Source: an uncultured Intrasporangiaceae bacterium (GTDB taxonomy: Bacteria > Actinomycetota > Actinomycetes > Actinomycetales > Dermatophilaceae). From it: a stretch of DNA of 28,467 nt. The translations under genes were made by a program, and so were the position numbers. Under the pieces are notes generated by a model. That model saw nothing but the letters and a program-made list of their open reading frames with translations. It did no database searches and had not been told where the DNA came from. The stretch is taken from assembly GCA_964573925.1 (NCBI GenBank), contig CAZNLX010000001.1, positions 1-28,467 on the forward strand, written 5' to 3'. Positions 1 through 28,467 of this stretch are shown piece by piece; position 1 is the first letter of the stretch, and every line of letters starts with the position of its first letter.

Positions 1-1
1 C

Positions 2-448
2 CGCGTCCAGCGCCAGATGCTGCAGGATCTGGGTCGCGAGCCCACCCCGGAGGAGCTGGCCAAGGAACTCGACATGACCCCCGAGAAGGTCGTCGAGGTG
101 CAGAAGTACGGTCGCGAGCCGATCTCCCTGCACACCCCGCTCGGTGAGGACGGCGACAGCGAGTTCGGTGACCTCATCGAGGACTCGGAGGCGGTCGTGC
201 CCGCCGAAGCGGTGTCCTTCACCCTGCTCCAGGAGCAACTCCACTCGGTCCTGGACACCCTTTCCGAGCGCGAGGCGGGCGTCGTCTCGATGCGCTTCGG
301 ACTCACCGACGGCCAGCCCAAGACCCTCGACGAGATCGGCAAGGTCTACGGCGTGACCCGAGAGCGGATTCGCCAGATCGAGTCCAAGACGATGAGCAAG
401 CTGCGGCACCCGTCGCGCTCGCAGGTGTTGCGCGACTATCTGGACTGA
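2..448 (+). CDS. sigA: Principal RNA polymerase sigma-70 factor (SigA/HrdB/RpoD), 3' part only (regions 3-4); 5' end lies outside the window
   Basis: Translation has [39 protein letters not shown], the region 4.2 [23 protein letters not shown] and the group 1 C-terminus [16 protein letters not shown]. The frame is open from base 2. Confidence 0.93.
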
Positions 449-472
449 GTCCGTCGCGGCCTCACCGCAGTC

Positions 473-511
473 CGGGAGGGCGGCATACCCCAGGGGTATG
501 CCGCCCTCCCG
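473..511. terminator. Perfect inverted repeat, probable bidirectional terminator between convergent sigA and the transglutaminase gene
   Basis: CGGGAGGGCGGCATACCCC (473-491) is the exact reverse complement of GGGGTATGCCGCCCTCCCG (493-511). It lies 24 nt after the sigA stop and 3 nt before the opposing stop at 515. No U-tract, as is common in actinobacteria. Confidence 0.8.
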
Positions 512-514
512 CGC

Positions 515-2848
515 TCAGCGGCGTCGGCCCCACCACGCGCGGGGCCGCGCGCCGAGCCGACGTCCCAAGGCCCGCCACCAGCGACGGGCGTCGGTGGGCA
601 ACATCGTCGCCCGGATCCGGTGCTGCCAGGACCGGGTCCTCGCGACCTCGTGGAGCACCACCCGAGTGAGCGGTTCGAGGTGCGGGTCGACGAAGGCCCC
701 GGGCCGGGCGTAGCGAGCCCGTTCGACGGTGTCCACGACGGTCGCCAGCGACTGCGTCCCGGTTTCCCCGAGGAAGCCGGCGCGGGCGTAGTGAGCCTGG
801 GCATCGCGCAGCGTCCCCCCGGCAACGGGGGTGACGCCCAGATCGTCCAACCGGCCGGTGAAGGTCTGCCAGTGGGCCTCGGCGATCCGCGCCGGCGGGC
901 CAGGTCGGCCGGCCCGCACCCGGCGTAGCACCGCGGCGGTCACCGGCAGGACAAGGGCGGCCAGGACGACCAGCAGCACGACCAGTCCGAGCAGGTGCGG
1001 GACCTGCAGCACCCAACCGAGGACCCGGTCCAGCACCGGGACGTCGAGGGTGGTGGTCTGTTCGGACGGGGTCTCTCGGTCGGGGCGGTCCCGGTCCCGG
1101 CTGGCTGGGTCGTCGGTGAGCCGGGCCGTCGAGGTCGGCAGCGGTGCGGGGGTGATCGCCGGGAGCGTCCAGGCCGGTGCGTTTCCGGTGCGGACGCTGG
1201 GCGTCGGCTCGAAGCGCACCCAGCCGGCCCCCGGGAAGAACAGTTCGGGCCAGGCGTGGGCGTCGGCGCTGGTCACCGTCCACACGCCGTCCTGCTGGCT
1301 GCCGGGCAGGAAGCCGATAGCCACCCGGGCCGGGATTCCGGCGGCGCGCGCCATCATCGCCATCGTCGAGGCGAACTGGACGCAGTAGCCGCGCTTGGTC
1401 TGCAGGAAGGCGCTGATCGGGTCCGGCCGGGCGCCATTGGACGAGTCCGGCGTCGTCAACGTGAGCGAATAGGTGAACCCGCCCTTGCCGCGCAGCCAGT
1501 CCTGAATCGCCACCGCCTTGTCGTAGGGGGACTGCGACTGCGTGGTCACTGCGTTCGTCGCGTCGCGGATCGCGGCGGCGGACCGAGGATCGACCTCCAG
1601 CGCTGCGGTGATTGCCCGCCCGGTCGGCAGCCGGTCCGGCCCGGGTGAGCCGTCGACGCCGTTGCGCAAGAGGTCCGGGGTGTAGATCGGTTCGAGGTAG
1701 GTCGTTGAGTAGGAAGCGGGCCGGGCCTGCACGTAGACGTCCGAGGTCGACTCGTCCACTTGCCAACCGACCGCATTGAGGTCGGCCGTCGTGATCGGCT
1801 GCGGGGTGGCCAGCGCGGGCGGTTCGAGCGAGTTGTTCTCCACGACGATGGTCCGCTCCGAGCGGGCTACCTCGGGGGAGAGGTCCAGCCGGGCGCTGCG
1901 GCCCAGGGTCGGGTTCGGTCGGCTCCAGGACGTCCCGTCGTATGCCGTCGCCGCGAGGACTCGCAGCGGCGTCGGGCTGGGCGCCGTGCTGCGGTAGGTG
2001 AGAATCCGCCCGGAACCGCCGGCGTTGAGGCTGGTCCCGACGTCCAGGGTCGAGCTGAAGCCGACCTTGGCGTTGCCCCGTCCGTCGGCGCTGCGGGCCA
2101 GTCCGTCCAGCAGGTAGCGGGTCGGCAGATGGGGCAGCACGGCTGGGAGGGCAACCGCGGCGATGAGGCCCACGGCGCCCAGCCGGCGGGCCAGCCCGGC
2201 GAAGCGCAGTTCCGAGGTGGCTCGGGAGGCGCCGATCGCGATGGGTTCCATCGGGCGGACCGCCACCGAGGCCCACCGGCGCATGCCCTGTTGGGCATGC
2301 TGGGCCAGCAGCACCAGCCAGGCGAGGGCGGCGGCCAGGAAGTAGAAGGGGTGCAGGGCCGACCCGCTGTTCGCCGCGGCCGCCAAGAAGGCGGTGAGCA
2401 TCGGCAGACCGGCCGCCGCCGGGGCCCCTCGGGTGACGGCGAGGATGTCGACGAGCAGCACGACGGCCGTTCCGATCAAGGCGAGGGTGACCTCGACCCC
2501 GGTGTTGGCCGGCATCGGTGCCGAGGTGTTCACCGCGGTCGTGCCGAATTCGGCGAACAGGGCACCGAACCGGCGCACCGTGGCCAGAGTGGGCAGGCCG
2601 TACCAAGTGCTGGACCCGGCATACATCCAGACAACGGCGAGCAGGGTGACGACGATCTGGCTCGGCACGACGGCCACGGCGGACCGGGTCCAGAACCGGC
2701 GCACGAGGGCCCCGGCACCGACCGCGAGGACGACCAGCCAGATCGCCCGGGCGAACCAGGTCGTGGTGGCCACGAGGGTGGTCAGGCCGAGCAGCGAGGT
2801 GAGTCCGGCCACCGCAGCGAGGGCGGGGTGGGCTTCGCGGCGGTTCAT
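515..2848 (-). CDS. Membrane-anchored transglutaminase-like protein (TgpA/DUF3488-type), about 777 aa
   Basis: Multiple N-terminal hydrophobic helices, the transglutaminase core GYCVQFASTMAMMARAAGIPARVAIGF...DAHAWPELFFPGAGWVRFEPTP (Cys/His/acidic residue), then a C-terminal TM helix. ATG at 2848 overlaps the DUF58 stop (ATGA). The ORF-track extension to 3415 overlaps DUF58 and is not credible. Confidence 0.88.
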   Translation of the reverse strand: MNRREAHPALAAVAGLTSLLGLTTLVATTTWFARAIWLVVLAVGAGALVRRFWTRSAVAVVPSQIVVTLLAVVWMYAGSSTWYGLPTLATVRRFGALFAEFGTTAVNTSAPMPANTGVEVTLALIGTAVVLLVDILAVTRGAPAAAGLPMLTAFLAAAANSGSALHPFYFLAAALAWLVLLAQHAQQGMRRWASVAVRPMEPIAIGASRATSELRFAGLARRLGAVGLIAAVALPAVLPHLPTRYLLDGLARSADGRGNAKVGFSSTLDVGTSLNAGGSGRILTYRSTAPSPTPLRVLAATAYDGTSWSRPNPTLGRSARLDLSPEVARSERTIVVENNSLEPPALATPQPITTADLNAVGWQVDESTSDVYVQARPASYSTTYLEPIYTPDLLRNGVDGSPGPDRLPTGRAITAALEVDPRSAAAIRDATNAVTTQSQSPYDKAVAIQDWLRGKGGFTYSLTLTTPDSSNGARPDPISAFLQTKRGYCVQFASTMAMMARAAGIPARVAIGFLPGSQQDGVWTVTSADAHAWPELFFPGAGWVRFEPTPSVRTGNAPAWTLPAITPAPLPTSTARLTDDPASRDRDRPDRETPSEQTTTLDVPVLDRVLGWVLQVPHLLGLVVLLVVLAALVLPVTAAVLRRVRAGRPGPPARIAEAHWQTFTGRLDDLGVTPVAGGTLRDAQAHYARAGFLGETGTQSLATVVDTVERARYARPGAFVDPHLEPLTRVVLHEVARTRSWQHRIRATMLPTDARRWWRALGRRLGARPRAWWGRRR

Positions 2849-4188
2849 CGGATCACTCCGGCGCCGGCTCCCACACCGGCTCGCGCCGCGGCTGCCGTGC
2901 CGACCCGGCCCCAGGCCTGGGTCACCGTGTCGGCGGCGGTCACCGCGGTGGCCCGCCAGCCGGCACCGCGCAGAATGTCGACGGCTCGGGCCGCCCCAGC
3001 CCCTGGCCCGCTGGCTGCCGGGTCGCCCGGGTTGGCGGGCCATGGACCGGCGCCGCCGATGCCGCTGGCGCCGCCGCTGCCGCCGGCGAAGGAGGCCGGA
3101 TCCAGGACCAGCCCCACGGCGGTCGCGCCGCCATGACGCAGGGTCGCCACCGACCGTAGGGCGGCCTCGTCGGCCGCGGCCAGGATCGCGACGAGCAAGC
3201 CCCCGCCGGCCAGCAGGCCCTGACCTGACCGAGCCAGGCGAGCCAGGGACAGCGCGTCGTCGAGGGCGGTCACCGCCAGCACGTCCAGTGCGGTGGCCCG
3301 GTCCAGGGGAACCTCGTCGGGACCCTCCCGCACCGTCTCCGGGGTGAGCAGGTGAACGGCATAGCCGAGGGTCCCCAGGTGCACGACGGTCGAGGCCGCC
3401 GCGCTCACCGCCCACTCGAAGGAACTGGCCGGGCCGCTGCCGGCGTGCGCGGCGCTGCGCGGGTCGAGCAGAACCACCGCTCGGCGCCGGGCCGGTCGGT
3501 CCTCCTGACGGACCATGAGTTCACCGGTGCGAGCCGTGGCCGGCCAGTGGATCCGGCGCAGGTCGTCTCCGTCGCGGTACTCCCGGATCGACTGGTCGTC
3601 CTCGCCGTTGAGGGCCACCATGAACGGGATCTCACCTTCGGCGCCCACTCCGGTGCCCGGAGGCCTGGTGCCCCCCAGGGGGTGGACCCGAGGAAGCACG
3701 GTCACTTCGGACGCCGACCCGACCTCGACGAAACGCTGGGTCAACCCGAACGGGTCGCGCAACTGAACGGTGAGCGGACCGAGCAGGTGACGGCCGCGGA
3801 TCGGGGGGCGCACGGCATACGTGACGGCTCGACGCTCCCCGCGGCCGAGCGAGCCGAGCAACACTCGCGGGCGTTCGCCGATGACATAGTCCAAGCGCTC
3901 CTCGGCGAGCATGATCGGGGTCGAGTGCCGGCCACCGTTGGCGATCGTCGTGGTGACTGTCGTCGGGTCGCCGGCGCTCACCTGCGCCGGGTCGGTGGAA
4001 CGGGTGACGACCAGCCCCGGAGGCCGTCGACGGGCCAGCAGCAGGGCCAGCAGCGGCAGGGCCAGCAACAGCACGCCAACCCGGGTGATATCCCGGAAGC
4101 CCAGGAGGTAGCCGCAGACGAGCAGGGTCAGCCCGGCGGACCCGAAGGCCCGACCTCGGGTCGTGAGCACCTCACCGATGCCGCGCAC
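2845..4188 (-). CDS. DUF58 domain protein (MoxR-associated), 447 aa
   Basis: N-terminal TM segment, RGRHLLGPLTVQLRDPFGL, and the DUF58 signature SIREYRDGDDLRRIHWPATARTGELMVRQE. It sits between moxR and the transglutaminase gene, the usual triad. GTG start. Confidence 0.88.
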   Translation of the reverse strand: MRGIGEVLTTRGRAFGSAGLTLLVCGYLLGFRDITRVGVLLLALPLLALLLARRRPPGLVVTRSTDPAQVSAGDPTTVTTTIANGGRHSTPIMLAEERLDYVIGERPRVLLGSLGRGERRAVTYAVRPPIRGRHLLGPLTVQLRDPFGLTQRFVEVGSASEVTVLPRVHPLGGTRPPGTGVGAEGEIPFMVALNGEDDQSIREYRDGDDLRRIHWPATARTGELMVRQEDRPARRRAVVLLDPRSAAHAGSGPASSFEWAVSAAASTVVHLGTLGYAVHLLTPETVREGPDEVPLDRATALDVLAVTALDDALSLARLARSGQGLLAGGGLLVAILAAADEAALRSVATLRHGGATAVGLVLDPASFAGGSGGASGIGGAGPWPANPGDPAASGPGAGAARAVDILRGAGWRATAVTAADTVTQAWGRVGTAAAARAGVGAGAGVIR

Positions 4189-4222
4189 CAGCGACCGCCA
4201 TCCGTATGCCGCCCACCCCGGC

Positions 4223-5239
4223 TCAGCGCCGGCCGGCCGGGACGGGGGTGGACCGGAGAATCTCCAGCAGGACGTCCTCGGGCGTGCGGTGGGCCAGGGT
4301 GGCCTCGCCGGAGAGCATCAGCCGATGGCCCAGGACGGCCGGTGCCACTCGCTGGACATCGTCGGGCAGGACGTGGTCGCGAGCCTCGAGAGCGGCGTGG
4401 GCGCGGGCCGCCCGCAACACGTGCAGGGCAGCGCGGGGGGACGCCCCGAGCCGGACCGCCGGGCTGGTCCGGGTGGCGTTGGCCAGGTCGACGACGTACT
4501 GGCGCACCGCCGGTGCTGCGTAGACGTCCTGGGTGACCAGGACGAGCCGGGCCACCGTCTGTGCGTCGGTCACCGGCACGAGAACGTCCAACGGCGATCG
4601 CCCACCGTGCAGGTCGAGCATCTCGACCTCGGCCGCGGCCGACGGGTAGCCCATCGAGATCCGGGCCATGAACCGGTCCCGTTGGGCCTCGGGAAGCGGA
4701 TAGGTGCCCTCCATCTCGATCGGGTTCTGGGTCGCCATGACGATGAACGGCTTGTGCAGGGCATAGGTCGTGCCGTCGACGGTGACCTGGCCCTCCTCCA
4801 TGCACTCCAGCAGCGCAGACTGGGTCTTGGGGGAGGCCCGGTTGATCTCGTCGCCGACCACGACGTTCGCGAAGATCGCGCCGGGTCGGAACTCGAAGTC
4901 GCGCAGGTCTTGGTTGAAGACACTCACCCCGGTGATGTCGCTGGGCAACAGGTCGGGGGTGAACTGGATCCGGCGCACCGAGCAGTCGATGGAGCGCGCG
5001 AGGGCCTTGGCGAGCATCGTCTTGCCGACGCCGGGCACGTCCTCGACGAGCAGGTGACCACCGGCCAGCAGGACGGTGATCGCGGTTCGGACGACTCCCG
5101 GCTTGCCCTCGATGACCGACTCCATCGCGGCGGCGATCCGGGAGGCCACGGCCCGCAGTTCGGCCAGCGCCTCGGGCGTCGAACGCACGACCTCGCCGCT
5201 GGACACCGCCTGCTCGGGTCGGGGCCGGACGTCGCTCAC
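4223..5239 (-). CDS. moxR: MoxR-family AAA+ ATPase, about 338 aa
   Basis: Walker A region HLLVEDVPGVGKT, RIQFTPDLLPSDITG, Walker B VVVGDEINRASPKTQSALLE, ATQNPIEMEGTYPLPEAQRDRF. Start placed at GTG 5239, with GGAGG a few nt upstream. Confidence 0.92.
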   Translation of the reverse strand: MSDVRPRPEQAVSSGEVVRSTPEALAELRAVASRIAAAMESVIEGKPGVVRTAITVLLAGGHLLVEDVPGVGKTMLAKALARSIDCSVRRIQFTPDLLPSDITGVSVFNQDLRDFEFRPGAIFANVVVGDEINRASPKTQSALLECMEEGQVTVDGTTYALHKPFIVMATQNPIEMEGTYPLPEAQRDRFMARISMGYPSAAAEVEMLDLHGGRSPLDVLVPVTDAQTVARLVLVTQDVYAAPAVRQYVVDLANATRTSPAVRLGASPRAALHVLRAARAHAALEARDHVLPDDVQRVAPAVLGHRLMLSGEATLAHRTPEDVLLEILRSTPVPAGRR

Positions 5240-5245
5240 GGGATC

Positions 5246-5261
5246 CTCCACTTCGCTCCAC
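5246..5261 (-). promoter_or_regulatory. Pair of MraZ-type boxes overlapping the moxR ribosome-binding site
   Basis: Minus strand reads GTGGAG-CGAA-GTGGAG, with the same hexamer and 4-nt spacer as the boxes upstream of mraZ. Confidence 0.5.
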
Positions 5262-5370
5262 CGGGGACCCCTTGGCCCGCCCGGTCTGGTGAGCATATGT
5301 CGGCGCGCTGGTCCGGGCGGCCGAACCCGAGCACGAAGCCGGAAGCGGGGGCCGGTGCGCGCGGCATACC

Positions 5371-5386
5371 CTCCACTTCCCTCCAC
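5371..5386 (-). promoter_or_regulatory. Pair of MraZ-type boxes facing moxR
   Basis: Minus strand GTGGAGGGAAGTGGAG is identical over 16 nt to plus strand 5446-5461. Confidence 0.6.
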
Positions 5387-5438
5387 GGCTGTGACCTGCC
5401 ACTTTGCCGTTCGGAATGGAAGTTTGAGAAAGAATCTG

Positions 5439-5491
5439 GCGACAGGTGGAGGGAAGTGGAGTATGGTGGGGCGCCAAGGAGCGTGGTGGCG
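5439..5491 (+). promoter_or_regulatory. mraZ/dcw promoter with 10-bp-phased MraZ-binding repeats
   Basis: GTGGAG (5446), GTGGAG (5456), GTGGGG (5466), degenerate AAGGAG (5476), GTGGCG (5486). Candidate -35 GCGACA (5439-5444), 17-nt spacer, -10 TATGGT (5462-5467) embedded in the repeats, consistent with known MraZ autorepression. Confidence 0.75.
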
Positions 5492-5559
5492 GGTATGCCG
5501 CCCCGCCGGGTCGCGTGGGACGGCCCCCTCGGGGGTCGGGAGGGAAGGGGTGGTGCGTC

Positions 5560-6024
5560 GTGGTCGACGACCAGTTCGCCGCCCTGCCGGTCCCCTTCCT
5601 GGGCACCCACACCCCCAAACTCGACGACAAGGGGCGGCTGATCCTGCCGGCCAAGTTCCGAGAGCAACTGGCCACCGGACTGGTCATGGCCAAGGGCCAG
5701 GAGCGCTGCATCGTCGTCTACCCGATGGCTGAGTTCTATCGATTCGCCGCGCAGATGCAGTCCGCGCCGAGTTCGGTCGCCGGGGTGCGCGACTACACCC
5801 GGGTGCTGGCCTCCAGCGCCTCCCCGGAGGTTCCCGACCGACAAGGGCGGATCACCATCCCCGCGATGTTGCGCGATTACGCCGGCCTGGACCGGGACCT
5901 GGCGGTCATCGGCAACATCAGCCGGGTCGAGATCTGGGACCTGCCCGCCTGGAACGCCTACCTCGCTGAGAAGGAGCCCGGCTTCGCCGCTCAGAGCGAG
6001 GAGGTGATGCCCGGGAGGTTCTGA
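5560..6024 (+). CDS. mraZ: Division/cell wall cluster transcriptional repressor MraZ
   Basis: [23 protein letters not shown] and [10 protein letters not shown] (two AbrB-like repeats), [11 protein letters not shown]. First gene of dcw. The start at GTG 5560 after a purine-rich tract is uncertain. Confidence 0.95.
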
Positions 6025-6036
6025 CCGCTGACGCCA

Positions 6037-6142
6037 CCTGCGCCCAGGTCTCCAGCCGCTTCCGTCCCGACACGACTTCCCCCGTGCCGGGCCGCCAGCG
6101 GTTCGAGAACCCTCCCGAAGCGGATGGGGACCTGAGCGCAGG
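6037..6142 (+). ncRNA. Structured RNA resembling the actinobacterial mraW RNA motif (5' UTR of rsmH/mraW)
   Basis: Outer stem CCTGCGCCCAGGTCTCCA (6037-6054) pairs with TGGGGACCTGAGCGCAGG (6125-6142). CCGCTTC pairs with GAAGCGG. Apical stem CCCGACACG/CGTGCCGGG closes a loop containing CTTCCCC. Position directly upstream of mraW matches the described motif. No covariance model was run. Confidence 0.7.
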
Positions 6143-6267
6143 GCCGTATCGGCCCAGTCCGCGCTCGCCGCCACCCGTCCAGGCCCATCGCTCGTCCAGC
6201 CTCACGGCCCGCACCGACCCCGACGCACCGATCCGCGAACCATCAGATCCACGAACCGGAGCCCCCG

Positions 6268-7257
6268 ATGACCGCCACCCCCGAGCTCGCGCCGCACCAG
6301 CGGCACGTGCCCGTGCTGCGCGAGCGGGTCGTCGAGGTGCTCGGTCCGGCCCTGGCCGCCGACGGCGCGGTCTACGTCGACGGCACCCTCGGCATGGGCG
6401 GCCACGCCGAGAGCGTCCTGCAGGCCTACCCGCGGGCCCGGCTCGTCGGGATCGACCGCGACCCGCAGGCCCTCGAACTGGCCGGGCGCCGGCTGCTGCC
6501 CTTTGCGGACCGGATCACTCTTGTCCACGCCGTCTACGACGAGTTCGCCCAGGTCATTCGCGACCTGGGCATCCCGACCGTCGATGCGGCCCTCTTCGAC
6601 CTCGGGGTCAGCTCACTGCACCTGGACGAGGCCGACCGGGGATTCGCCTACCGAGTCGACGCGCCGCTGGACATGCGGATGGACCAGACCCGGGGTCTCA
6701 CCGCCGCGGACGTCCTCAACACCTACGAGCCCGACCAGTTGGTCCGGATCCTGCGCGACTTCGGCGAGGAGCGCTTCGCTCGGCCGATCGTGCGCGCCGT
6801 GGTCGCTGAGCGCGGCCGGGCTCCGTTCACGTCGTCCGGCCGTCTCGTCGAGTTGCTCCGGAGGGTCGTCCCGGCCGCCTCGCAGCGCAGTGGGGGACAC
6901 CCCGCCAAGCGAACCTTCCAGGCCCTGCGGATCGAGGTCAACGGCGAGTTGGATGCCTGGCGCCGGGCCCTGCCTGCCGCGATCGACCGGCTGAGGGTGG
7001 GCGGCCGAGTGGCCGTGCTGTCCTACCACTCGCTCGAGGACCGGATCACCAAGCAGACCCTCGCCGCCGGGGCCACCTCGCGCACCCCCGCCGGTATGCC
7101 GGTCGAGCGGCCGCAGGACGCGGCATACCTGCGCCCCGTGACCCGCGGAGCCGAGGTGCCCACCGAGGCGGAGATCGCGGCCAACCCGCGCGCCGCGTCG
7201 GCCCGACTGCGAGTGGCGGAGCGAATCCGAGTGACCGACCAGGGGGAGTCACAATGA
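6268..7257 (+). CDS. rsmH: 16S rRNA m4C1402 methyltransferase RsmH (MraW)
   Basis: [77 protein letters not shown]. Confidence 0.97.
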
Positions 7258-7835
7258 GCCAGGCTGCACTACGTCACTGGGCCGCCGCGACGACCGCGCC
7301 TGGTCTGGCCCGCCCCACCACGGCGGCGGCCCGGCTGCGGGTCGTTCCGGCGGCGATCGAGCGAACCGGAACGGGCAAGTTCGCCGCGATGTGCATGGCC
7401 CTGCTCACCCTGGGCCTGCTCACCCTGCTCATGCTCAACGCCCAACTCGCCCAGGGCTCGTTCACCCTGCACGACCTGCAGACCACGTCCGGCACGCTCT
7501 CCGATCAGGAACACGAGCTGACCCGGGCGCTGGATGCCGAACGCAACCCCGGGGCGCTGGCCCGCCGGGCCCTGGGTATGGGGATGGTCCCGGCGACCTC
7601 GATGGCCTTCATCCGGCTCGATGACGGAACCATCCTCGGGGTCGCCGAACCGGCCGTGGCCAAGACCCTCAACGTCGTGTCGATCCCCAAGCCGCCGTCC
7701 ACGCCCTCGGTCGCGGCCCCGACGCCGGTGGTCCCCAGCGCGCCTGCCGCAACGGCCACTCCCGGGCCGGCCGACGCTGCCGCAGCCGACCCCGAGTCGC
7801 CCGGCGCGGCCCCGACGACGACTCCGGGGGGCTGA
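7254..7835 (+). CDS. ftsL: Probable cell division protein FtsL with Pro/Ala-rich C-terminal tail
   Basis: Lies between rsmH and ftsI. One TM helix ([18 protein letters not shown]), then a coiled coil and [17 protein letters not shown] overlap with rsmH. Confidence 0.78.
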
Positions 7836-7839
7836 TCGA

Positions 7840-9963
7840 GTGAACCCGCCCCGTTCCCCTCAGCCTCCGCGTACGCCGTCCCGACCGGCTGCCTCCGGTC
7901 CGGCCGCGCCGCGTCCGGTCGCACCGCGTCCGGCCACGCCGCGCGCCGCCCAGCCCCGTCCGACGCCCCGTCCCGGCGCCTCGCGGGCTCGGGCCGCGGG
8001 CGGCACCACGGCGTCCAACCCGGTCGGTATGCCACGCCCCACCGCCCGCCCGCAGGCCCGCCCAGCCCGCCCGGAAGCCCGCCCCGTCCCTCAGCGGGCC
8101 GGTCGCCCACCGCGAGCCCCCCGCCCACCGCGCGCGCCCCGGATCCGGCGGCCTATGCGGACCGGGCACACTCAGTGGCGGGTGCGCACCATGTGGGTCG
8201 CCGTGCTGTTCGTCCTGTCGATCTTCGCCGCGCAACTGGTCCGGGTGCAGGCATTCGACGCCTCCGGCGTTCAGCTCGCCGCACTGAACAAGCGGCTCAA
8301 CACGGTCTTCATCCCGGCGATGCGCGGCAAGATCATCGACACCAAGGGCACCGTGCTCGCTTCCAGCGTCGAGCGGCGGACCATCACCGTCAACCAGAAC
8401 GCCGTCTCCGCCTACGAGCGGGTCATCGACGGCAAGCGGGTCAAGGTTGGGGTCATCGGCGCCGCCCAGCGACTCGCACCACTGCTGGGACGGACCGCCG
8501 ACGAACTCGTCCCCGAGCTCATGGGCACGAGCAGTTACGTCATCCTGGCCAAGGGGGTCTCCCCTTTGGTGTGGCGCGAGATCAACGCCATGGGCATTCC
8601 CGGCATCCTCAGCGAGGTCACCTTCGAGCGGGAGTACCCGGCCGGGCCGACTGCCGCCCAAGTCGTCGGCTTCCTCAGTGACGACGGGAAGGTCGCCGGC
8701 GGGCTCGAGCAGATGATGCAGACCGAGTTGTCCGGCACCCCGGGCAAGGAGGTCTACGAACAGGCGCGGGACGGCAAGGTCATCCCCTGGGCGCAGCAAC
8801 TCTCCCAGCCCGCGGTGGATGGGCGGGACGTTCGGCTGACCATCGACGCCGACCTGCAGTGGTTCGCTCAGAACACCGTCGGCAACCTCGTGCAGAACTG
8901 GGGTGCGAAGTCCGGCTACATCGTCGTCATGGAGGTGAAGACCGGGAAGCTGCGCGCGGTGGCCACCTACCCGAGCTTCGACCCGACCGACCTCAAGAAC
9001 ACCCGCGCTGCAGCGCTGGGCAATCGGGCCTTCACCGAGGTCTACGAGCCGGGGTCGACCGCCAAGGTCGTCACCATGGCCGCCGCGATCGAGGAGAAGA
9101 TCGTCACGCCGTCCACCGGGGTGATCGTGCCCAACCGCCTCAAGCGCGCCGACACGACGTTCAAGGACGCTCACGACCACAAGACACTCGACCTCACTGT
9201 CGCCGGGGTGCTGGCCAAGTCGAGCAACATCGGCACCATCTTGGCGACCGAGAGCATGCCGCTGCCCACCCTGGAGAAGTACCAGCGCTCCTTCGGCCTG
9301 GGCAGCAAGACGGGCATCGGCTTCCCCGGGGAATCCGCCGGTCTGCTGCGGCCGGCCGCGACGCTCACCGGATCGGAGCGCTACACGACGCTCTTCGGGC
9401 AGGGCCTGTCGGTCACCGCGGTCCAAGCCGCCGGGGTCTTCCAGACCATCGCCAACGGTGGCGTGCGGATCCCGCCCACCCTCGTGGAGGGCACCGTCGC
9501 AGCCGACGGCAGCTTCGAGTCGGCGGCGACCCCGACCGCCAGTCGGGTGGTCTCCGAGCAGACGGCCACTCAGGTGAGCCAGATGCTCGAGGAGGTCGTC
9601 AGCCCCGGCGGCACCGCCCGGCACGTCGCCATCCCCGGCTACCGGATCGCCGGCAAGACCGGCACCGCGAACCGGGTCGCCGAGGGCGGCGGATACAGCG
9701 GCTACACCACCTCCTTCATCGGCTACGCCCCGGCCGAGGACCCGCAGTTCGTCGTCGCGGTGACCCTGCAGCACCCGACGGTCGGCACCCCGACCGGCAG
9801 TGGGCAGTGCGGCCCGGCGTTCAAGGACGTCATGACCTACGTCCTGCAGGCCTACCAGGTCCCCCCGACCGGTGCTCCGGGTGCCGAGATCCCGCTCACC
9901 CCGGCTCAACCGCTCGTGCCCGGCGCCCCCGGCGTGATGAGCGACCGCAGAACAAACGGTTAG
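7840..9963 (+). CDS. ftsI: Class B penicillin-binding protein FtsI/PBP3
   Basis: TM anchor, MRGKIIDTKG, catalytic motifs EPGSTAK (SxxK), KSSN (SxN), KTGTA. The start at GTG 7840, 4 nt after the ftsL stop, is uncertain; ATG 8029 or 8155 are alternatives. Confidence 0.93.
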   Translation: MNPPRSPQPPRTPSRPAASGPAAPRPVAPRPATPRAAQPRPTPRPGASRARAAGGTTASNPVGMPRPTARPQARPARPEARPVPQRAGRPPRAPRPPRAPRIRRPMRTGHTQWRVRTMWVAVLFVLSIFAAQLVRVQAFDASGVQLAALNKRLNTVFIPAMRGKIIDTKGTVLASSVERRTITVNQNAVSAYERVIDGKRVKVGVIGAAQRLAPLLGRTADELVPELMGTSSYVILAKGVSPLVWREINAMGIPGILSEVTFEREYPAGPTAAQVVGFLSDDGKVAGGLEQMMQTELSGTPGKEVYEQARDGKVIPWAQQLSQPAVDGRDVRLTIDADLQWFAQNTVGNLVQNWGAKSGYIVVMEVKTGKLRAVATYPSFDPTDLKNTRAAALGNRAFTEVYEPGSTAKVVTMAAAIEEKIVTPSTGVIVPNRLKRADTTFKDAHDHKTLDLTVAGVLAKSSNIGTILATESMPLPTLEKYQRSFGLGSKTGIGFPGESAGLLRPAATLTGSERYTTLFGQGLSVTAVQAAGVFQTIANGGVRIPPTLVEGTVAADGSFESAATPTASRVVSEQTATQVSQMLEEVVSPGGTARHVAIPGYRIAGKTGTANRVAEGGGYSGYTTSFIGYAPAEDPQFVVAVTLQHPTVGTPTGSGQCGPAFKDVMTYVLQAYQVPPTGAPGAEIPLTPAQPLVPGAPGVMSDRRTNG

Positions 9964-9966
9964 CCT
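9961..9966 (+). promoter_or_regulatory. Candidate -10 element (TAGCCT) for a leaderless murE transcript
   Basis: TANNNT hexamer overlapping the ftsI TAG stop, 7 nt before the murE GTG, with no Shine-Dalgarno in between. Confidence 0.5.
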
Positions 9967-9973
9967 GAGCGTC

Positions 9974-11563
9974 GTGCGTTCACCCCGGCCGAGTTCGGTC
10001 CCGCCGGTCCCGCTGCAGGTCCTGGCAGCTCGGTCCGGGGCGACCCTGCTCGCCGACGACCCGGCCGGGCACCTCGCCGTCACCGGGGTGAGCCTGGACT
10101 CCCGGACGGTCACCTCCGGCGACCTGTATGCCGCCCTCCCGGGCGCCCGCGCGCACGGTGCCTCCTTCGTCCCGGCCGCCCGGGCTGCCGGCGCGGTTGC
10201 CGTGCTCACCGATCCGGCCGGTGCCGAGACGATCCGCGCCACGACCGCAGGGGCGGACGGCATACCCGTGCTGGTGCACCCGCACCCGCGGGCCGTGCTC
10301 GGCGACCTGGCCGCCCAGATCTACGGTCGCCCGGCCGATCGGCTGCGCGTGGTCGGGATCACCGGCACCAACGGCAAGACGACGACCGCCTACCTCGTCG
10401 AGTCGGCGCTGCGCGCCTTGGGTCGGCGCACCGGGTTGATCGGGACGGTGGAGACCCGGATCGGCGACGAGCGGTTGGCCTCGGTGCGCACCACCCCGGA
10501 GGCGACCGACCTGCACGCCATCCTCGCGGTGATGGCCGAACGCGGCATCGACAGCGTCGTCATGGAGGTGTCCAGCCATGCGCTGGCCCAGCATCGGGTC
10601 GACGGGGTGACCTACGAGGTGGCCCTGTTCACCAACCTGTCCCAGGACCATCTCGACTTCCACTCGACGATGACGGACTACTTCGAGGCCAAGGCGGCCC
10701 TGTTCGCGCCCGCCCGGGCCCGTCATGGCGTGGTCTGCGTGGACGACGACTGGGGTCGCGAGCTCGCGGCGCGACGCGGCATACCGCTGGTCACGGTGGC
10801 GTCCGAGGGGGCGGGGGACTGGACCCTGCACCACGGCGAAGGCCCCGACCTCGTCGTCGCCGGCCCGGACGGCGAACACCTGCACCTCACCTGCCACCTG
10901 CCCGGCACCTTCAACCGGGTCAACACGGCGATGGCCGCCGTCGCCCTGCGACGGCTCGGGTATGCCGCGGCCGACGTCGAACGCGCCATGGCCGCCGAGC
11001 CGGTCGTCCCCGGCCGGATGGAGATCGTGCCCGGCGGGCCGGACGACCCCCGGTGCATCGTCGACTTCGCGCACACTCCGGAAGCGGTCGACGCTGCCCT
11101 CGCCGCGCTGCGTCCCACCACCGTGGGCCTGCTCGTCGCCGTCATCGGCGCGGGCGGTGACCGGGACCGGGGCAAGCGCCGGGGGATGGGCGCCGCCGCG
11201 GCCCGATGGGCCGACGTCGTCTACGTCACCGACGACAACCCCCGCTCCGAGGACCCAGCGGTGATCCGTGAGCAGGTCCTGGCCGGTGCCCGCGAGGCAC
11301 TCGCCGCCGCAGGTGAGGACCCGACGGCGGACCCGGGCGGGGGTCGGCCCCGCGCGCTCACCTCCGACGAAGGCCGCGCCGCTCACATCGCCGCGGCGGT
11401 GGCGGCGGCCCGCCAGGTGCCTGGCTCAACCGTCGCTGTCCTCGGCAAGGGTCACGAGACGGGTCAGGACATCGGTGGCGTCGTCCACCCCTTCGATGAC
11501 CGGGTGGCCCTGGCTGCGGCCCTGCGCGTCCCGGCCGACCCCCGACCCGAGGCCCCGCGATGA
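9974..11563 (+). CDS. murE: UDP-N-acetylmuramoyl-L-alanyl-D-glutamate--2,6-diaminopimelate ligase
   Basis: VSLDSR, GITGTNGKTTT, RTTPE, MEVSSHAL, FTNLSQDHLDFH, PGRME, VDFAHTP, GAGGDRDRGKR, DDNPRSED, GKGHETGQ. Confidence 0.96.
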   Translation: MRSPRPSSVPPVPLQVLAARSGATLLADDPAGHLAVTGVSLDSRTVTSGDLYAALPGARAHGASFVPAARAAGAVAVLTDPAGAETIRATTAGADGIPVLVHPHPRAVLGDLAAQIYGRPADRLRVVGITGTNGKTTTAYLVESALRALGRRTGLIGTVETRIGDERLASVRTTPEATDLHAILAVMAERGIDSVVMEVSSHALAQHRVDGVTYEVALFTNLSQDHLDFHSTMTDYFEAKAALFAPARARHGVVCVDDDWGRELAARRGIPLVTVASEGAGDWTLHHGEGPDLVVAGPDGEHLHLTCHLPGTFNRVNTAMAAVALRRLGYAAADVERAMAAEPVVPGRMEIVPGGPDDPRCIVDFAHTPEAVDAALAALRPTTVGLLVAVIGAGGDRDRGKRRGMGAAAARWADVVYVTDDNPRSEDPAVIREQVLAGAREALAAAGEDPTADPGGGRPRALTSDEGRAAHIAAAVAAARQVPGSTVAVLGKGHETGQDIGGVVHPFDDRVALAAALRVPADPRPEAPR

Positions 11564-13029
11564 TCCCGCTCACCCTCGCCGAGCTCGCCCGAGCCACCGC
11601 CGGCCGGCTACACGACTCCGACGGGGTGCCCGTTCCCCCCGGCAGTGAGGTCTTCGACCTCGTCATCGACGGCCCGGTCGTCACCGACTCCCGGGAGTGC
11701 GGACCGGGTGGTCTCTACGTCGCCCGGATCGGTGAGCACGCCGACGGACACGACTTCGTCGACTCCGCTCGAGCTGCCGGTGCCGTGGCAGCGCTGACCT
11801 CCCGCCCGGTGTCCGGCCTGGCCCACCTCGTCGTCGACGACGTGCAGACCGCTTTCGGGGCGCTGGCCCGAGCCGTGCTCGATGCGGCACCCACGGTGAC
11901 CGTCGTCGGGATCACGGGGTCCTCGGGCAAGACCTCGACGAAGGATCTGCTCGCCCAGGTGTTGGCGACCTCCGGTCCGACGGTGGCCCCGGCGGGGTCG
12001 TTCAACGGCGAGATCGGGGTGCCGCTCACCGTCTGCCGGATCACCCGGGACACCCGCTATCTCGTCGTGGAGCTGGGGGCCCGGGGCGTCGGCCACATCG
12101 AGTACCTCACCCGGATCGCCCCACCGCGGATCGGCGTCGTCCTCAACGTCGGCACCGCGCACGTCGGTGAGTTCGGTGGCCGGGAGAACATTGCCCGGGC
12201 CAAGGGCGAGCTCGTCGAGGCCCTGCCCGAGGACGGCGTCGCGGTGCTCAACGCCGACGACCCCCTGGTGACTGCGATGGGGAGCCGGACCCGGGCCCGG
12301 GTCGTCCTCGTCGGCCTGGCGCCCGGGGCCCGGACGCGGGCCGAGGACGTGACGCTCGACCCGACCAGCCGACCCTCCTTCCGGCTGGTCACCCCCGAGG
12401 GCAGTGCGCCGGTGGCGCTGCGTGTGCACGGCGCCCACCAGATCGGCAACGCCCTTGCCGTGGCGGCGGCCGCACTGGCCTGCGGCCTGCCGCTCGCGCA
12501 GGTTGCCGACGCCTTGTCCTCGGCCGGTGCGGTGAGCCGCTGGCGGATGGAGGTCACCGAGCGCAGCGACGGGGTGACCGTCGTCAACGATGCCTACAAC
12601 GCCAACCCGGACTCGATGGCCGCCGCGCTGGCCGCGCTGGCGGTGATGGCCACCGATGCCCAGGGCCGACGGCGGCGCACCTGGGCGGTTCTCGGGGAGA
12701 TGCTCGAACTCGGGGACGAGTCCCGGCAAGCCCACGCCGGAACAGGTGCTCGAGCCGTCGCCGAGGGGATCGACGTCCTCGTCGCCGTCGGTCCCGGAGC
12801 GGCCGGGATCGCCGAAGGTGCGCGGGAAGCAGTCGCCCGGGCGGCGGGCACGGACGGGTCGCCGACCGAGGTGCTCACCGTGACCGACGCGGATGCGGCA
12901 TACCTGCTGTTGTCCGAGAAACTCCGCCCCGGTGACGTCGTGTTGTTCAAGTCCAGCCGGGATGCCGGACTACGGTGGCTCGGGGACCGCATCTCCGCGA
13001 CGGTCCGAGGGAGCGAGGTCGGGTCGTGA
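11560..13029 (+). CDS. murF: UDP-N-acetylmuramoyl-tripeptide--D-alanyl-D-alanine ligase
   Basis: GITGSSGKTSTKD, SFNGEIGVPLT, VELGARGVGHI, NDAYNANPDSM, LGEMLELG, LFKSSR. ATGA overlap with murE. Confidence 0.96.
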   Translation: MIPLTLAELARATAGRLHDSDGVPVPPGSEVFDLVIDGPVVTDSRECGPGGLYVARIGEHADGHDFVDSARAAGAVAALTSRPVSGLAHLVVDDVQTAFGALARAVLDAAPTVTVVGITGSSGKTSTKDLLAQVLATSGPTVAPAGSFNGEIGVPLTVCRITRDTRYLVVELGARGVGHIEYLTRIAPPRIGVVLNVGTAHVGEFGGRENIARAKGELVEALPEDGVAVLNADDPLVTAMGSRTRARVVLVGLAPGARTRAEDVTLDPTSRPSFRLVTPEGSAPVALRVHGAHQIGNALAVAAAALACGLPLAQVADALSSAGAVSRWRMEVTERSDGVTVVNDAYNANPDSMAAALAALAVMATDAQGRRRRTWAVLGEMLELGDESRQAHAGTGARAVAEGIDVLVAVGPGAAGIAEGAREAVARAAGTDGSPTEVLTVTDADAAYLLLSEKLRPGDVVLFKSSRDAGLRWLGDRISATVRGSEVGS

Positions 13030-14108
13030 AGGGCGTGCTCGTGGCCGGGGCCACCTCGCTCGTGCTGGCCCTGCTCGGCACGCCGTGGTTCATCAAGTGG
13101 CTGGTCAAGCGCCAGTACGGCCAGTTCATCCGGGACGACGGACCGACGTCGCACCGCACCAAACGCGGGACCCCGACGATGGGCGGGACGGTCATCGTCG
13201 GCGCCACGCTCGTTGCCTACTTCGTCGCGCACCTCGCGCTGGGGACCTGGCCGTCGGTGAGTGGTCTGCTCGTGCTCTTCCTCATGGCCGGGCTCGGCTT
13301 GGTGGGCTTCCTCGACGATTTCATCAAGATCTCCCGACAGCGCAGCCTCGGGCTGCGGACCAAGCAGAAGCTCGTGGGGCAGGGGCTCGTCGGGGTGACC
13401 TTCGCGGTCCTGGCCCTGCAGTTCGAGAACGCCGGCTACCGCACTCCCGCCTCGACGGCGATCTCCTTCGTGCGGGACACCCGCTTCGACCTGGCCTTTG
13501 CCGGCCCCGCGATCGGATTGGTGCTGTTCGTCCTCTGGGCGAACTTCATCATCACCGCGATGTCCAACGGGGCCAACCTTACCGACGGGCTCGACGGGCT
13601 GGCGACCGGTGCCTCGACGATGATCTTCGGTGCCTATCTGCTCATCGGCATTTGGACGAACAACCAGAACTGCCAGACCAACCCGGGCCTCAAGTGCTAC
13701 GAGGTCCGGGACTCCCTCGACCTGGCCATCGTGTCCGCCGCCGCCATGGGTGCCTGCTTCGGCTTCCTGTGGTGGAACGCCTCGCCGGCCAAGATCTTCA
13801 TGGGCGACACCGGTTCGCTCGGCCTCGGTGGGCTCATCGCCGGCCTGGCGATCACGACCCGCACTCAGTTCCTCTCGGTCATCCTGGCCGGACTGTTCGT
13901 CCTGGAGACGTTGTCGGTGCTCATCCAGGTCGGGGTCTTCAAGGCCACGAGGAAACGCTTCTTCCGAATGGCACCCCTGCACCACCACTTCGAGATGCTC
14001 GGGTGGGAGCAGATCACCGTCGTCATCCGGTTCTGGATCATCGCCGGGCTGTTCGCCGCGCTCGGCCTGGGCATCTTCTACGCCGAATGGGTGGTGGGCT
14101 CGACATGA
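13026..14108 (+). CDS. mraY: Phospho-N-acetylmuramoyl-pentapeptide transferase
   Basis: GQFIRDDGPTSHRTKRGTPTMGG, GFLDDFIK, SNGANLTDGLDGLA, PAKIFMGDTGS, MAPLHHHFE. GTGA overlap with the murF stop. Confidence 0.96.
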   Translation: MKGVLVAGATSLVLALLGTPWFIKWLVKRQYGQFIRDDGPTSHRTKRGTPTMGGTVIVGATLVAYFVAHLALGTWPSVSGLLVLFLMAGLGLVGFLDDFIKISRQRSLGLRTKQKLVGQGLVGVTFAVLALQFENAGYRTPASTAISFVRDTRFDLAFAGPAIGLVLFVLWANFIITAMSNGANLTDGLDGLATGASTMIFGAYLLIGIWTNNQNCQTNPGLKCYEVRDSLDLAIVSAAAMGACFGFLWWNASPAKIFMGDTGSLGLGGLIAGLAITTRTQFLSVILAGLFVLETLSVLIQVGVFKATRKRFFRMAPLHHHFEMLGWEQITVVIRFWIIAGLFAALGLGIFYAEWVVGST

Positions 14109-15667
14109 CCGAGCTGCACGAGCTGGCCGGGTCGGCCGACGACGGCTATGAGCCGCGACCGGGGCTGACCCATCGGGACGCCGACTGGAGCGGCCTGCGG
14201 GTGCTCGTCGCAGGGCTGGGGATCAGTGGCTTTGCCGCAGCCGACGCCCTGTGGGAACGCGGGGCCATCGTCACGGTCGTGGACGCCAGCGCACCGGGCG
14301 CCTCCCGAGCCGTCGATGAGCGGACCCAGATCCTCACCGTTCTCGGTGTGGACGTCCGGCTCGGCGTCGAACACACCCAGGGGCTGCCCACCGATCGGCT
14401 CACCGACCTCGTCGTCACCTCGCCAGGCTGGCGGCCGAGCCAGCCCCTGCTGGCCGAGGCGGCGGCGCGCGGCATACCGGTGTGGGGTGAGGTCGAGTTG
14501 GCCTGGCGGATGCGGCCCGCCCAGGGTGCCGCCCCCTGGCTCACCGTGACCGGAACCAACGGCAAGACGACGACCGTCAACATGCTCGCGAGCATCCTGC
14601 GGGCCGCCGGCCTGCGGGCCACGAGCGCCGGGAACGTCGGCACCCCGCTGCTCGAGGCAGTGCTGCACCCGCAGCCCTACGATGTGCTCGCCGTCGAACT
14701 GTCCAGCTTCCAGTTGCACTGGCAGCGGTCCCTGGCCCCGGTCGCATCGGCCTGCCTCAACGTCGCCGCGGACCACATCGACTGGCACGGCTCGTTCGAG
14801 GAGTACCTGCGCGCCAAGGGACGGGTCTTCCGCAACACCCACCTCGCGTGCATCTACAACGTCGCCGACCCCCTCACCGAGCAACTGGTCATCGACGCCG
14901 ACGTCGTCGAAGGATGCCGGGCGGTCGGCTTCACCCTCGGCGTCCCGGCGCCGTCGATGATCGGTCTGGTCGAGGAGGTCCTGGCCGACCGGGCCTTCGT
15001 CGAGCAGCGTCACCACTCGGCGGCCGAACTGGCCACCATCGCCGATGTCCAGGGCGAGGCCCGCACGATCGCCCCGCACTACCTGGCCAATGCCCTCGCT
15101 GCCGCCGCCCTGGCCCGGGCCTACGGGGTCGGGCCGATCTCGGTCCGCGACGGGTTGCGCGCCTTCCGGCCCGACCCGCACCGGATCGCCGAGGTCGGCA
15201 CCGTCGGCGGGGTTCGCTACGTCAACGACTCCAAGGCGACCAATCCGCACGCCGCCGAGGCCGCGCTGGCCGCCTTCGACAACGTCGTCTGGGTGGCCGG
15301 CGGGCTGCTCAAGGGCGCCGACGTGGACAGCTTGGTGGAGAAGGTGGCCGGCAAACTGCGTGGTGCCGTGCTCATCGGACAGGATCGGGCGCAGGTTGCC
15401 CAGGCGCTGGCCCGACACGCCCCGAATGTCCCCGTCGTCGACGCGGGTGGCCCCGACACTGGAGGAATGCAGCCCACGGGGGAGGACGCCGACGAGATCA
15501 TGGACCGGGTGGTCACCCTCGCGGCGAGCCTGGCGCGCCCGGGTGACGTTGTGCTGCTAGCCCCCGCCGCAGCCTCGATGGACATGTTCGCCAACTACGG
15601 GGAACGTGGTAGCGCCTTCGAACGAGCCGTCGGCCGTCACGCGCACACCCCCGGTTCCCGGCCGTGA
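14105..15667 (+). CDS. murD: UDP-N-acetylmuramoyl-L-alanine--D-glutamate ligase
   Basis: GLGISGFAAA, VTSPGWRP, TGTNGKTTT, ELSSFQL, NVAADHIDWHGS, PHR, NDSKATNPHAA, LAPAAASMDMFANYGERG. ATGA overlap with mraY; the upstream ORF-track extension is spurious. Confidence 0.96.
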   Translation: MTELHELAGSADDGYEPRPGLTHRDADWSGLRVLVAGLGISGFAAADALWERGAIVTVVDASAPGASRAVDERTQILTVLGVDVRLGVEHTQGLPTDRLTDLVVTSPGWRPSQPLLAEAAARGIPVWGEVELAWRMRPAQGAAPWLTVTGTNGKTTTVNMLASILRAAGLRATSAGNVGTPLLEAVLHPQPYDVLAVELSSFQLHWQRSLAPVASACLNVAADHIDWHGSFEEYLRAKGRVFRNTHLACIYNVADPLTEQLVIDADVVEGCRAVGFTLGVPAPSMIGLVEEVLADRAFVEQRHHSAAELATIADVQGEARTIAPHYLANALAAAALARAYGVGPISVRDGLRAFRPDPHRIAEVGTVGGVRYVNDSKATNPHAAEAALAAFDNVVWVAGGLLKGADVDSLVEKVAGKLRGAVLIGQDRAQVAQALARHAPNVPVVDAGGPDTGGMQPTGEDADEIMDRVVTLAASLARPGDVVLLAPAAASMDMFANYGERGSAFERAVGRHAHTPGSRP

Positions 15668-16947
15668 CCAGCACCGTCGAGCGGCCCTCCCCGAGCCGAG
15701 CCCAGCGGGTGGGCGGAGCCCCGGGGACTTGGCTGCCCGAACGGCTCAGGCCCGTTGCCGAGCGCTTCGACAGCCCGGTCACTTCCTACTACGTCCTGCT
15801 CGGGGTGACCACCGCCCTGCTGCTGATCGGCCTGGTCATGGTCCTCTCCGCATCGATGATCACGGCCTACAAGGACGACGGATCCTCCTACGCGGTCTTC
15901 CTCAACCAGGTGAAGTTCGCCGCGCTGGGTCTGGTCGGCTTCGCGGTCGCGTCCCGGCTGAGCATCACCTGGTGGAAGCGGCTGGCCCTGCCGTCCCTGG
16001 CCCTGGCCGTCGTGCTTCAGGCGCTGGTCTTCGTTCCCGCGTTGGGGTTGTCCAAGGGCGGCAACCGCAACTGGCTGCGCCTGGGGGCGGGTCTGTCCCT
16101 GCAGCCCTCGGAACTGACCAAGATTGGGCTCGTCCTGGTCGGTGCGCTCATCCTGTCGAACAAGCGAGCTCTGCTCGGTCGGGCCTCGCACGCCGTCGTG
16201 CCCTATCTCGTCCCGATCGCCGCGGTGACCATCGGGCTCGTCCTGGTCGGTCACGACCTCGGCACGGCCTTGGTCCTCATGGGGATCGTCGGAGCCGTCA
16301 TGTATGCCGCGGGCGTCCCGGCCAGGCTGTTCGTCGCCGCTGCCGGAGTGGTCGCCGCGGTCGCGGTGGCCCTGGTCGTCACCAGTGCCAACCGGATGGA
16401 TCGAATCGGCAACTGGTTGTCCGGCTCGTGCACCGACCCCAACGGAGAGTGCGGCCAATCGGTGCACGGTCTCTACGCCCTTGCCGACGGCGGGTGGTGG
16501 GGCGTCGGGCTCGGGGCCAGCAAGGAGAAGTGGTCCTGGCTGCCCGAGGCCCACAACGACTTCATCTTCGCGATCATCGGCGAGGAACTGGGCCTGCCGG
16601 GCACGTTCGTCATCCTGGCCCTGTTCGGGCTGCTGGCCACGGCCTGCTACCGGATCGTCACCCGCTGCACCGACCAGTTCGTGCGGATCGGGGCCGCCGG
16701 CGCGATGGCATGGATCCTCTTTCAGGCGATGATCAACATCGGTGCCGTGATCGGCCTGCTCCCGGTCATCGGCGTCCCGCTGCCGCTCGTCTCGGCCGGT
16801 GGGTCGGCTCTGGTCACCACTCTGCTGGCGATGGGGATGCTCGTCTCGTTCGCCCGGTCCGAACCGGGGGCGGCCGAGATCCTCGCCGCCCGTCCAGGGG
16901 TGATCCAGCGTTCCCTGGCCGTCCTGCCCCGCCGTCGGCGGGGCTGA
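15664..16947 (+). CDS. ftsW: SEDS peptidoglycan polymerase FtsW
   Basis: GLVMVLSAS, GNRNWL, QPSELTK, DLGTA, WLPEAHNDFIFAIIGEELG, PVIGVPLPLVSAGGS. GTGA overlap with murD. Confidence 0.95.
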   Translation: MTSTVERPSPSRAQRVGGAPGTWLPERLRPVAERFDSPVTSYYVLLGVTTALLLIGLVMVLSASMITAYKDDGSSYAVFLNQVKFAALGLVGFAVASRLSITWWKRLALPSLALAVVLQALVFVPALGLSKGGNRNWLRLGAGLSLQPSELTKIGLVLVGALILSNKRALLGRASHAVVPYLVPIAAVTIGLVLVGHDLGTALVLMGIVGAVMYAAGVPARLFVAAAGVVAAVAVALVVTSANRMDRIGNWLSGSCTDPNGECGQSVHGLYALADGGWWGVGLGASKEKWSWLPEAHNDFIFAIIGEELGLPGTFVILALFGLLATACYRIVTRCTDQFVRIGAAGAMAWILFQAMINIGAVIGLLPVIGVPLPLVSAGGSALVTTLLAMGMLVSFARSEPGAAEILAARPGVIQRSLAVLPRRRRG

Positions 16948-16968
16948 AACTCATCGGAAGCTCGCACC

Positions 16969-18102
16969 ATGTCGTCTGATGTTCCTGCTTCGCACGCCCG
17001 GCCCGCCGAGCGCCCGTTGACCTCCGTCCTGCTCGCCGGGGGTGGTTCGGCAGGGCACGTCTCCCCGCTGCTGGCCACGGCAGACGCGCTGCGCCGCCGG
17101 CTGCCGCAGGTGCGGGTCACCGCCTTGGGCACCAGGACCGGTCTGGAGGCCCGCCTCGTGCCGGCCCGTGGCTACGATCTGCGCTTCGTGCCCCGGGTGC
17201 CGCTGCCCCGGCGCCCCGACGCCCAGGTGCTGCGCTTCCCAGGCGCCCTGCGGGCCGCCGTCGACGCAGCTCTGGCCGCCATCGATGACACCGGAGCGCA
17301 GGTCGTCGTGGGTTTCGGCGGCTACGTCTCCTCGCCGGCCTATCTCGCGGCCAAGCGTCGCGGCATACCGATCGTCGTGCACGAGCAGAATGCGCGGCCC
17401 GGCTTCGCCAACCGCCTCGGCGCGCGGCTGACCCGGCATGTGGCCACCACCTTCCCCAGCACCACGTTGCCGCACGCCACCTGCCTCGGTATGCCGCTGC
17501 GCCGGGAGATCACCACTCTGGACCGGGCGGCGCTGCGGGACCGAGCCAGGGCGGAGTTCGGTCTGGACCGGCACCGGACCACGCTGCTGGTGACCGGCGG
17601 TTCGCTCGGTGCTGCTCGCCTCAACGAGACGATGGCCGCCCGCGCCGCGGAACTCACCGACGCGGGCGTCCAGGTGTTGCACGCCGCGGGGACCGGCAAG
17701 GGCTTCACCCCGAACGTCAGCCCGGGCTCGGCGCCCTATGTCGTGCGTGAATACGTCGACCGGATGGAGTTGGCCTATGCGGCCGCCGACCTCGTGGTCT
17801 GCCGGGCCGGTGCCAACACGGTCTGCGAGTTGACCGCGGTTGGGCTGCCCGCCGTCTACGTCCCGCTGCCGATCGGCAACGGCGAGCAGCGAATCAACGT
17901 CACCGACGTCGTCGCGGCCGGTGGCGGAATCCTCGTCGAGGACGCCGCCCTCACCCCGGTTTGGGTCGATGTCGTCCTCCTGCCGCTGCTCACCGACGAT
18001 GCGCGGATCGCCCGCATGGGCGACGGCGCAGCCGGCCTCGGGCGACGGGACTCCGACGAGGCGCTGGCCGACCTCGTCGTCCGGGCGGCGAGCGGACGAT
18101 GA
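16969..18102 (+). CDS. murG: Lipid II GlcNAc transferase MurG
   Basis: AGGGSAGHVSP, GFGGYVS, HEQNARPGFANR, TGGSLGA, AADLVVCRAGANT, PLPIGNGEQ. Confidence 0.96.
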   Translation: MSSDVPASHARPAERPLTSVLLAGGGSAGHVSPLLATADALRRRLPQVRVTALGTRTGLEARLVPARGYDLRFVPRVPLPRRPDAQVLRFPGALRAAVDAALAAIDDTGAQVVVGFGGYVSSPAYLAAKRRGIPIVVHEQNARPGFANRLGARLTRHVATTFPSTTLPHATCLGMPLRREITTLDRAALRDRARAEFGLDRHRTTLLVTGGSLGAARLNETMAARAAELTDAGVQVLHAAGTGKGFTPNVSPGSAPYVVREYVDRMELAYAAADLVVCRAGANTVCELTAVGLPAVYVPLPIGNGEQRINVTDVVAAGGGILVEDAALTPVWVDVVLLPLLTDDARIARMGDGAAGLGRRDSDEALADLVVRAASGR

Positions 18103-19604
18103 CGCTCCCGCGGACCCGGTTCGACTACACCGCGGCCCCGCGGCCGGTCGCCGAGCTCGGCGCGGTCCACCTCGTGGGTATCGGTGGTGCGGGGATGTCC
18201 GGGATCGCCCGGATGCTGCATGCTCGCGGCATACCGGTCACCGGTTCGGACGGTCGCGACTCGGCGACCCTGGCTGCGCTGCGGGACGAGGGCATCGACG
18301 TCCGGGTCGGGCACGACGCTGCGGCGATCGCGGGGGTCGACACGCTGGTCATCTCCTCGGCGATCCGCGAAGACAACCCCGAGGTGACCGCGGCGCGCGC
18401 GGCCGGCCGCCCCGTGCTGCACCGTTCCCAAGCCCTGGCCGCTCTGGCGCAGGGGTCCGCCCGACGGATCGCGGTCGCGGGCGCCAACGGCAAAACGACG
18501 ACCTCCTCGATGCTCGCTGTCGTGCTCACCCTCGCCGGGCGGGATCCCTCCTATGCGGTGGGTGGGGACCCGGTTCAGCTGGCGGCCAACGCCCGGCTGG
18601 GTTGCGGCCAGGTGTTCGTCATCGAGGCCGATGAGAGCGACGGCTCGTTCGTCGGCTACCGCCCGCAGGTTGCCCTGGTGACCAGTGTCCAGCCCGATCA
18701 CCTCGACTTCTGGGGAACCGAGCAAGGGGTGGCCGAGGGCTATCGCGCCTTCGTCGACTCGATCACGCCGGGGGGAGTGCTGGTCGCCTGCTTCGACGAT
18801 CCAGGGGCTCGAGAGTTGGCCGGGTATGCCGCGAGCCGAGGCGTCCAGGTCGTCGGCTACGGGGAGTCCGCCGATGCCGAAGTGCGCCTAGCGGACCTGC
18901 GGCCGGCCGGGCTGGGAGCCCGCGCGGGAGTCTTCGTGGACGGCGCGGCATACGAGCTGGAGTTGGTCGTGCCGGGCGAGCACAACCTGCTCAACGCCGC
19001 GGGAGTGCTGGCCATCGCCCTGTACGGACTGTCCTCGGCCGGGGCCTCGGGTGCGGACCGAACCCCGGAGGCCGTGCGGACCTGGCTCGACCTCTTGTCG
19101 AGGTTTAGGGGCGTGCGTCGCCGGTTCGAGCGGGTCGGTGAGGTCGGCGGGGTGACCGTCGTCGACGACTACGCGCACAACCCGGCAAAGGTCCGAGCCG
19201 CGGTGGCGACCGGGCGCGCCGCCGTCGGACCAGCGGGACGGCTCGTCGTCCTCTTCCAGCCGCACCTCTACTCGCGGACCCGGGATTTCGCCGCCGACTT
19301 TGGTGCCGCCCTTGCCTCGGCCGACGTCGTGCTCGTCGCCGACGTGTATGCCGCCCGCGAGGACCCCTTGCCCGGGGTGACCGGGGCACTGGTCGCCGAC
19401 GCCGTGCGGGCGACCGGCTCACTGGCCAAGGTCGAGTTCGTTGCGGGCGCCGACCGGGTCCTTCCGGCGCTGCGCGCCGCCGTCCGGTCCGGCGATGTGG
19501 TGCTCACCGTGGGGGCAGGCGACGTGACCACCGTCGGACCGGCGCTACTGGCCGCCCTGGCCGCCGACGGCGCTGCTGCCGACCGCCGGACGGGCCAGGG
19601 ATGA
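18099..19604 (+). CDS. murC: UDP-N-acetylmuramate--L-alanine ligase
   Basis: HLVGIGGAGMSGIA, GANGKTTTSSM, EADESDGSF, DHLD, GVRRRFE, DDYAHNP, FQPHLYSRT, GAGDV. ATGA overlap with murG. Confidence 0.96.
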   Translation: MTLPRTRFDYTAAPRPVAELGAVHLVGIGGAGMSGIARMLHARGIPVTGSDGRDSATLAALRDEGIDVRVGHDAAAIAGVDTLVISSAIREDNPEVTAARAAGRPVLHRSQALAALAQGSARRIAVAGANGKTTTSSMLAVVLTLAGRDPSYAVGGDPVQLAANARLGCGQVFVIEADESDGSFVGYRPQVALVTSVQPDHLDFWGTEQGVAEGYRAFVDSITPGGVLVACFDDPGARELAGYAASRGVQVVGYGESADAEVRLADLRPAGLGARAGVFVDGAAYELELVVPGEHNLLNAAGVLAIALYGLSSAGASGADRTPEAVRTWLDLLSRFRGVRRRFERVGEVGGVTVVDDYAHNPAKVRAAVATGRAAVGPAGRLVVLFQPHLYSRTRDFAADFGAALASADVVLVADVYAAREDPLPGVTGALVADAVRATGSLAKVEFVAGADRVLPALRAAVRSGDVVLTVGAGDVTTVGPALLAALAADGAAADRRTGQG

Positions 19605-20329
19605 GCGTCCGACGATTGCCCTCGGCCAGGGTTCGCCTCCAGCAGCGGGCCGTGGCCGTCCGGCGCCGACCTCTGCGCATCGTCGCAGTGCTGGCCGCGG
19701 CTGTGGCCGTGCTGGTCGGTGGGATCTGGCTGGTCTGGGCCAGTCCGGTCTTCGTCGTCGACGAGATCGTCGTCACCGGCGTCGAGGGCGCCGATCGGGA
19801 GGCCGCCCTGGGTGTCGTGGGGGTCCCACTCGGTCAGCCACTGGCCAGAGTCGACACCGCTGCAGTCGCCCAGCGCGTGGGGAGCCTCCCGATGGTCCGG
19901 CGAGCCGTGGTCACGCCGGCCTGGCCGCGCACCCTGCAGGTGGTGGTGACCCCGCGGGTAGGACTGCTCGTGGTGCGCACCGATGACGGGGTGCTCAAGG
20001 TTGTCGACGAGGACGGGGTGGCCTTCAGGGACGTGGACAGCCCTCCTCAGGGCCTGGCGGTGGTCAACGGATCGGGGCGCCAGCCGGCGCCAGAGGGCCT
20101 GCGCGCGGTCATCGACGTGCTGCGCCTGCTGCCGACCGACCAACGAGGCCGCGTTTCGGAGATCACGGTGACCAGCGCGAGCCTGGTGACCTTCACGCTC
20201 GGCGACGTCCAGGTCGTGTGGGGCGGTCGCGGGGCGGAGGAGAAGAAGCTCAAGGTGCTCCAGGTGCTCCTGGCGACCAAGCCCAAGGTCATCGACGTCA
20301 GCGCGCCGGACACCCCGGTGACTCGATAG
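19601..20329 (+). CDS. ftsQ: Cell division protein FtsQ/DivIB
   Basis: Single TM helix, a POTRA-like segment (GQPLARVD...WPRTLQVVV) and C-terminal IDVSAPDTPV. Lies between murC and ftsZ. Confidence 0.9.
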   Translation: MSVRRLPSARVRLQQRAVAVRRRPLRIVAVLAAAVAVLVGGIWLVWASPVFVVDEIVVTGVEGADREAALGVVGVPLGQPLARVDTAAVAQRVGSLPMVRRAVVTPAWPRTLQVVVTPRVGLLVVRTDDGVLKVVDEDGVAFRDVDSPPQGLAVVNGSGRQPAPEGLRAVIDVLRLLPTDQRGRVSEITVTSASLVTFTLGDVQVVWGGRGAEEKKLKVLQVLLATKPKVIDVSAPDTPVTR

Positions 20330-20444
20330 CCGACCCCTCGAGTGATCCGTGGTTGTGGCACGAAACACCAGTCACATCAGTCACTGAGGCCACTCTGACC
20401 GCACCTGTCACGAACGCAACGGACAATCTCAGGGCGAGGTCGAA

Positions 20445-20491
20445 GACACGCCGCGACGGTCGTTGGAAAGACTCCGTCGAATGCCTACGGT
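20445..20491 (+). promoter_or_regulatory. Candidate ftsZ promoter with upstream GACAC (WhiA-type) pentamer
   Basis: TTGGAA (20463-20468), 17 nt, TACGGT (20486-20491), plus GACAC at 20445-20449, within a 343-nt ftsQ-ftsZ gap. Confidence 0.5.
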
Positions 20492-20672
20492 CGGTCCGAC
20501 GGTCCGGTCGAGGCGACACTCTATCTCGACTAGACCTTCAGGTTCGACAGCGGTTCTCCGGCGTGTCGGGTGGGAGCCTCATCCGACGGCCGGGGTGCCG
20601 AGGTCGAACGGTCAGCAGCTCCAGCCCGGACGAGACGAATCGCGCGCCGAACGCAGACGAAAGGCCACCACC

Positions 20673-21851
20673 GTGGGTGCTACACCGCAGAACTACCTCG
20701 CCGTCATCAAGGTCGTCGGCATCGGTGGTGGTGGCGTCAACGCCATCAACCGGATGATCGACGTCGGCCTCAAGGGCGTCGAGTTCATCGCCATCAACAC
20801 CGACGCGCAGGCGCTGTTGATGAGTGACGCCGACGTCAAGCTCGACGTGGGCCGGGAGCTCACCCGGGGCCTGGGCGCCGGGGCGGACCCCAACGTCGGT
20901 CGCAAGGCGGCGGAGGACCACGCCGAGGAGATCGAGGAGGTCCTGCGCGGCGCGGACATGGTCTTCGTCACCGCCGGTGAGGGCGGCGGCACCGGCACCG
21001 GCGGCGCGCCAGTGGTGGCCCGGATCGCCAAGTCGCTCGGCGCGTTGACCATCGGCGTGGTCACCCGCCCGTTCACCTTCGAGGGCCGTCGGCGCGCCAA
21101 CCAGGCCGAGAGCGGGATCGGCAGCCTTCGCGAAGAGGTCGACACCCTCATCGTCATTCCCAACGACCGGCTGCTGTCGATCAGCGACCGGAACGTCTCG
21201 ATGATGGACGCCTTCCGCAGCGCCGACCAGGTGCTGCTGTCCGGCGTCCAGGGCATCACCGACCTCATCACCACCCCGGGTCTCATCAACCTCGACTTCG
21301 CCGATGTCAAGTCGGTCATGCAGGGGGCTGGCTCGGCCCTCATGGGGATTGGCTCGGCCCGCGGTGAGGACCGGGCCGTCCAGGCTGCCGAGTTGGCGAT
21401 TTCCTCGCCGCTGCTCGAGGCGAGCATCGATGGCGCGCACGGCGTGCTGCTGTCCATCTCCGGCGGCTCGGACTTGGGCCTCTTCGAGATCAACGAGGCA
21501 GCCCGCCTGGTCCAGGAGGCCGCGCACCCGGAGGCGAACATCATCTTCGGGACGGTCATCGACGACGCCCTGGGCGACGAGGTCCGGGTCACCGTCATTG
21601 CGGCCGGCTTCGACGGCGGCAACCCCACGCCGCGCAGCGACGCCCGTGCGCTTGGCCAGGTGCAGGCCGCGCCCGGCCGCCCGGCAGTTGCGACCACCCC
21701 CGTCGCGCCGGCGACCCCGGCCGAGCCGGTCGTTCCGAGCATGCCCGCGCCAATGCACACCCCCGTCGTGGTTCCGCCCGTGCCGGCCCCGCCGTCCACG
21801 GTGAACTTCGACGACGGCGACGACCTGGACGTCCCCGACTTCCTCAAGTAG
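20673..21851 (+). CDS. ftsZ: Cell division GTPase FtsZ
   Basis: [20 protein letters not shown], tubulin motif [25 protein letters not shown] and C-terminal [13 protein letters not shown] start after GAAAGG. Confidence 0.98.
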
Positions 21852-21881
21852 CCGGACGCTGGCCCGGGTGCAGTCGCGCAC

Positions 21882-21887
21882 TAGCGT
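21882..21887 (+). promoter_or_regulatory. Candidate -10 element (TAGCGT) for a leaderless or near-leaderless pgeF transcript
   Basis: TANNNT hexamer 8 nt before the pgeF ATG, with no SD sequence. Confidence 0.4.
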
Positions 21888-21895
21888 GTGAGCCG

Positions 21896-22693
21896 ATGTT
21901 CTTCTGGCGTGGGCGCTACGGCACCGTCGAGCTGGCCGTCACCGGTCGGCGCGGCGGCGCGAGTGCTGCCCCGTTCGACGGACTCAACCTCGCCCGCCAC
22001 GTCGGCGATGACCCCCGAGACGTCATGGCCAACCGGGCCGTGCTGGCCGCGCAGCTGCAGCTCCCACCCGAGCGGCTGGTCTTCATGAACCAGTGCCACG
22101 GGGCGGTGGTGCAGGTCGTCGACGGCCCCTGGCCGGCCGAACCGCCAGAGTGCGACGCCGTGGTGACCGCCTCGACCGAGCTCGCGCTGGTGGCCCTCGT
22201 CGCCGACTGCGTCCCGGTCTTGCTGGCCGACCACGATGCCGGGGTCATCGCCGCGGTGCACGCCGGCCGGCCGGGGTTGATGGCCGGGGTGGTGACGGCC
22301 GCATTGGACGCCATGGGCGACCTGGGCGCGCGTGCCCCGCGTGCGGTCGTTGGCCCTTCGATCTGCGGCCGCTGCTACGAGGTTCCGGAGGCGATGCGCC
22401 GGGACGTGGCCCGGATCGTTCCCGAGAGCGCGACGGTCTCCTGGGCCGGCACCCCGGCGGTCGATGTCGCCGCAGGGGTCGTCGCCCAGTTGGCTCGACG
22501 GTCCGTGCCGGTCTCCTGGGTGCCCGGGTGCACCCGCGAGGACGAGCGTCTCTACTCCTACCGGCGCGCGCAGCGGACCGGGCGGTTCGCCGGCGTGGTG
22601 CTGCGCCGAGGCGAACCAAGCCCGGATGGCGATGCCGGCCGGGCGGCATACCCGCAGCTGTGGACCGTCCCGAGCGGGCCGGAGGAACCATGA
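21896..22693 (+). CDS. pgeF: Peptidoglycan editing factor PgeF (YfiH/laccase-like family)
   Basis: LNLARHVGDD, MNQCHG, DAVVT, LVADCVPVLL, AVHAGRPG, GPSICGRCYEV, CTRED..LYSYRR. Canonical position after ftsZ. Confidence 0.92.
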   Translation: MFFWRGRYGTVELAVTGRRGGASAAPFDGLNLARHVGDDPRDVMANRAVLAAQLQLPPERLVFMNQCHGAVVQVVDGPWPAEPPECDAVVTASTELALVALVADCVPVLLADHDAGVIAAVHAGRPGLMAGVVTAALDAMGDLGARAPRAVVGPSICGRCYEVPEAMRRDVARIVPESATVSWAGTPAVDVAAGVVAQLARRSVPVSWVPGCTREDERLYSYRRAQRTGRFAGVVLRRGEPSPDGDAGRAAYPQLWTVPSGPEEP

Positions 22694-23436
22694 GCGAAAT
22701 GAACCGGTCGATCGACCTGCGGAGTGACCCCCGCGCCGCCGAGCTGGCTGCGAACCTCGCTGCGGTGCGACTGAGGGTGGACCGGGCCTGCGCGGCCGCC
22801 GGGCGACCCTCCGGCGAGGTGTCCGTCGTCGTCGTGACGAAGTTCTTCCCCGCCGCCGACGTTCGGCGGCTGGCCGCGCTCGGTGTCCGGGACCTCGGGG
22901 AGAACCGAGCCCAGGAGGCGGCGTCGAAGTTCGCCGAAGTTCGTTCGGACACCCCCGGGCTGCGGCTGCATTTCATCGGGCAACTGCAGACGAACAAGGC
23001 GGGGGTCGTCGCCGGGATCGCCGACGTGGTCCATGCCGTGGACCGGCCAGCCCTGGTGCGCGCGCTGGACCGGGCAGCAGCCGCGCACGACAAGCGGCTG
23101 ACGGTGTTGCTGCAGGTGTCCCTCGAGGCCGATCCGGGGGGTGCCGCGCGCCGCGGCGGCGCCGACCCCGCCGACGTGGTCGGGTTGGCCGAGATGGTCG
23201 ATCAATCCGGCGCGCTCGAACTCGGCGGGGTGATGGCCGTGGCTCCGCTGGGCGCCGATCCCGACGAGGCGTTCGCAAGGCTGGCCGAGGTCGCCGCCTC
23301 GGTGCGAGCCGTGCAGCCCGCGGCGACGTGGATCTCGGCGGGCATGAGCGGGGATCTCGAAGCAGCCGTACGGCACGGTGCGACACACCTGCGTGTCGGG
23401 ACGGCAATCCTCGGATCGCGCCCGCCCCTTCGCTAA
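22690..23436 (+). CDS. yggS: PLP homeostasis protein YggS/PROSC
   Basis: [64 protein letters not shown] overlap with pgeF and GGAGG RBS. Confidence 0.95.
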
Positions 23437-23439
23437 CGT
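23434..23439 (+). promoter_or_regulatory. Candidate -10 element (TAACGT) for sepF, overlapping the yggS TAA stop
   Basis: TANNNT hexamer, identical to the one upstream of divIVA. It is the only TAA stop among the called genes. Confidence 0.45.
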
Positions 23440-23519
23440 CGAGCCCAGACCCGTATGCCGTGGCGTTGCCCGGGCAGGCAGGTCGAGATGGCACCGACGG
23501 ACATAAAGGGGATGGGCCC

Positions 23520-23981
23520 ATGGCTGGGGCACTTCGCAAGACGATGGTGTACCTCGGGCTCGCCGAGGAGGACGAGCGTTACGACTCCTACGACGAAGCC
23601 TACGAGGACGACCGCGTCCCGGAGCGCACCGCCGCCGTCACCCCGCTTCCCACCCGGCCGACCTCGGTGTCCGCCGTCGTCTCCGAGGCGGAGGCCGGTT
23701 CGCTGACCCGGATCACCACGATCCACCCACGGACCTACAACGAGGCCAAGGCCATCGGCGAGTCCTTCCGGGAGAACACCCCGGTCATCATGAACCTCAC
23801 CGACATGGACGACGCCGACGCCAAGCGTCTGGTGGACTTCGCCGCCGGTCTGGTGTTCGGTCTGCACGGCTCGATCGAGCGTGTCACCGCCAAGGTCTTC
23901 CTCCTCTCGCCGGCTCACGTCGAGGTCACGGCCGAGGAGTCCCCGTCCATCCGGGCGCGCGGTCCGTTCAACCAGAGTTGA
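23520..23981 (+). CDS. sepF: Cell division protein SepF
   Basis: [17 protein letters not shown]-terminus, [48 protein letters not shown]. Confidence 0.95.
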
Positions 23982-24044
23982 TCCCCGACGGTTCGTCAGG
24001 TCGCGGGGCTGGCCTGGCGACCGGTGATCGGAGACGATAGGTCG

Positions 24045-24326
24045 ATGCGCTCCGCCTGGCAGATCGTCTCCGCCCTGCTGTTCATCTTCTTCCTCTTCCT
24101 CATCGGCCGCCTCGTGTTCGATTGGGTGCGGGTGCTGGCCAGGTCATGGCGCCCGACCGGGATCGTGCTCATCCTCGCGGAGGCGGTCTACACCGTGACC
24201 GACCCGCCGCTGCGGGCCATCCGCAAGGTGGTGCCCAGCCTCAATCTGGGGACGGTGCGGATCGATCTCGCCTTCATCATCCTGTTCCTCATCACCTCGA
24301 CGCTGATGAGCGTCCAACCGTTCTGA
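24045..24326 (+). CDS. yggT: YggT-family membrane protein (SepG/YlmG-like)
   Basis: LIGRLVFDWV, EAVYTVTDPPLRAIRKVVP, RIDLAFIIL. Lies between sepF and divIVA. GTG 24024 is an alternative start. Confidence 0.9.
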   Translation: MRSAWQIVSALLFIFFLFLIGRLVFDWVRVLARSWRPTGIVLILAEAVYTVTDPPLRAIRKVVPSLNLGTVRIDLAFIILFLITSTLMSVQPF

Positions 24327-24406
24327 CACAATGACGCGCAGGGCGCAGGCGACGCCCGGACGACCGGGGGCGACGGAGTCGGTTGGGTCGACAGGACTCG
24401 ATTAGG

Positions 24407-24412
24407 TAACGT
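24407..24412 (+). promoter_or_regulatory. Candidate -10 element (TAACGT) for divIVA
   Basis: TANNNT in an AT-richer patch 36 nt upstream of the ATG, followed by a GAGGTGA RBS. Confidence 0.45.
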
Positions 24413-24448
24413 TGGCTCGCCACTATCTACTGTCAGTCGAGGTGACCC

Positions 24449-25717
24449 ATGGCGCTCACGCCCGAACAAGTGCTCAACAAGCACTTCCAGACGACCCAAT
24501 TCCGCAAGGGGTACGACGAGCGCGACGTCGATGACTTCCTCGACGAGATCGTCGCTGAGATGCGGTCGTTGCTGGCCCAGCGCGACGACTACAAGCAGCA
24601 GCTCGCCGATTGCCGGGCCGGTCGGGGGATGTCCGACGCCCCGACGATGGCGGTGGCCTCCCCCGTCGACACCCGTGCCGCGGAGGAGCTGGAAGCCCGG
24701 CTCGCCGACGCCCAGGCTCAGCTGAGCCAGGCTCATGCCGAGCACGCCCGGGTCACCGAGTCGATCAACGGCGCCCGCGCCGAGTTCGACAGCCTGCAGG
24801 GCCGCCTCGACAGTCTGCGCGGCTCGCTGGTCGACGCTCAGGCCCAGGCGGACGGCGCCCCGCGCATGGTCCAAGACGCTGAGGCTGCGGTGGCCGATGC
24901 CCAGCGTCGGGCCGAGGAGTTCTCCTCGCGTGCCGCCGAGGCGGAGAAGCACCTCTACGAGGTCGAGTCGCGGGTGGCTGAGGCCGAGGCCAAGGTCCAG
25001 GAGGCCGCAGCCCGGGTCCATGACGCGGATCAGCGCGCTGCCGAGGCGCACGCCCGCGCCGAGCAGGCCGAGGCGGCGGCTCTGGCCGCGGCCCAGCGCG
25101 AGCAGGCCTCACTTGCCCAGGCTGCCGCTCAGCCCGAGGCGGCCGCTCCGGTCGCGGCGTTCGCGGGTGGGGCGATGGGTGGCACGGCAAGCGCCGCCGG
25201 CCTCATCGAGCTGGCCCAGCGCCTGCACGACGAGCACGTCGCCCAAGGCGAGGCCAAACGCCACGAGTTGATCAACGCGGCTGAGGCTCGCCACCACGAG
25301 TTGCTCTCGACCGGCCAGGCCCGTTTCGACGAACTGGTCGGTAGTGGTCAGCGCCAGCACGACGAGTTGCTCTTCACGGCCCAGAGCCGTCACGACGAGT
25401 TGCTCGGCACGGCCCAGCACCGTCACGACGAGCTGGTCGGCGCGGCCCAGCGCCAGCACGACGAGATGCTCGCCGAGGCTGCCAACCTCAAGGAGCAGAT
25501 GCTCACCGAGGCCCGCGAACGCTCCACCGGGATGGTCGCCGAGGCTCAGCAGAAGAAGGCCGCCGTGCTCGAGGAACTCGAGGGCCAGCGCACCGTCATT
25601 GAGCGCAAGATCGAGGACCTGCGGTCCTTCGAGCGCACCTACCGTTCGCAGCTGCGGTCCTACTTCGAGGACAAGCTCGCCGAGCTCGCCGGCACCGGGG
25701 CGGACGCCTCGGCCTGA
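24449..25717 (+). CDS. divIVA: Polar growth protein DivIVA/Wag31, long form (422 aa)
   Basis: MALTPEQVLNKHFQTTQFRKGYDERDVDDFLDEI N-terminal domain, long coiled coils and C-terminal IEDLRSFERTYRSQLRSYFE. Confidence 0.95.
   Translation: MALTPEQVLNKHFQTTQFRKGYDERDVDDFLDEIVAEMRSLLAQRDDYKQQLADCRAGRGMSDAPTMAVASPVDTRAAEELEARLADAQAQLSQAHAEHARVTESINGARAEFDSLQGRLDSLRGSLVDAQAQADGAPRMVQDAEAAVADAQRRAEEFSSRAAEAEKHLYEVESRVAEAEAKVQEAAARVHDADQRAAEAHARAEQAEAAALAAAQREQASLAQAAAQPEAAAPVAAFAGGAMGGTASAAGLIELAQRLHDEHVAQGEAKRHELINAAEARHHELLSTGQARFDELVGSGQRQHDELLFTAQSRHDELLGTAQHRHDELVGAAQRQHDEMLAEAANLKEQMLTEARERSTGMVAEAQQKKAAVLEELEGQRTVIERKIEDLRSFERTYRSQLRSYFEDKLAELAGTGADASA
25226..25555 (+). repeat. Ten in-frame 33-nt (11-aa) degenerate tandem units within divIVA
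   Basis: HDEHVAQGEAK / RHELINAAEAR / HHELLSTGQAR / FDELVGSGQRQ / HDELLFTAQSR / HDELLGTAQHR / HDELVGAAQRQ / HDEMLAEAANL / KEQMLTEARER / STGMVAEAQQK. Confidence 0.85.
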
Positions 25718-25957
25718 TCCGGTGACCCGCCGGCGCGACCCTCACGGTCGGCGTATGCCGCCGAGCGCCGCGCGACGTGGGGCCTGGACTTCGGTCCGGG
25801 CCCCACGTCTGTTTCGTGTCCTTGATCACCATCGAGTAACGGCGCGGCGCGTTGTTCGCCCGCATGACTCCCACGATGCGCTTTCGTGGCTTATCCTCGG
25901 GCGCGATCGCCCCTCATTCGAACGGGCGACCGAGACCCGGAAGGGATCCGAGCGGCC

Positions 25958-26734
25958 ATGGCTGCGACGAAGGGCACATCCGCCGCCCCGGTGGCCAAGG
26001 CCGTGACGAAGGCGGCGTCCTCGGCCCGGAAGGCGGCCGCGCTCGCCCCGGCGAAGAAGACCACGGCGCCCGCCGCCACGTCGGCACGGGCGACGCCTGC
26101 GCCTGCCAAGACGGCCAAGGCGGCGACGAAGGCCACGGCGGTGCCGGCGAAGAAGGTGGCGACGAAGGCCGCTCCCGTGCCGGCCAAACCGGCCAAGAAG
26201 GTGGCTACGAAGGCCGCTCCTGCGCCGGCCAAGCCGGCCAAGAAGGCGGCGACCAAGGCCGCTCCCGTACCGGCCAAGCCGGCCAAGAAGGCGGCGACCA
26301 AGGCCGCGCCGGCGCCGGCCAAGCTGGTCGCGGTCGACGACAGCCCACTGCCGGTCCGCGCCGACGAGGAACCGTGGACCGAGGCCGAGCTCAAGGAGAT
26401 CCGGCGCGAGATCGAGCGTGACATCGCCCGTGGGCTCGCGGACATCGCCACGGCGGAGGAGGACCTGCAGGGCCTCATCTGGGACGCCGGTGACGGCTCC
26501 GGCGACGATCAGGCCGACGCCGGTGCCAAGACCTACGAGCGCGAGCAGGAGATCTCGCTGGCCAACATCTCCCGGGACAAGCTCGCGCAGAACCGCCACG
26601 CCCTGGAGCGGCTCGACAACGGCAGCTACGGGGTGTGTGAGTCCTGCGGCGAGCCGATCGGCAAGTTTCGACTCCAGGCCGCCCCGCGTGCGACCCTATG
26701 CAGGTCATGCAAGGAGAAATCAGAACGCGGGTGA
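25958..26734 (+). CDS. Histone-H1-like N-terminus fused to a DksA/TraR C4 zinc-finger domain (DdbA-like), about 258 aa
   Basis: Ala/Lys/Pro-rich N-terminal half, coiled-coil tip DDQADAG (DxxD) and zinc finger CESC...CRSC. Located before lspA, like Streptomyces ddbA. Confidence 0.88.
   Translation: MAATKGTSAAPVAKAVTKAASSARKAAALAPAKKTTAPAATSARATPAPAKTAKAATKATAVPAKKVATKAAPVPAKPAKKVATKAAPAPAKPAKKAATKAAPVPAKPAKKAATKAAPAPAKLVAVDDSPLPVRADEEPWTEAELKEIRREIERDIARGLADIATAEEDLQGLIWDAGDGSGDDQADAGAKTYEREQEISLANISRDKLAQNRHALERLDNGSYGVCESCGEPIGKFRLQAAPRATLCRSCKEKSERG
26144..26323 (+). repeat. Four tandem 45-nt (15-aa) PAKK units
   Basis: PAKKVATKAAPVPAK / PAKKVATKAAPAPAK / PAKKAATKAAPVPAK / PAKKAATKAAPAPAK. 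Confidence 0.92.
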
Positions 26735-27348
26735 CCTCGCCCGCCCCCCAGCCCGGCGCGCCCGGGCGGTCCCGTCGGTTGACCGTCCTCTTCGTCGTCG
26801 TGGCCGTCGTCGTGTATGCCGCCGACCAGGCCAGCAAGCTGTGGGCCGTCGCTGCCCTGACCGACGCGCAGGCCCATGAACTCATCGGGACCTTCCTGAG
26901 GTTGTACCTCGTGCGCAACCCGGGGGCTGCCTTCTCGATGGGCACCGGCAGCACCTGGGTGCTCACCCTGCTGGCGGTCGCCGTCCTCGTCGTCCTGGTC
27001 CGCAGCAGTCGCAAACTCGGCAGCACCGCCTGGGCCTGGGCGTTCGGCCTCATCCTCGGCGGCGCACTCGGCAACCTCACCGATCGGCTCACCCGTTCAC
27101 CCGGATTCGGCCGCGGGCACGTCGTGGACTTCATCGACTACAACGGGTGGTTCGTCGGCAACGTCGCAGACATCGCCATCGTCGCGGCGGCGATGCTCAT
27201 CGGTCTGCTCGCCCTGCGCGGCATCGGCCTGGATGGGACCCGGGAGGGGATGGCAGCTCCCGGTCGCTCGCAGCCGGCCGCCAGCGGCACCGAGCCGGAC
27301 CGCGAAGCCGGGGCGGACGGCATACCGGACTCCGGGCGCGATGGGTGA
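26731..27348 (+). CDS. lspA: Lipoprotein signal peptidase II
   Basis: [42 protein letters not shown] overlap with the upstream gene. Confidence 0.95.
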
Positions 27349-28282
27349 CCCGCGGACCGTGCTCGTCCCGGAGGGGCTGCACGGGGAGCGGGTCGACGCG
27401 GCAATTTCGCGATTGTTCGGCCTGTCGCGCACTCGAGCCGCCGAGTTGGCCGCCGACGGCAAGGTGACCCTCAACGAGAGGGTGAGCACAAAGTCGGCGA
27501 GGGTCGGGGCCGGGGACCTGCTCGAGGTCGTCCTGCCCGTCTCGGATCCCAGCCCCTCGATCGAGGTGATCGCCGAGCCGGTGCCCGGGATGACGATCGT
27601 GCACGACGACGACGACCTCGTCGTCGTCGACAAGCCCGTCGGCGTGGCCGCGCACCCGAGCGTCGGCTGGACCGGCCCGAACGTCGTCGCCGGGCTCGCC
27701 GCGGCCGGCTACCGAATCGCCACCTCCGGAGCCAGCGAACGCCAGGGCATCGTCAGCCGCCTCGATGTCGGGACTTCGGGACTCATGGTCGTGGCCAAGA
27801 GCGAATACGCCTACAGCCGGCTCAAGCAGGCGTTCCGCTCGCGGCAGGTGGACAAGACCTACCACGCCCTCGTCCAGGGCCTGCCCGACCCGATGGTCGG
27901 GACGATCGACGCCCCGATCGGGCGGCATCCGGCCCACGAGTTCAAGTTCGCGGTGATGGCCTCGGGCAAGCCGGCGGTGACCCACTACGAGGTCGTCGAG
28001 GCGTTCCACGGTGTCGCGAGCGCCGCCCTGCTCGAGATCAAGCTCGAGACCGGGCGGACCCACCAGATCCGCGTGCACCTGGCCGCGCTGCGCCACCCCT
28101 GCTGCGGTGACCCGCTCTACGGTGCCGACCCGCGACTGGCGGCCCGGCTCGGCCTGGAGCGGCAGTGGCTGCACGCCGTCGGGCTCGGTTTCGAACACCC
28201 GGGGACCGGCGAGTGGGTGAGCTTCGCCAGCCCCTACCCGGCCGATCTCGAGCACGCGCTGGACGTCCTGGCCGCAGGCTGA
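27341..28282 (+). CDS. RluA/RluD-family 23S rRNA pseudouridine synthase with S4 domain
   Basis: [16 protein letters not shown] (S4), [24 protein letters not shown] (catalytic Asp), [21 protein letters not shown]. 8-nt overlap with lspA. Confidence 0.94.
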
Positions 28283-28380
28283 GACGGGTGCGGTCCGCCT
28301 GCCGGACCGGTCGTGCGGCGGATGAGCCGGACCCGCCCGACACGGCTGGCGACACGCGCGGGGGCGTCGGCGGGGCGGCA

Positions 28381-28386
28381 TACAGT
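28381..28386 (+). promoter_or_regulatory. Candidate -10 element (TACAGT) for a leaderless dnaE transcript
   Basis: TANNNT 7 nt before ATG 28394, no SD. It overlaps the octamer CGGCATAC at 28376-28383. Confidence 0.5.
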
Positions 28387-28393
28387 AGCCCCG

Positions 28394-28467
28394 ATGTCCA
28401 CCCCACCGCCCCCCGAGCGCAGCTTCGCGCACCTGCACGTCCACACCGAGTACTCCATGCTCGACGG
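28394..28467 (+). CDS. dnaE: DNA polymerase III alpha subunit, 5' fragment (not in the ORF track)
   Basis: Translates MSTPPPPERSFAHLHVHTEYSMLDG, the PHP-domain N-terminal signature of DnaE1. rluA-dnaE adjacency is typical of actinobacteria. Confidence 0.9.
   Translation, partial: MSTPPPPERSFAHLHVHTEYSMLD

Follow-up and report, generated by a model that had tools for sequence, protein, structure and literature searches.

A hyper-abundant, strand-balanced octamer of the Dermatophilaceae as a candidate self-DNA recognition word

An uncultured relative of Candidatus Phosphoribacter (Dermatophilaceae) has in its dcw cell-division cluster one octamer, GTATGCCG, that recurs so often and on both strands that it calls for an explanation. 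The whole stretch of DNA analysed (28.5 kb, hereafter the window) contained 29 exact copies, the first at 481 and the last ending at 28383, and these were divided between the strands (14 plus, 15 minus) exactly as the original prediction had counted. The octamer is non-palindromic, its reverse complement being CGGCATAC. The G+C content of the window was 71.6% (estimated earlier at about 72%). With 0.96 copies expected at zero order, and a mean of 0.45 (maximum 3) in dinucleotide-preserving shuffles of the window, the 29 copies represent a 30- to 60-fold enrichment, in line with the roughly 30-fold excess over about one copy proposed before. All 24 one-mismatch variants were counted in the window and each was found 0-5 times. 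The base 3' of the word was C in 22 copies, T in 5 and G in 2, and 29 of the 44 TATG/CATA tetramers (66%) lay within it; both results reproduced the earlier figures, the latter given as two thirds. The pooled flanks showed weak preferences (G before the word in 60%, C or T after it in 88%) and no conservation outside positions -1 and +9, and the word may be written in a weakly extended form as (G)GTATGCCG(C/T). Many GC-rich octamers of the window, for example CGACGACG, were frequent for codon reasons.

For the assignment of copies to genes, gene limits came from publicly available assemblies of this organism (MoxR 4223-5239, minus strand; MraZ 5560-6024, plus strand). With these calls, 21 copies (72%) were coding and 8 were intergenic, and the coding copies lay in four frames: x-TAT-GCC-G (Tyr-Ala, 8 copies), GGC-ATA-CC (Gly-Ile-Pro, 6), GCA-TAC (Ala-Tyr, 5) and GGT-ATG-CCG (Gly-Met-Pro, 2). 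The coding/intergenic split and the number of frames had both been anticipated. Relative to the mRNA, 10 coding copies were sense and 11 antisense. The distances between neighbouring copies were close to random (exponential), with no clustering, in 42 kb of the source genome and in 296 kb of motif-rich sequence pooled from the window and 14 related loci; this spacing shows no structural periodicity and argues neither way.

The enrichment survived the codon-aware null that had been set beforehand as a refuting test: synonymous-codon shuffles gave 1.3-1.9 coding copies (maximum 7), and 23 were counted, a figure that belongs to the first gene model and not to the public-assembly calls (21 coding). 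The word is built from the rarest codons (ATA, TAT, GCA, GGT), and all six ATA codons and 10 of the 26 TAT codons in the genes of the window were found within it. Of the peptide sites compatible with the motif, 21/38 (55%) were occupied in the window, 44-80% in motif-rich relatives and 0% in outgroups. Where the peptide is conserved, GGT-ATG-CCG, GGC-ATA-CC and TAT-GCC in rich taxa stood against GGC, ATC and TAC in poor taxa; at variable sites, amino acids were replaced, creating the word. A comparison of the window with Ca. Phosphoribacter hodrii covered codons that end in A or T at conserved residues: 93% of them were kept inside GTATGCCG and 20% outside. The word overrides codon bias, and its synonymous positions are conserved between genera. 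Many sites were lineage-specific in the comparison of orthologous loci, with turnover.

The enrichment also survived the second refuting test named beforehand, as it was not confined to the window. Elsewhere in the source genome, 4.2 kb contained 7 copies and 9.5 kb contained 10 (about 1 per kb), and 24 unrelated metagenome contigs (180 kb, 67-73% G+C; genes including dnaA, recF, RNase E, comM-dprA-xerC and metabolic genes) carried 0.91 extra copies per kb, strand-balanced. About 78 of the remaining metagenome hits had no extra copy, and the others had at most 0.4 per kb. Every contig was balanced between strands (14/15, 8/9, 9/9, 12/12 etc.), including one with dnaA, and the word is present all around the chromosome. 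Among 80 related genomes, its density ranged from 0 in outgroups up to 1.1 per kb, with a five-fold range among healthy sister genera and zero in others. Motif-rich species in culture include Phycicoccus/Tetrasphaera elongatus Lp2, Nostocoides jenkinsii Ben 74 and Knoellia koreensis. As a genomic word, GTATGCCG is specific to one family, the Dermatophilaceae (Intrasporangiaceae in the wide sense). A literature search found no earlier description of it; the original prediction had raised the possibility that the signal is undescribed.

Three lineages used one-base dialects, GAATGCCG in one and GGATGCCG in two, position 2 being T, A or G. The A dialect, GAATGCCG(C/T), had 13 copies in L051, and the G dialect had 19 in L067 and 20 in L058; these occupied 63%, 40% and 36% of the compatible sites (L051, L067 and L058, respectively), and 0-15% elsewhere. 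The A-dialect lineage has a T-dialect lineage as its sister, and at the same orthologous codons each lineage carries its own dialect. The lytic Tetrasphaera phage TJE1, which has a motif-rich host, showed no enrichment (2 copies in 49 kb, about 1.9 expected from composition).

The individual sites of the window illustrate these patterns. The murE site 10126..10133 (plus; CTG TAT GCC GCC, Leu-Tyr-Ala-Ala) had the word in 31/68 related loci and CTC/CTG TAC GCC in motif-poor taxa, and murD 14470..14477 (minus; CGC GGC ATA CCG) had it in 28/77, with GGC ATC CC in motif-poor taxa. The conserved Val-Tyr-Ala-Ala of murC at 19346..19353 (plus; GTG TAT GCC GCC) was GTC TAC GCC in such taxa. In murG, the conserved Gly-Met-Pro at 17489..17496 (plus; GGT ATG CCG) had GGA as its Gly codon in L051, GGG in L058 and L067 and mostly GGC in motif-poor taxa, and the site at 17361..17368 (minus; CGC GGC ATA CCG) was GGC ATT CC in A-dialect L051 and GGC ATC CC in G-dialect L067. 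Other residues were found in relatives at murE 10960..10967 (plus; GGG TAT GCC GCG; e.g. Gly-Leu-Glu-Pro) and ftsW 16302..16309 (plus; ATG TAT GCC GCG; Leu-Phe-Ala-Ala in most). Lineage-specific copies were murE 10258..10265 (minus; GAC GGC ATA CCC, Gly-Ile-Pro with the rare codon ATA; word in 0/46 related loci) and two in murC (each 0/80): 18227..18234 (minus; CGC GGC ATA CCG) and 18824..18831 (plus; GGG TAT GCC GCG; Glu-Val-Ala-Arg and similar in relatives). The further coding copies lay in tgpA at 1940..1947 (plus, antisense to the gene; ACG GCA TAC, Thr-Ala-Tyr) and 2617..2624 (minus, sense; ATG TAT GCC GGG, Met-Tyr-Ala-Gly, with the rare codon TAT), in the DUF58 gene at 3813..3820 (minus, sense; ACG TAT GCC GTG), in murE at 10777..10784 (minus; CGC GGC ATA CCG), in murF, murC and yfiH (Cu-oxidase_4 family) at 12896..12903, 18946..18953 and 22644..22651 (all minus; GCG GCA TAC), and in lspA at 26814..26821 (plus; GTG TAT GCC GCC) and 27318..27325 (minus; GAC GGC ATA CCG). 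An inverted pair 27 nt apart in rsmH (7094..7128; 7094 plus, GGT ATG CCG; 7121 minus, GCG GCA TAC) was also present in L007, L040 and L062.

Single intergenic copies were found between moxR (ends 4223) and the DUF58 gene (starts 4188) at 4204..4211 (plus), between ylmE (ends 23436) and sepF (starts 23520) at 23453..23460 (plus), 36 nt past the divIVA stop (25717) at 25753..25760 (plus), and 94 nt past the rluD stop (28282), upstream of dnaE, at 28376..28383 (minus). Two more, 5362..5369 (minus) and 5493..5500 (plus), lay in the divergent moxR/mraZ promoter region (5240-5559). The remaining two (481-488, minus; 496-503, plus) form a perfect hairpin with an 18-bp stem at 473..511, CGGGAGGGCGGCATACCC-cag-GGGTATGCCGCCCTCCCG. 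The sigma-70 gene (ends 448) and tgpA (ends 515) converge on this hairpin, which lies between their stop codons; the predicted fold of 455-530 had -59.5 kcal/mol (z = -7.4). In the inverted-pair hairpins the stem starts from GTATGCCG at its base, and further in no two stems are alike. About 15 of 25 inverted pairs lay at most 70 nt past a stop codon, and these long hairpins directly after stop codons occupy the position of terminators. They may terminate transcription, and, as in Neisseria, a by-product or co-option of the word is the better view of them.

When compared with known words, GTATGCCG resembled the DUS of the Neisseriaceae in being short, non-palindromic, equal between strands and spread over the whole genome (about one copy per kb), both within genes and, in excess, between them, and in forming inverted pairs in terminator-position hairpins. 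DUS likewise has dialects one or two bases apart among related genera, according to Frye et al. (2013) as cited in PMC13020248. Abundance, strand equality, DNA-level excess, 3'-end hairpins and dialects in one family, all marks of DUS/USS-type words, were found. However, DUS belongs to another phylum, whereas the hosts of GTATGCCG are Gram-positive, without an outer membrane, and the DUS core has 10-12 bases with CTG in all dialects, against 8-9 without CTG here. The USS of the Pasteurellaceae (consensus AAGTGCGGT; PMC7811141, PMC13020248) also occurs about once per kb and in terminators. DUS is read by the minor pilin ComP and a minor pilin is predicted as USS receptor (PMC12616744); receptor and uptake bias of USS were shown or predicted by experiment, whereas for GTATGCCG both are hypothetical. 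USS is flanked by AT-rich segments, unlike the nearly information-free flanks of GTATGCCG. Findlay and Redfield reportedly found in 2009 that USS lies in tolerant reading frames and affects the encoded peptides, and GTATGCCG is alike in this. It is not close to any known DUS or USS consensus: it has no similarity to that of USS, and only the hexamer ATGCCG is common to it and the AT-DUS 12-mer ATGCCGTCTGAA, by coincidence.

HIP1 of cyanobacteria (GCGATCGC) is a hyper-abundant octamer too, in 15- to 300-fold excess (PMC5861425; bioRxiv 10.64898/2026.06.24.733823), with orthologous sites conserved both within and between genes and variants in some lineages, and both an excess in this range and site conservation between species were found for GTATGCCG. 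HIP1 is, however, palindromic and a known methylation target, whereas GTATGCCG is non-palindromic. HIP1 is also periodic at 10-90 kb; for GTATGCCG, in contiguous sequence of up to 42 kb, spacing was random at short range. HIP1 had no assigned function for a long time, and a connection with transformation is now proposed by its authors, possibly as an uptake-recognition sequence as well (2026 preprint, bioRxiv 10.64898/2026.06.24.733823). The original prediction of a genome-wide, DNA-level signal of the DUS/USS/HIP1 kind stands, and the mechanisms it offered (an uptake or recombination signal, a methyltransferase target, a nucleoid-protein site) are all still candidates, except that a recombination signal of the strand-polar Chi/KOPS type is removed by the strand balance.

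The most likely reading, which we hold tentatively and at somewhat less than an even chance, is that GTATGCCG serves as a self-DNA recognition word for natural transformation. A sequence-specific protein would recognise it as double-stranded DNA, most likely as part of the DNA-uptake machinery, and the word would act like DUS or USS: competent cells would import DNA of their own kind bearing it, homologous recombination would spread the fragments, and over time the word would fill every genomic place that tolerates it. The sequence pattern suggests that such a protein exists, that it may act in DNA uptake and that the GTATGCCG-rich bacteria may be naturally competent. By analogy, the terminator-position hairpins of inverted pairs, the one-base dialects of sister lineages and the non-enriched phage favour an uptake sequence. 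Micrococcus luteus, a member of the same order, is known to be naturally transformable (PMC8467076), and uptake sequences, frequent in terminators, have so far been reported for Pasteurellaceae and Neisseriaceae only (PMC13020248). A literature search found no report of uptake or transformation for any member of the Dermatophilaceae. We know of no uptake sequence in Gram-positive bacteria, and these lack the outer membrane at which DUS/USS selection acts, which counts against this reading. The presence of comM and dprA on the motif-rich contig L173 was not counted as evidence of uptake, because both genes are too widespread. It is a slightly less probable, still tentative proposition that the Dermatophilaceae are transformable and that GTATGCCG(Y) with its A and G dialects would be the first uptake-sequence system known outside the Proteobacteria, with a receptor that co-evolved with the dialect.

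A sequence-specific repair or modification enzyme would fit all the features found as well, and is an unlikely alternative to an uptake word. Here a methyltransferase would read the word, or a very-short-patch-like nuclease would correct near-matches to it, and copies would accumulate without uptake. Hyper-abundance, sharpness, a one-base dialect switch and spread through coding DNA would be expected of an enzyme with changeable specificity. Such a drive is the older reading of HIP1, which the methylases DmtA and DmtC recognise. For known methyltransferases (Type IIG/III), however, 8-9 contiguous non-palindromic bp would be a long recognition site, repair of the VSP type causes only modest shifts in word frequencies in E. 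coli, and the pairing into terminator hairpins is left without a reason. The phage result is neutral here, because a lytic phage is only briefly, in evolutionary time, under host repair.

Rather less probable is a site for an abundant nucleoid-associated or chromosome-organising protein, with direct selection at each copy. Strong single-site conservation would be equally expected from such selection, as argued for HIP1 (PMC5861425), and the synonymous positions of GTATGCCG are kept from genus to genus at a rate far above background. The word also occurs all round the chromosome, the dnaA region included. Against this, neighbour spacing fits the random expectation without clusters, many sites are lineage-specific with turnover, and a density that varies five-fold and down to zero is hard to square with an architectural role that is essential.

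A terminator or RNA-level element, selected as hairpin base or read on RNA, would account for the inverted pairs directly after stop codons, among them the one between convergent genes in the window; yet some three quarters of the copies stand alone inside genes, and an RNA-level role fails for most copies because sense and antisense are nearly equal, so this explanation is largely refuted and very improbable. More improbable still is a strand-polar signal of the Chi (RecBCD/AddAB) or KOPS/SRS (FtsK/SpoIIIE) type: these are protein-recognised, over-represented chromosomal octamers of the same length class, but they are strongly polar with replication, and the balance in every contig at the 10-30 kb scale refutes this for GTATGCCG. 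A by-product of codon usage, common peptides, a dispersed repeat or a window-local effect has a negligible chance: many GC-rich octamers are indeed frequent for codon reasons (CGACGACG again), but fewer than two copies arise under synonymous shuffling and the rarest codons are used, the word is absent from relatives that encode identical peptides, the spread extends beyond the window, and a REP/MITE (a conserved element of at least 20 nt, mostly intergenic) is excluded by varying flanks, differing inner stems and the 72% of copies in genes.

To our knowledge, self-DNA words of such strength are known from three bacterial groups only (Neisseriaceae, Pasteurellaceae and cyanobacteria), and an example from Gram-positive actinobacteria would broaden that range. 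The word explains the odd ATA and TAT codon usage of motif-rich genomes, its density or dialect is a possible taxonomic marker for binning metagenome contigs, and its density could flag foreign DNA in Dermatophilaceae genomes. The three dialects offer a ready comparative design for finding the protein that would read it. The Dermatophilaceae include the dominant polyphosphate accumulators of wastewater (Ca. Phosphoribacter and Tetrasphaera-like lineages), which are central to biological phosphorus removal. An uptake word predicts natural competence in this family, which is without genetic tools, and GTATGCCG added to donor DNA could open it to genetics.

The window carries the division and cell-wall (dcw) gene cluster of an actinobacterium, as identified from Pfam matches. 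The terminal part of a sigma-70 gene (plus strand) lies at the left edge and is followed on the minus strand by tgpA, a DUF58 gene and moxR. The remaining genes are all on the plus strand: mraZ, rsmH, a small ftsL-like gene, ftsI, murE, murF, mraY, murD, ftsW and murG, then murC, ftsQ, ftsZ, yfiH, ylmE, sepF, yggT, divIVA, a DksA-type zinc-finger gene, lspA and rluD. This stretch recurs, at 99.96-100% identity, in a number of metagenome assemblies and in a metagenome-assembled genome (MAG) at NCBI, GCA_029552025.1. The open reading frame of 193 aa between rsmH and ftsI (7254-7835) has no Pfam match and corresponds by position to the ftsL-like gene found in the dcw clusters of actinobacteria. 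Two genes contain internal repeats: at 26143-26324, inside the DksA-type gene, a 45-nt unit is present four times in tandem (88% matches) and encodes an Ala/Lys/Pro-rich, PAKKAATKAAPA-like stretch, and at 25292-25472, inside the long divIVA (422 aa), tandem 33-nt and 99-nt repeats probably encode coiled-coil heptad-like repeats.

The octamer GTATGCCG was found 29 times between positions 481 and 28383 (14 copies on the plus strand, 15 on the minus strand). At the G+C content of the window (71.6%), 0.96 copies are expected from base composition and 0.45 from dinucleotide-preserving shuffles (maximum 3 in 100 shuffles), and the 24 one-mismatch variants are present in 0-5 copies apiece. The word accounts for 29 of the 44 TATG/CATA tetramers, and the next base is C in 22 copies, T in 5 and G in 2. 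The recount bore out all the numbers of the original prediction, including the division into eight intergenic and 21 coding copies, for which the gene limits called in public assemblies of the same DNA were used (MoxR, 4223-5239; MraZ, 5560-6024). With a non-coding share estimated at ~7-8% of the window, the motif is therefore enriched approximately 3- to 4-fold in intergenic DNA. When 269 distinct copies from motif-rich relatives were pooled, flanking information was slight and restricted to G before (60%) and C or T after (88%) the octamer; because the flanks are nearly uninformative, the motif is not a piece of a longer repeat.

Among neighbouring copies more than 60 nt apart, opposite orientations outnumbered like ones, both in the window (18 vs 8) and in independent metagenome contigs (87 vs 63). 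The two sets sum to 105 vs 71, each being marginal alone (p = 0.06 and 0.08). Four inverted pairs in the window share a spacing of 122-132 nt, an apparent regularity that was attributed to chance: spacing pooled from 14 motif-rich loci and the window was exponential, and the 120-140 bin of the pooled loci consisted mainly of one orthologous murG pair.

The coding copies are read in the frames x-TAT-GCC-G (Tyr-Ala, 8 copies), GGC-ATA-CC (Gly-Ile-Pro, 6 copies), GCA-TAC (Ala-Tyr, 5 copies) and GGT-ATG-CCG (Gly-Met-Pro, 2 copies). These frames rely on the rarest codons of a genome with ~88% third-position G+C: all six ATA codons (among the 295 Ile codons of the window) and 10 of the 26 TAT codons lie in the motif. 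Synonymous-codon shuffling, which preserves proteins and codon usage, gave 1.3-1.9 coding copies (maximum 7) against the 23 counted with the first gene model, so that the enrichment survives the codon-aware null proposed with the original prediction. Occupancy, defined as the share of peptide sites able to encode the motif by synonymous choice that actually do so, was 21/38 in the window. The shuffle, the rare-codon use and the occupancy together rule out a codon or peptide effect as the cause of the excess. Relative to their genes, 10 coding copies are sense and 11 antisense, and with this balance the signal is not read on RNA.

Related loci were obtained with a MurG scan (one genome per species), which yielded 80 dcw loci of ~20 kb per genome, all from the dcw region; their genes were called with a crude codon-usage caller. 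The titles are mostly those of Dermatophilaceae genera or MAGs, with a few 'Mycobacteriales' MAGs and many labelled only as uncultured Actinomycetota. The closest relatives by MurG (77-78% identity) are Candidatus Phosphoribacter hodrii (locus L062) and MAG_MBR_AS.62 (locus L007). Density was highest in the window's own clade (loci L007, L010, L018, L038, L040, L062 and L082; 0.8-1.14 copies/kb), followed by Phycicoccus (Tetrasphaera) elongatus, Nostocoides (Tetrasphaera) jenkinsii, Knoellia and two other lineages (0.5-0.85 copies/kb) and by Terrabacter, Humibacillus and Lapillicoccus (0.2-0.47 copies/kb). Austwickia and Intrasporangium flavum had ~0.05 copies/kb, and Janibacter, Mobilicoccus, Arsenicicoccus piscis, Phycicoccus sp. 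HDW14 and the 'Mycobacteriales' MAG outgroups 0-0.06 copies/kb. Occupancy, which is independent of composition, followed the same trend in the listed relatives (44-80%, then 21-32%, then 0%).

At conserved peptides, the motif-rich taxa use the rare motif-forming codons (murG GGT-ATG-CCG, murD GGC-ATA-CC, murE CTG-TAT-GCC-G, murC GTG-TAT-GCC-G); the corresponding codons of the motif-poor taxa are GGC, ATC and TAC. At variable sites the residues themselves are altered where the motif is present, from Glu-Val-Ala-Arg to Gly-Tyr-Ala-Ala in murC and from Leu-Phe-Ala-Ala to Met/Leu-Tyr-Ala-Ala in ftsW. Of the A/T-ending codons at conserved residues, the window and Ca. P. hodrii share 20% outside the motif and 13/14 inside it; for G/C-ending codons the shares are 65% and 93%, respectively; eight further motif-rich taxa resemble Ca. 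P. hodrii in this respect. Some motif sites are common to 30-40% of the related loci and others are confined to the window's lineage, showing that both retention and turnover occur.

The word is also dense outside the window, contrary to a restriction to this stretch that the original prediction had considered. In the same genome, the adjoining 4.2 kb on the right side (dnaE region) has seven more copies and the 9.5 kb on the left side ten more, giving 46 copies in 42 kb. Metagenomes were scanned for GTATGCCG followed, after 0-30 bases, by CGGCATAC, and 120 loci were obtained. Approximately 78 of these had nothing beyond the ascertained pair, and most others had 1-2 extra copies, as chance matches would. 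Among the G+C-rich contigs (67-73%), the 24 with the most extra copies per kb were chosen, which have no assigned taxonomy; they contain 212 copies (99 plus, 113 minus) in 180.5 kb, or 0.91 extra copies/kb after removal of the ascertained pairs. They encode DnaA, RecF, RNase E, ComM-DprA-XerC-RpsB-Tsf, aldehyde dehydrogenase, phenol hydroxylase, amylase and others, and this varied gene content indicates that the word is spread around the chromosome. Every contig was strand-balanced, which excludes a polar signal of the Chi/KOPS type. One motif-rich contig (L173) carries a conserved yraN-comM-dprA-xerC block (595-3263); recombination-side transformation genes are thus present in at least one motif-bearing organism, though such genes are widespread.

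Two other loci were set apart. An unrelated metagenome contig of 31% G+C (L199, 1-400) has the octamer 11 times, within clustered (A/G)CGGCATACCATAA repeats that form two near-identical blocks; they resemble the iteron-type repeats to which proteins bind in an AT-rich replicon. In the metagenome contig L002 (1-4661), positions 1-3650 (FHA/PP2C genes of a fhaA-fhaB-pstP-rodA region) contain no copy and are joined to the dcw cluster inside ftsW/rodA. The contig has the look of a chimera that arose in assembly at paralogous SEDS genes, perhaps those of two organisms, and its motif-free part was excluded from the evidence.

Inverted pairs of the word form hairpins. Where the sigma-70 gene and tgpA converge, the copies at 481 and 496 pair between the two stop codons into an 18-bp stem without mismatches, closed by a loop of 3 nt; the region 455-530 folds with -59.5 kcal/mol (z = -7.4). 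The ascertained pairs of the motif-rich metagenome contigs similarly lie at the foot of long and mostly perfect stems, each with a different inner part; as the word alone is conserved, these hairpins are not copies of a mobile element. According to the crude gene caller, ~15 of 25 pairs lie within 70 nt 3' of a stop codon and 6 inside genes. The hairpins have no U-tracts and, by position, are putative terminators. Terminators lacking U-tracts are common in high-GC actinobacteria.

Dialects differing from the word by one base were assessed by direct variant counts and occupancy. In locus L051 ('Phycicoccus sp.' bin 253), GAATGCCG is present 13 times and GTATGCCG twice; the next base is C or T in 13/13 copies, and occupancy is 12/19. 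Two sister lineages use GGATGCCG, with 19 copies in 14.4 kb in L067 (Ornithinibacter) and 20 copies in 21 kb in L058, and an occupancy of 40% and 36%, respectively, vs 2-15% elsewhere. Each dialect word reaches ~0.6-1.3 copies/kb in these three loci. The case for L058 is weaker, since GGGTGCCG also reaches 15 copies in this locus and the dialect word stands out less sharply than it does in L051 and L067. Orthologous murG sites show the switch directly: GGC-ATA-CC and GGT-ATG-CCG in the window correspond to GGC-ATT-CC and GGA-ATG-CCG in L051 and to GGC-ATC-CC and GGG-ATG-CCG in L067, the latter site being the same in L058. A quick neighbour-joining tree built from five dcw proteins places the A-dialect lineage and the T-dialect P. 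elongatus as sisters. A one-base switch between sister lineages points to a protein with changed specificity, and not to a general mutational bias. Other high-count octamers were rejected as dialects: AAGAAGGC/GCCTTCTT and CGGCCAAG (L042, L043, L084 and other loci; 15-26 copies per locus) reflect Lys/Ala-rich protein repeats and no genomic signal, and AAGAAGGC, CGGCCAAG and GGTGATCA exemplify a class made up of protein repeats, codon words and isolated unverified counts.

The most likely mechanism, held tentatively, is that GTATGCCG may serve as a self-DNA recognition word for natural transformation. Like the DNA uptake sequence of Neisseriaceae (DUS) and the uptake signal of Pasteurellaceae (USS), the motif is non-palindromic, strand-neutral, present at ~1 per kb, in excess in intergenic DNA, paired in hairpins at terminator positions, divided into dialects within one family, set in tolerant reading frames at some codon or residue cost, and not enriched in a phage. 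It differs from them in sequence, since only ATGCCG is common to the motif and the 12-mer AT-DUS, which we read as coincidence. As far as can be judged from DNA, the word would resemble DUS and USS; it is not classed as a member, the defining features being uptake bias and a receptor. The original prediction had suggested an uptake-sequence-like or HIP1-like signal: the genome-wide, DNA-level signal and the DUS/USS-like anatomy stand, and the word shares hyper-abundance and conserved sites with cyanobacterial HIP1, but it is not a palindrome as HIP1 is. HIP1 has itself been proposed as an uptake-recognition sequence (2026 preprint, bioRxiv 10.64898/2026.06.24.733823). Natural transformation occurs in the same order, in Micrococcus luteus (PMC8467076); a literature search found no report of it in this family.

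Next in line after uptake recognition, though unlikely, is a drive towards the word by a modification or repair system with sequence specificity. The ratios of one-mismatch variants in motif-rich and motif-poor taxa mirror conversion into the motif (e.g. depletion of GTACGCCG) and do not separate a drive by uptake from one by repair. Direct selection for the binding site of an abundant nucleoid protein is somewhat less probable again. Three further readings are essentially excluded: action on RNA or as a terminator, by the sense/antisense balance; a polar role like that of Chi or KOPS, by the balanced strands (Chi and KOPS being strand-polar); and an artefact of codons or repeats, by the shuffled coding counts and the uninformative flanks with differing inner stems.

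Phage DNA was compared with that of the hosts. Tetrasphaera phage TJE1 (NC_019930), which infects N. jenkinsii, has 2 copies in 49.2 kb vs ~1.9 by chance, calculated from its composition; its G+C content (57.7%) is far lower than that of the N. jenkinsii dcw locus (67%; 0.76 copies/kb). It carries three annotated methyltransferase genes (orf2, orf12 and orf62). An inverted-pair scan of IMG/VR showed flanking enrichment in none of at least 120 loci among the matches listed, the hits being chance-like, and loci above 66% G+C among the matches listed had no extra copies in 75 kb. The word is thus dispensable for replication and expression in these hosts, and is a property of long-resident chromosomal DNA.

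No description of GTATGCCG was found in a collection of 8 million open-access papers and preprints. Literature matches to the bare octamer were mostly the Illumina adapter TCGTATGCCGTCTTCTGCTTG, and the sole match in a whole-word search was a VNTR unit of Ralstonia, which is unrelated. In a 2026 survey that covered terminator motifs in thousands of genomes, Neisseriaceae and Pasteurellaceae were the only groups for which uptake sequences were reported (PMC13020248). Judged from its sequence distribution, what appears to be new here is that a genomic word of this hyper-abundant and lineage-specific kind occurs in a new phylum, in three dialects and with a putative reader.

What the first reader, a model, noticed from the sequence alone, without database searches (positions are those of the whole stretch)
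473..511. Terminator-like hairpin whose stem is built from two inverted octamers
Seen: a perfect 19-bp inverted repeat between convergent genes, with CGGCATAC (481-488) and GTATGCCG (496-503) as the paired core. Established: inverted uptake-sequence pairs forming terminator stems are a hallmark of DUS/USS genomes. Inference: the motif is co-opted as a building block of terminators, the best single clue to an uptake-sequence-like behaviour.
Basis: partly seen in the sequence, partly recalled or inferred. Interest (0 to 1): 0.68.

Follow-up and report, generated by a model that had tools for sequence, protein, structure and literature searches.

The report
Hairpin built from hyper-abundant genomic octamer
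A very stable hairpin between two convergent genes of a wastewater actinobacterium is made from two inverted copies of an 8-base word (CGGCATAC) that is written into this bacterium's DNA about once per kilobase, even at the cost of rare codons, a pattern so far described only for the DNA-uptake sequences of Neisseria and Haemophilus relatives.

Summary
Positions 473-491 and 493-511 form a perfect 19-nt inverted repeat (about -60 kcal/mol) in the 66-nt spacer between a sigma-70 gene and a convergent tgpA-like gene. CGGCATAC and GTATGCCG form its core.

The octamer occurs 29 times in 28.5 kb (0.5 expected). It lies on both strands and in four codon phases. It accounts for all 6 ATA codons in the window.

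The source is a Dermatophilaceae bacterium from activated sludge, closest to Ca. Phosphoribacter. Related genomes and 25 unlinked metagenome contigs show the same density of about 1 per kb. Non-motif relatives spell the same codons in the ordinary way. Janibacter and Marihabitans carry a different abundant octamer, CCCTTCGC.

The hairpin is conserved at this locus in species whose TgpA is only 67-69% identical. Similar long-stem pairs lie 3-70 nt from stop codons elsewhere. About 10% of strong 3'-end hairpins contain the pair.

None has a U-tract, and termination is not shown. DNA uptake is an analogy only and was not tested.

Verdict: a real DUS/USS-like phenomenon, apparently undescribed in Actinobacteria. 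The hairpin is one conserved use of the word.

The parts
473..511 (.). Hairpin: perfect 19-nt inverted repeat (an 18-bp stem with a 3-nt loop when folded), symmetrical on both strands
   Evidence: Conserved at the same locus in L320, L321 (partial), L325 and L327.
473..491 (+). Left arm CGGGAGGGCGGCATACCCC
   Evidence: Positions 473-489 are invariant in all five aligned orthologous hairpins.
493..511 (+). Right arm GGGGTATGCCGCCCTCCCG
481..488 (+). Octamer copy CGGCATAC in the left arm
496..503 (-). Octamer copy (GTATGCCG on the + strand) in the right arm
2..448 (+). 3' part of the principal sigma-70 gene (regions 3 and 4). The stop codon is 24 nt before the hairpin.
   Evidence: Full-length orthologues lie in the same position in L323, L324, L327 and L329.
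515..2850 (-). tgpA-like transglutaminase gene. The stop codon at 515-517 is 3 nt from the hairpin. The start is approximate.
   Evidence: P0001 is 99% identical and 777 aa long
1940..1947 (-). Octamer in tgpA, sense, codons GCA-TAC (Ala-Tyr)
2617..2624 (+). Octamer in tgpA, antisense, codons TAT-GCC (Tyr-Ala)
3813..3820 (+). Octamer in the DUF58 gene, antisense, TAT-GCC
4204..4211 (-). Octamer in the 34-nt spacer between the moxR stop and the DUF58 start
5362..5369 (+). Octamer in the divergent moxR/mraZ upstream region
   Evidence: The MoxR length in relatives (304-350 aa) places this copy upstream of the start.
5493..5500 (-). Octamer in the divergent moxR/mraZ upstream region
7094..7101 (-). 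Octamer in rsmH, codons GGT-ATG-CCG (Gly-Met-Pro)
7121..7128 (+). Octamer in rsmH, GCA-TAC
10126..10133 (-). Octamer in murE, TAT-GCC. It shares the longer arm CCGGGAGGGCGGCATAC with the hairpin.
10258..10265 (+). Octamer in murE, GGC-ATA-CC (Gly-Ile-Pro, rare ATA codon)
10777..10784 (+). Octamer in murE, GGC-ATA-CC. Non-motif relatives have GGC-ATC-CC at this position.
10960..10967 (-). Octamer in murE, TAT-GCC. Conserved in L001, L003 and L011.
12896..12903 (+). Octamer in murF, GCA-TAC. Conserved in L001, L003, L011 and L024.
14470..14477 (+). Octamer in murD, GGC-ATA-CC. Conserved in six relatives. Most non-motif relatives have ATC (or a Val codon) there.
16302..16309 (-). Octamer in ftsW, ATG-TAT-GCC. 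Non-motif relatives have CTC-TTC-GCx (Leu-Phe).
17361..17368 (+). Octamer in murG, GGC-ATA-CC
17489..17496 (-). Octamer in murG, GGT-ATG-CCG. Non-motif relatives have GGG or GGC.
18227..18234 (+). Octamer in murC, GGC-ATA-CC
18824..18831 (-). Octamer in murC, TAT-GCC
18946..18953 (+). Octamer in murC, GCA-TAC
19346..19353 (-). Octamer in murC, GTG-TAT-GCC. Non-motif relatives have GTC-TAC-GCC or GTC-TAC-GGC.
22644..22651 (+). Octamer in pgeF, GCA-TAC. In L001 a second inverted copy lies next to it, inside the gene.
23453..23460 (-). Octamer at the 5' end of sepF, TAT-GCC
25753..25760 (-). Octamer in the spacer after divIVA, 16 nt upstream of a motif-free hairpin at 25777-25806
26814..26821 (-). 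Octamer in lspA, TAT-GCC
27318..27325 (+). Octamer in lspA, GGC-ATA-CC
28376..28383 (+). Octamer in the rluD-dnaE spacer. It overlaps a -10-like TACAGT at 28381-28386.

Best explanation
Two layers.

(1) Genome layer. CGGCATAC is an exact 8-nt word kept at about one copy per kb on both strands in a clade of Dermatophilaceae. The force that keeps it acts on the DNA sequence, not on the proteins. It is written in wherever coding allows, through synonymous or conservative changes, and it is retained far better than neighbouring sequence. The most likely cause is a sequence-specific step in DNA exchange between cells. This could be preferential uptake, as with DUS/USS, or another transfer or translocation step that recognises an 8-bp word. 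Followed by homologous recombination, such a step steadily replaces word-less alleles with word-bearing ones (molecular drive).

(2) Local layer. In the spacer between the convergent sigma-factor and tgpA genes, two inverted copies plus 8 further paired bases on the outside and 3 on the inside make a very stable hairpin that reads the same on both strands. It most likely works in RNA as a bidirectional 3'-end-forming element. It would either help transcription stop or block 3' exonucleases after factor-dependent termination. That would keep the strongly expressed sigma gene and the tgpA operon from reading into each other. An inverted pair also places two copies of the word in DNA that tolerates them.

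Shown: the anatomy, the abundance, the action at DNA level, the conservation and the recurrence near stop codons. Inferred: the RNA function and the exchange-linked drive.
For: Abundance and sharpness. There are 29 copies against 0.52 expected. All 8 positions are needed, and one-off variants sit at background level.

Action at DNA level. Copies lie in 4 codon phases in the window and in all 6 phases across 177 kb of unlinked contigs. All 6 ATA codons in the window lie inside the word, as do 20 of 40 in the independent contigs. So do 9 of 26 and 72 of 259 TAT codons. At orthologous sites, non-motif relatives carry ATC, GGG/GGC and GTC-TAC, or Val, Phe and Leu.

Maintenance. 14 of 17 sites are identical in L001, against 20.8% of ordinary 8-mers (p=1e-7). 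In L003 the figure is 7 of 14 (p=0.005).

No strand polarity. The split is 15+/14- in the window, and 69 sense against 74 antisense relative to genes.

Clade pattern. Density is about 1 per kb in the window, L001, L003 and L011, and 0.2-0.7 per kb in other family members. It is about 0 in the Arthrobacter and Streptomyces loci. Flexivirga has CGNCATAC. Janibacter and Marihabitans have CCCTTCGC, with a hairpin pair of their own.

Hairpin. It is extremely stable. The same arms are present in L320, L325 and L327 (twice) although TgpA is only 67-69% identical. The loop and inner stem differ (CCC/GGG against CGA/TCG) and the spacer flanks have diverged. Intergenic pairs have stems of 12-24 bp lying 3-70 nt from stop codons. 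Pairs inside genes have bare 8-10 bp stems. In L012 a 17-bp-stem pair starts 9 nt after the rluD stop. Other 3' hairpins in this family also lack U-tracts.

RNA. The only near-exact transcript contig ends at 489, and depth is 0 beyond 518.

Literature. DUS/USS pairs form terminator hairpins. 55% of Neisseria terminators and 17-29% of Pasteurellaceae terminators contain one (PMC1852404).
Against: No U-tract follows the hairpin on either strand, and the consensus terminator scan finds none. Mycobacterial RNA polymerase needs a U-tract in vitro (PMC3993855), so true intrinsic termination is doubtful.

The RNA evidence is a single 151-nt contig from a run of uncertain type.

The outer stem never varies among orthologues, so there is no covariation to prove an RNA structure as opposed to conservation of the DNA sequence.

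Only about 10% of 3'-end hairpins that were not selected for the pair use the word.

Nothing here shows competence, uptake or transfer. The two Phosphoribacter/Dermatophilaceae genome papers do not mention competence or pili.

One-off variants are not enriched. From memory, they are enriched in Haemophilus influenzae.

Neighbouring copies alternate in orientation more than chance would give. The DUS/USS model does not predict this.

The test for depletion of the motif in viral or mobile DNA was inconclusive.
Confidence: 0.45

Rival explanations
1. The octamer is a binding or recognition site for a process inside the cell. Candidates are a nucleoid-associated protein, a repair or recombination factor, or a 'self' mark read by a defence system. 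Ordinary selection would keep each copy, with no role for DNA exchange. The hairpin would then be a terminator-like stem that happens to include two such sites.
For: Recognition is exact over 8 nt with no enriched one-off variants. Many sites are strongly conserved in position. Neighbouring copies alternate in orientation at all distances, 115 against 66. That suggests each orientation matters separately. Different lineages have unrelated words, which fits a fast-evolving DNA-binding specificity.
Against: Selection at roughly 4,000 individual sites per genome, strong enough to impose rare codons and amino-acid changes, is a heavy load. There is no clustering at regulatory regions, and 76% of copies lie in coding sequence. 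No candidate protein is known. The same statistics are the accepted signature of uptake sequences (PMC1852404; bioRxiv 10.1101/2025.10.24.684340).
Confidence: 0.22
2. The word is the product of a biased mutation or repair process tied to DNA modification. An example would be a methyltransferase together with a very-short-patch-type mismatch repair enzyme that corrects near-matches to the canonical word. This has been proposed for the cyanobacterial HIP1 palindrome (from memory).
For: One-off variants are not enriched, and a corrector would remove them. Copies lie at all codon phases and on both strands. The distribution across the family is patchy and graded, as expected if a gene system is gained and lost.
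Against: The word is not palindromic. Correcting every kind of mismatch over 8 positions is beyond any known short-patch system. Such processes give modest enrichments, not the roughly 60-fold seen here. Extended-stem pairs concentrate at gene ends, which a purely mutational process does not explain.
Confidence: 0.13
3. The word is the recognition sequence of an FtsK/SpoIIIE/TraB-type double-strand DNA translocase of a conjugative element. By analogy with KOPS, SRS and the Streptomyces TraB clt repeats (all 8-bp words; from memory), chromosomal DNA carrying it would be mobilised preferentially.
For: The word is exactly 8 nt long. The lineage is actinobacterial, where TraB-type conjugation is known (memory). 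Exchange-linked drive would account for the abundance and the rare codons.
Against: There is no strand polarity, unlike KOPS and SRS. There are no clusters of direct repeats like a clt locus. No translocase gene was examined.
Confidence: 0.1
4. The hairpin is a copy of a small mobile or REP-like palindromic element, and the octamer is only its core.
For: L327 has two copies of the hairpin flanking an inserted amidohydrolase gene. Some contigs hold hairpins with similar arms: L199 has two, and L102 resembles L198.
Against: 22 of 29 copies are bare octamers inside genes, created by point substitutions and not by insertions. The 16-nt arm GGGAGGGCGGCATACC occurs only at the orthologous sigA/tgpA locus among all loci held. 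There is no Rfam match.
Confidence: 0.04

Closest known systems
DNA uptake sequences: DUS of Neisseriaceae (GCCGTCTGAA core) and USS of Pasteurellaceae (AAGTGCGGT core)
   Same: A short exact word at about 1 per kb on both strands without polarity. It sits inside genes in the cheapest reading frames and reshapes codons and some amino acids. Positions are conserved between related species. Variants are lineage-specific. There is an excess of closely spaced inverted pairs that form hairpins just after genes (PMC1852404; bioRxiv 10.1101/2025.10.24.684340; PMC2817400 abstract).
   Different: The phylum is different: high-GC Gram-positive Actinomycetota. The word is 8 nt, not 9-12. Uptake, competence and a receptor are untested. 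The hairpins have no U-tract. Only about 10% of 3' hairpins carry the word, against 17-55%. About a quarter of copies are intergenic, against about half. One-off variants are not enriched. Neighbouring copies alternate in orientation. The sister-lineage word (CCCTTCGC) is unrelated, not a one- or two-base dialect.
HIP1, the highly iterated palindrome GCGATCGC of cyanobacteria
   Same: An octamer at about 1 per kb, in coding and non-coding DNA, patchy among lineages, with unknown function (from memory).
   Different: HIP1 is a palindrome and has been linked to methyltransferase sites. CGGCATAC is asymmetric, and no link to modification has been tested.
U-less ('I-shaped') GC-rich 3' hairpins of high-GC Actinobacteria
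   Same: A strong GC-rich stem-loop a few to a few tens of nucleotides after a stop codon, without a U-tract. Other genes in the window (after divIVA, 25777-25806) and non-motif relatives have such hairpins.
   Different: In this one the stem sequence is conserved and built from the genome's abundant word. Whether such hairpins terminate at all is disputed: mycobacterial RNA polymerase needs a U-tract in vitro (PMC3993855).
Polar 8-bp words read by DNA motors or nucleases: Chi, KOPS, SRS and TraB clt repeats
   Same: A short, exactly defined word about 8 nt long that is over-represented in the chromosome.
   Different: Those words are strand-skewed with replication or clustered as direct repeats, and far less dense. 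Here both strands are equal (15/14; 69/74).

Membership tests
DNA uptake sequences (DUS/USS) | Short exact motif present hundreds to thousands of times per genome (about 1 per kb) | tested here: met
   1.02 per kb in the window. 1.0-1.4 per kb in 177 kb from 25 unlinked contigs. 0.9-1.5 per kb in L001, L003, L011, L320-L323, L325, L327 and L328. A whole-genome count was not possible.
DNA uptake sequences (DUS/USS) | Both orientations equally frequent, with no replication or transcription polarity | tested here: met
   15+/14- in the window. 69 sense against 74 antisense to genes.
DNA uptake sequences (DUS/USS) | Copies inside genes sit in preferred, low-cost frames and alter codon or residue choice | tested here: met
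   Tyr-Ala 56 and Ala-Tyr 50 of 143 copies. ATA and TAT codons are captured by the motif. Orthologue comparison.
DNA uptake sequences (DUS/USS) | Excess of close inverted pairs forming hairpins downstream of genes | tested here: met
   About 10% of strong 3' hairpins not selected for the pair carry it.
DNA uptake sequences (DUS/USS) | DNA carrying the motif is taken up or transforms preferentially | not testable with these tools
   This needs uptake or transformation assays in a cultured motif-bearing strain.
DNA uptake sequences (DUS/USS) | Competence machinery and a motif-specific receptor are encoded | not testable with these tools
The genome papers are silent on this.
DNA uptake sequences (DUS/USS) | Motif depleted in phage or recently acquired DNA | tested here: inconclusive
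   0 of 119 viral stretches are motif-rich against 25 of 120 metagenome stretches, but only one viral locus has GC >= 0.66. The longest motif-free gap encodes housekeeping genes.
Canonical intrinsic (Rho-independent) terminator | GC-rich hairpin shortly after a stop codon | tested here: met
   24 nt after the sigA stop and 3 nt after the tgpA stop.
Canonical intrinsic (Rho-independent) terminator | U-rich tract of about 7-9 nt immediately 3' of the stem | tested here: not met
   The + strand continues GCGCTCAGCGG and the - strand continues GACTGCGGTGA. The scan found 0 terminator-like sites in 1-6300.
Canonical intrinsic (Rho-independent) terminator | Transcript 3' ends map at the hairpin | tested here: inconclusive
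   One near-exact contig ends at 489 and there is no depth beyond 518. The other contigs come from other organisms.
REP/BIME or MITE-type palindromic repeat | Copies confined to intergenic DNA, with the whole palindromic unit repeated at many loci | tested here: not met
   22 of 29 copies lie in coding sequence as bare octamers. The 16-nt arm occurs only at the orthologous locus.
Polar motifs (Chi, KOPS/SRS) | Strong strand skew | tested here: not met
HIP1-type highly iterated palindrome | The motif is its own reverse complement | tested here: not met
   CGGCATAC and GTATGCCG differ.
Known structured RNA family | Match to an Rfam covariance model | tested here: not met
   0 matches in the whole window at gathering thresholds.

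The most novel reading that the evidence does not exclude
Dermatophilaceae (the Tetrasphaera/Phosphoribacter group, Flexivirga, Janibacter and others) possess a previously unrecognised system of sequence-specific DNA exchange, the first outside Neisseriaceae and Pasteurellaceae and the first in Gram-positive bacteria. Its specificity word has been replaced wholesale between sister lineages: CGGCATAC, CGNCATAC and CCCTTCGC. The alternating orientation of neighbouring copies points to an orientation-dependent mechanism that differs from DUS/USS uptake.
Probability: 0.3. Interest if true: 0.9.

Novelty: new variant of a known kind. Interest (0 to 1): 0.72.

Why it matters
Uptake-sequence-like words have been described in only two proteobacterial families. 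They are the clearest case of a genome-wide sequence feature shaped by genetic exchange rather than by gene function. Finding the same signature in high-GC actinobacteria would have three consequences.

(a) It suggests that self-preferring DNA exchange is more widespread than thought. The affected organisms include the dominant phosphorus-removing bacteria of wastewater plants.

(b) It gives a simple sequence tag for binning and tracking these lineages and for spotting foreign DNA in their genomes.

(c) It offers cultured strains in which the mechanism can be tested: Flexivirga caeni BO-16, strain CA-103832, and Janibacter/Marihabitans for the second word.

For annotation, it explains otherwise puzzling rare codons (ATA, TAT) and conserved U-less hairpins at gene ends in these genomes.

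Tried and rejected
- Exact search for the hairpin in representative genomes: no hit.
- Literature searches for either octamer, for uptake sequences in Actinobacteria and for competence in Tetrasphaera: nothing relevant.
- An apparent third motif, CGACCAAG in L018: rejected, because it is a tandem coding repeat on one strand.
- REP/MITE reading: rejected.
- Chi/KOPS reading: rejected for lack of strand skew.
- Known RNA family: none.
- Canonical terminator: not called, no U-tract.
- Covariation analysis of the orthologous hairpins: uninformative, because the outer stem is invariant.
- Viral-contig scan for motif-rich phages: inconclusive, because almost no high-GC viral loci were returned.
- Search for mobile DNA in motif-free gaps: the longest gap holds a symporter and an acetyl-CoA synthetase.
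- Metatranscriptome contigs: mostly conserved sigA from other organisms, with only one near-exact contig.
- My first permutation test for orientation alternation was biased by how the anchor pairs were excluded. I rely instead on the binned counts for spacings of 60 nt or more.
Full report
**What is there.** Positions 473-491 (CGGGAGGGCGGCATACCCC) and 493-511 (GGGGTATGCCGCCCTCCCG) are perfectly complementary with one base between them. On either strand the 76-nt stretch 455-530 containing them folds as RNA with an 18-bp stem and a 3-nt loop. The energies are about -60 kcal/mol, with z-scores of -7.4 and -9.4 against dinucleotide shuffles. The element fills most of a 66-nt spacer. On one side is the stop codon of a principal sigma-70 gene (+ strand, stop 446-448; Pfam regions 3 and 4). 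On the other is the stop codon of a convergent TgpA-like transglutaminase gene (- strand, stop 515-517).

**The octamer is the larger finding.** CGGCATAC occurs 29 times in 28,467 bases, 15 on the + strand and 14 on the - strand. The expected count is 0.52, and no shuffle gave more than 4. Among strand-merged 8-mers it ranks second, behind only the all-G/C word CGCCGCCG, in a 71.6% G+C sequence. All eight positions are required. GGCATAC almost never occurs without the leading C, or CGGCATA without the trailing C. Single-mismatch variants occur at the same level as in relatives that lack the motif. Flanking preferences are weaker: G before the word in 22 of 29 copies and C after it in 17 of 29.

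**Gene context.** Pfam scans give the following map:
- the 3' end of sigA
- convergent tgpA-DUF58-moxR
- then mraZ, rsmH, ftsL, ftsI, murE, murF, mraY, murD, ftsW, murG, murC, ftsQ, ftsZ, pgeF, yggS, sepF, yggT and divIVA
- a DksA/TraR-type zinc-finger gene, lspA and rluD
- the start of dnaE

Twenty-two copies lie inside genes and seven lie in the roughly 5% of the window that is non-coding. The coding copies use four phases:
- GGC-ATA-CC (Gly-Ile-Pro), 6 copies
- GCA-TAC (Ala-Tyr), 5 copies
- TAT-GCC (Tyr-Ala), 9 copies
- GGT-ATG-CCG (Gly-Met-Pro), 2 copies

All six ATA codons among roughly 9,000 codons in the window are inside the word, as are 9 of the 26 TAT codons. The constraint is therefore on the DNA word, not on a peptide.

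**Source and relatives.** The window is held by many activated-sludge and wastewater metagenomes. FtsZ-anchored loci from species-representative genomes put it next to Candidatus Phosphoribacter hodrii (L001). FtsZ is 99% identical, but nucleotide identity over 17 kb is only about 77-79%.

The word's density varies across loci:

| Locus | Copies per kb |
|---|---|
| L001 | 1.19 |
| L003 | 1.0 |
| L011 | 0.96 |
| L024 | 0.67 |
| L012 (cultured strain CA-103832) | 0.62 |
| L034 (Flexivirga caeni) | 0.55 |
| several other Dermatophilaceae | 0.2-0.5 |
| Janibacter, Piscicoccus, Dermacoccus, Marihabitans, and the Arthrobacter, Streptomyces, Cellulomonas and Rothia loci | 0.2 or less, most 0-0.1 |

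A rough concatenated-protein tree makes the window, L001, L003 and L011 one clade at about 1 per kb. Elsewhere in the family the distribution is patchy. In Flexivirga the third position is free: CGNCATAC occurs 23 times in 14.6 kb. Janibacter (L004) and Marihabitans (L027) instead carry CCCTTCGC. It is dispersed on both strands, with 15 and 13 copies against 0.74 expected, and some copies lie at orthologous positions.

**Independent replication.** I scanned metagenome contigs for CGGCATAC-N(0-30)-GTATGCCG. Of these, 25 are motif-rich (66-73.5% G+C, at least 0.6 additional copies per kb). They come from unrelated genome regions and total 177 kb. With the anchoring pairs removed, density is 1.0 per kb in called genes and 1.4 per kb outside them. 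All six phases are used, and the two cheapest dominate: Tyr-Ala 56 and Ala-Tyr 50 of 143. Half of all ATA codons (20 of 40) and 28% of TAT codons (72 of 259) in these contigs lie in the word. A matched set of non-motif relatives has 17 ATA and 54 TAT codons in the same number of codons.

**Origin and maintenance of sites.** Column-by-column comparison of orthologous positions shows the sites arise by point changes, not insertions:
- Motif genomes have CGGCATACC where others have CGGCATCCC.
- They have GGTATGCCG where others have GGGATGCCG or GGCATGCCG.
- They have GTGTATGCCG where others have GTCTACGCCG or GTCTACGGCG.
- In ftsW they have ATG/CTG-TAT-GCC where others have CTC-TTC-GCx (Phe to Tyr).
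- In murG they have Ile (ATA) where others have Val.

Fourteen of the 17 alignable window sites are identical in L001, whereas only 20.8% of all other 8-mers are (p=1e-7). In L003 the figure is 7 of 14 against 17% (p=0.005). The word is therefore actively maintained across deep divergence.

**The hairpin as a class.** Tight CGGCATAC...GTATGCCG pairs in the motif-rich contigs fall into two classes.
- Pairs inside genes have bare 8-10 bp stems.
- Intergenic pairs have stems extended to 12-24 bp and lie 3-70 nt from a stop codon. Several sit between convergent genes: L174 (15 and 35 nt from the two stops), L102 (27 and 33 nt) and the window (24 and 3 nt).

Pairs in the opposite order (GTATGCCG...CGGCATAC) were not selected for, yet they also occur as long-stem hairpins after genes. 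Examples are L012 (17-bp stem starting 9 nt after the rluD stop), L125 and L194. Among the strong hairpins within 90 nt of called stop codons, excluding those picked by the pair search itself, roughly one in ten carries the word in both arms. The rest, such as the 14-bp hairpin after divIVA at 25777-25806, do not. None has a U-tract, and the same holds in non-motif relatives. The Janibacter word forms a comparable hairpin about 14 nt after a stop codon.

**Conservation of this particular hairpin.** TgpA homologues led to syntenic loci.
- In L320, L325 and L327 TgpA is 67-69% identical to the window's. In all three the spacer next to the sigma gene holds a hairpin with the same arms, GCGGGAGGGCGGCATACC and GGTATGCCGCCCTCC. 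The loop and innermost stem differ (CCC/GGG in the window, CGA/TCG in L320 and L325), and the surrounding spacer is otherwise unalignable.
- The L321 contig ends inside the left arm.
- In L327 an amidohydrolase gene lies between tgpA and sigA, and a copy of the hairpin sits on each side of it.
- More distant motif-rich relatives have unrelated hairpins or tandem repeats in that spacer (L322, L323, L328).
- So do the relatives with lower word density, L324 and L329.
- The 16-nt arm is found nowhere else among all loci held, so this is a locus-specific conserved element, not a dispersed repeat.
- Because the outer stem never varies, there is no covariation to count.

**What could not be shown.** The consensus terminator scan finds nothing in 1-6300, because no T-run follows the stem. 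Rfam has no match in the window. Metatranscriptome contigs laid on 1-1400 are mostly sigA from other organisms. The one near-exact contig ends at 489, inside the hairpin, and depth is zero beyond 518. That fits a 3' end at the hairpin but is not proof. Mycobacterial RNA polymerase needs a U-tract for intrinsic termination in vitro (PMC3993855). So the hairpin may act as a barrier to 3' exonucleases or as a helper of factor-dependent termination, and not as a classical terminator. A viral-contig scan gave no motif-rich contig but almost no high-GC contigs either. The longest motif-free gaps encode ordinary genes. Competence genes could not be examined, and the two genome papers on these organisms do not mention them.

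**An unexplained feature.** Neighbouring copies lie on opposite strands more often than chance predicts. The window has 20 alternating against 8 same-strand pairs. The independent contigs have 115 against 66 for spacings of 60 nt or more, and the excess holds in every distance bin, including beyond 1 kb. Gene strand does not explain it, since copies are 69 sense and 74 antisense. Each orientation may be spaced out separately, which would imply an orientation-dependent function.

[quoted passage not shown] About 55% and 17-29% of their terminators, respectively, contain the word (PMC1852404). A 2025 survey of 177 genomes reports that about half of all such sequences, and over 90% of inverted pairs, lie in predicted terminators. 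It also reports that coding copies favour low-cost frames, and it treats these two families as the only ones known (bioRxiv 10.1101/2025.10.24.684340).

The present case matches on density, strand symmetry, frame bias, positional conservation, lineage variants and hairpin pairs. It differs in the following ways:
- the phylum
- word length (8 nt)
- lack of U-tracts
- a lower share of copies in hairpins
- the absence of enriched one-off variants
- the orientation alternation
- the unrelated word in a sister lineage

No paper in the searchable library links either octamer to these taxa.

**Verdict.** The word behaves like an uptake sequence in every statistical respect I could test, and it is repeatedly used in conserved gene-end hairpins. 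Termination and uptake themselves remain untested. I rate this a new variant of a known kind, of high interest because it is experimentally testable in cultured relatives.

Noticed in passing
L004 (Ca. Janibacter merdipullorum) and L027 (Marihabitans asiaticum), whole loci; pair at L004 17914-17938: A different dispersed octamer, CCCTTCGC/GCGAAGGG, lies on both strands: 15 and 13 copies per 21 kb against 0.74 expected. Some copies are at orthologous positions. An inverted pair forms a hairpin about 14 nt after a stop codon.
   Followed up: partly
L034 (Flexivirga caeni BO-16), whole locus: The third position of the word is free here. CGGCATAC occurs 8 times, CGCCATAC 6, CGTCATAC 7 and CGACATAC 2, for 23 copies in 14.6 kb. 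This looks like a degenerate dialect.
   Followed up: partly
window, all 29 copies; 25 motif-rich loci among L081-L200: Neighbouring copies alternate in strand more often than chance: 20 against 8 in the window, and 115 against 66 in independent contigs, at all spacings. This is unexplained.
   Followed up: partly
L327 2620-2680 and 4620-4680: An amidohydrolase gene is inserted between tgpA and sigA, and a copy of the same motif-built hairpin sits on each side. The hairpin may have been duplicated by, or served as the site of, the insertion.
   Followed up: partly
L328 6375-6578; L329 6354-6637: In these relatives the tgpA-sigA spacer holds tandem repeats instead of the hairpin. L328 has about 57 nt repeated 3 times, each unit with CGGCATAC in direct orientation. 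L329 has about 80 nt repeated 3 times without the word.
   Followed up: no
window 25777-25806: A clean 14-bp GC-rich hairpin (GTGGGGCCTGGAC-TTCG-GTCCGGGCCCCAC) lies 60 nt after the divIVA stop. It has no octamer in its stem and no U-tract. A single octamer copy lies 16 nt upstream, at 25753.
   Followed up: partly
window 28376-28396: The last octamer copy overlaps a -10-like TACAGT (28381-28386) that ends 7 nt before the dnaE ATG, which suggests a leaderless dnaE mRNA. L012 and L024 have TAGAAT at the same place.
   Followed up: partly
L321, last 20 bases (8339-8358): The contig ends inside the left arm of the orthologous hairpin. The assembly probably broke at the strong inverted repeat.
   Followed up: no
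L174 near 4911 (- strand) and 8122 (+ strand): A second, unrelated long hairpin (GAAACGTGAGAGTCTGCACCG...CGGTGCAGACTCTCACGTTTC) occurs at two gene ends in one contig. It may be a separate repeat family.
   Followed up: no
L014 (Arthrobacter sp. NPDC097144), whole locus: The palindrome TGCCGGCA occurs 8 times in 21 kb, about 16-fold over the pooled background.
   Followed up: no
L018 15566-16167: A Lys/Ala/Thr-rich tandem coding repeat (CGACCAAGGC units) mimics an over-represented word. It was excluded as a motif.
   Followed up: yes
window 20463-20690: The mechanical ftsZ ORF starts at a TTG 220 nt upstream of the conserved N-terminus ([14 protein letters not shown]...). The real start is probably the GTG near 20680.
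   Followed up: no

Follow-up and report, generated by a model that had tools for sequence, protein, structure and literature searches.

MraZ belongs to the most conserved regulators of bacteria. The operators described for it in E. coli, B. subtilis, and Mycoplasma each comprise just one set of repeats, three or four in number and all in direct orientation. For B. subtilis, the reported repeat is GTGG[A/T]G, with spacers of 4 nt (bioRxiv 10.1101/2022.02.09.479790), and cryo-EM of MraZ from M. genitalium revealed that the residues K13, R15, and R86 contact the boxes (PMC12957436). DNA carrying two boxes was bound less well by the M. genitalium protein than DNA carrying four, and MraZ oligomers such as the octamer comprise more DNA-binding units than there are boxes in the promoter; octamer and dodecamer rings are described for MraZ from Mycoplasma and E. 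coli (PMC12957436). A literature search on MraZ, including inverted repeats and Streptomyces, retrieved no inverted or distal MraZ boxes.

In the locus studied here, mraZ has a MoxR-DUF58-transglutaminase operon as divergent neighbor. In bifidobacteria, the PFNA cluster has a triad of the MoxR-DUF58-TgpA type at its core (PMC8430577), and in mycobacteria moxR1-DUF58 follows ripAB, with MoxR1 assisting the division hydrolase RipA (PMC12067865). No link between MraZ and MoxR was found in the literature. The DNA analyzed in the following, called the window, is a stretch of 28,467 nucleotides from an uncultured Intrasporangiaceae bacterium (contig CAZNLX010000001.1, forward strand).

Materials and Methods

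Loci containing mraZ were taken from genomes (18 actinobacterial and 21 proteobacterial loci) and complemented by 80 actinobacterial mraZ loci from metagenomes as well as by a few named genomes found via MoxR homologues, resulting in about 100 actinobacterial loci in total. Distances between the promoter-proximal array (module A) and the next inverted pair (pair B) were anchored on box 1 of the array. Inverted pairs were accepted with at most one mismatch at 70–115 bp upstream of this box, for which 88 loci contained enough upstream sequence. Close relatives were merged into 53 MraZ clusters at 90% identity.

Genes of the Locus

The genes flanking the operator region are:

515..2848, minus strand: TgpA-like membrane transglutaminase gene (Pfam TgpA_N and Transglut_core)
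2845..4188, minus strand: DUF58 protein gene (Pfam DUF58, 1.1e-10)
4223..5239, minus strand: moxR, MoxR-type AAA+ ATPase, 338 aa (Pfam AAA_3, 3.9e-64; AAA_lid_2, 6e-23)
5239-5237, minus strand: GTG start codon of moxR, with the Shine-Dalgarno (SD) sequence GGAGGA at 5249-5244 (read from the sequence)
5560..6024, plus strand: mraZ, presumed regulator, 154 aa from GTG 5560 (Pfam MraZ, 2e-33)

According to Pfam, the minus-strand genes encode an AAA_3 ATPase, a DUF58 protein, and a TgpA_N/Transglut_core protein, i.e., they represent a MoxR(MRP)-DUF58-TgpA operon, and the order moxR-DUF58-TgpA is repeated in L120 and L123–L127. The start of the transglutaminase gene was placed at ATG 2848, which overlaps the DUF58 stop codon as ATGA and results in a protein of 777 aa. 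The longest open reading frame (515-3415, minus strand, 966 aa) would overlap the DUF58 gene by 570 nt, and alignments with homologues start only near residue 188–220 of this longer version. On the plus strand, mraZ is followed by rsmH (confirmed as RsmH by Pfam) and ftsI. The nearest relatives belong to the Dermatophilaceae (Candidatus Phosphoribacter) and show a MraZ identity of about 90%.

Some further observations concern the surroundings. Translation of mraZ apparently starts at GTG 5560, which adds 12 residues (5560-5595) ahead of the usual FLGTH N-terminus, an extension common to the relatives. At the left edge of the window (17-448, plus strand), a sigma-70 family protein is represented by its C-terminal part, comprising regions 3 and 4. 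Between mraZ and rsmH (6029-6136, plus strand), the Rfam mraW RNA motif RF01746 was matched with 31.5 bits (E=2.9e-4) at a gathering threshold of 50 bits; this match does not overlap the box modules.

Box Modules Upstream of mraZ

Three groups of MraZ-type boxes are located between moxR and mraZ:

5246-5261, minus strand: pair C (module C), plus-strand letters CTCCACTTCGCTCCAC, minus-strand reading GTGGAGCGAAGTGGAG, i.e., GTGGAG-CGAA-GTGGAG
5371-5386, minus strand: pair B (module B), plus-strand letters CTCCACTTCCCTCCAC, minus-strand reading GTGGAGGGAAGTGGAG, i.e., GTGGAG-GGAA-GTGGAG
5446..5491, plus strand: module A, five MraZ-type boxes in a direct array next to the promoter (sequence reading and relatives), with GTGGAG at 5446, GTGGAG at 5456, GTGGGG at 5466, the degenerate AAGGAG at 5476, and GTGGCG at 5486

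The sequence of pair B is identical to the reverse complement of 5446-5461, and in A, B, and C alike the spacers comprise 4 nt, resulting in a period of 10 bp. Hexamers of the form GTGG[A/T/G]G, as expected for repeats bound by MraZ, make up the modules A, B, and C, and hexamer and spacer agree with the published repeat, in line with the earlier assignment of the boxes as MraZ-type. With five boxes, only A comprises the at least three direct repeats expected at a mraZ promoter. B and C are inverted two-box sites upstream of box 1 (5446); the start-to-start distance to this box is 75 bp for B and 200 bp for C, and the two sites are 125 bp apart from each other. The region thus contains several separated sites sharing one recognition motif, an arrangement that recurs across loci. 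One example is L120 from the cultured species Oryzihumus leptocrescens, in which A, B, and C are all present.

A search for GTGGAGNNNNGTGGAG with at most one mismatch yielded four matches in the 28.5-kb window, all of them in this region, with 0.32 expected, and none of 100 shuffled windows reached four matches. Both minus-strand pairs pointed out in the first-pass annotation are present as claimed. The single hexamer is not enriched over the window as a whole (14 copies found vs. 21.8 expected), and six of its 14 copies fall within the 216 bp of 5246-5461. Exact pairs were found only eight times in 499 kb of actinobacterial DNA outside the regions upstream of mraZ, whereas 65 kb of mraZ upstream regions contained 213 pairs on the plus strand and 78 on the minus strand.

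An additional near-pair with one mismatch, GTGGTGCGTCGTGGTC, is located at 5550-5565 (plus strand) and overlaps the mraZ start codon GTG 5560. L001 and L003 have this same near-pair, and comparable start-proximal pairs were seen in about a dozen further loci. It could represent a fourth module or merely a SD sequence plus GTG.

A generic sigma-70 promoter and terminator scan of 5150-5650 gave no match, which is why promoter elements were assigned on the basis of the sequences TTGAC(C/G) and TAnnnT conserved among relatives. In these, TTGAC(C/G) is found immediately 5′ of box 1 and TAnnGT immediately 3′ of box 2. The corresponding feature of the window is:

5439..5467, plus strand: putative PmraZ core, -35 GCGACA (5439-5444), 17-nt spacer, -10 TATGGT (5462-5467)

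Since -35 and -10 flank boxes 1 and 2 in the relatives and in the window, these two boxes would form the putative promoter spacer; box 3 putatively overlaps the -10 element, and boxes 4 and 5 putatively cover the start region. Judged by these assignments, the arrangement of module A is a repressor-type layout. Nearly every actinobacterial locus has a direct array upstream of mraZ, and A is kept as a block in relatives. In low-GC freshwater-type loci (L089, L091, L100, and L107–L109), a series of about five direct boxes extends through the -35 element TTGAAA and inverted pairs are absent, which is an alternative operator layout.

Conservation and Helical Phasing of the Inverted Pairs

The first-pass annotation had suggested phylogenetic footprinting of the moxR-mraZ region, and the minus-strand boxes indeed proved to be conserved among actinobacteria. 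When eleven intergenic regions from Dermatophilaceae were aligned with MAFFT for footprinting, the only conserved islands were C, B together with the adjacent TGACCTGC, and A, the remainder of the spacer being rich in indels. Among proteobacterial mraZ loci, direct pairs were found in 20 out of 20 and inverted pairs in none out of 20.

Pair B was present in 45 of the 88 loci, corresponding to 30 of the 53 MraZ clusters. The start-to-start distances between A and B fell into classes of 75–78 bp (33 matches), 86–89 bp (nine matches), and 97–99 bp (six matches), and therefore changed in steps of about 11 bp; one secondary match was situated at 109 bp, and none at 79–85, 90–96, or 100–108 bp. At the level of the 30 clusters, with close relatives collapsed and the remaining loci treated as independent rather than in a tree-aware manner, as in all phasing tests of this study, a Rayleigh R of 0.87 was obtained, which none of 20,000 uniform nulls reached. 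Ten clusters were shifted from the 76-bp class by 0.88–1.16 or 1.99–2.08 turns of 10.8 bp. Several of these nest in groups otherwise belonging to the 76-bp class, so that the changes in spacing are regarded as independent events. A strong bias was also observed for orientation: of the upstream pairs located more than 60 bp out, dozens are on the minus strand, i.e., inverted, vs. a single direct pair on the plus strand at 142 bp.

Phased B pairs also occur where mraZ has no moxR neighbor (L011, L012, L013, L015, and L018); loci of this kind come from Frigoribacterium, Schumannella, two other Microbacteriaceae-like or low-GC loci, and an Egibacteraceae MAG. Judging from this distribution, pair B is an element belonging to mraZ and not to moxR. 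At up to one mismatch, B is missing in 23 of the 53 clusters, and a relaxed search with two mismatches in loci without B gave nine matches, of which five were in phase and four were not, a small sample. As B is missing in these 23 clusters and C in about half of the loci, neither of the two pairs is obligatory. Two other explanations for pair B were rejected. A mirror-image divergent promoter would require a -10 element after B on the minus strand, and no such element is conserved beyond the closest relatives; a functionless remnant of an inverted duplication is contradicted by the conservation of B in 30 MraZ clusters despite diverged flanks.

Pairs of the C type were found in about 32 of the 63 moxR-linked loci, down to a MoxR identity of 61%, and follow the consensus GTGGAG-CGAA-GTGGRG. 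Their distance to the moxR start codon varies between 2 and about 200 nt. The distance between B and C ranges from 49 to 235 bp and likewise shows periodicity: when a single exact C was counted for each locus (n=21), R amounted to 0.69 at 10.8 bp and was reached by none of 5,000 nulls. Phasing was also detected for the distances between A and C (n=31, p=0.002). By this comparative evidence, all three inter-site distances, A-B, B-C, and A-C, are held to helical repeats.

According to the first-pass annotation, the box at 5246 doubles as SD sequence. This is correct for the window, where the SD GGAGGA of moxR lies inside the second box of pair C; the second C box is the moxR SD in L002, L006, L008, and L017 as well. 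As a full account of C it fails, since the pair persists away from the SD. In L001, L003, L004, and L005, GGTGGAGCGAAGTGGAGG is located 65–77 nt upstream of a moxR start equipped with its own SD GGAGGAAC, and no start codon follows the pair; C as a mere SD was therefore rejected.

In L052 and L056, three tandem inverted pairs at 23-bp intervals, each interval made up of the 16-bp pair and a 7-bp gap, are found in the moxR leader about 190–240 bp upstream of box 1. L066 contains three inverted pairs at 24-bp and 10-bp offsets about 220–255 bp upstream of box 1. These tandem pairs suggest that the two-box pair is the functional unit.

A second conserved motif accompanies pair B:

5392..5399, plus strand: conserved TGACCTGC motif (TGACCTG(C)), 5 nt after B (comparative evidence)

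TGACCTG is located 5–6 nt from B in 34 of the 45 B-containing loci and 54–56 nt before box 1. It shifts together with B in the class of 87 bp and is also found in loci devoid of B. A second regulator probably binds this motif, and such a factor might account for part of the fixed geometry between A and B. MtrA was shown to bind the mraZ promoter in Dietzia (PMC9602371); any likeness between TGACCTG and the sites of MtrA is impressionistic.

A Proposed Three-Module Operator and Alternative Explanations

Equivalents of the box-contacting residues K13, R15, and R86 are kept in the MraZ protein of the window (alignment to 9qlr and 1n0e), and K12, R14, and R85 are invariant across an alignment of 14 MraZ sequences. 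From this and from the shared motif we infer MraZ as the binder of A, B, and C. The weaker binding to two boxes reported for M. genitalium, together with the surplus of binding units in MraZ oligomers, fits the idea of auxiliary sites that are weak and rely on cooperative binding.

On balance, we lean toward a reading in which A, B, and C constitute a three-module MraZ operator, where a cooperative and probably looped complex would tighten the autorepression of mraZ and a co-repression of moxR would be incidental. MraZ bound to A would block RNA polymerase at PmraZ, since A occupies the putative -35/-10 spacer and extends across the presumed start site; this would correspond to the autorepression known from E. 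coli and B. subtilis. The oppositely oriented two-box sites B and C, each expected to be weak alone, would increase the occupancy of A when MraZ bound to them contacts the assembly on A or shares a ring with it. Because the modules are separated by whole helical turns, they could touch each other via MraZ oligomers. The looping suggested in the first-pass annotation thereby gains backing from the helical phasing of the A-B and B-C distances, although the 59 bp separating A from B leave little room for a simple loop, so that the DNA would have to be sharply bent or the contact made side by side. In the window, the complex of A, B, and C would additionally repress moxR-DUF58-TgpA.

A more far-reaching version, in which one MraZ ring of 8–12 subunits holds all 5+2+2 boxes and thereby generates a phased double loop of about 250 bp acting as a bidirectional switch, is considered rather unlikely. 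If true, this ring-held double loop would switch dcw together with the divergent gene (moxR-DUF58-TgpA here, murT elsewhere), it would explain why the binding units of MraZ far exceed the three or four boxes known, and it would connect the MoxR-DUF58-transglutaminase triad with the growth of the cell envelope.

The question whether the minus-strand pairs are dedicated operators, placing the MoxR-DUF58-transglutaminase operon in the MraZ regulon as a selected function, concerns the neighborhood of pair C, in which the following element was assigned:

5292..5297, minus strand: putative moxR -10 element TATGCT, 30 nt upstream of C, between B and C

C reads along the direction of moxR transcription, and the sequence TAnnnT at 30 nt upstream of it is kept in the window, L001, L003, L005, and L006. 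The putative moxR promoter would thus lie within the 125-bp segment between B and C, with C at about +24 to +39 and over the SD. Linkage is frequent as well: among about 100 actinobacterial loci, about 63 have moxR-DUF58(-TgpA) as the divergent neighbor of mraZ, at MoxR identities of 61–93%, and C is retained where it is not the SD. All this would agree with dedicated operators. Nevertheless, we regard them as unlikely, since the modules do not depend on moxR: frequency, consensus, and phasing of B and C are similar beside DUF3040, leuS, GNAT, and murT genes, and C is missing from about half of the moxR-linked loci. Far inverted pairs of the C type with the same consensus were found in eight of 18 loci without moxR, i.e., about as frequently as with moxR, and adjoin murT, DUF3040, leuS, or GNAT genes. 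In L012 (2489-2899) and L015 (3290-3706), a co-directional DUF3040 gene is situated upstream of mraZ, and the inverted pair is located between its stop codon and a terminator hairpin. The pair follows the leuS terminator in L061 and a GNAT gene in L077. The gene murT, encoding a peptidoglycan amidation ligase, is the divergent neighbor of mraZ in L098 (1232-2866, minus strand) and L119 (1397-2749, minus strand), with the C-type pair CCTCCACTTCGCTCCAC between both genes in L098. All MoxR homologues retrieved by a search were close relatives, with identities of 71% or more; five of them were examined, and four of these are linked to mraZ. The unlinked one, from Georgenia wangjunii, belongs to a moxR-DUF58-TgpA operon divergent from putA instead of mraZ, and the 175 bp upstream of this operon (L121/L122 2327-2500) contain no box pair, a single case. 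The view that the purpose of the pairs is to place the MoxR operon under MraZ control, as the first-pass annotation had supposed, is thus not borne out.

What persists is a link between MraZ and the MoxR operon that is positional and probably consequential, but not designed. With the putative moxR promoter lying between B and C and the ribosome-binding site lying under C, the moxR-DUF58-TgpA operon of the window is likely to be co-repressed, as a plausible consequence of where the sites are placed; and because actinobacteria carry the modules with or without a moxR neighbor, it would be a side effect and not an evident purpose.

The independence of the modules from moxR, along with the highly variable distance between C and the moxR start, would also agree with B and C being auxiliary operators of mraZ only, leaving moxR without measurable effect and the SD-like GGAGG as a matter of chance. 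Such a restriction to mraZ appears quite improbable to us, given that C overlaps the SD shortly after the putative moxR start site and that a protein complex spanning B and C would be expected to impede transcription from the putative promoter between them.

Very unlikely, finally, is an action of the boxes without MraZ, be it through another protein, through RNA (CCUCC as anti-SD-like or GGAGG as standby sequence), or through a G-quadruplex-type structure. A G4 at the mraZ promoter was proposed for S. aureus, whose G-rich promoter DNA forms such a structure (PMC11796246), the SD region of mraZ contains GGAGGGAAG, to which B would be complementary as RNA, and the binding of MtrA in Dietzia provides another candidate protein; yet the motif of B and C is identical to that of the promoter array, the two-box pair has only three G-runs, spacing quantized in steps of about 11 bp is characteristic of duplex DNA and would not be expected if RNA were pairing, and B lies upstream of the -35 element and, in Microbacteriaceae, downstream of a terminator. 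An Rfam scan of 5100-6400 detected no family at B or C, yielding only the sub-threshold mraW motif downstream of mraZ, and the RNA explanation was rejected.

The proposed three-module operator bears on the question why MraZ forms large rings and on its targets beyond dcw, and phased auxiliary operators offer a concrete and testable architecture for cooperative or looped MraZ binding. For the widespread moxR-DUF58-TgpA operon, the divergent linkage to mraZ and the module in the moxR leader represent a first regulatory handle. This linkage points to a role of the triad in envelope or division biology, which fits the mycobacterial connection between MoxR1 and RipA.

Comparison With Known Systems

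The bifidobacterial PFNA cluster shares the MoxR and DUF58 core with the operon of the window and has a TgpA-type transglutaminase as third gene (PMC8430577). The mycobacterial ripAB-moxR1-DUF58-vWA arrangement shares the core of a MoxR protein of the MRP subfamily and DUF58 (PMC12067865). Neither of these reports ties the genes to mraZ or MraZ boxes, whereas the operon of the window is a conserved divergent neighbor of mraZ.

Looping repressors with auxiliary operators are known from lac (O1/O3), gal (OE/OI), ara (O2/I1), and deo. Traits shared with these are the presence of several sites, an oligomeric regulator, spacing by whole turns, and a promoter between the sites. The likeness is functional only, as MraZ is a ring former of the AbrB/SpoVT type and looping is deduced here from spacing.

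The closest systems remain the MraZ operators of E. coli, B. subtilis, and Mycoplasma, which have the same hexamer, the same 10-bp period, and, like the window, the main array over the mraZ promoter. In contrast to their single set of direct repeats, the window contains two extra inverted, helically phased two-box modules upstream, which the reports consulted on these systems do not mention.

Follow-up and report, generated by a model that had tools for sequence, protein, structure and literature searches.

Among the described systems closest to the word reported here, USS in Pasteurellaceae (AAGTGCGGT) and DUS in Neisseriaceae (GCCGTCTGAA and its dialects) are, like that word, short, non-palindromic and present about once per kb, and the minor pilin ComP of Neisseria is an example of a sequence-specific receptor. 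To our knowledge, no uptake sequence has been described for any Gram-positive bacterium, and a literature search likewise found none. KOPS, SRS and TRS are 8-bp asymmetric words that are read directionally by the DNA motors FtsK, SpoIIIE and TraB. The function of HIP1 (GCGATCGC), an abundant cyanobacterial octamer, is unresolved (PMC5861425, PMC4390886). Natural transformation is known in the same order as the organism studied here, namely in Micrococcus luteus (PMC4322843, PMC8467076).

The window, a stretch of 28.5 kb from an uncultured bacterium of the Dermatophilaceae/Intrasporangiaceae, covers the dcw cell-division cluster and carries 29 copies of the octamer CGGCATAC (14 on the plus and 15 on the minus strand), 21 of them coding and eight intergenic, with gene starts taken from metagenome gene calls. 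The extended consensus is R-CGGCATAC-C, in which the flanking R and C are weak; information content is limited to 8-10 bp of the aligned copies, and the word is non-palindromic, its reverse complement being GTATGCCG. The sub-word GGCATACC was seen 18 times compared with 0.28 expected from dinucleotide-preserving shuffles (maximum two in 100 shuffles). CGGCATAC occurs about once per kb, with equal shares on the two strands, in genes and non-coding DNA alike. Two further data sets were used, 43 kb of contiguous DNA around the dcw cluster of the same organism and an independent set of 51 motif-rich metagenome loci (439 kb, 108k codons), and relatives were compared at the dcw neighbourhood of each genome and classed as motif-rich, intermediate or motif-free. 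The density was 1.36/kb in the 439 kb of independent motif-rich loci, whereas 340 kb from motif-free relatives contained no copy. The enrichment is more than 400-fold over relatives and 25-64-fold over shuffles and a Markov model. In the 43 kb, which belong to one replichore, 23 copies lie on the plus and 22 on the minus strand. Both strands and all six frames host the word, with a bias to frames encoding common residues. The coding copies are as follows.

10258..10265, plus strand, murE: GAC GGC ATA CCC (D-G-I-P), ATA at 10262; relatives have a variable xxVP
10777..10784, plus strand, murE: CGC GGC ATA CCG (R-G-I-P), ATA at 10781; relatives have A[GTS]VP
14470..14477, plus strand, murD: CGC GGC ATA CCG (R-G-I-P), ATA at 14474
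17361..17368, plus strand, murG: CGC GGC ATA CCG (R-G-I-P), ATA at 17365
18227..18234, plus strand, murC: CGC GGC ATA CCG (R-G-I-P), ATA at 18231; relatives have RGIR/RGVA/RGLP
27318..27325, plus strand, lspA: GAC GGC ATA CCG (D-G-I-P), ATA at 27322
2617..2624, plus strand, antisense to tgpA (minus-strand gene): ATG TAT GCC GGG (M-Y-A-G)
3813..3820, plus strand, antisense to the DUF58 gene: ACG TAT GCC GTG (T-Y-A-V)
10126..10133, minus strand, antisense in murE: CTG TAT GCC GCC (L-Y-A-A); conserved residues, rare TAT
10960..10967, minus strand, antisense in murE: GGG TAT GCC GCG (G-Y-A-A); variable site
16302..16309, minus strand, antisense in ftsW: ATG TAT GCC GCG (M-Y-A-A); relatives mostly have LFAA
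18824..18831, minus strand, antisense in murC: GGG TAT GCC GCG (G-Y-A-A); variable site
19346..19353, minus strand, antisense in murC: GTG TAT GCC GCC (V-Y-A-A)
26814..26821, minus strand, antisense in lspA: GTG TAT GCC GCC (V-Y-A-A)
1940..1947, minus strand, sense in tgpA (minus-strand gene): ACG GCA TAC (T-A-Y)
7121..7128, plus strand, rsmH: GCG GCA TAC (A-A-Y)
12896..12903, plus strand, murF: GCG GCA TAC (A-A-Y)
18946..18953, plus strand, murC: GCG GCA TAC (A-A-Y); variable site
22644..22651, plus strand, pgeF (Cu-oxidase_4 family): GCG GCA TAC (A-A-Y)
7094..7101, minus strand, antisense in rsmH: GGT ATG CCG (G-M-P)
17489..17496, minus strand, antisense in murG: GGT ATG CCG (G-M-P); invariant residues, rare GGT

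A sequence-only reading of this DNA had found 21 coding copies read as Gly-Ile-Pro (six), Tyr-Ala (eight), Ala-Tyr (five) and Gly-Met-Pro (two), with ATA in the copies at 10258, 10777, 14470, 17361, 18227 and 27318, and these numbers match ours exactly; the RGIP written CGC GGC ATA CCG that it had reported for MurE, MurD, MurG and MurC is likewise present. It had further placed every in-frame ATA that it found inside the octamer and inferred that the word is imposed at the DNA level and overrides codon preference, and both points are borne out by the codon counts and, for the second, by orthologues. Among the 299 Ile codons of the 25 called genes of the window (9140 codons; ATC 276, ATT 17, ATA 6), ATA was used at six of six positions within C GGC ATH CC versus 0/293 in all other contexts. 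Over the 43 kb the corresponding counts were 8/8 and 0/432 (Fisher p = 3e-17), and the rule correctly predicted the two additional ones, which lie in dnaE and an rluA-like gene. In the 51 motif-rich loci, ATA accounted for 39/72 Ile codons (54%) in CGGC ATH C but for 19/3956 (0.5%) elsewhere (p = 2e-59), TAT for 147/153 in G TAY GCC G versus 19% elsewhere, GCA for 101/122 in xCG GCN TAC versus 5.7%, and GGT for 30/32 in GGN ATG CCG versus 12.7%; TAT, GCA and GGT thus take 83-96% of the motif-compatible contexts. Where G-I-P has GGC for Gly and a preceding C, and the whole octamer can form, 27 of 40 instances use ATA, compared with none of the 19 other G-I-P arrangements. ATA use outside the motif and codon choice in G-I-P were the two points on which the sequence-only reading had said it could be refuted, and neither contradicted it.

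Chance is excluded as the source of the association between ATA and the octamer. The counts show that, given a compatible frame and compatible residues, the codon completing the word is chosen although no synonym is rarer (Ile as ATA, Tyr as TAT, Ala as GCA and Gly as GGT), and that ATA is present as a side effect of a genome-wide DNA word and not through selection on protein or translation. Essential cell-wall genes are among those that use the rarest codons to complete CGGCATAC. What the earlier description called recoding is mostly synonymous, and the frequencies of the YA, AY, GIP and GMP peptides showed no rise in the dcw proteins of motif-rich genomes. Conservative swaps (Val to Ile, Phe to Tyr) accompany the word at variable protein positions, and residue conservation at motif sites equals that of random sites. 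The use of all six frames and of either strand does not fit a reading at the level of RNA or peptide.

The orthologues show the same pattern site by site. Where residues are conserved, motif-free relatives have ATC, TAC and GGC/GGG; at the MurG, MurE and MurD sites they encode the same amino acids with preferred codons. Among relatives, the murD site at 14470 carries the motif in 10/14 of the motif-rich, 11/40 of the intermediate and 0/26 of the motif-free class, the last of which uses ATC in place of ATA; the LYAA site of murE has the motif and TAT in 8/11, 15/29 and 0/23 (TAC in the motif-free class), the rsmH site at 7121 has the motif in 7/11, 7/28 and 0/23, and the GMP site of murG reads GGT ATG CCG in 10/14, 8/37 and 0/26, respectively. 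At murE 10777, where relatives have A[GTS]VP, Val to Ile and Ala to Arg changes accompany the motif. Overall, the octamer context is filled by ATA in 23/42 cases in motif-rich loci, compared with 40/121 in the intermediate class and 0/66 in the motif-free one. Sister clades carry the variant words CCGCATAC, CGGCATCC, CGGCATTC and CGACATAC, which are clade-structured and each associated with matching codon recoding. Related lineages thus have single-base dialects or no word, and codon choice at the same sites tracks the variant of the respective lineage.

The eight intergenic copies comprise one inverted pair and six single copies.

473..511, hairpin GGGAGGGCGGCATACCCC-agg-GGGGTATGCCGCCCTCCC: perfect 18-bp stem with two inverted copies, 481-488 (plus) and 496-503 (minus)
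4204..4211, minus strand: between the moxR stop and the DUF58 start
5362..5369, plus strand: upstream of moxR in the divergent moxR-mraZ region
5493..5500, minus strand: upstream of mraZ
23453..23460, minus strand: between yggS and sepF
25753..25760, minus strand: downstream of divIVA
28376..28383, plus strand: between rluD and dnaE

The hairpin is placed between a sigA-like gene (stop 448) and the convergent tgpA (stop 515), has a predicted folding energy of -50 kcal/mol (z = -7.0) and looks like a terminator. Inverted octamer pairs form GC-rich hairpins 17-44 bp past stop codons, and 34 of 54 octamer hairpins in other loci lie less than 150 bp 3' of genes.

As the best explanation overall we regard a DNA-level word that acts as an uptake or exchange recognition sequence, to which we give about an even chance. 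More specifically, and with an assurance somewhat short of even, CGGCATAC may be what a lineage-specific DNA-binding component recognises in chromosomal DNA during genetic exchange, most likely through an uptake or transformation preference together with homologous recombination. Biased uptake or transformation would then be followed by homologous recombination, and alleles gaining the word would be imported again in preference to others and would spread by molecular drive, as with the USS of Pasteurellaceae and the DUS of Neisseriaceae. Dialects would reflect co-evolution between receptor and word, and inverted pairs may have been co-opted for terminator hairpins. No competence genes were found in the 43 kb examined, i.e. 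the dcw neighbourhood. Neighbours separated by less than 800 bp were oppositely oriented in 214 cases and shared their orientation in 64 (p = 5e-20); copies on the same strand were over-dispersed, never closer than 397 bp in the 43 kb, with gap CVs of 0.59 and 0.65 versus 0.94 expected. The process seems to read orientation, such that a same-orientation copy within approximately 800 bp would be redundant and an opposite one would not.

It is unlikely, in our estimate, that the octamer is a Chi-like signal which a translocating helicase-nuclease of the RecBCD or AdnAB class reads on one strand. On meeting a correctly oriented word, this enzyme would cease to degrade DNA and would load RecA, and copies in the two orientations would protect two-ended breaks, serve their repair and label DNA as 'self'. 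CGGCATAC shares with E. coli Chi (GCTGGTGG) its asymmetry, its size of 8 bp and its over-representation in chromosomal DNA; orientation appears to matter, and orientation-specific redundancy is expected of evenly spaced signals read by orientation on each strand. Chi sequences vary between taxa, and the lytic phage TJE1 of a motif-rich host, with two copies in 49 kb, shows no octamer enrichment, which would also fit. However, the octamer has no strand skew (23:22 in 43 kb of one replichore), while all characterised Chi sites known to us are co-oriented with replication. At least five variants plus loss within one family would be a fast turnover for a recognition site of the RecC/AddB type, and pairs in terminator hairpins are foreign to Chi. 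Furthermore, the enrichment (>400-fold; 25-64-fold) lies far, by up to orders of magnitude, above the approximately 6.7-fold of E. coli Chi (PMC1939737).

That CGGCATAC, comparable to HIP1, is targeted by an orphan DNA methyltransferase or by a strand-specific nicking or repair enzyme appears decidedly unlikely. Selection would then act on the per-strand distribution, for example for chromosome organisation or for strand marking in repair, actinobacteria of this kind being MutS/MutL-less. Even spacing per strand would suit an enzyme that recognises an asymmetric site and acts on a single strand, but the octamer is non-palindromic, and a fully specified asymmetric 8-mer is unusual among known methyltransferases. 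Hyper-abundance in coding and non-coding DNA, non-preferred codons, lineage variants, conservation exceeding that of the same codons elsewhere and non-random spacing are all features that recur in HIP1 (PMC5861425, PMC4390886). HIP1 is, in contrast, a palindrome overlapping known methyltransferase sites, a class from which the asymmetric octamer was rejected, and its periodicity is of tens of kb, whereas the octamer spacing is an orientation effect below 800 bp. Given that the role of HIP1 is itself unsettled, this comparison explains little.

We consider it very improbable that a neutral mutational or repair bias, i.e. context-specific mutation or a very-short-patch-like repair, generates a functionless octamer. 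GC-rich one-step precursors are indeed depleted in motif-rich DNA (CGGCGTAC 7.7-fold, CGGCACAC 2.4-fold, CGGCATGC 1.8-fold), most strongly those one transition from the octamer. However, the precursors differ at positions 5, 6 and 7 and involve transitions as well as transversions, and some amino-acid changes need two substitutions, e.g. GTG to ATA, so that no single lesion or repair specificity fits. The motif density of 1.36/kb exceeds the summed baseline of the main precursors, an orientation anticorrelation over hundreds of bp is unexpected for a local process, and phage TJE1 replicates in a motif-rich host without acquiring the enrichment, which argues against a host-wide mutational bias. 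A protein- or translation-level cause, be it a conserved Mur-ligase G-I-P/RGIP peptide or bldA-like regulatory ATA in cell-wall genes, deserves practically no credence and is refuted by orthologue codons, context codon counts, the G-I-P test and frame use: although xGIP recurs behind a helix as a Rossmann-type element of MurC, MurD and MurG and the G-I-P residues of MurD are kept in relatives, motif-free relatives write the same residues GGC ATC CCG, ATA is absent (0/19) from G-I-P without the preceding C or GGC, only 6 of 21 coding copies carry ATA in frame and eight copies are intergenic, rare codons are context-specific in the other frames and on the antisense strand as well, and ATA-bearing copies also lie in lspA, dnaE and rluA-like genes; bldA-like regulation was rejected because ATA in the same organism is tied to the full octamer and most copies place no ATA in frame.

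Among the known systems, KOPS, SRS and TRS share with CGGCATAC the format of an 8-bp asymmetric word. KOPS and SRS show strong polarity towards dif, unlike the 23:22 distribution of the octamer on one replichore segment, and a KOPS/FtsK-type polar sequence, which needs strong replichore polarity, was rejected on this ground; TRS are clustered in the plasmid clt locus, whereas the octamer is spread genome-wide. REP/MITE-type repeats, which are intergenic imperfect palindromes of more than 20 bp, were rejected as well, the information in the octamer spanning 8-10 bp and 21 of 29 copies being genic and in frame. From USS and DUS, the octamer differs in its host, which belongs to the Actinomycetota. 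The frames of USS track preferred codons (PMC2817400), whereas the AT-rich core ATA in a genome of 70% GC forces non-preferred codons, and the octamer nearly saturates its synonymous opportunities (83-96%) in three frames. One-mismatch forms of USS are approximately 11-fold enriched (PMC1939737); those of the octamer (sum of 24) show no overall enrichment, with 0.73/kb versus 0.83/kb in motif-free relatives (0.87-fold), and among them only forms retaining the ATA core are raised, by 2-5-fold. USS also roughly doubles its tripeptides, while the octamer peptides are not raised in dcw proteins. Uptake by H. influenzae is reported to be orientation-independent (PMC1939737), so that the anticorrelated orientation of neighbouring octamer copies is not expected under a simple USS model. 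On the other hand, the octamer shares with USS and DUS its equal presence on both strands and in genic and intergenic DNA, the use of all reading frames with a bias to those encoding common residues (PMC2817400) and clade-specific single-base dialects (PMC3630211); as in USS, conservation at its sites matches that elsewhere (PMC2817400), and as in DUS, inverted pairs form hairpins 3' of genes. The likeness to USS and DUS proposed in the sequence-only reading stands as an analogy of pattern, and it is these two systems that the octamer, judged by density, dialects and terminator hairpins, appears to resemble most.

The window comprises an actinobacterial dcw/cell-division cluster with a GC content of 71.6%, and no tRNA genes were found in it.

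Gene content of the window (Pfam scans and metagenome gene calls)
2-448, + strand: principal sigma factor, 3' end
515-5239, - strand: tgpA, DUF58 gene, moxR
downstream of the moxR block, + strand: mraZ, rsmH, ftsL, ftsI
9974-11563, + strand: murE
between murE and murD, + strand: murF, mraY
14105-15667, + strand: murD
between murD and murG, + strand: ftsW
16969-18102, + strand: murG
18099-19604, + strand: murC
murC to lspA, + strand, in this order: ftsQ, ftsZ, pgeF, yggS, sepF, yggT, divIVA, dksA/traR-type gene
26698-27348, + strand: lspA
after lspA, + strand: rluD

Several metagenomes hold the same contig with an identity of >99.7%, and the strains considered for a SNP-based test of purifying selection are likewise >99.7% identical, so that this test has no power. 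The closest genomes, covered in their dcw neighbourhood, belong to the Dermatophilaceae/Intrasporangiaceae (Lapillicoccus, Terrabacter, Humibacillus, Nostocoides/Tetrasphaera and Knoellia), the window MurD being at most 80% identical to theirs.

The octamer CGGCATAC is present in 29 copies, 14 on the plus and 15 on the minus strand, and its sub-word GGCATACC was observed 18 times compared with 0.28 expected. With refined gene starts, 21 of the 29 copies fall in coding sequence and 8 between genes. Those in coding sequence are read as Gly-Ile(ATA)-Pro six times, Tyr(TAT)-Ala eight times, Ala(GCA)-Tyr five times and Gly(GGT)-Met-Pro twice, exactly as counted in the sequence-only reading, which had also placed every in-frame ATA codon that it found inside the octamer. 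Indeed, isoleucine is encoded by ATC 276 times, by ATT 17 times and by ATA six times among 9140 codons, and all six ATA codons fall inside the octamer, occupying 6/6 contexts of the form C GGC ATH CC (codons set off by spaces) and 0/293 other isoleucine positions. Of 14 TAY GCC G contexts, 12 have TAT (16/126 elsewhere); GCA occupies 5 of 7 xCG GCN TAC contexts, and the glycine of G-M-P is GGT in 3/3 cases. Extension to 43 kb of the same organism, i.e. to unseen sequence, brought 16 further copies and two further ATA codons, located in dnaE and an rluA-like gene and both within C GGC ATA CC, resulting in ATA at 8/8 sites in context versus 0/432 outside (p = 3e-17). Copies are few or absent in ftsZ, in divIVA and over the greater part of the principal sigma gene (2.2 kb), the copy-poor stretches being window 19354-22643 (ftsQ, ftsZ), 24449-25717 (divIVA) and the upstream sigA in L091, one of the two extending loci. 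The numbers are small, and this may reflect avoidance of a rare-codon word in highly expressed genes, like the avoidance reported for HIP1, the cyanobacterial iterated palindrome.

Metagenomes were scanned with the hairpin form that the motif takes between genes, giving at least 120 loci; the 51 non-redundant, high-GC and motif-rich ones were kept (439 kb, about 108,000 codons, unrelated genomic regions), with frames assigned by a GC3-based ORF filter. ATA was found at 39 of 72 isoleucines in CGGC ATH C compared with 19/3956 elsewhere (p = 2e-59), and is thus not equally frequent outside the motif, either here or over the 43 kb. The same holds for TAT in G TAY GCC G (147/153, 19% elsewhere), GCA in xCG GCN TAC (101/122, 5.7% elsewhere) and GGT in GGN ATG CCG (30/32, 12.7% elsewhere), the rare synonym being used at 83-96% of these compatible sites. 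Where the glycine of G-I-P is GGC and preceded by C, ATA is chosen in 27/40 cases, and in 0/19 other G-I-P, i.e. only where the full octamer can form. The copies are spread over all six frames (YA 147, AY 101, GI[PR] 39, GMP 38, RHT 21, VCR 19). A bldA-like regulation through ATA was rejected, as ATA is tied to the full octamer and all six frames serve.

In a comparison of 80 orthologous dcw loci, CGGCATAC densities lay between 0 and about 1 copy per kb, and at conserved residues the codon choice follows the motif status of the genome.

Motif codons at conserved residues (motif-rich; intermediate; motif-free loci)
MurG G-M-P as GGT ATG CCG: 10/14; 8/37; 0/26
MurE L-Y-A-A with TAT: 8/11; 15/29; 0/23
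MurD x-G-I-P with ATA: 10/14; 11/40; 0/26
RsmH A-A-Y as GCG GCA TAC: 7/11; 7/28; 0/23

Motif-free loci thus carry the same residues without the rare codons. Over all aligned codons, ATA fills the CGGC ATH C contexts of motif-rich loci in 23/42 cases, those of intermediate loci in 40/121 and those of motif-free loci in 0/66, while its share outside this context is 0.3-0.9% in all three classes alike. At variable positions, the window motif coincides with residues that are absent from the relatives.

Residues at variable motif positions (window versus relatives)
MurE: RGIP versus A[GTS]VP
MurC: RGIP versus RGIR/RGVA
FtsW: MYAA versus LFAA
MurC: GYAA versus [DE]RAR

A placement at poorly conserved residues was rejected, since the conservation of motif sites and of random sites in the same proteins did not differ significantly (0.58 versus 0.61, P = 0.29). 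Neither does the motif inflate the peptides it encodes, the frequencies of YA, AY, GIP and GMP not being raised in motif-rich dcw proteins. The recoding of essential genes, which the sequence-only reading had suggested, is therefore chiefly synonymous, with conservative replacements where the proteins tolerate them. Both the orthologous codon choice and the G-I-P context test reject a by-product of protein motifs. Such a by-product is exemplified by the enriched GGCAAGAC, which served as positive control: it stems from the Mur-ligase P-loop (GKT) and occurs in motif-free relatives too. The data establish that the word is imposed at the DNA level and wins over codon preference, as the sequence-only reading had proposed, and protein- and translation-level explanations are excluded.

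The information content is limited to the 8 bases, a preceding R (position -1) and a following C (or G; position +9). Motif-rich loci contain 1.36 copies per kb and motif-free relatives 0 copies in 340 kb. One-mismatch forms showed no overall enrichment (0.87x); GC-rich one-step precursors are depleted in motif-rich DNA (CGGCGTAC 7.7-fold), and one-mismatch forms retaining the ATA core are raised 2-5x. An inverted pair at 481-503, between convergent genes, folds into an 18-bp stem without mismatches (-50 kcal/mol, z = -7), and 34/54 motif hairpins of the independent loci are located less than 150 bp downstream of a gene. In L092, which represents another strain or assembly, the sequence differs over ~150 bp ending in an N run and adjoining the motif hairpin (window 448-515), and identity at the 3' end of sigA drops to 94.7%, compared with >99.7% elsewhere; this is either local recombination or an assembly breakpoint at the hairpin.

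Over the 43 kb, adjacent copies are opposite in 32/44 neighbour pairs (p = 0.004), and the closest same-strand copies are at least 397 bp apart, while opposite copies approach each other down to 15 bp. Same-strand gaps are over-dispersed (CV 0.59 and 0.65 versus 0.94 expected), the spacing is near random when orientation is ignored, and no KOPS or classical Chi polarity was seen. In the independent loci, counted with the selecting hairpins left out, neighbours <800 bp apart are opposite in 214 and same in 64 cases (p = 5e-20), compared with 58 and 68 at >=800 bp, and convergent and divergent pairs are equally frequent. This rule is a new quantitative clue for which any mechanism must account.

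In some clades, a one-base variant replaces the main word.

One-base variants
CCGCATAC: L008, L010, L011, L043
CGGCATCC: L056 (27 copies), L060, L080
CGGCATTC: L048, L035
CGACATAC: L041

These dialects sit among rare codons of their own (GAT GCC G and GCA TCC; ATT and AAT GCC G; CGC ATA C and TAT GCG G) and are clade-structured in a neighbour-joining tree built from nine dcw proteins, where the window clusters with motif-rich L018, L040 and L053, adjoining the CCGCATAC clade. The CGGCATCC dialect in L056 followed no orientation rule (12/26). In L012-L020 (Terrabacter, Humibacillus), the copy numbers of CGGCATAC (5-11) and CGGCATCC (4-10) are both raised, which may reflect a dialect transition or recognition of both words. 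Relatives without CGGCATAC show other lineage-specific over-represented octamers, and the family may in general be characterised by hyper-abundant words that turn over fast.

Other over-represented octamers
CCGGGACC: L079, 24 copies
CGCCGTCC: L084, 23 copies
GTACGACG: L057, 14 copies
GTACGGCG: L082, 10 copies
CAGCCTTC: L085
GAAGGGAG: L071
TGATCACC: L023

L068 contains 13 copies of CGGCATAC plus 13 of CTGGTGGT/ACCACCAG, the latter against 1.7 expected from relatives and resembling E. coli Chi (GCTGGTGG). In L029 and L086, G8/C8 runs are enriched (11-12 overlapping octamer counts versus 0.2 expected from relatives), which could stem from homopolymer tracts or assembly artefacts.

CGGCATAC is contained in the P7 oligo of Illumina flow cells (...GACGGCATACGAGAT). 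An adapter artefact was rejected, given flanks unlike the adapter (G/A before, C/G after), copies in frame within conserved proteins, and their recurrence at orthologous positions in both isolate genomes and MAGs of independent origin. Naive short-seed adapter trimming could nevertheless clip reads of these genomes, and literal text or sequence searches are swamped by adapter matches; since the word lies within the oligo, a literal-sequence literature search gave methods papers only. No description of the word was found in the literature searched. The Tetrasphaera phage TJE1 carries 2 copies in 49 kb, i.e. chance level, and its host N. jenkinsii is motif-rich (0.93/kb in the dcw locus). Scanning viral contigs for motif hairpins gave chance-level matches (median GC 51%, almost all with the selecting pair alone), and plasmids searched with the hairpin gave chance-level matches only.

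We tentatively favour a role in biased uptake and recombination, similar to the uptake sequences (USS/DUS) of Pasteurellaceae and Neisseriaceae. A Chi-like recombination signal read by orientation comes next and appears unlikely, and a HIP1-like modification or maintenance site is less likely still. A single mutational hotspot cannot explain the word, which is reached from several precursors and via two-step amino-acid changes, and which obeys an orientation rule. It is conceivable, albeit doubtful, that the octamer and its dialects would constitute the first uptake/self-recognition sequence system in a Gram-positive phylum, fast-evolving and orientation-reading, channelling homologous exchange within Dermatophilaceae/Intrasporangiaceae lineages (including the Tetrasphaera/Nostocoides wastewater polyphosphate accumulators) and so powerful that synonymous sites would be saturated and the ATA-decoding tRNA-Ile2/TilS would stay indispensable. 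If the word marks 'self' DNA, sequence-biased genetic exchange would extend beyond two proteobacterial families; natural transformation and recombination barriers in the form of dialects would be predicted in a family including wastewater phosphorus-removing bacteria, for which the word on donor DNA would serve as a transformation tool. Whatever its function, the word is a clear-cut example from nature of a constraint at the DNA level that overrides codon optimisation in essential genes, and it bears on codon-usage models, gene-expression prediction and the detection of horizontal gene transfer in these genomes.

None of the known uptake-sequence models predicts the opposite-orientation rule seen here, and the word departs from the USS model in this anticorrelation and in the lack of one-mismatch enrichment. 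USS/DUS provide the closest pattern with regard to density, strand symmetry, dialects, terminator hairpins and neutral protein placement (PMC2817400, PMC3630211, PMC1939737), and HIP1, an octamer conserved beyond its codons, is also close (PMC5861425).
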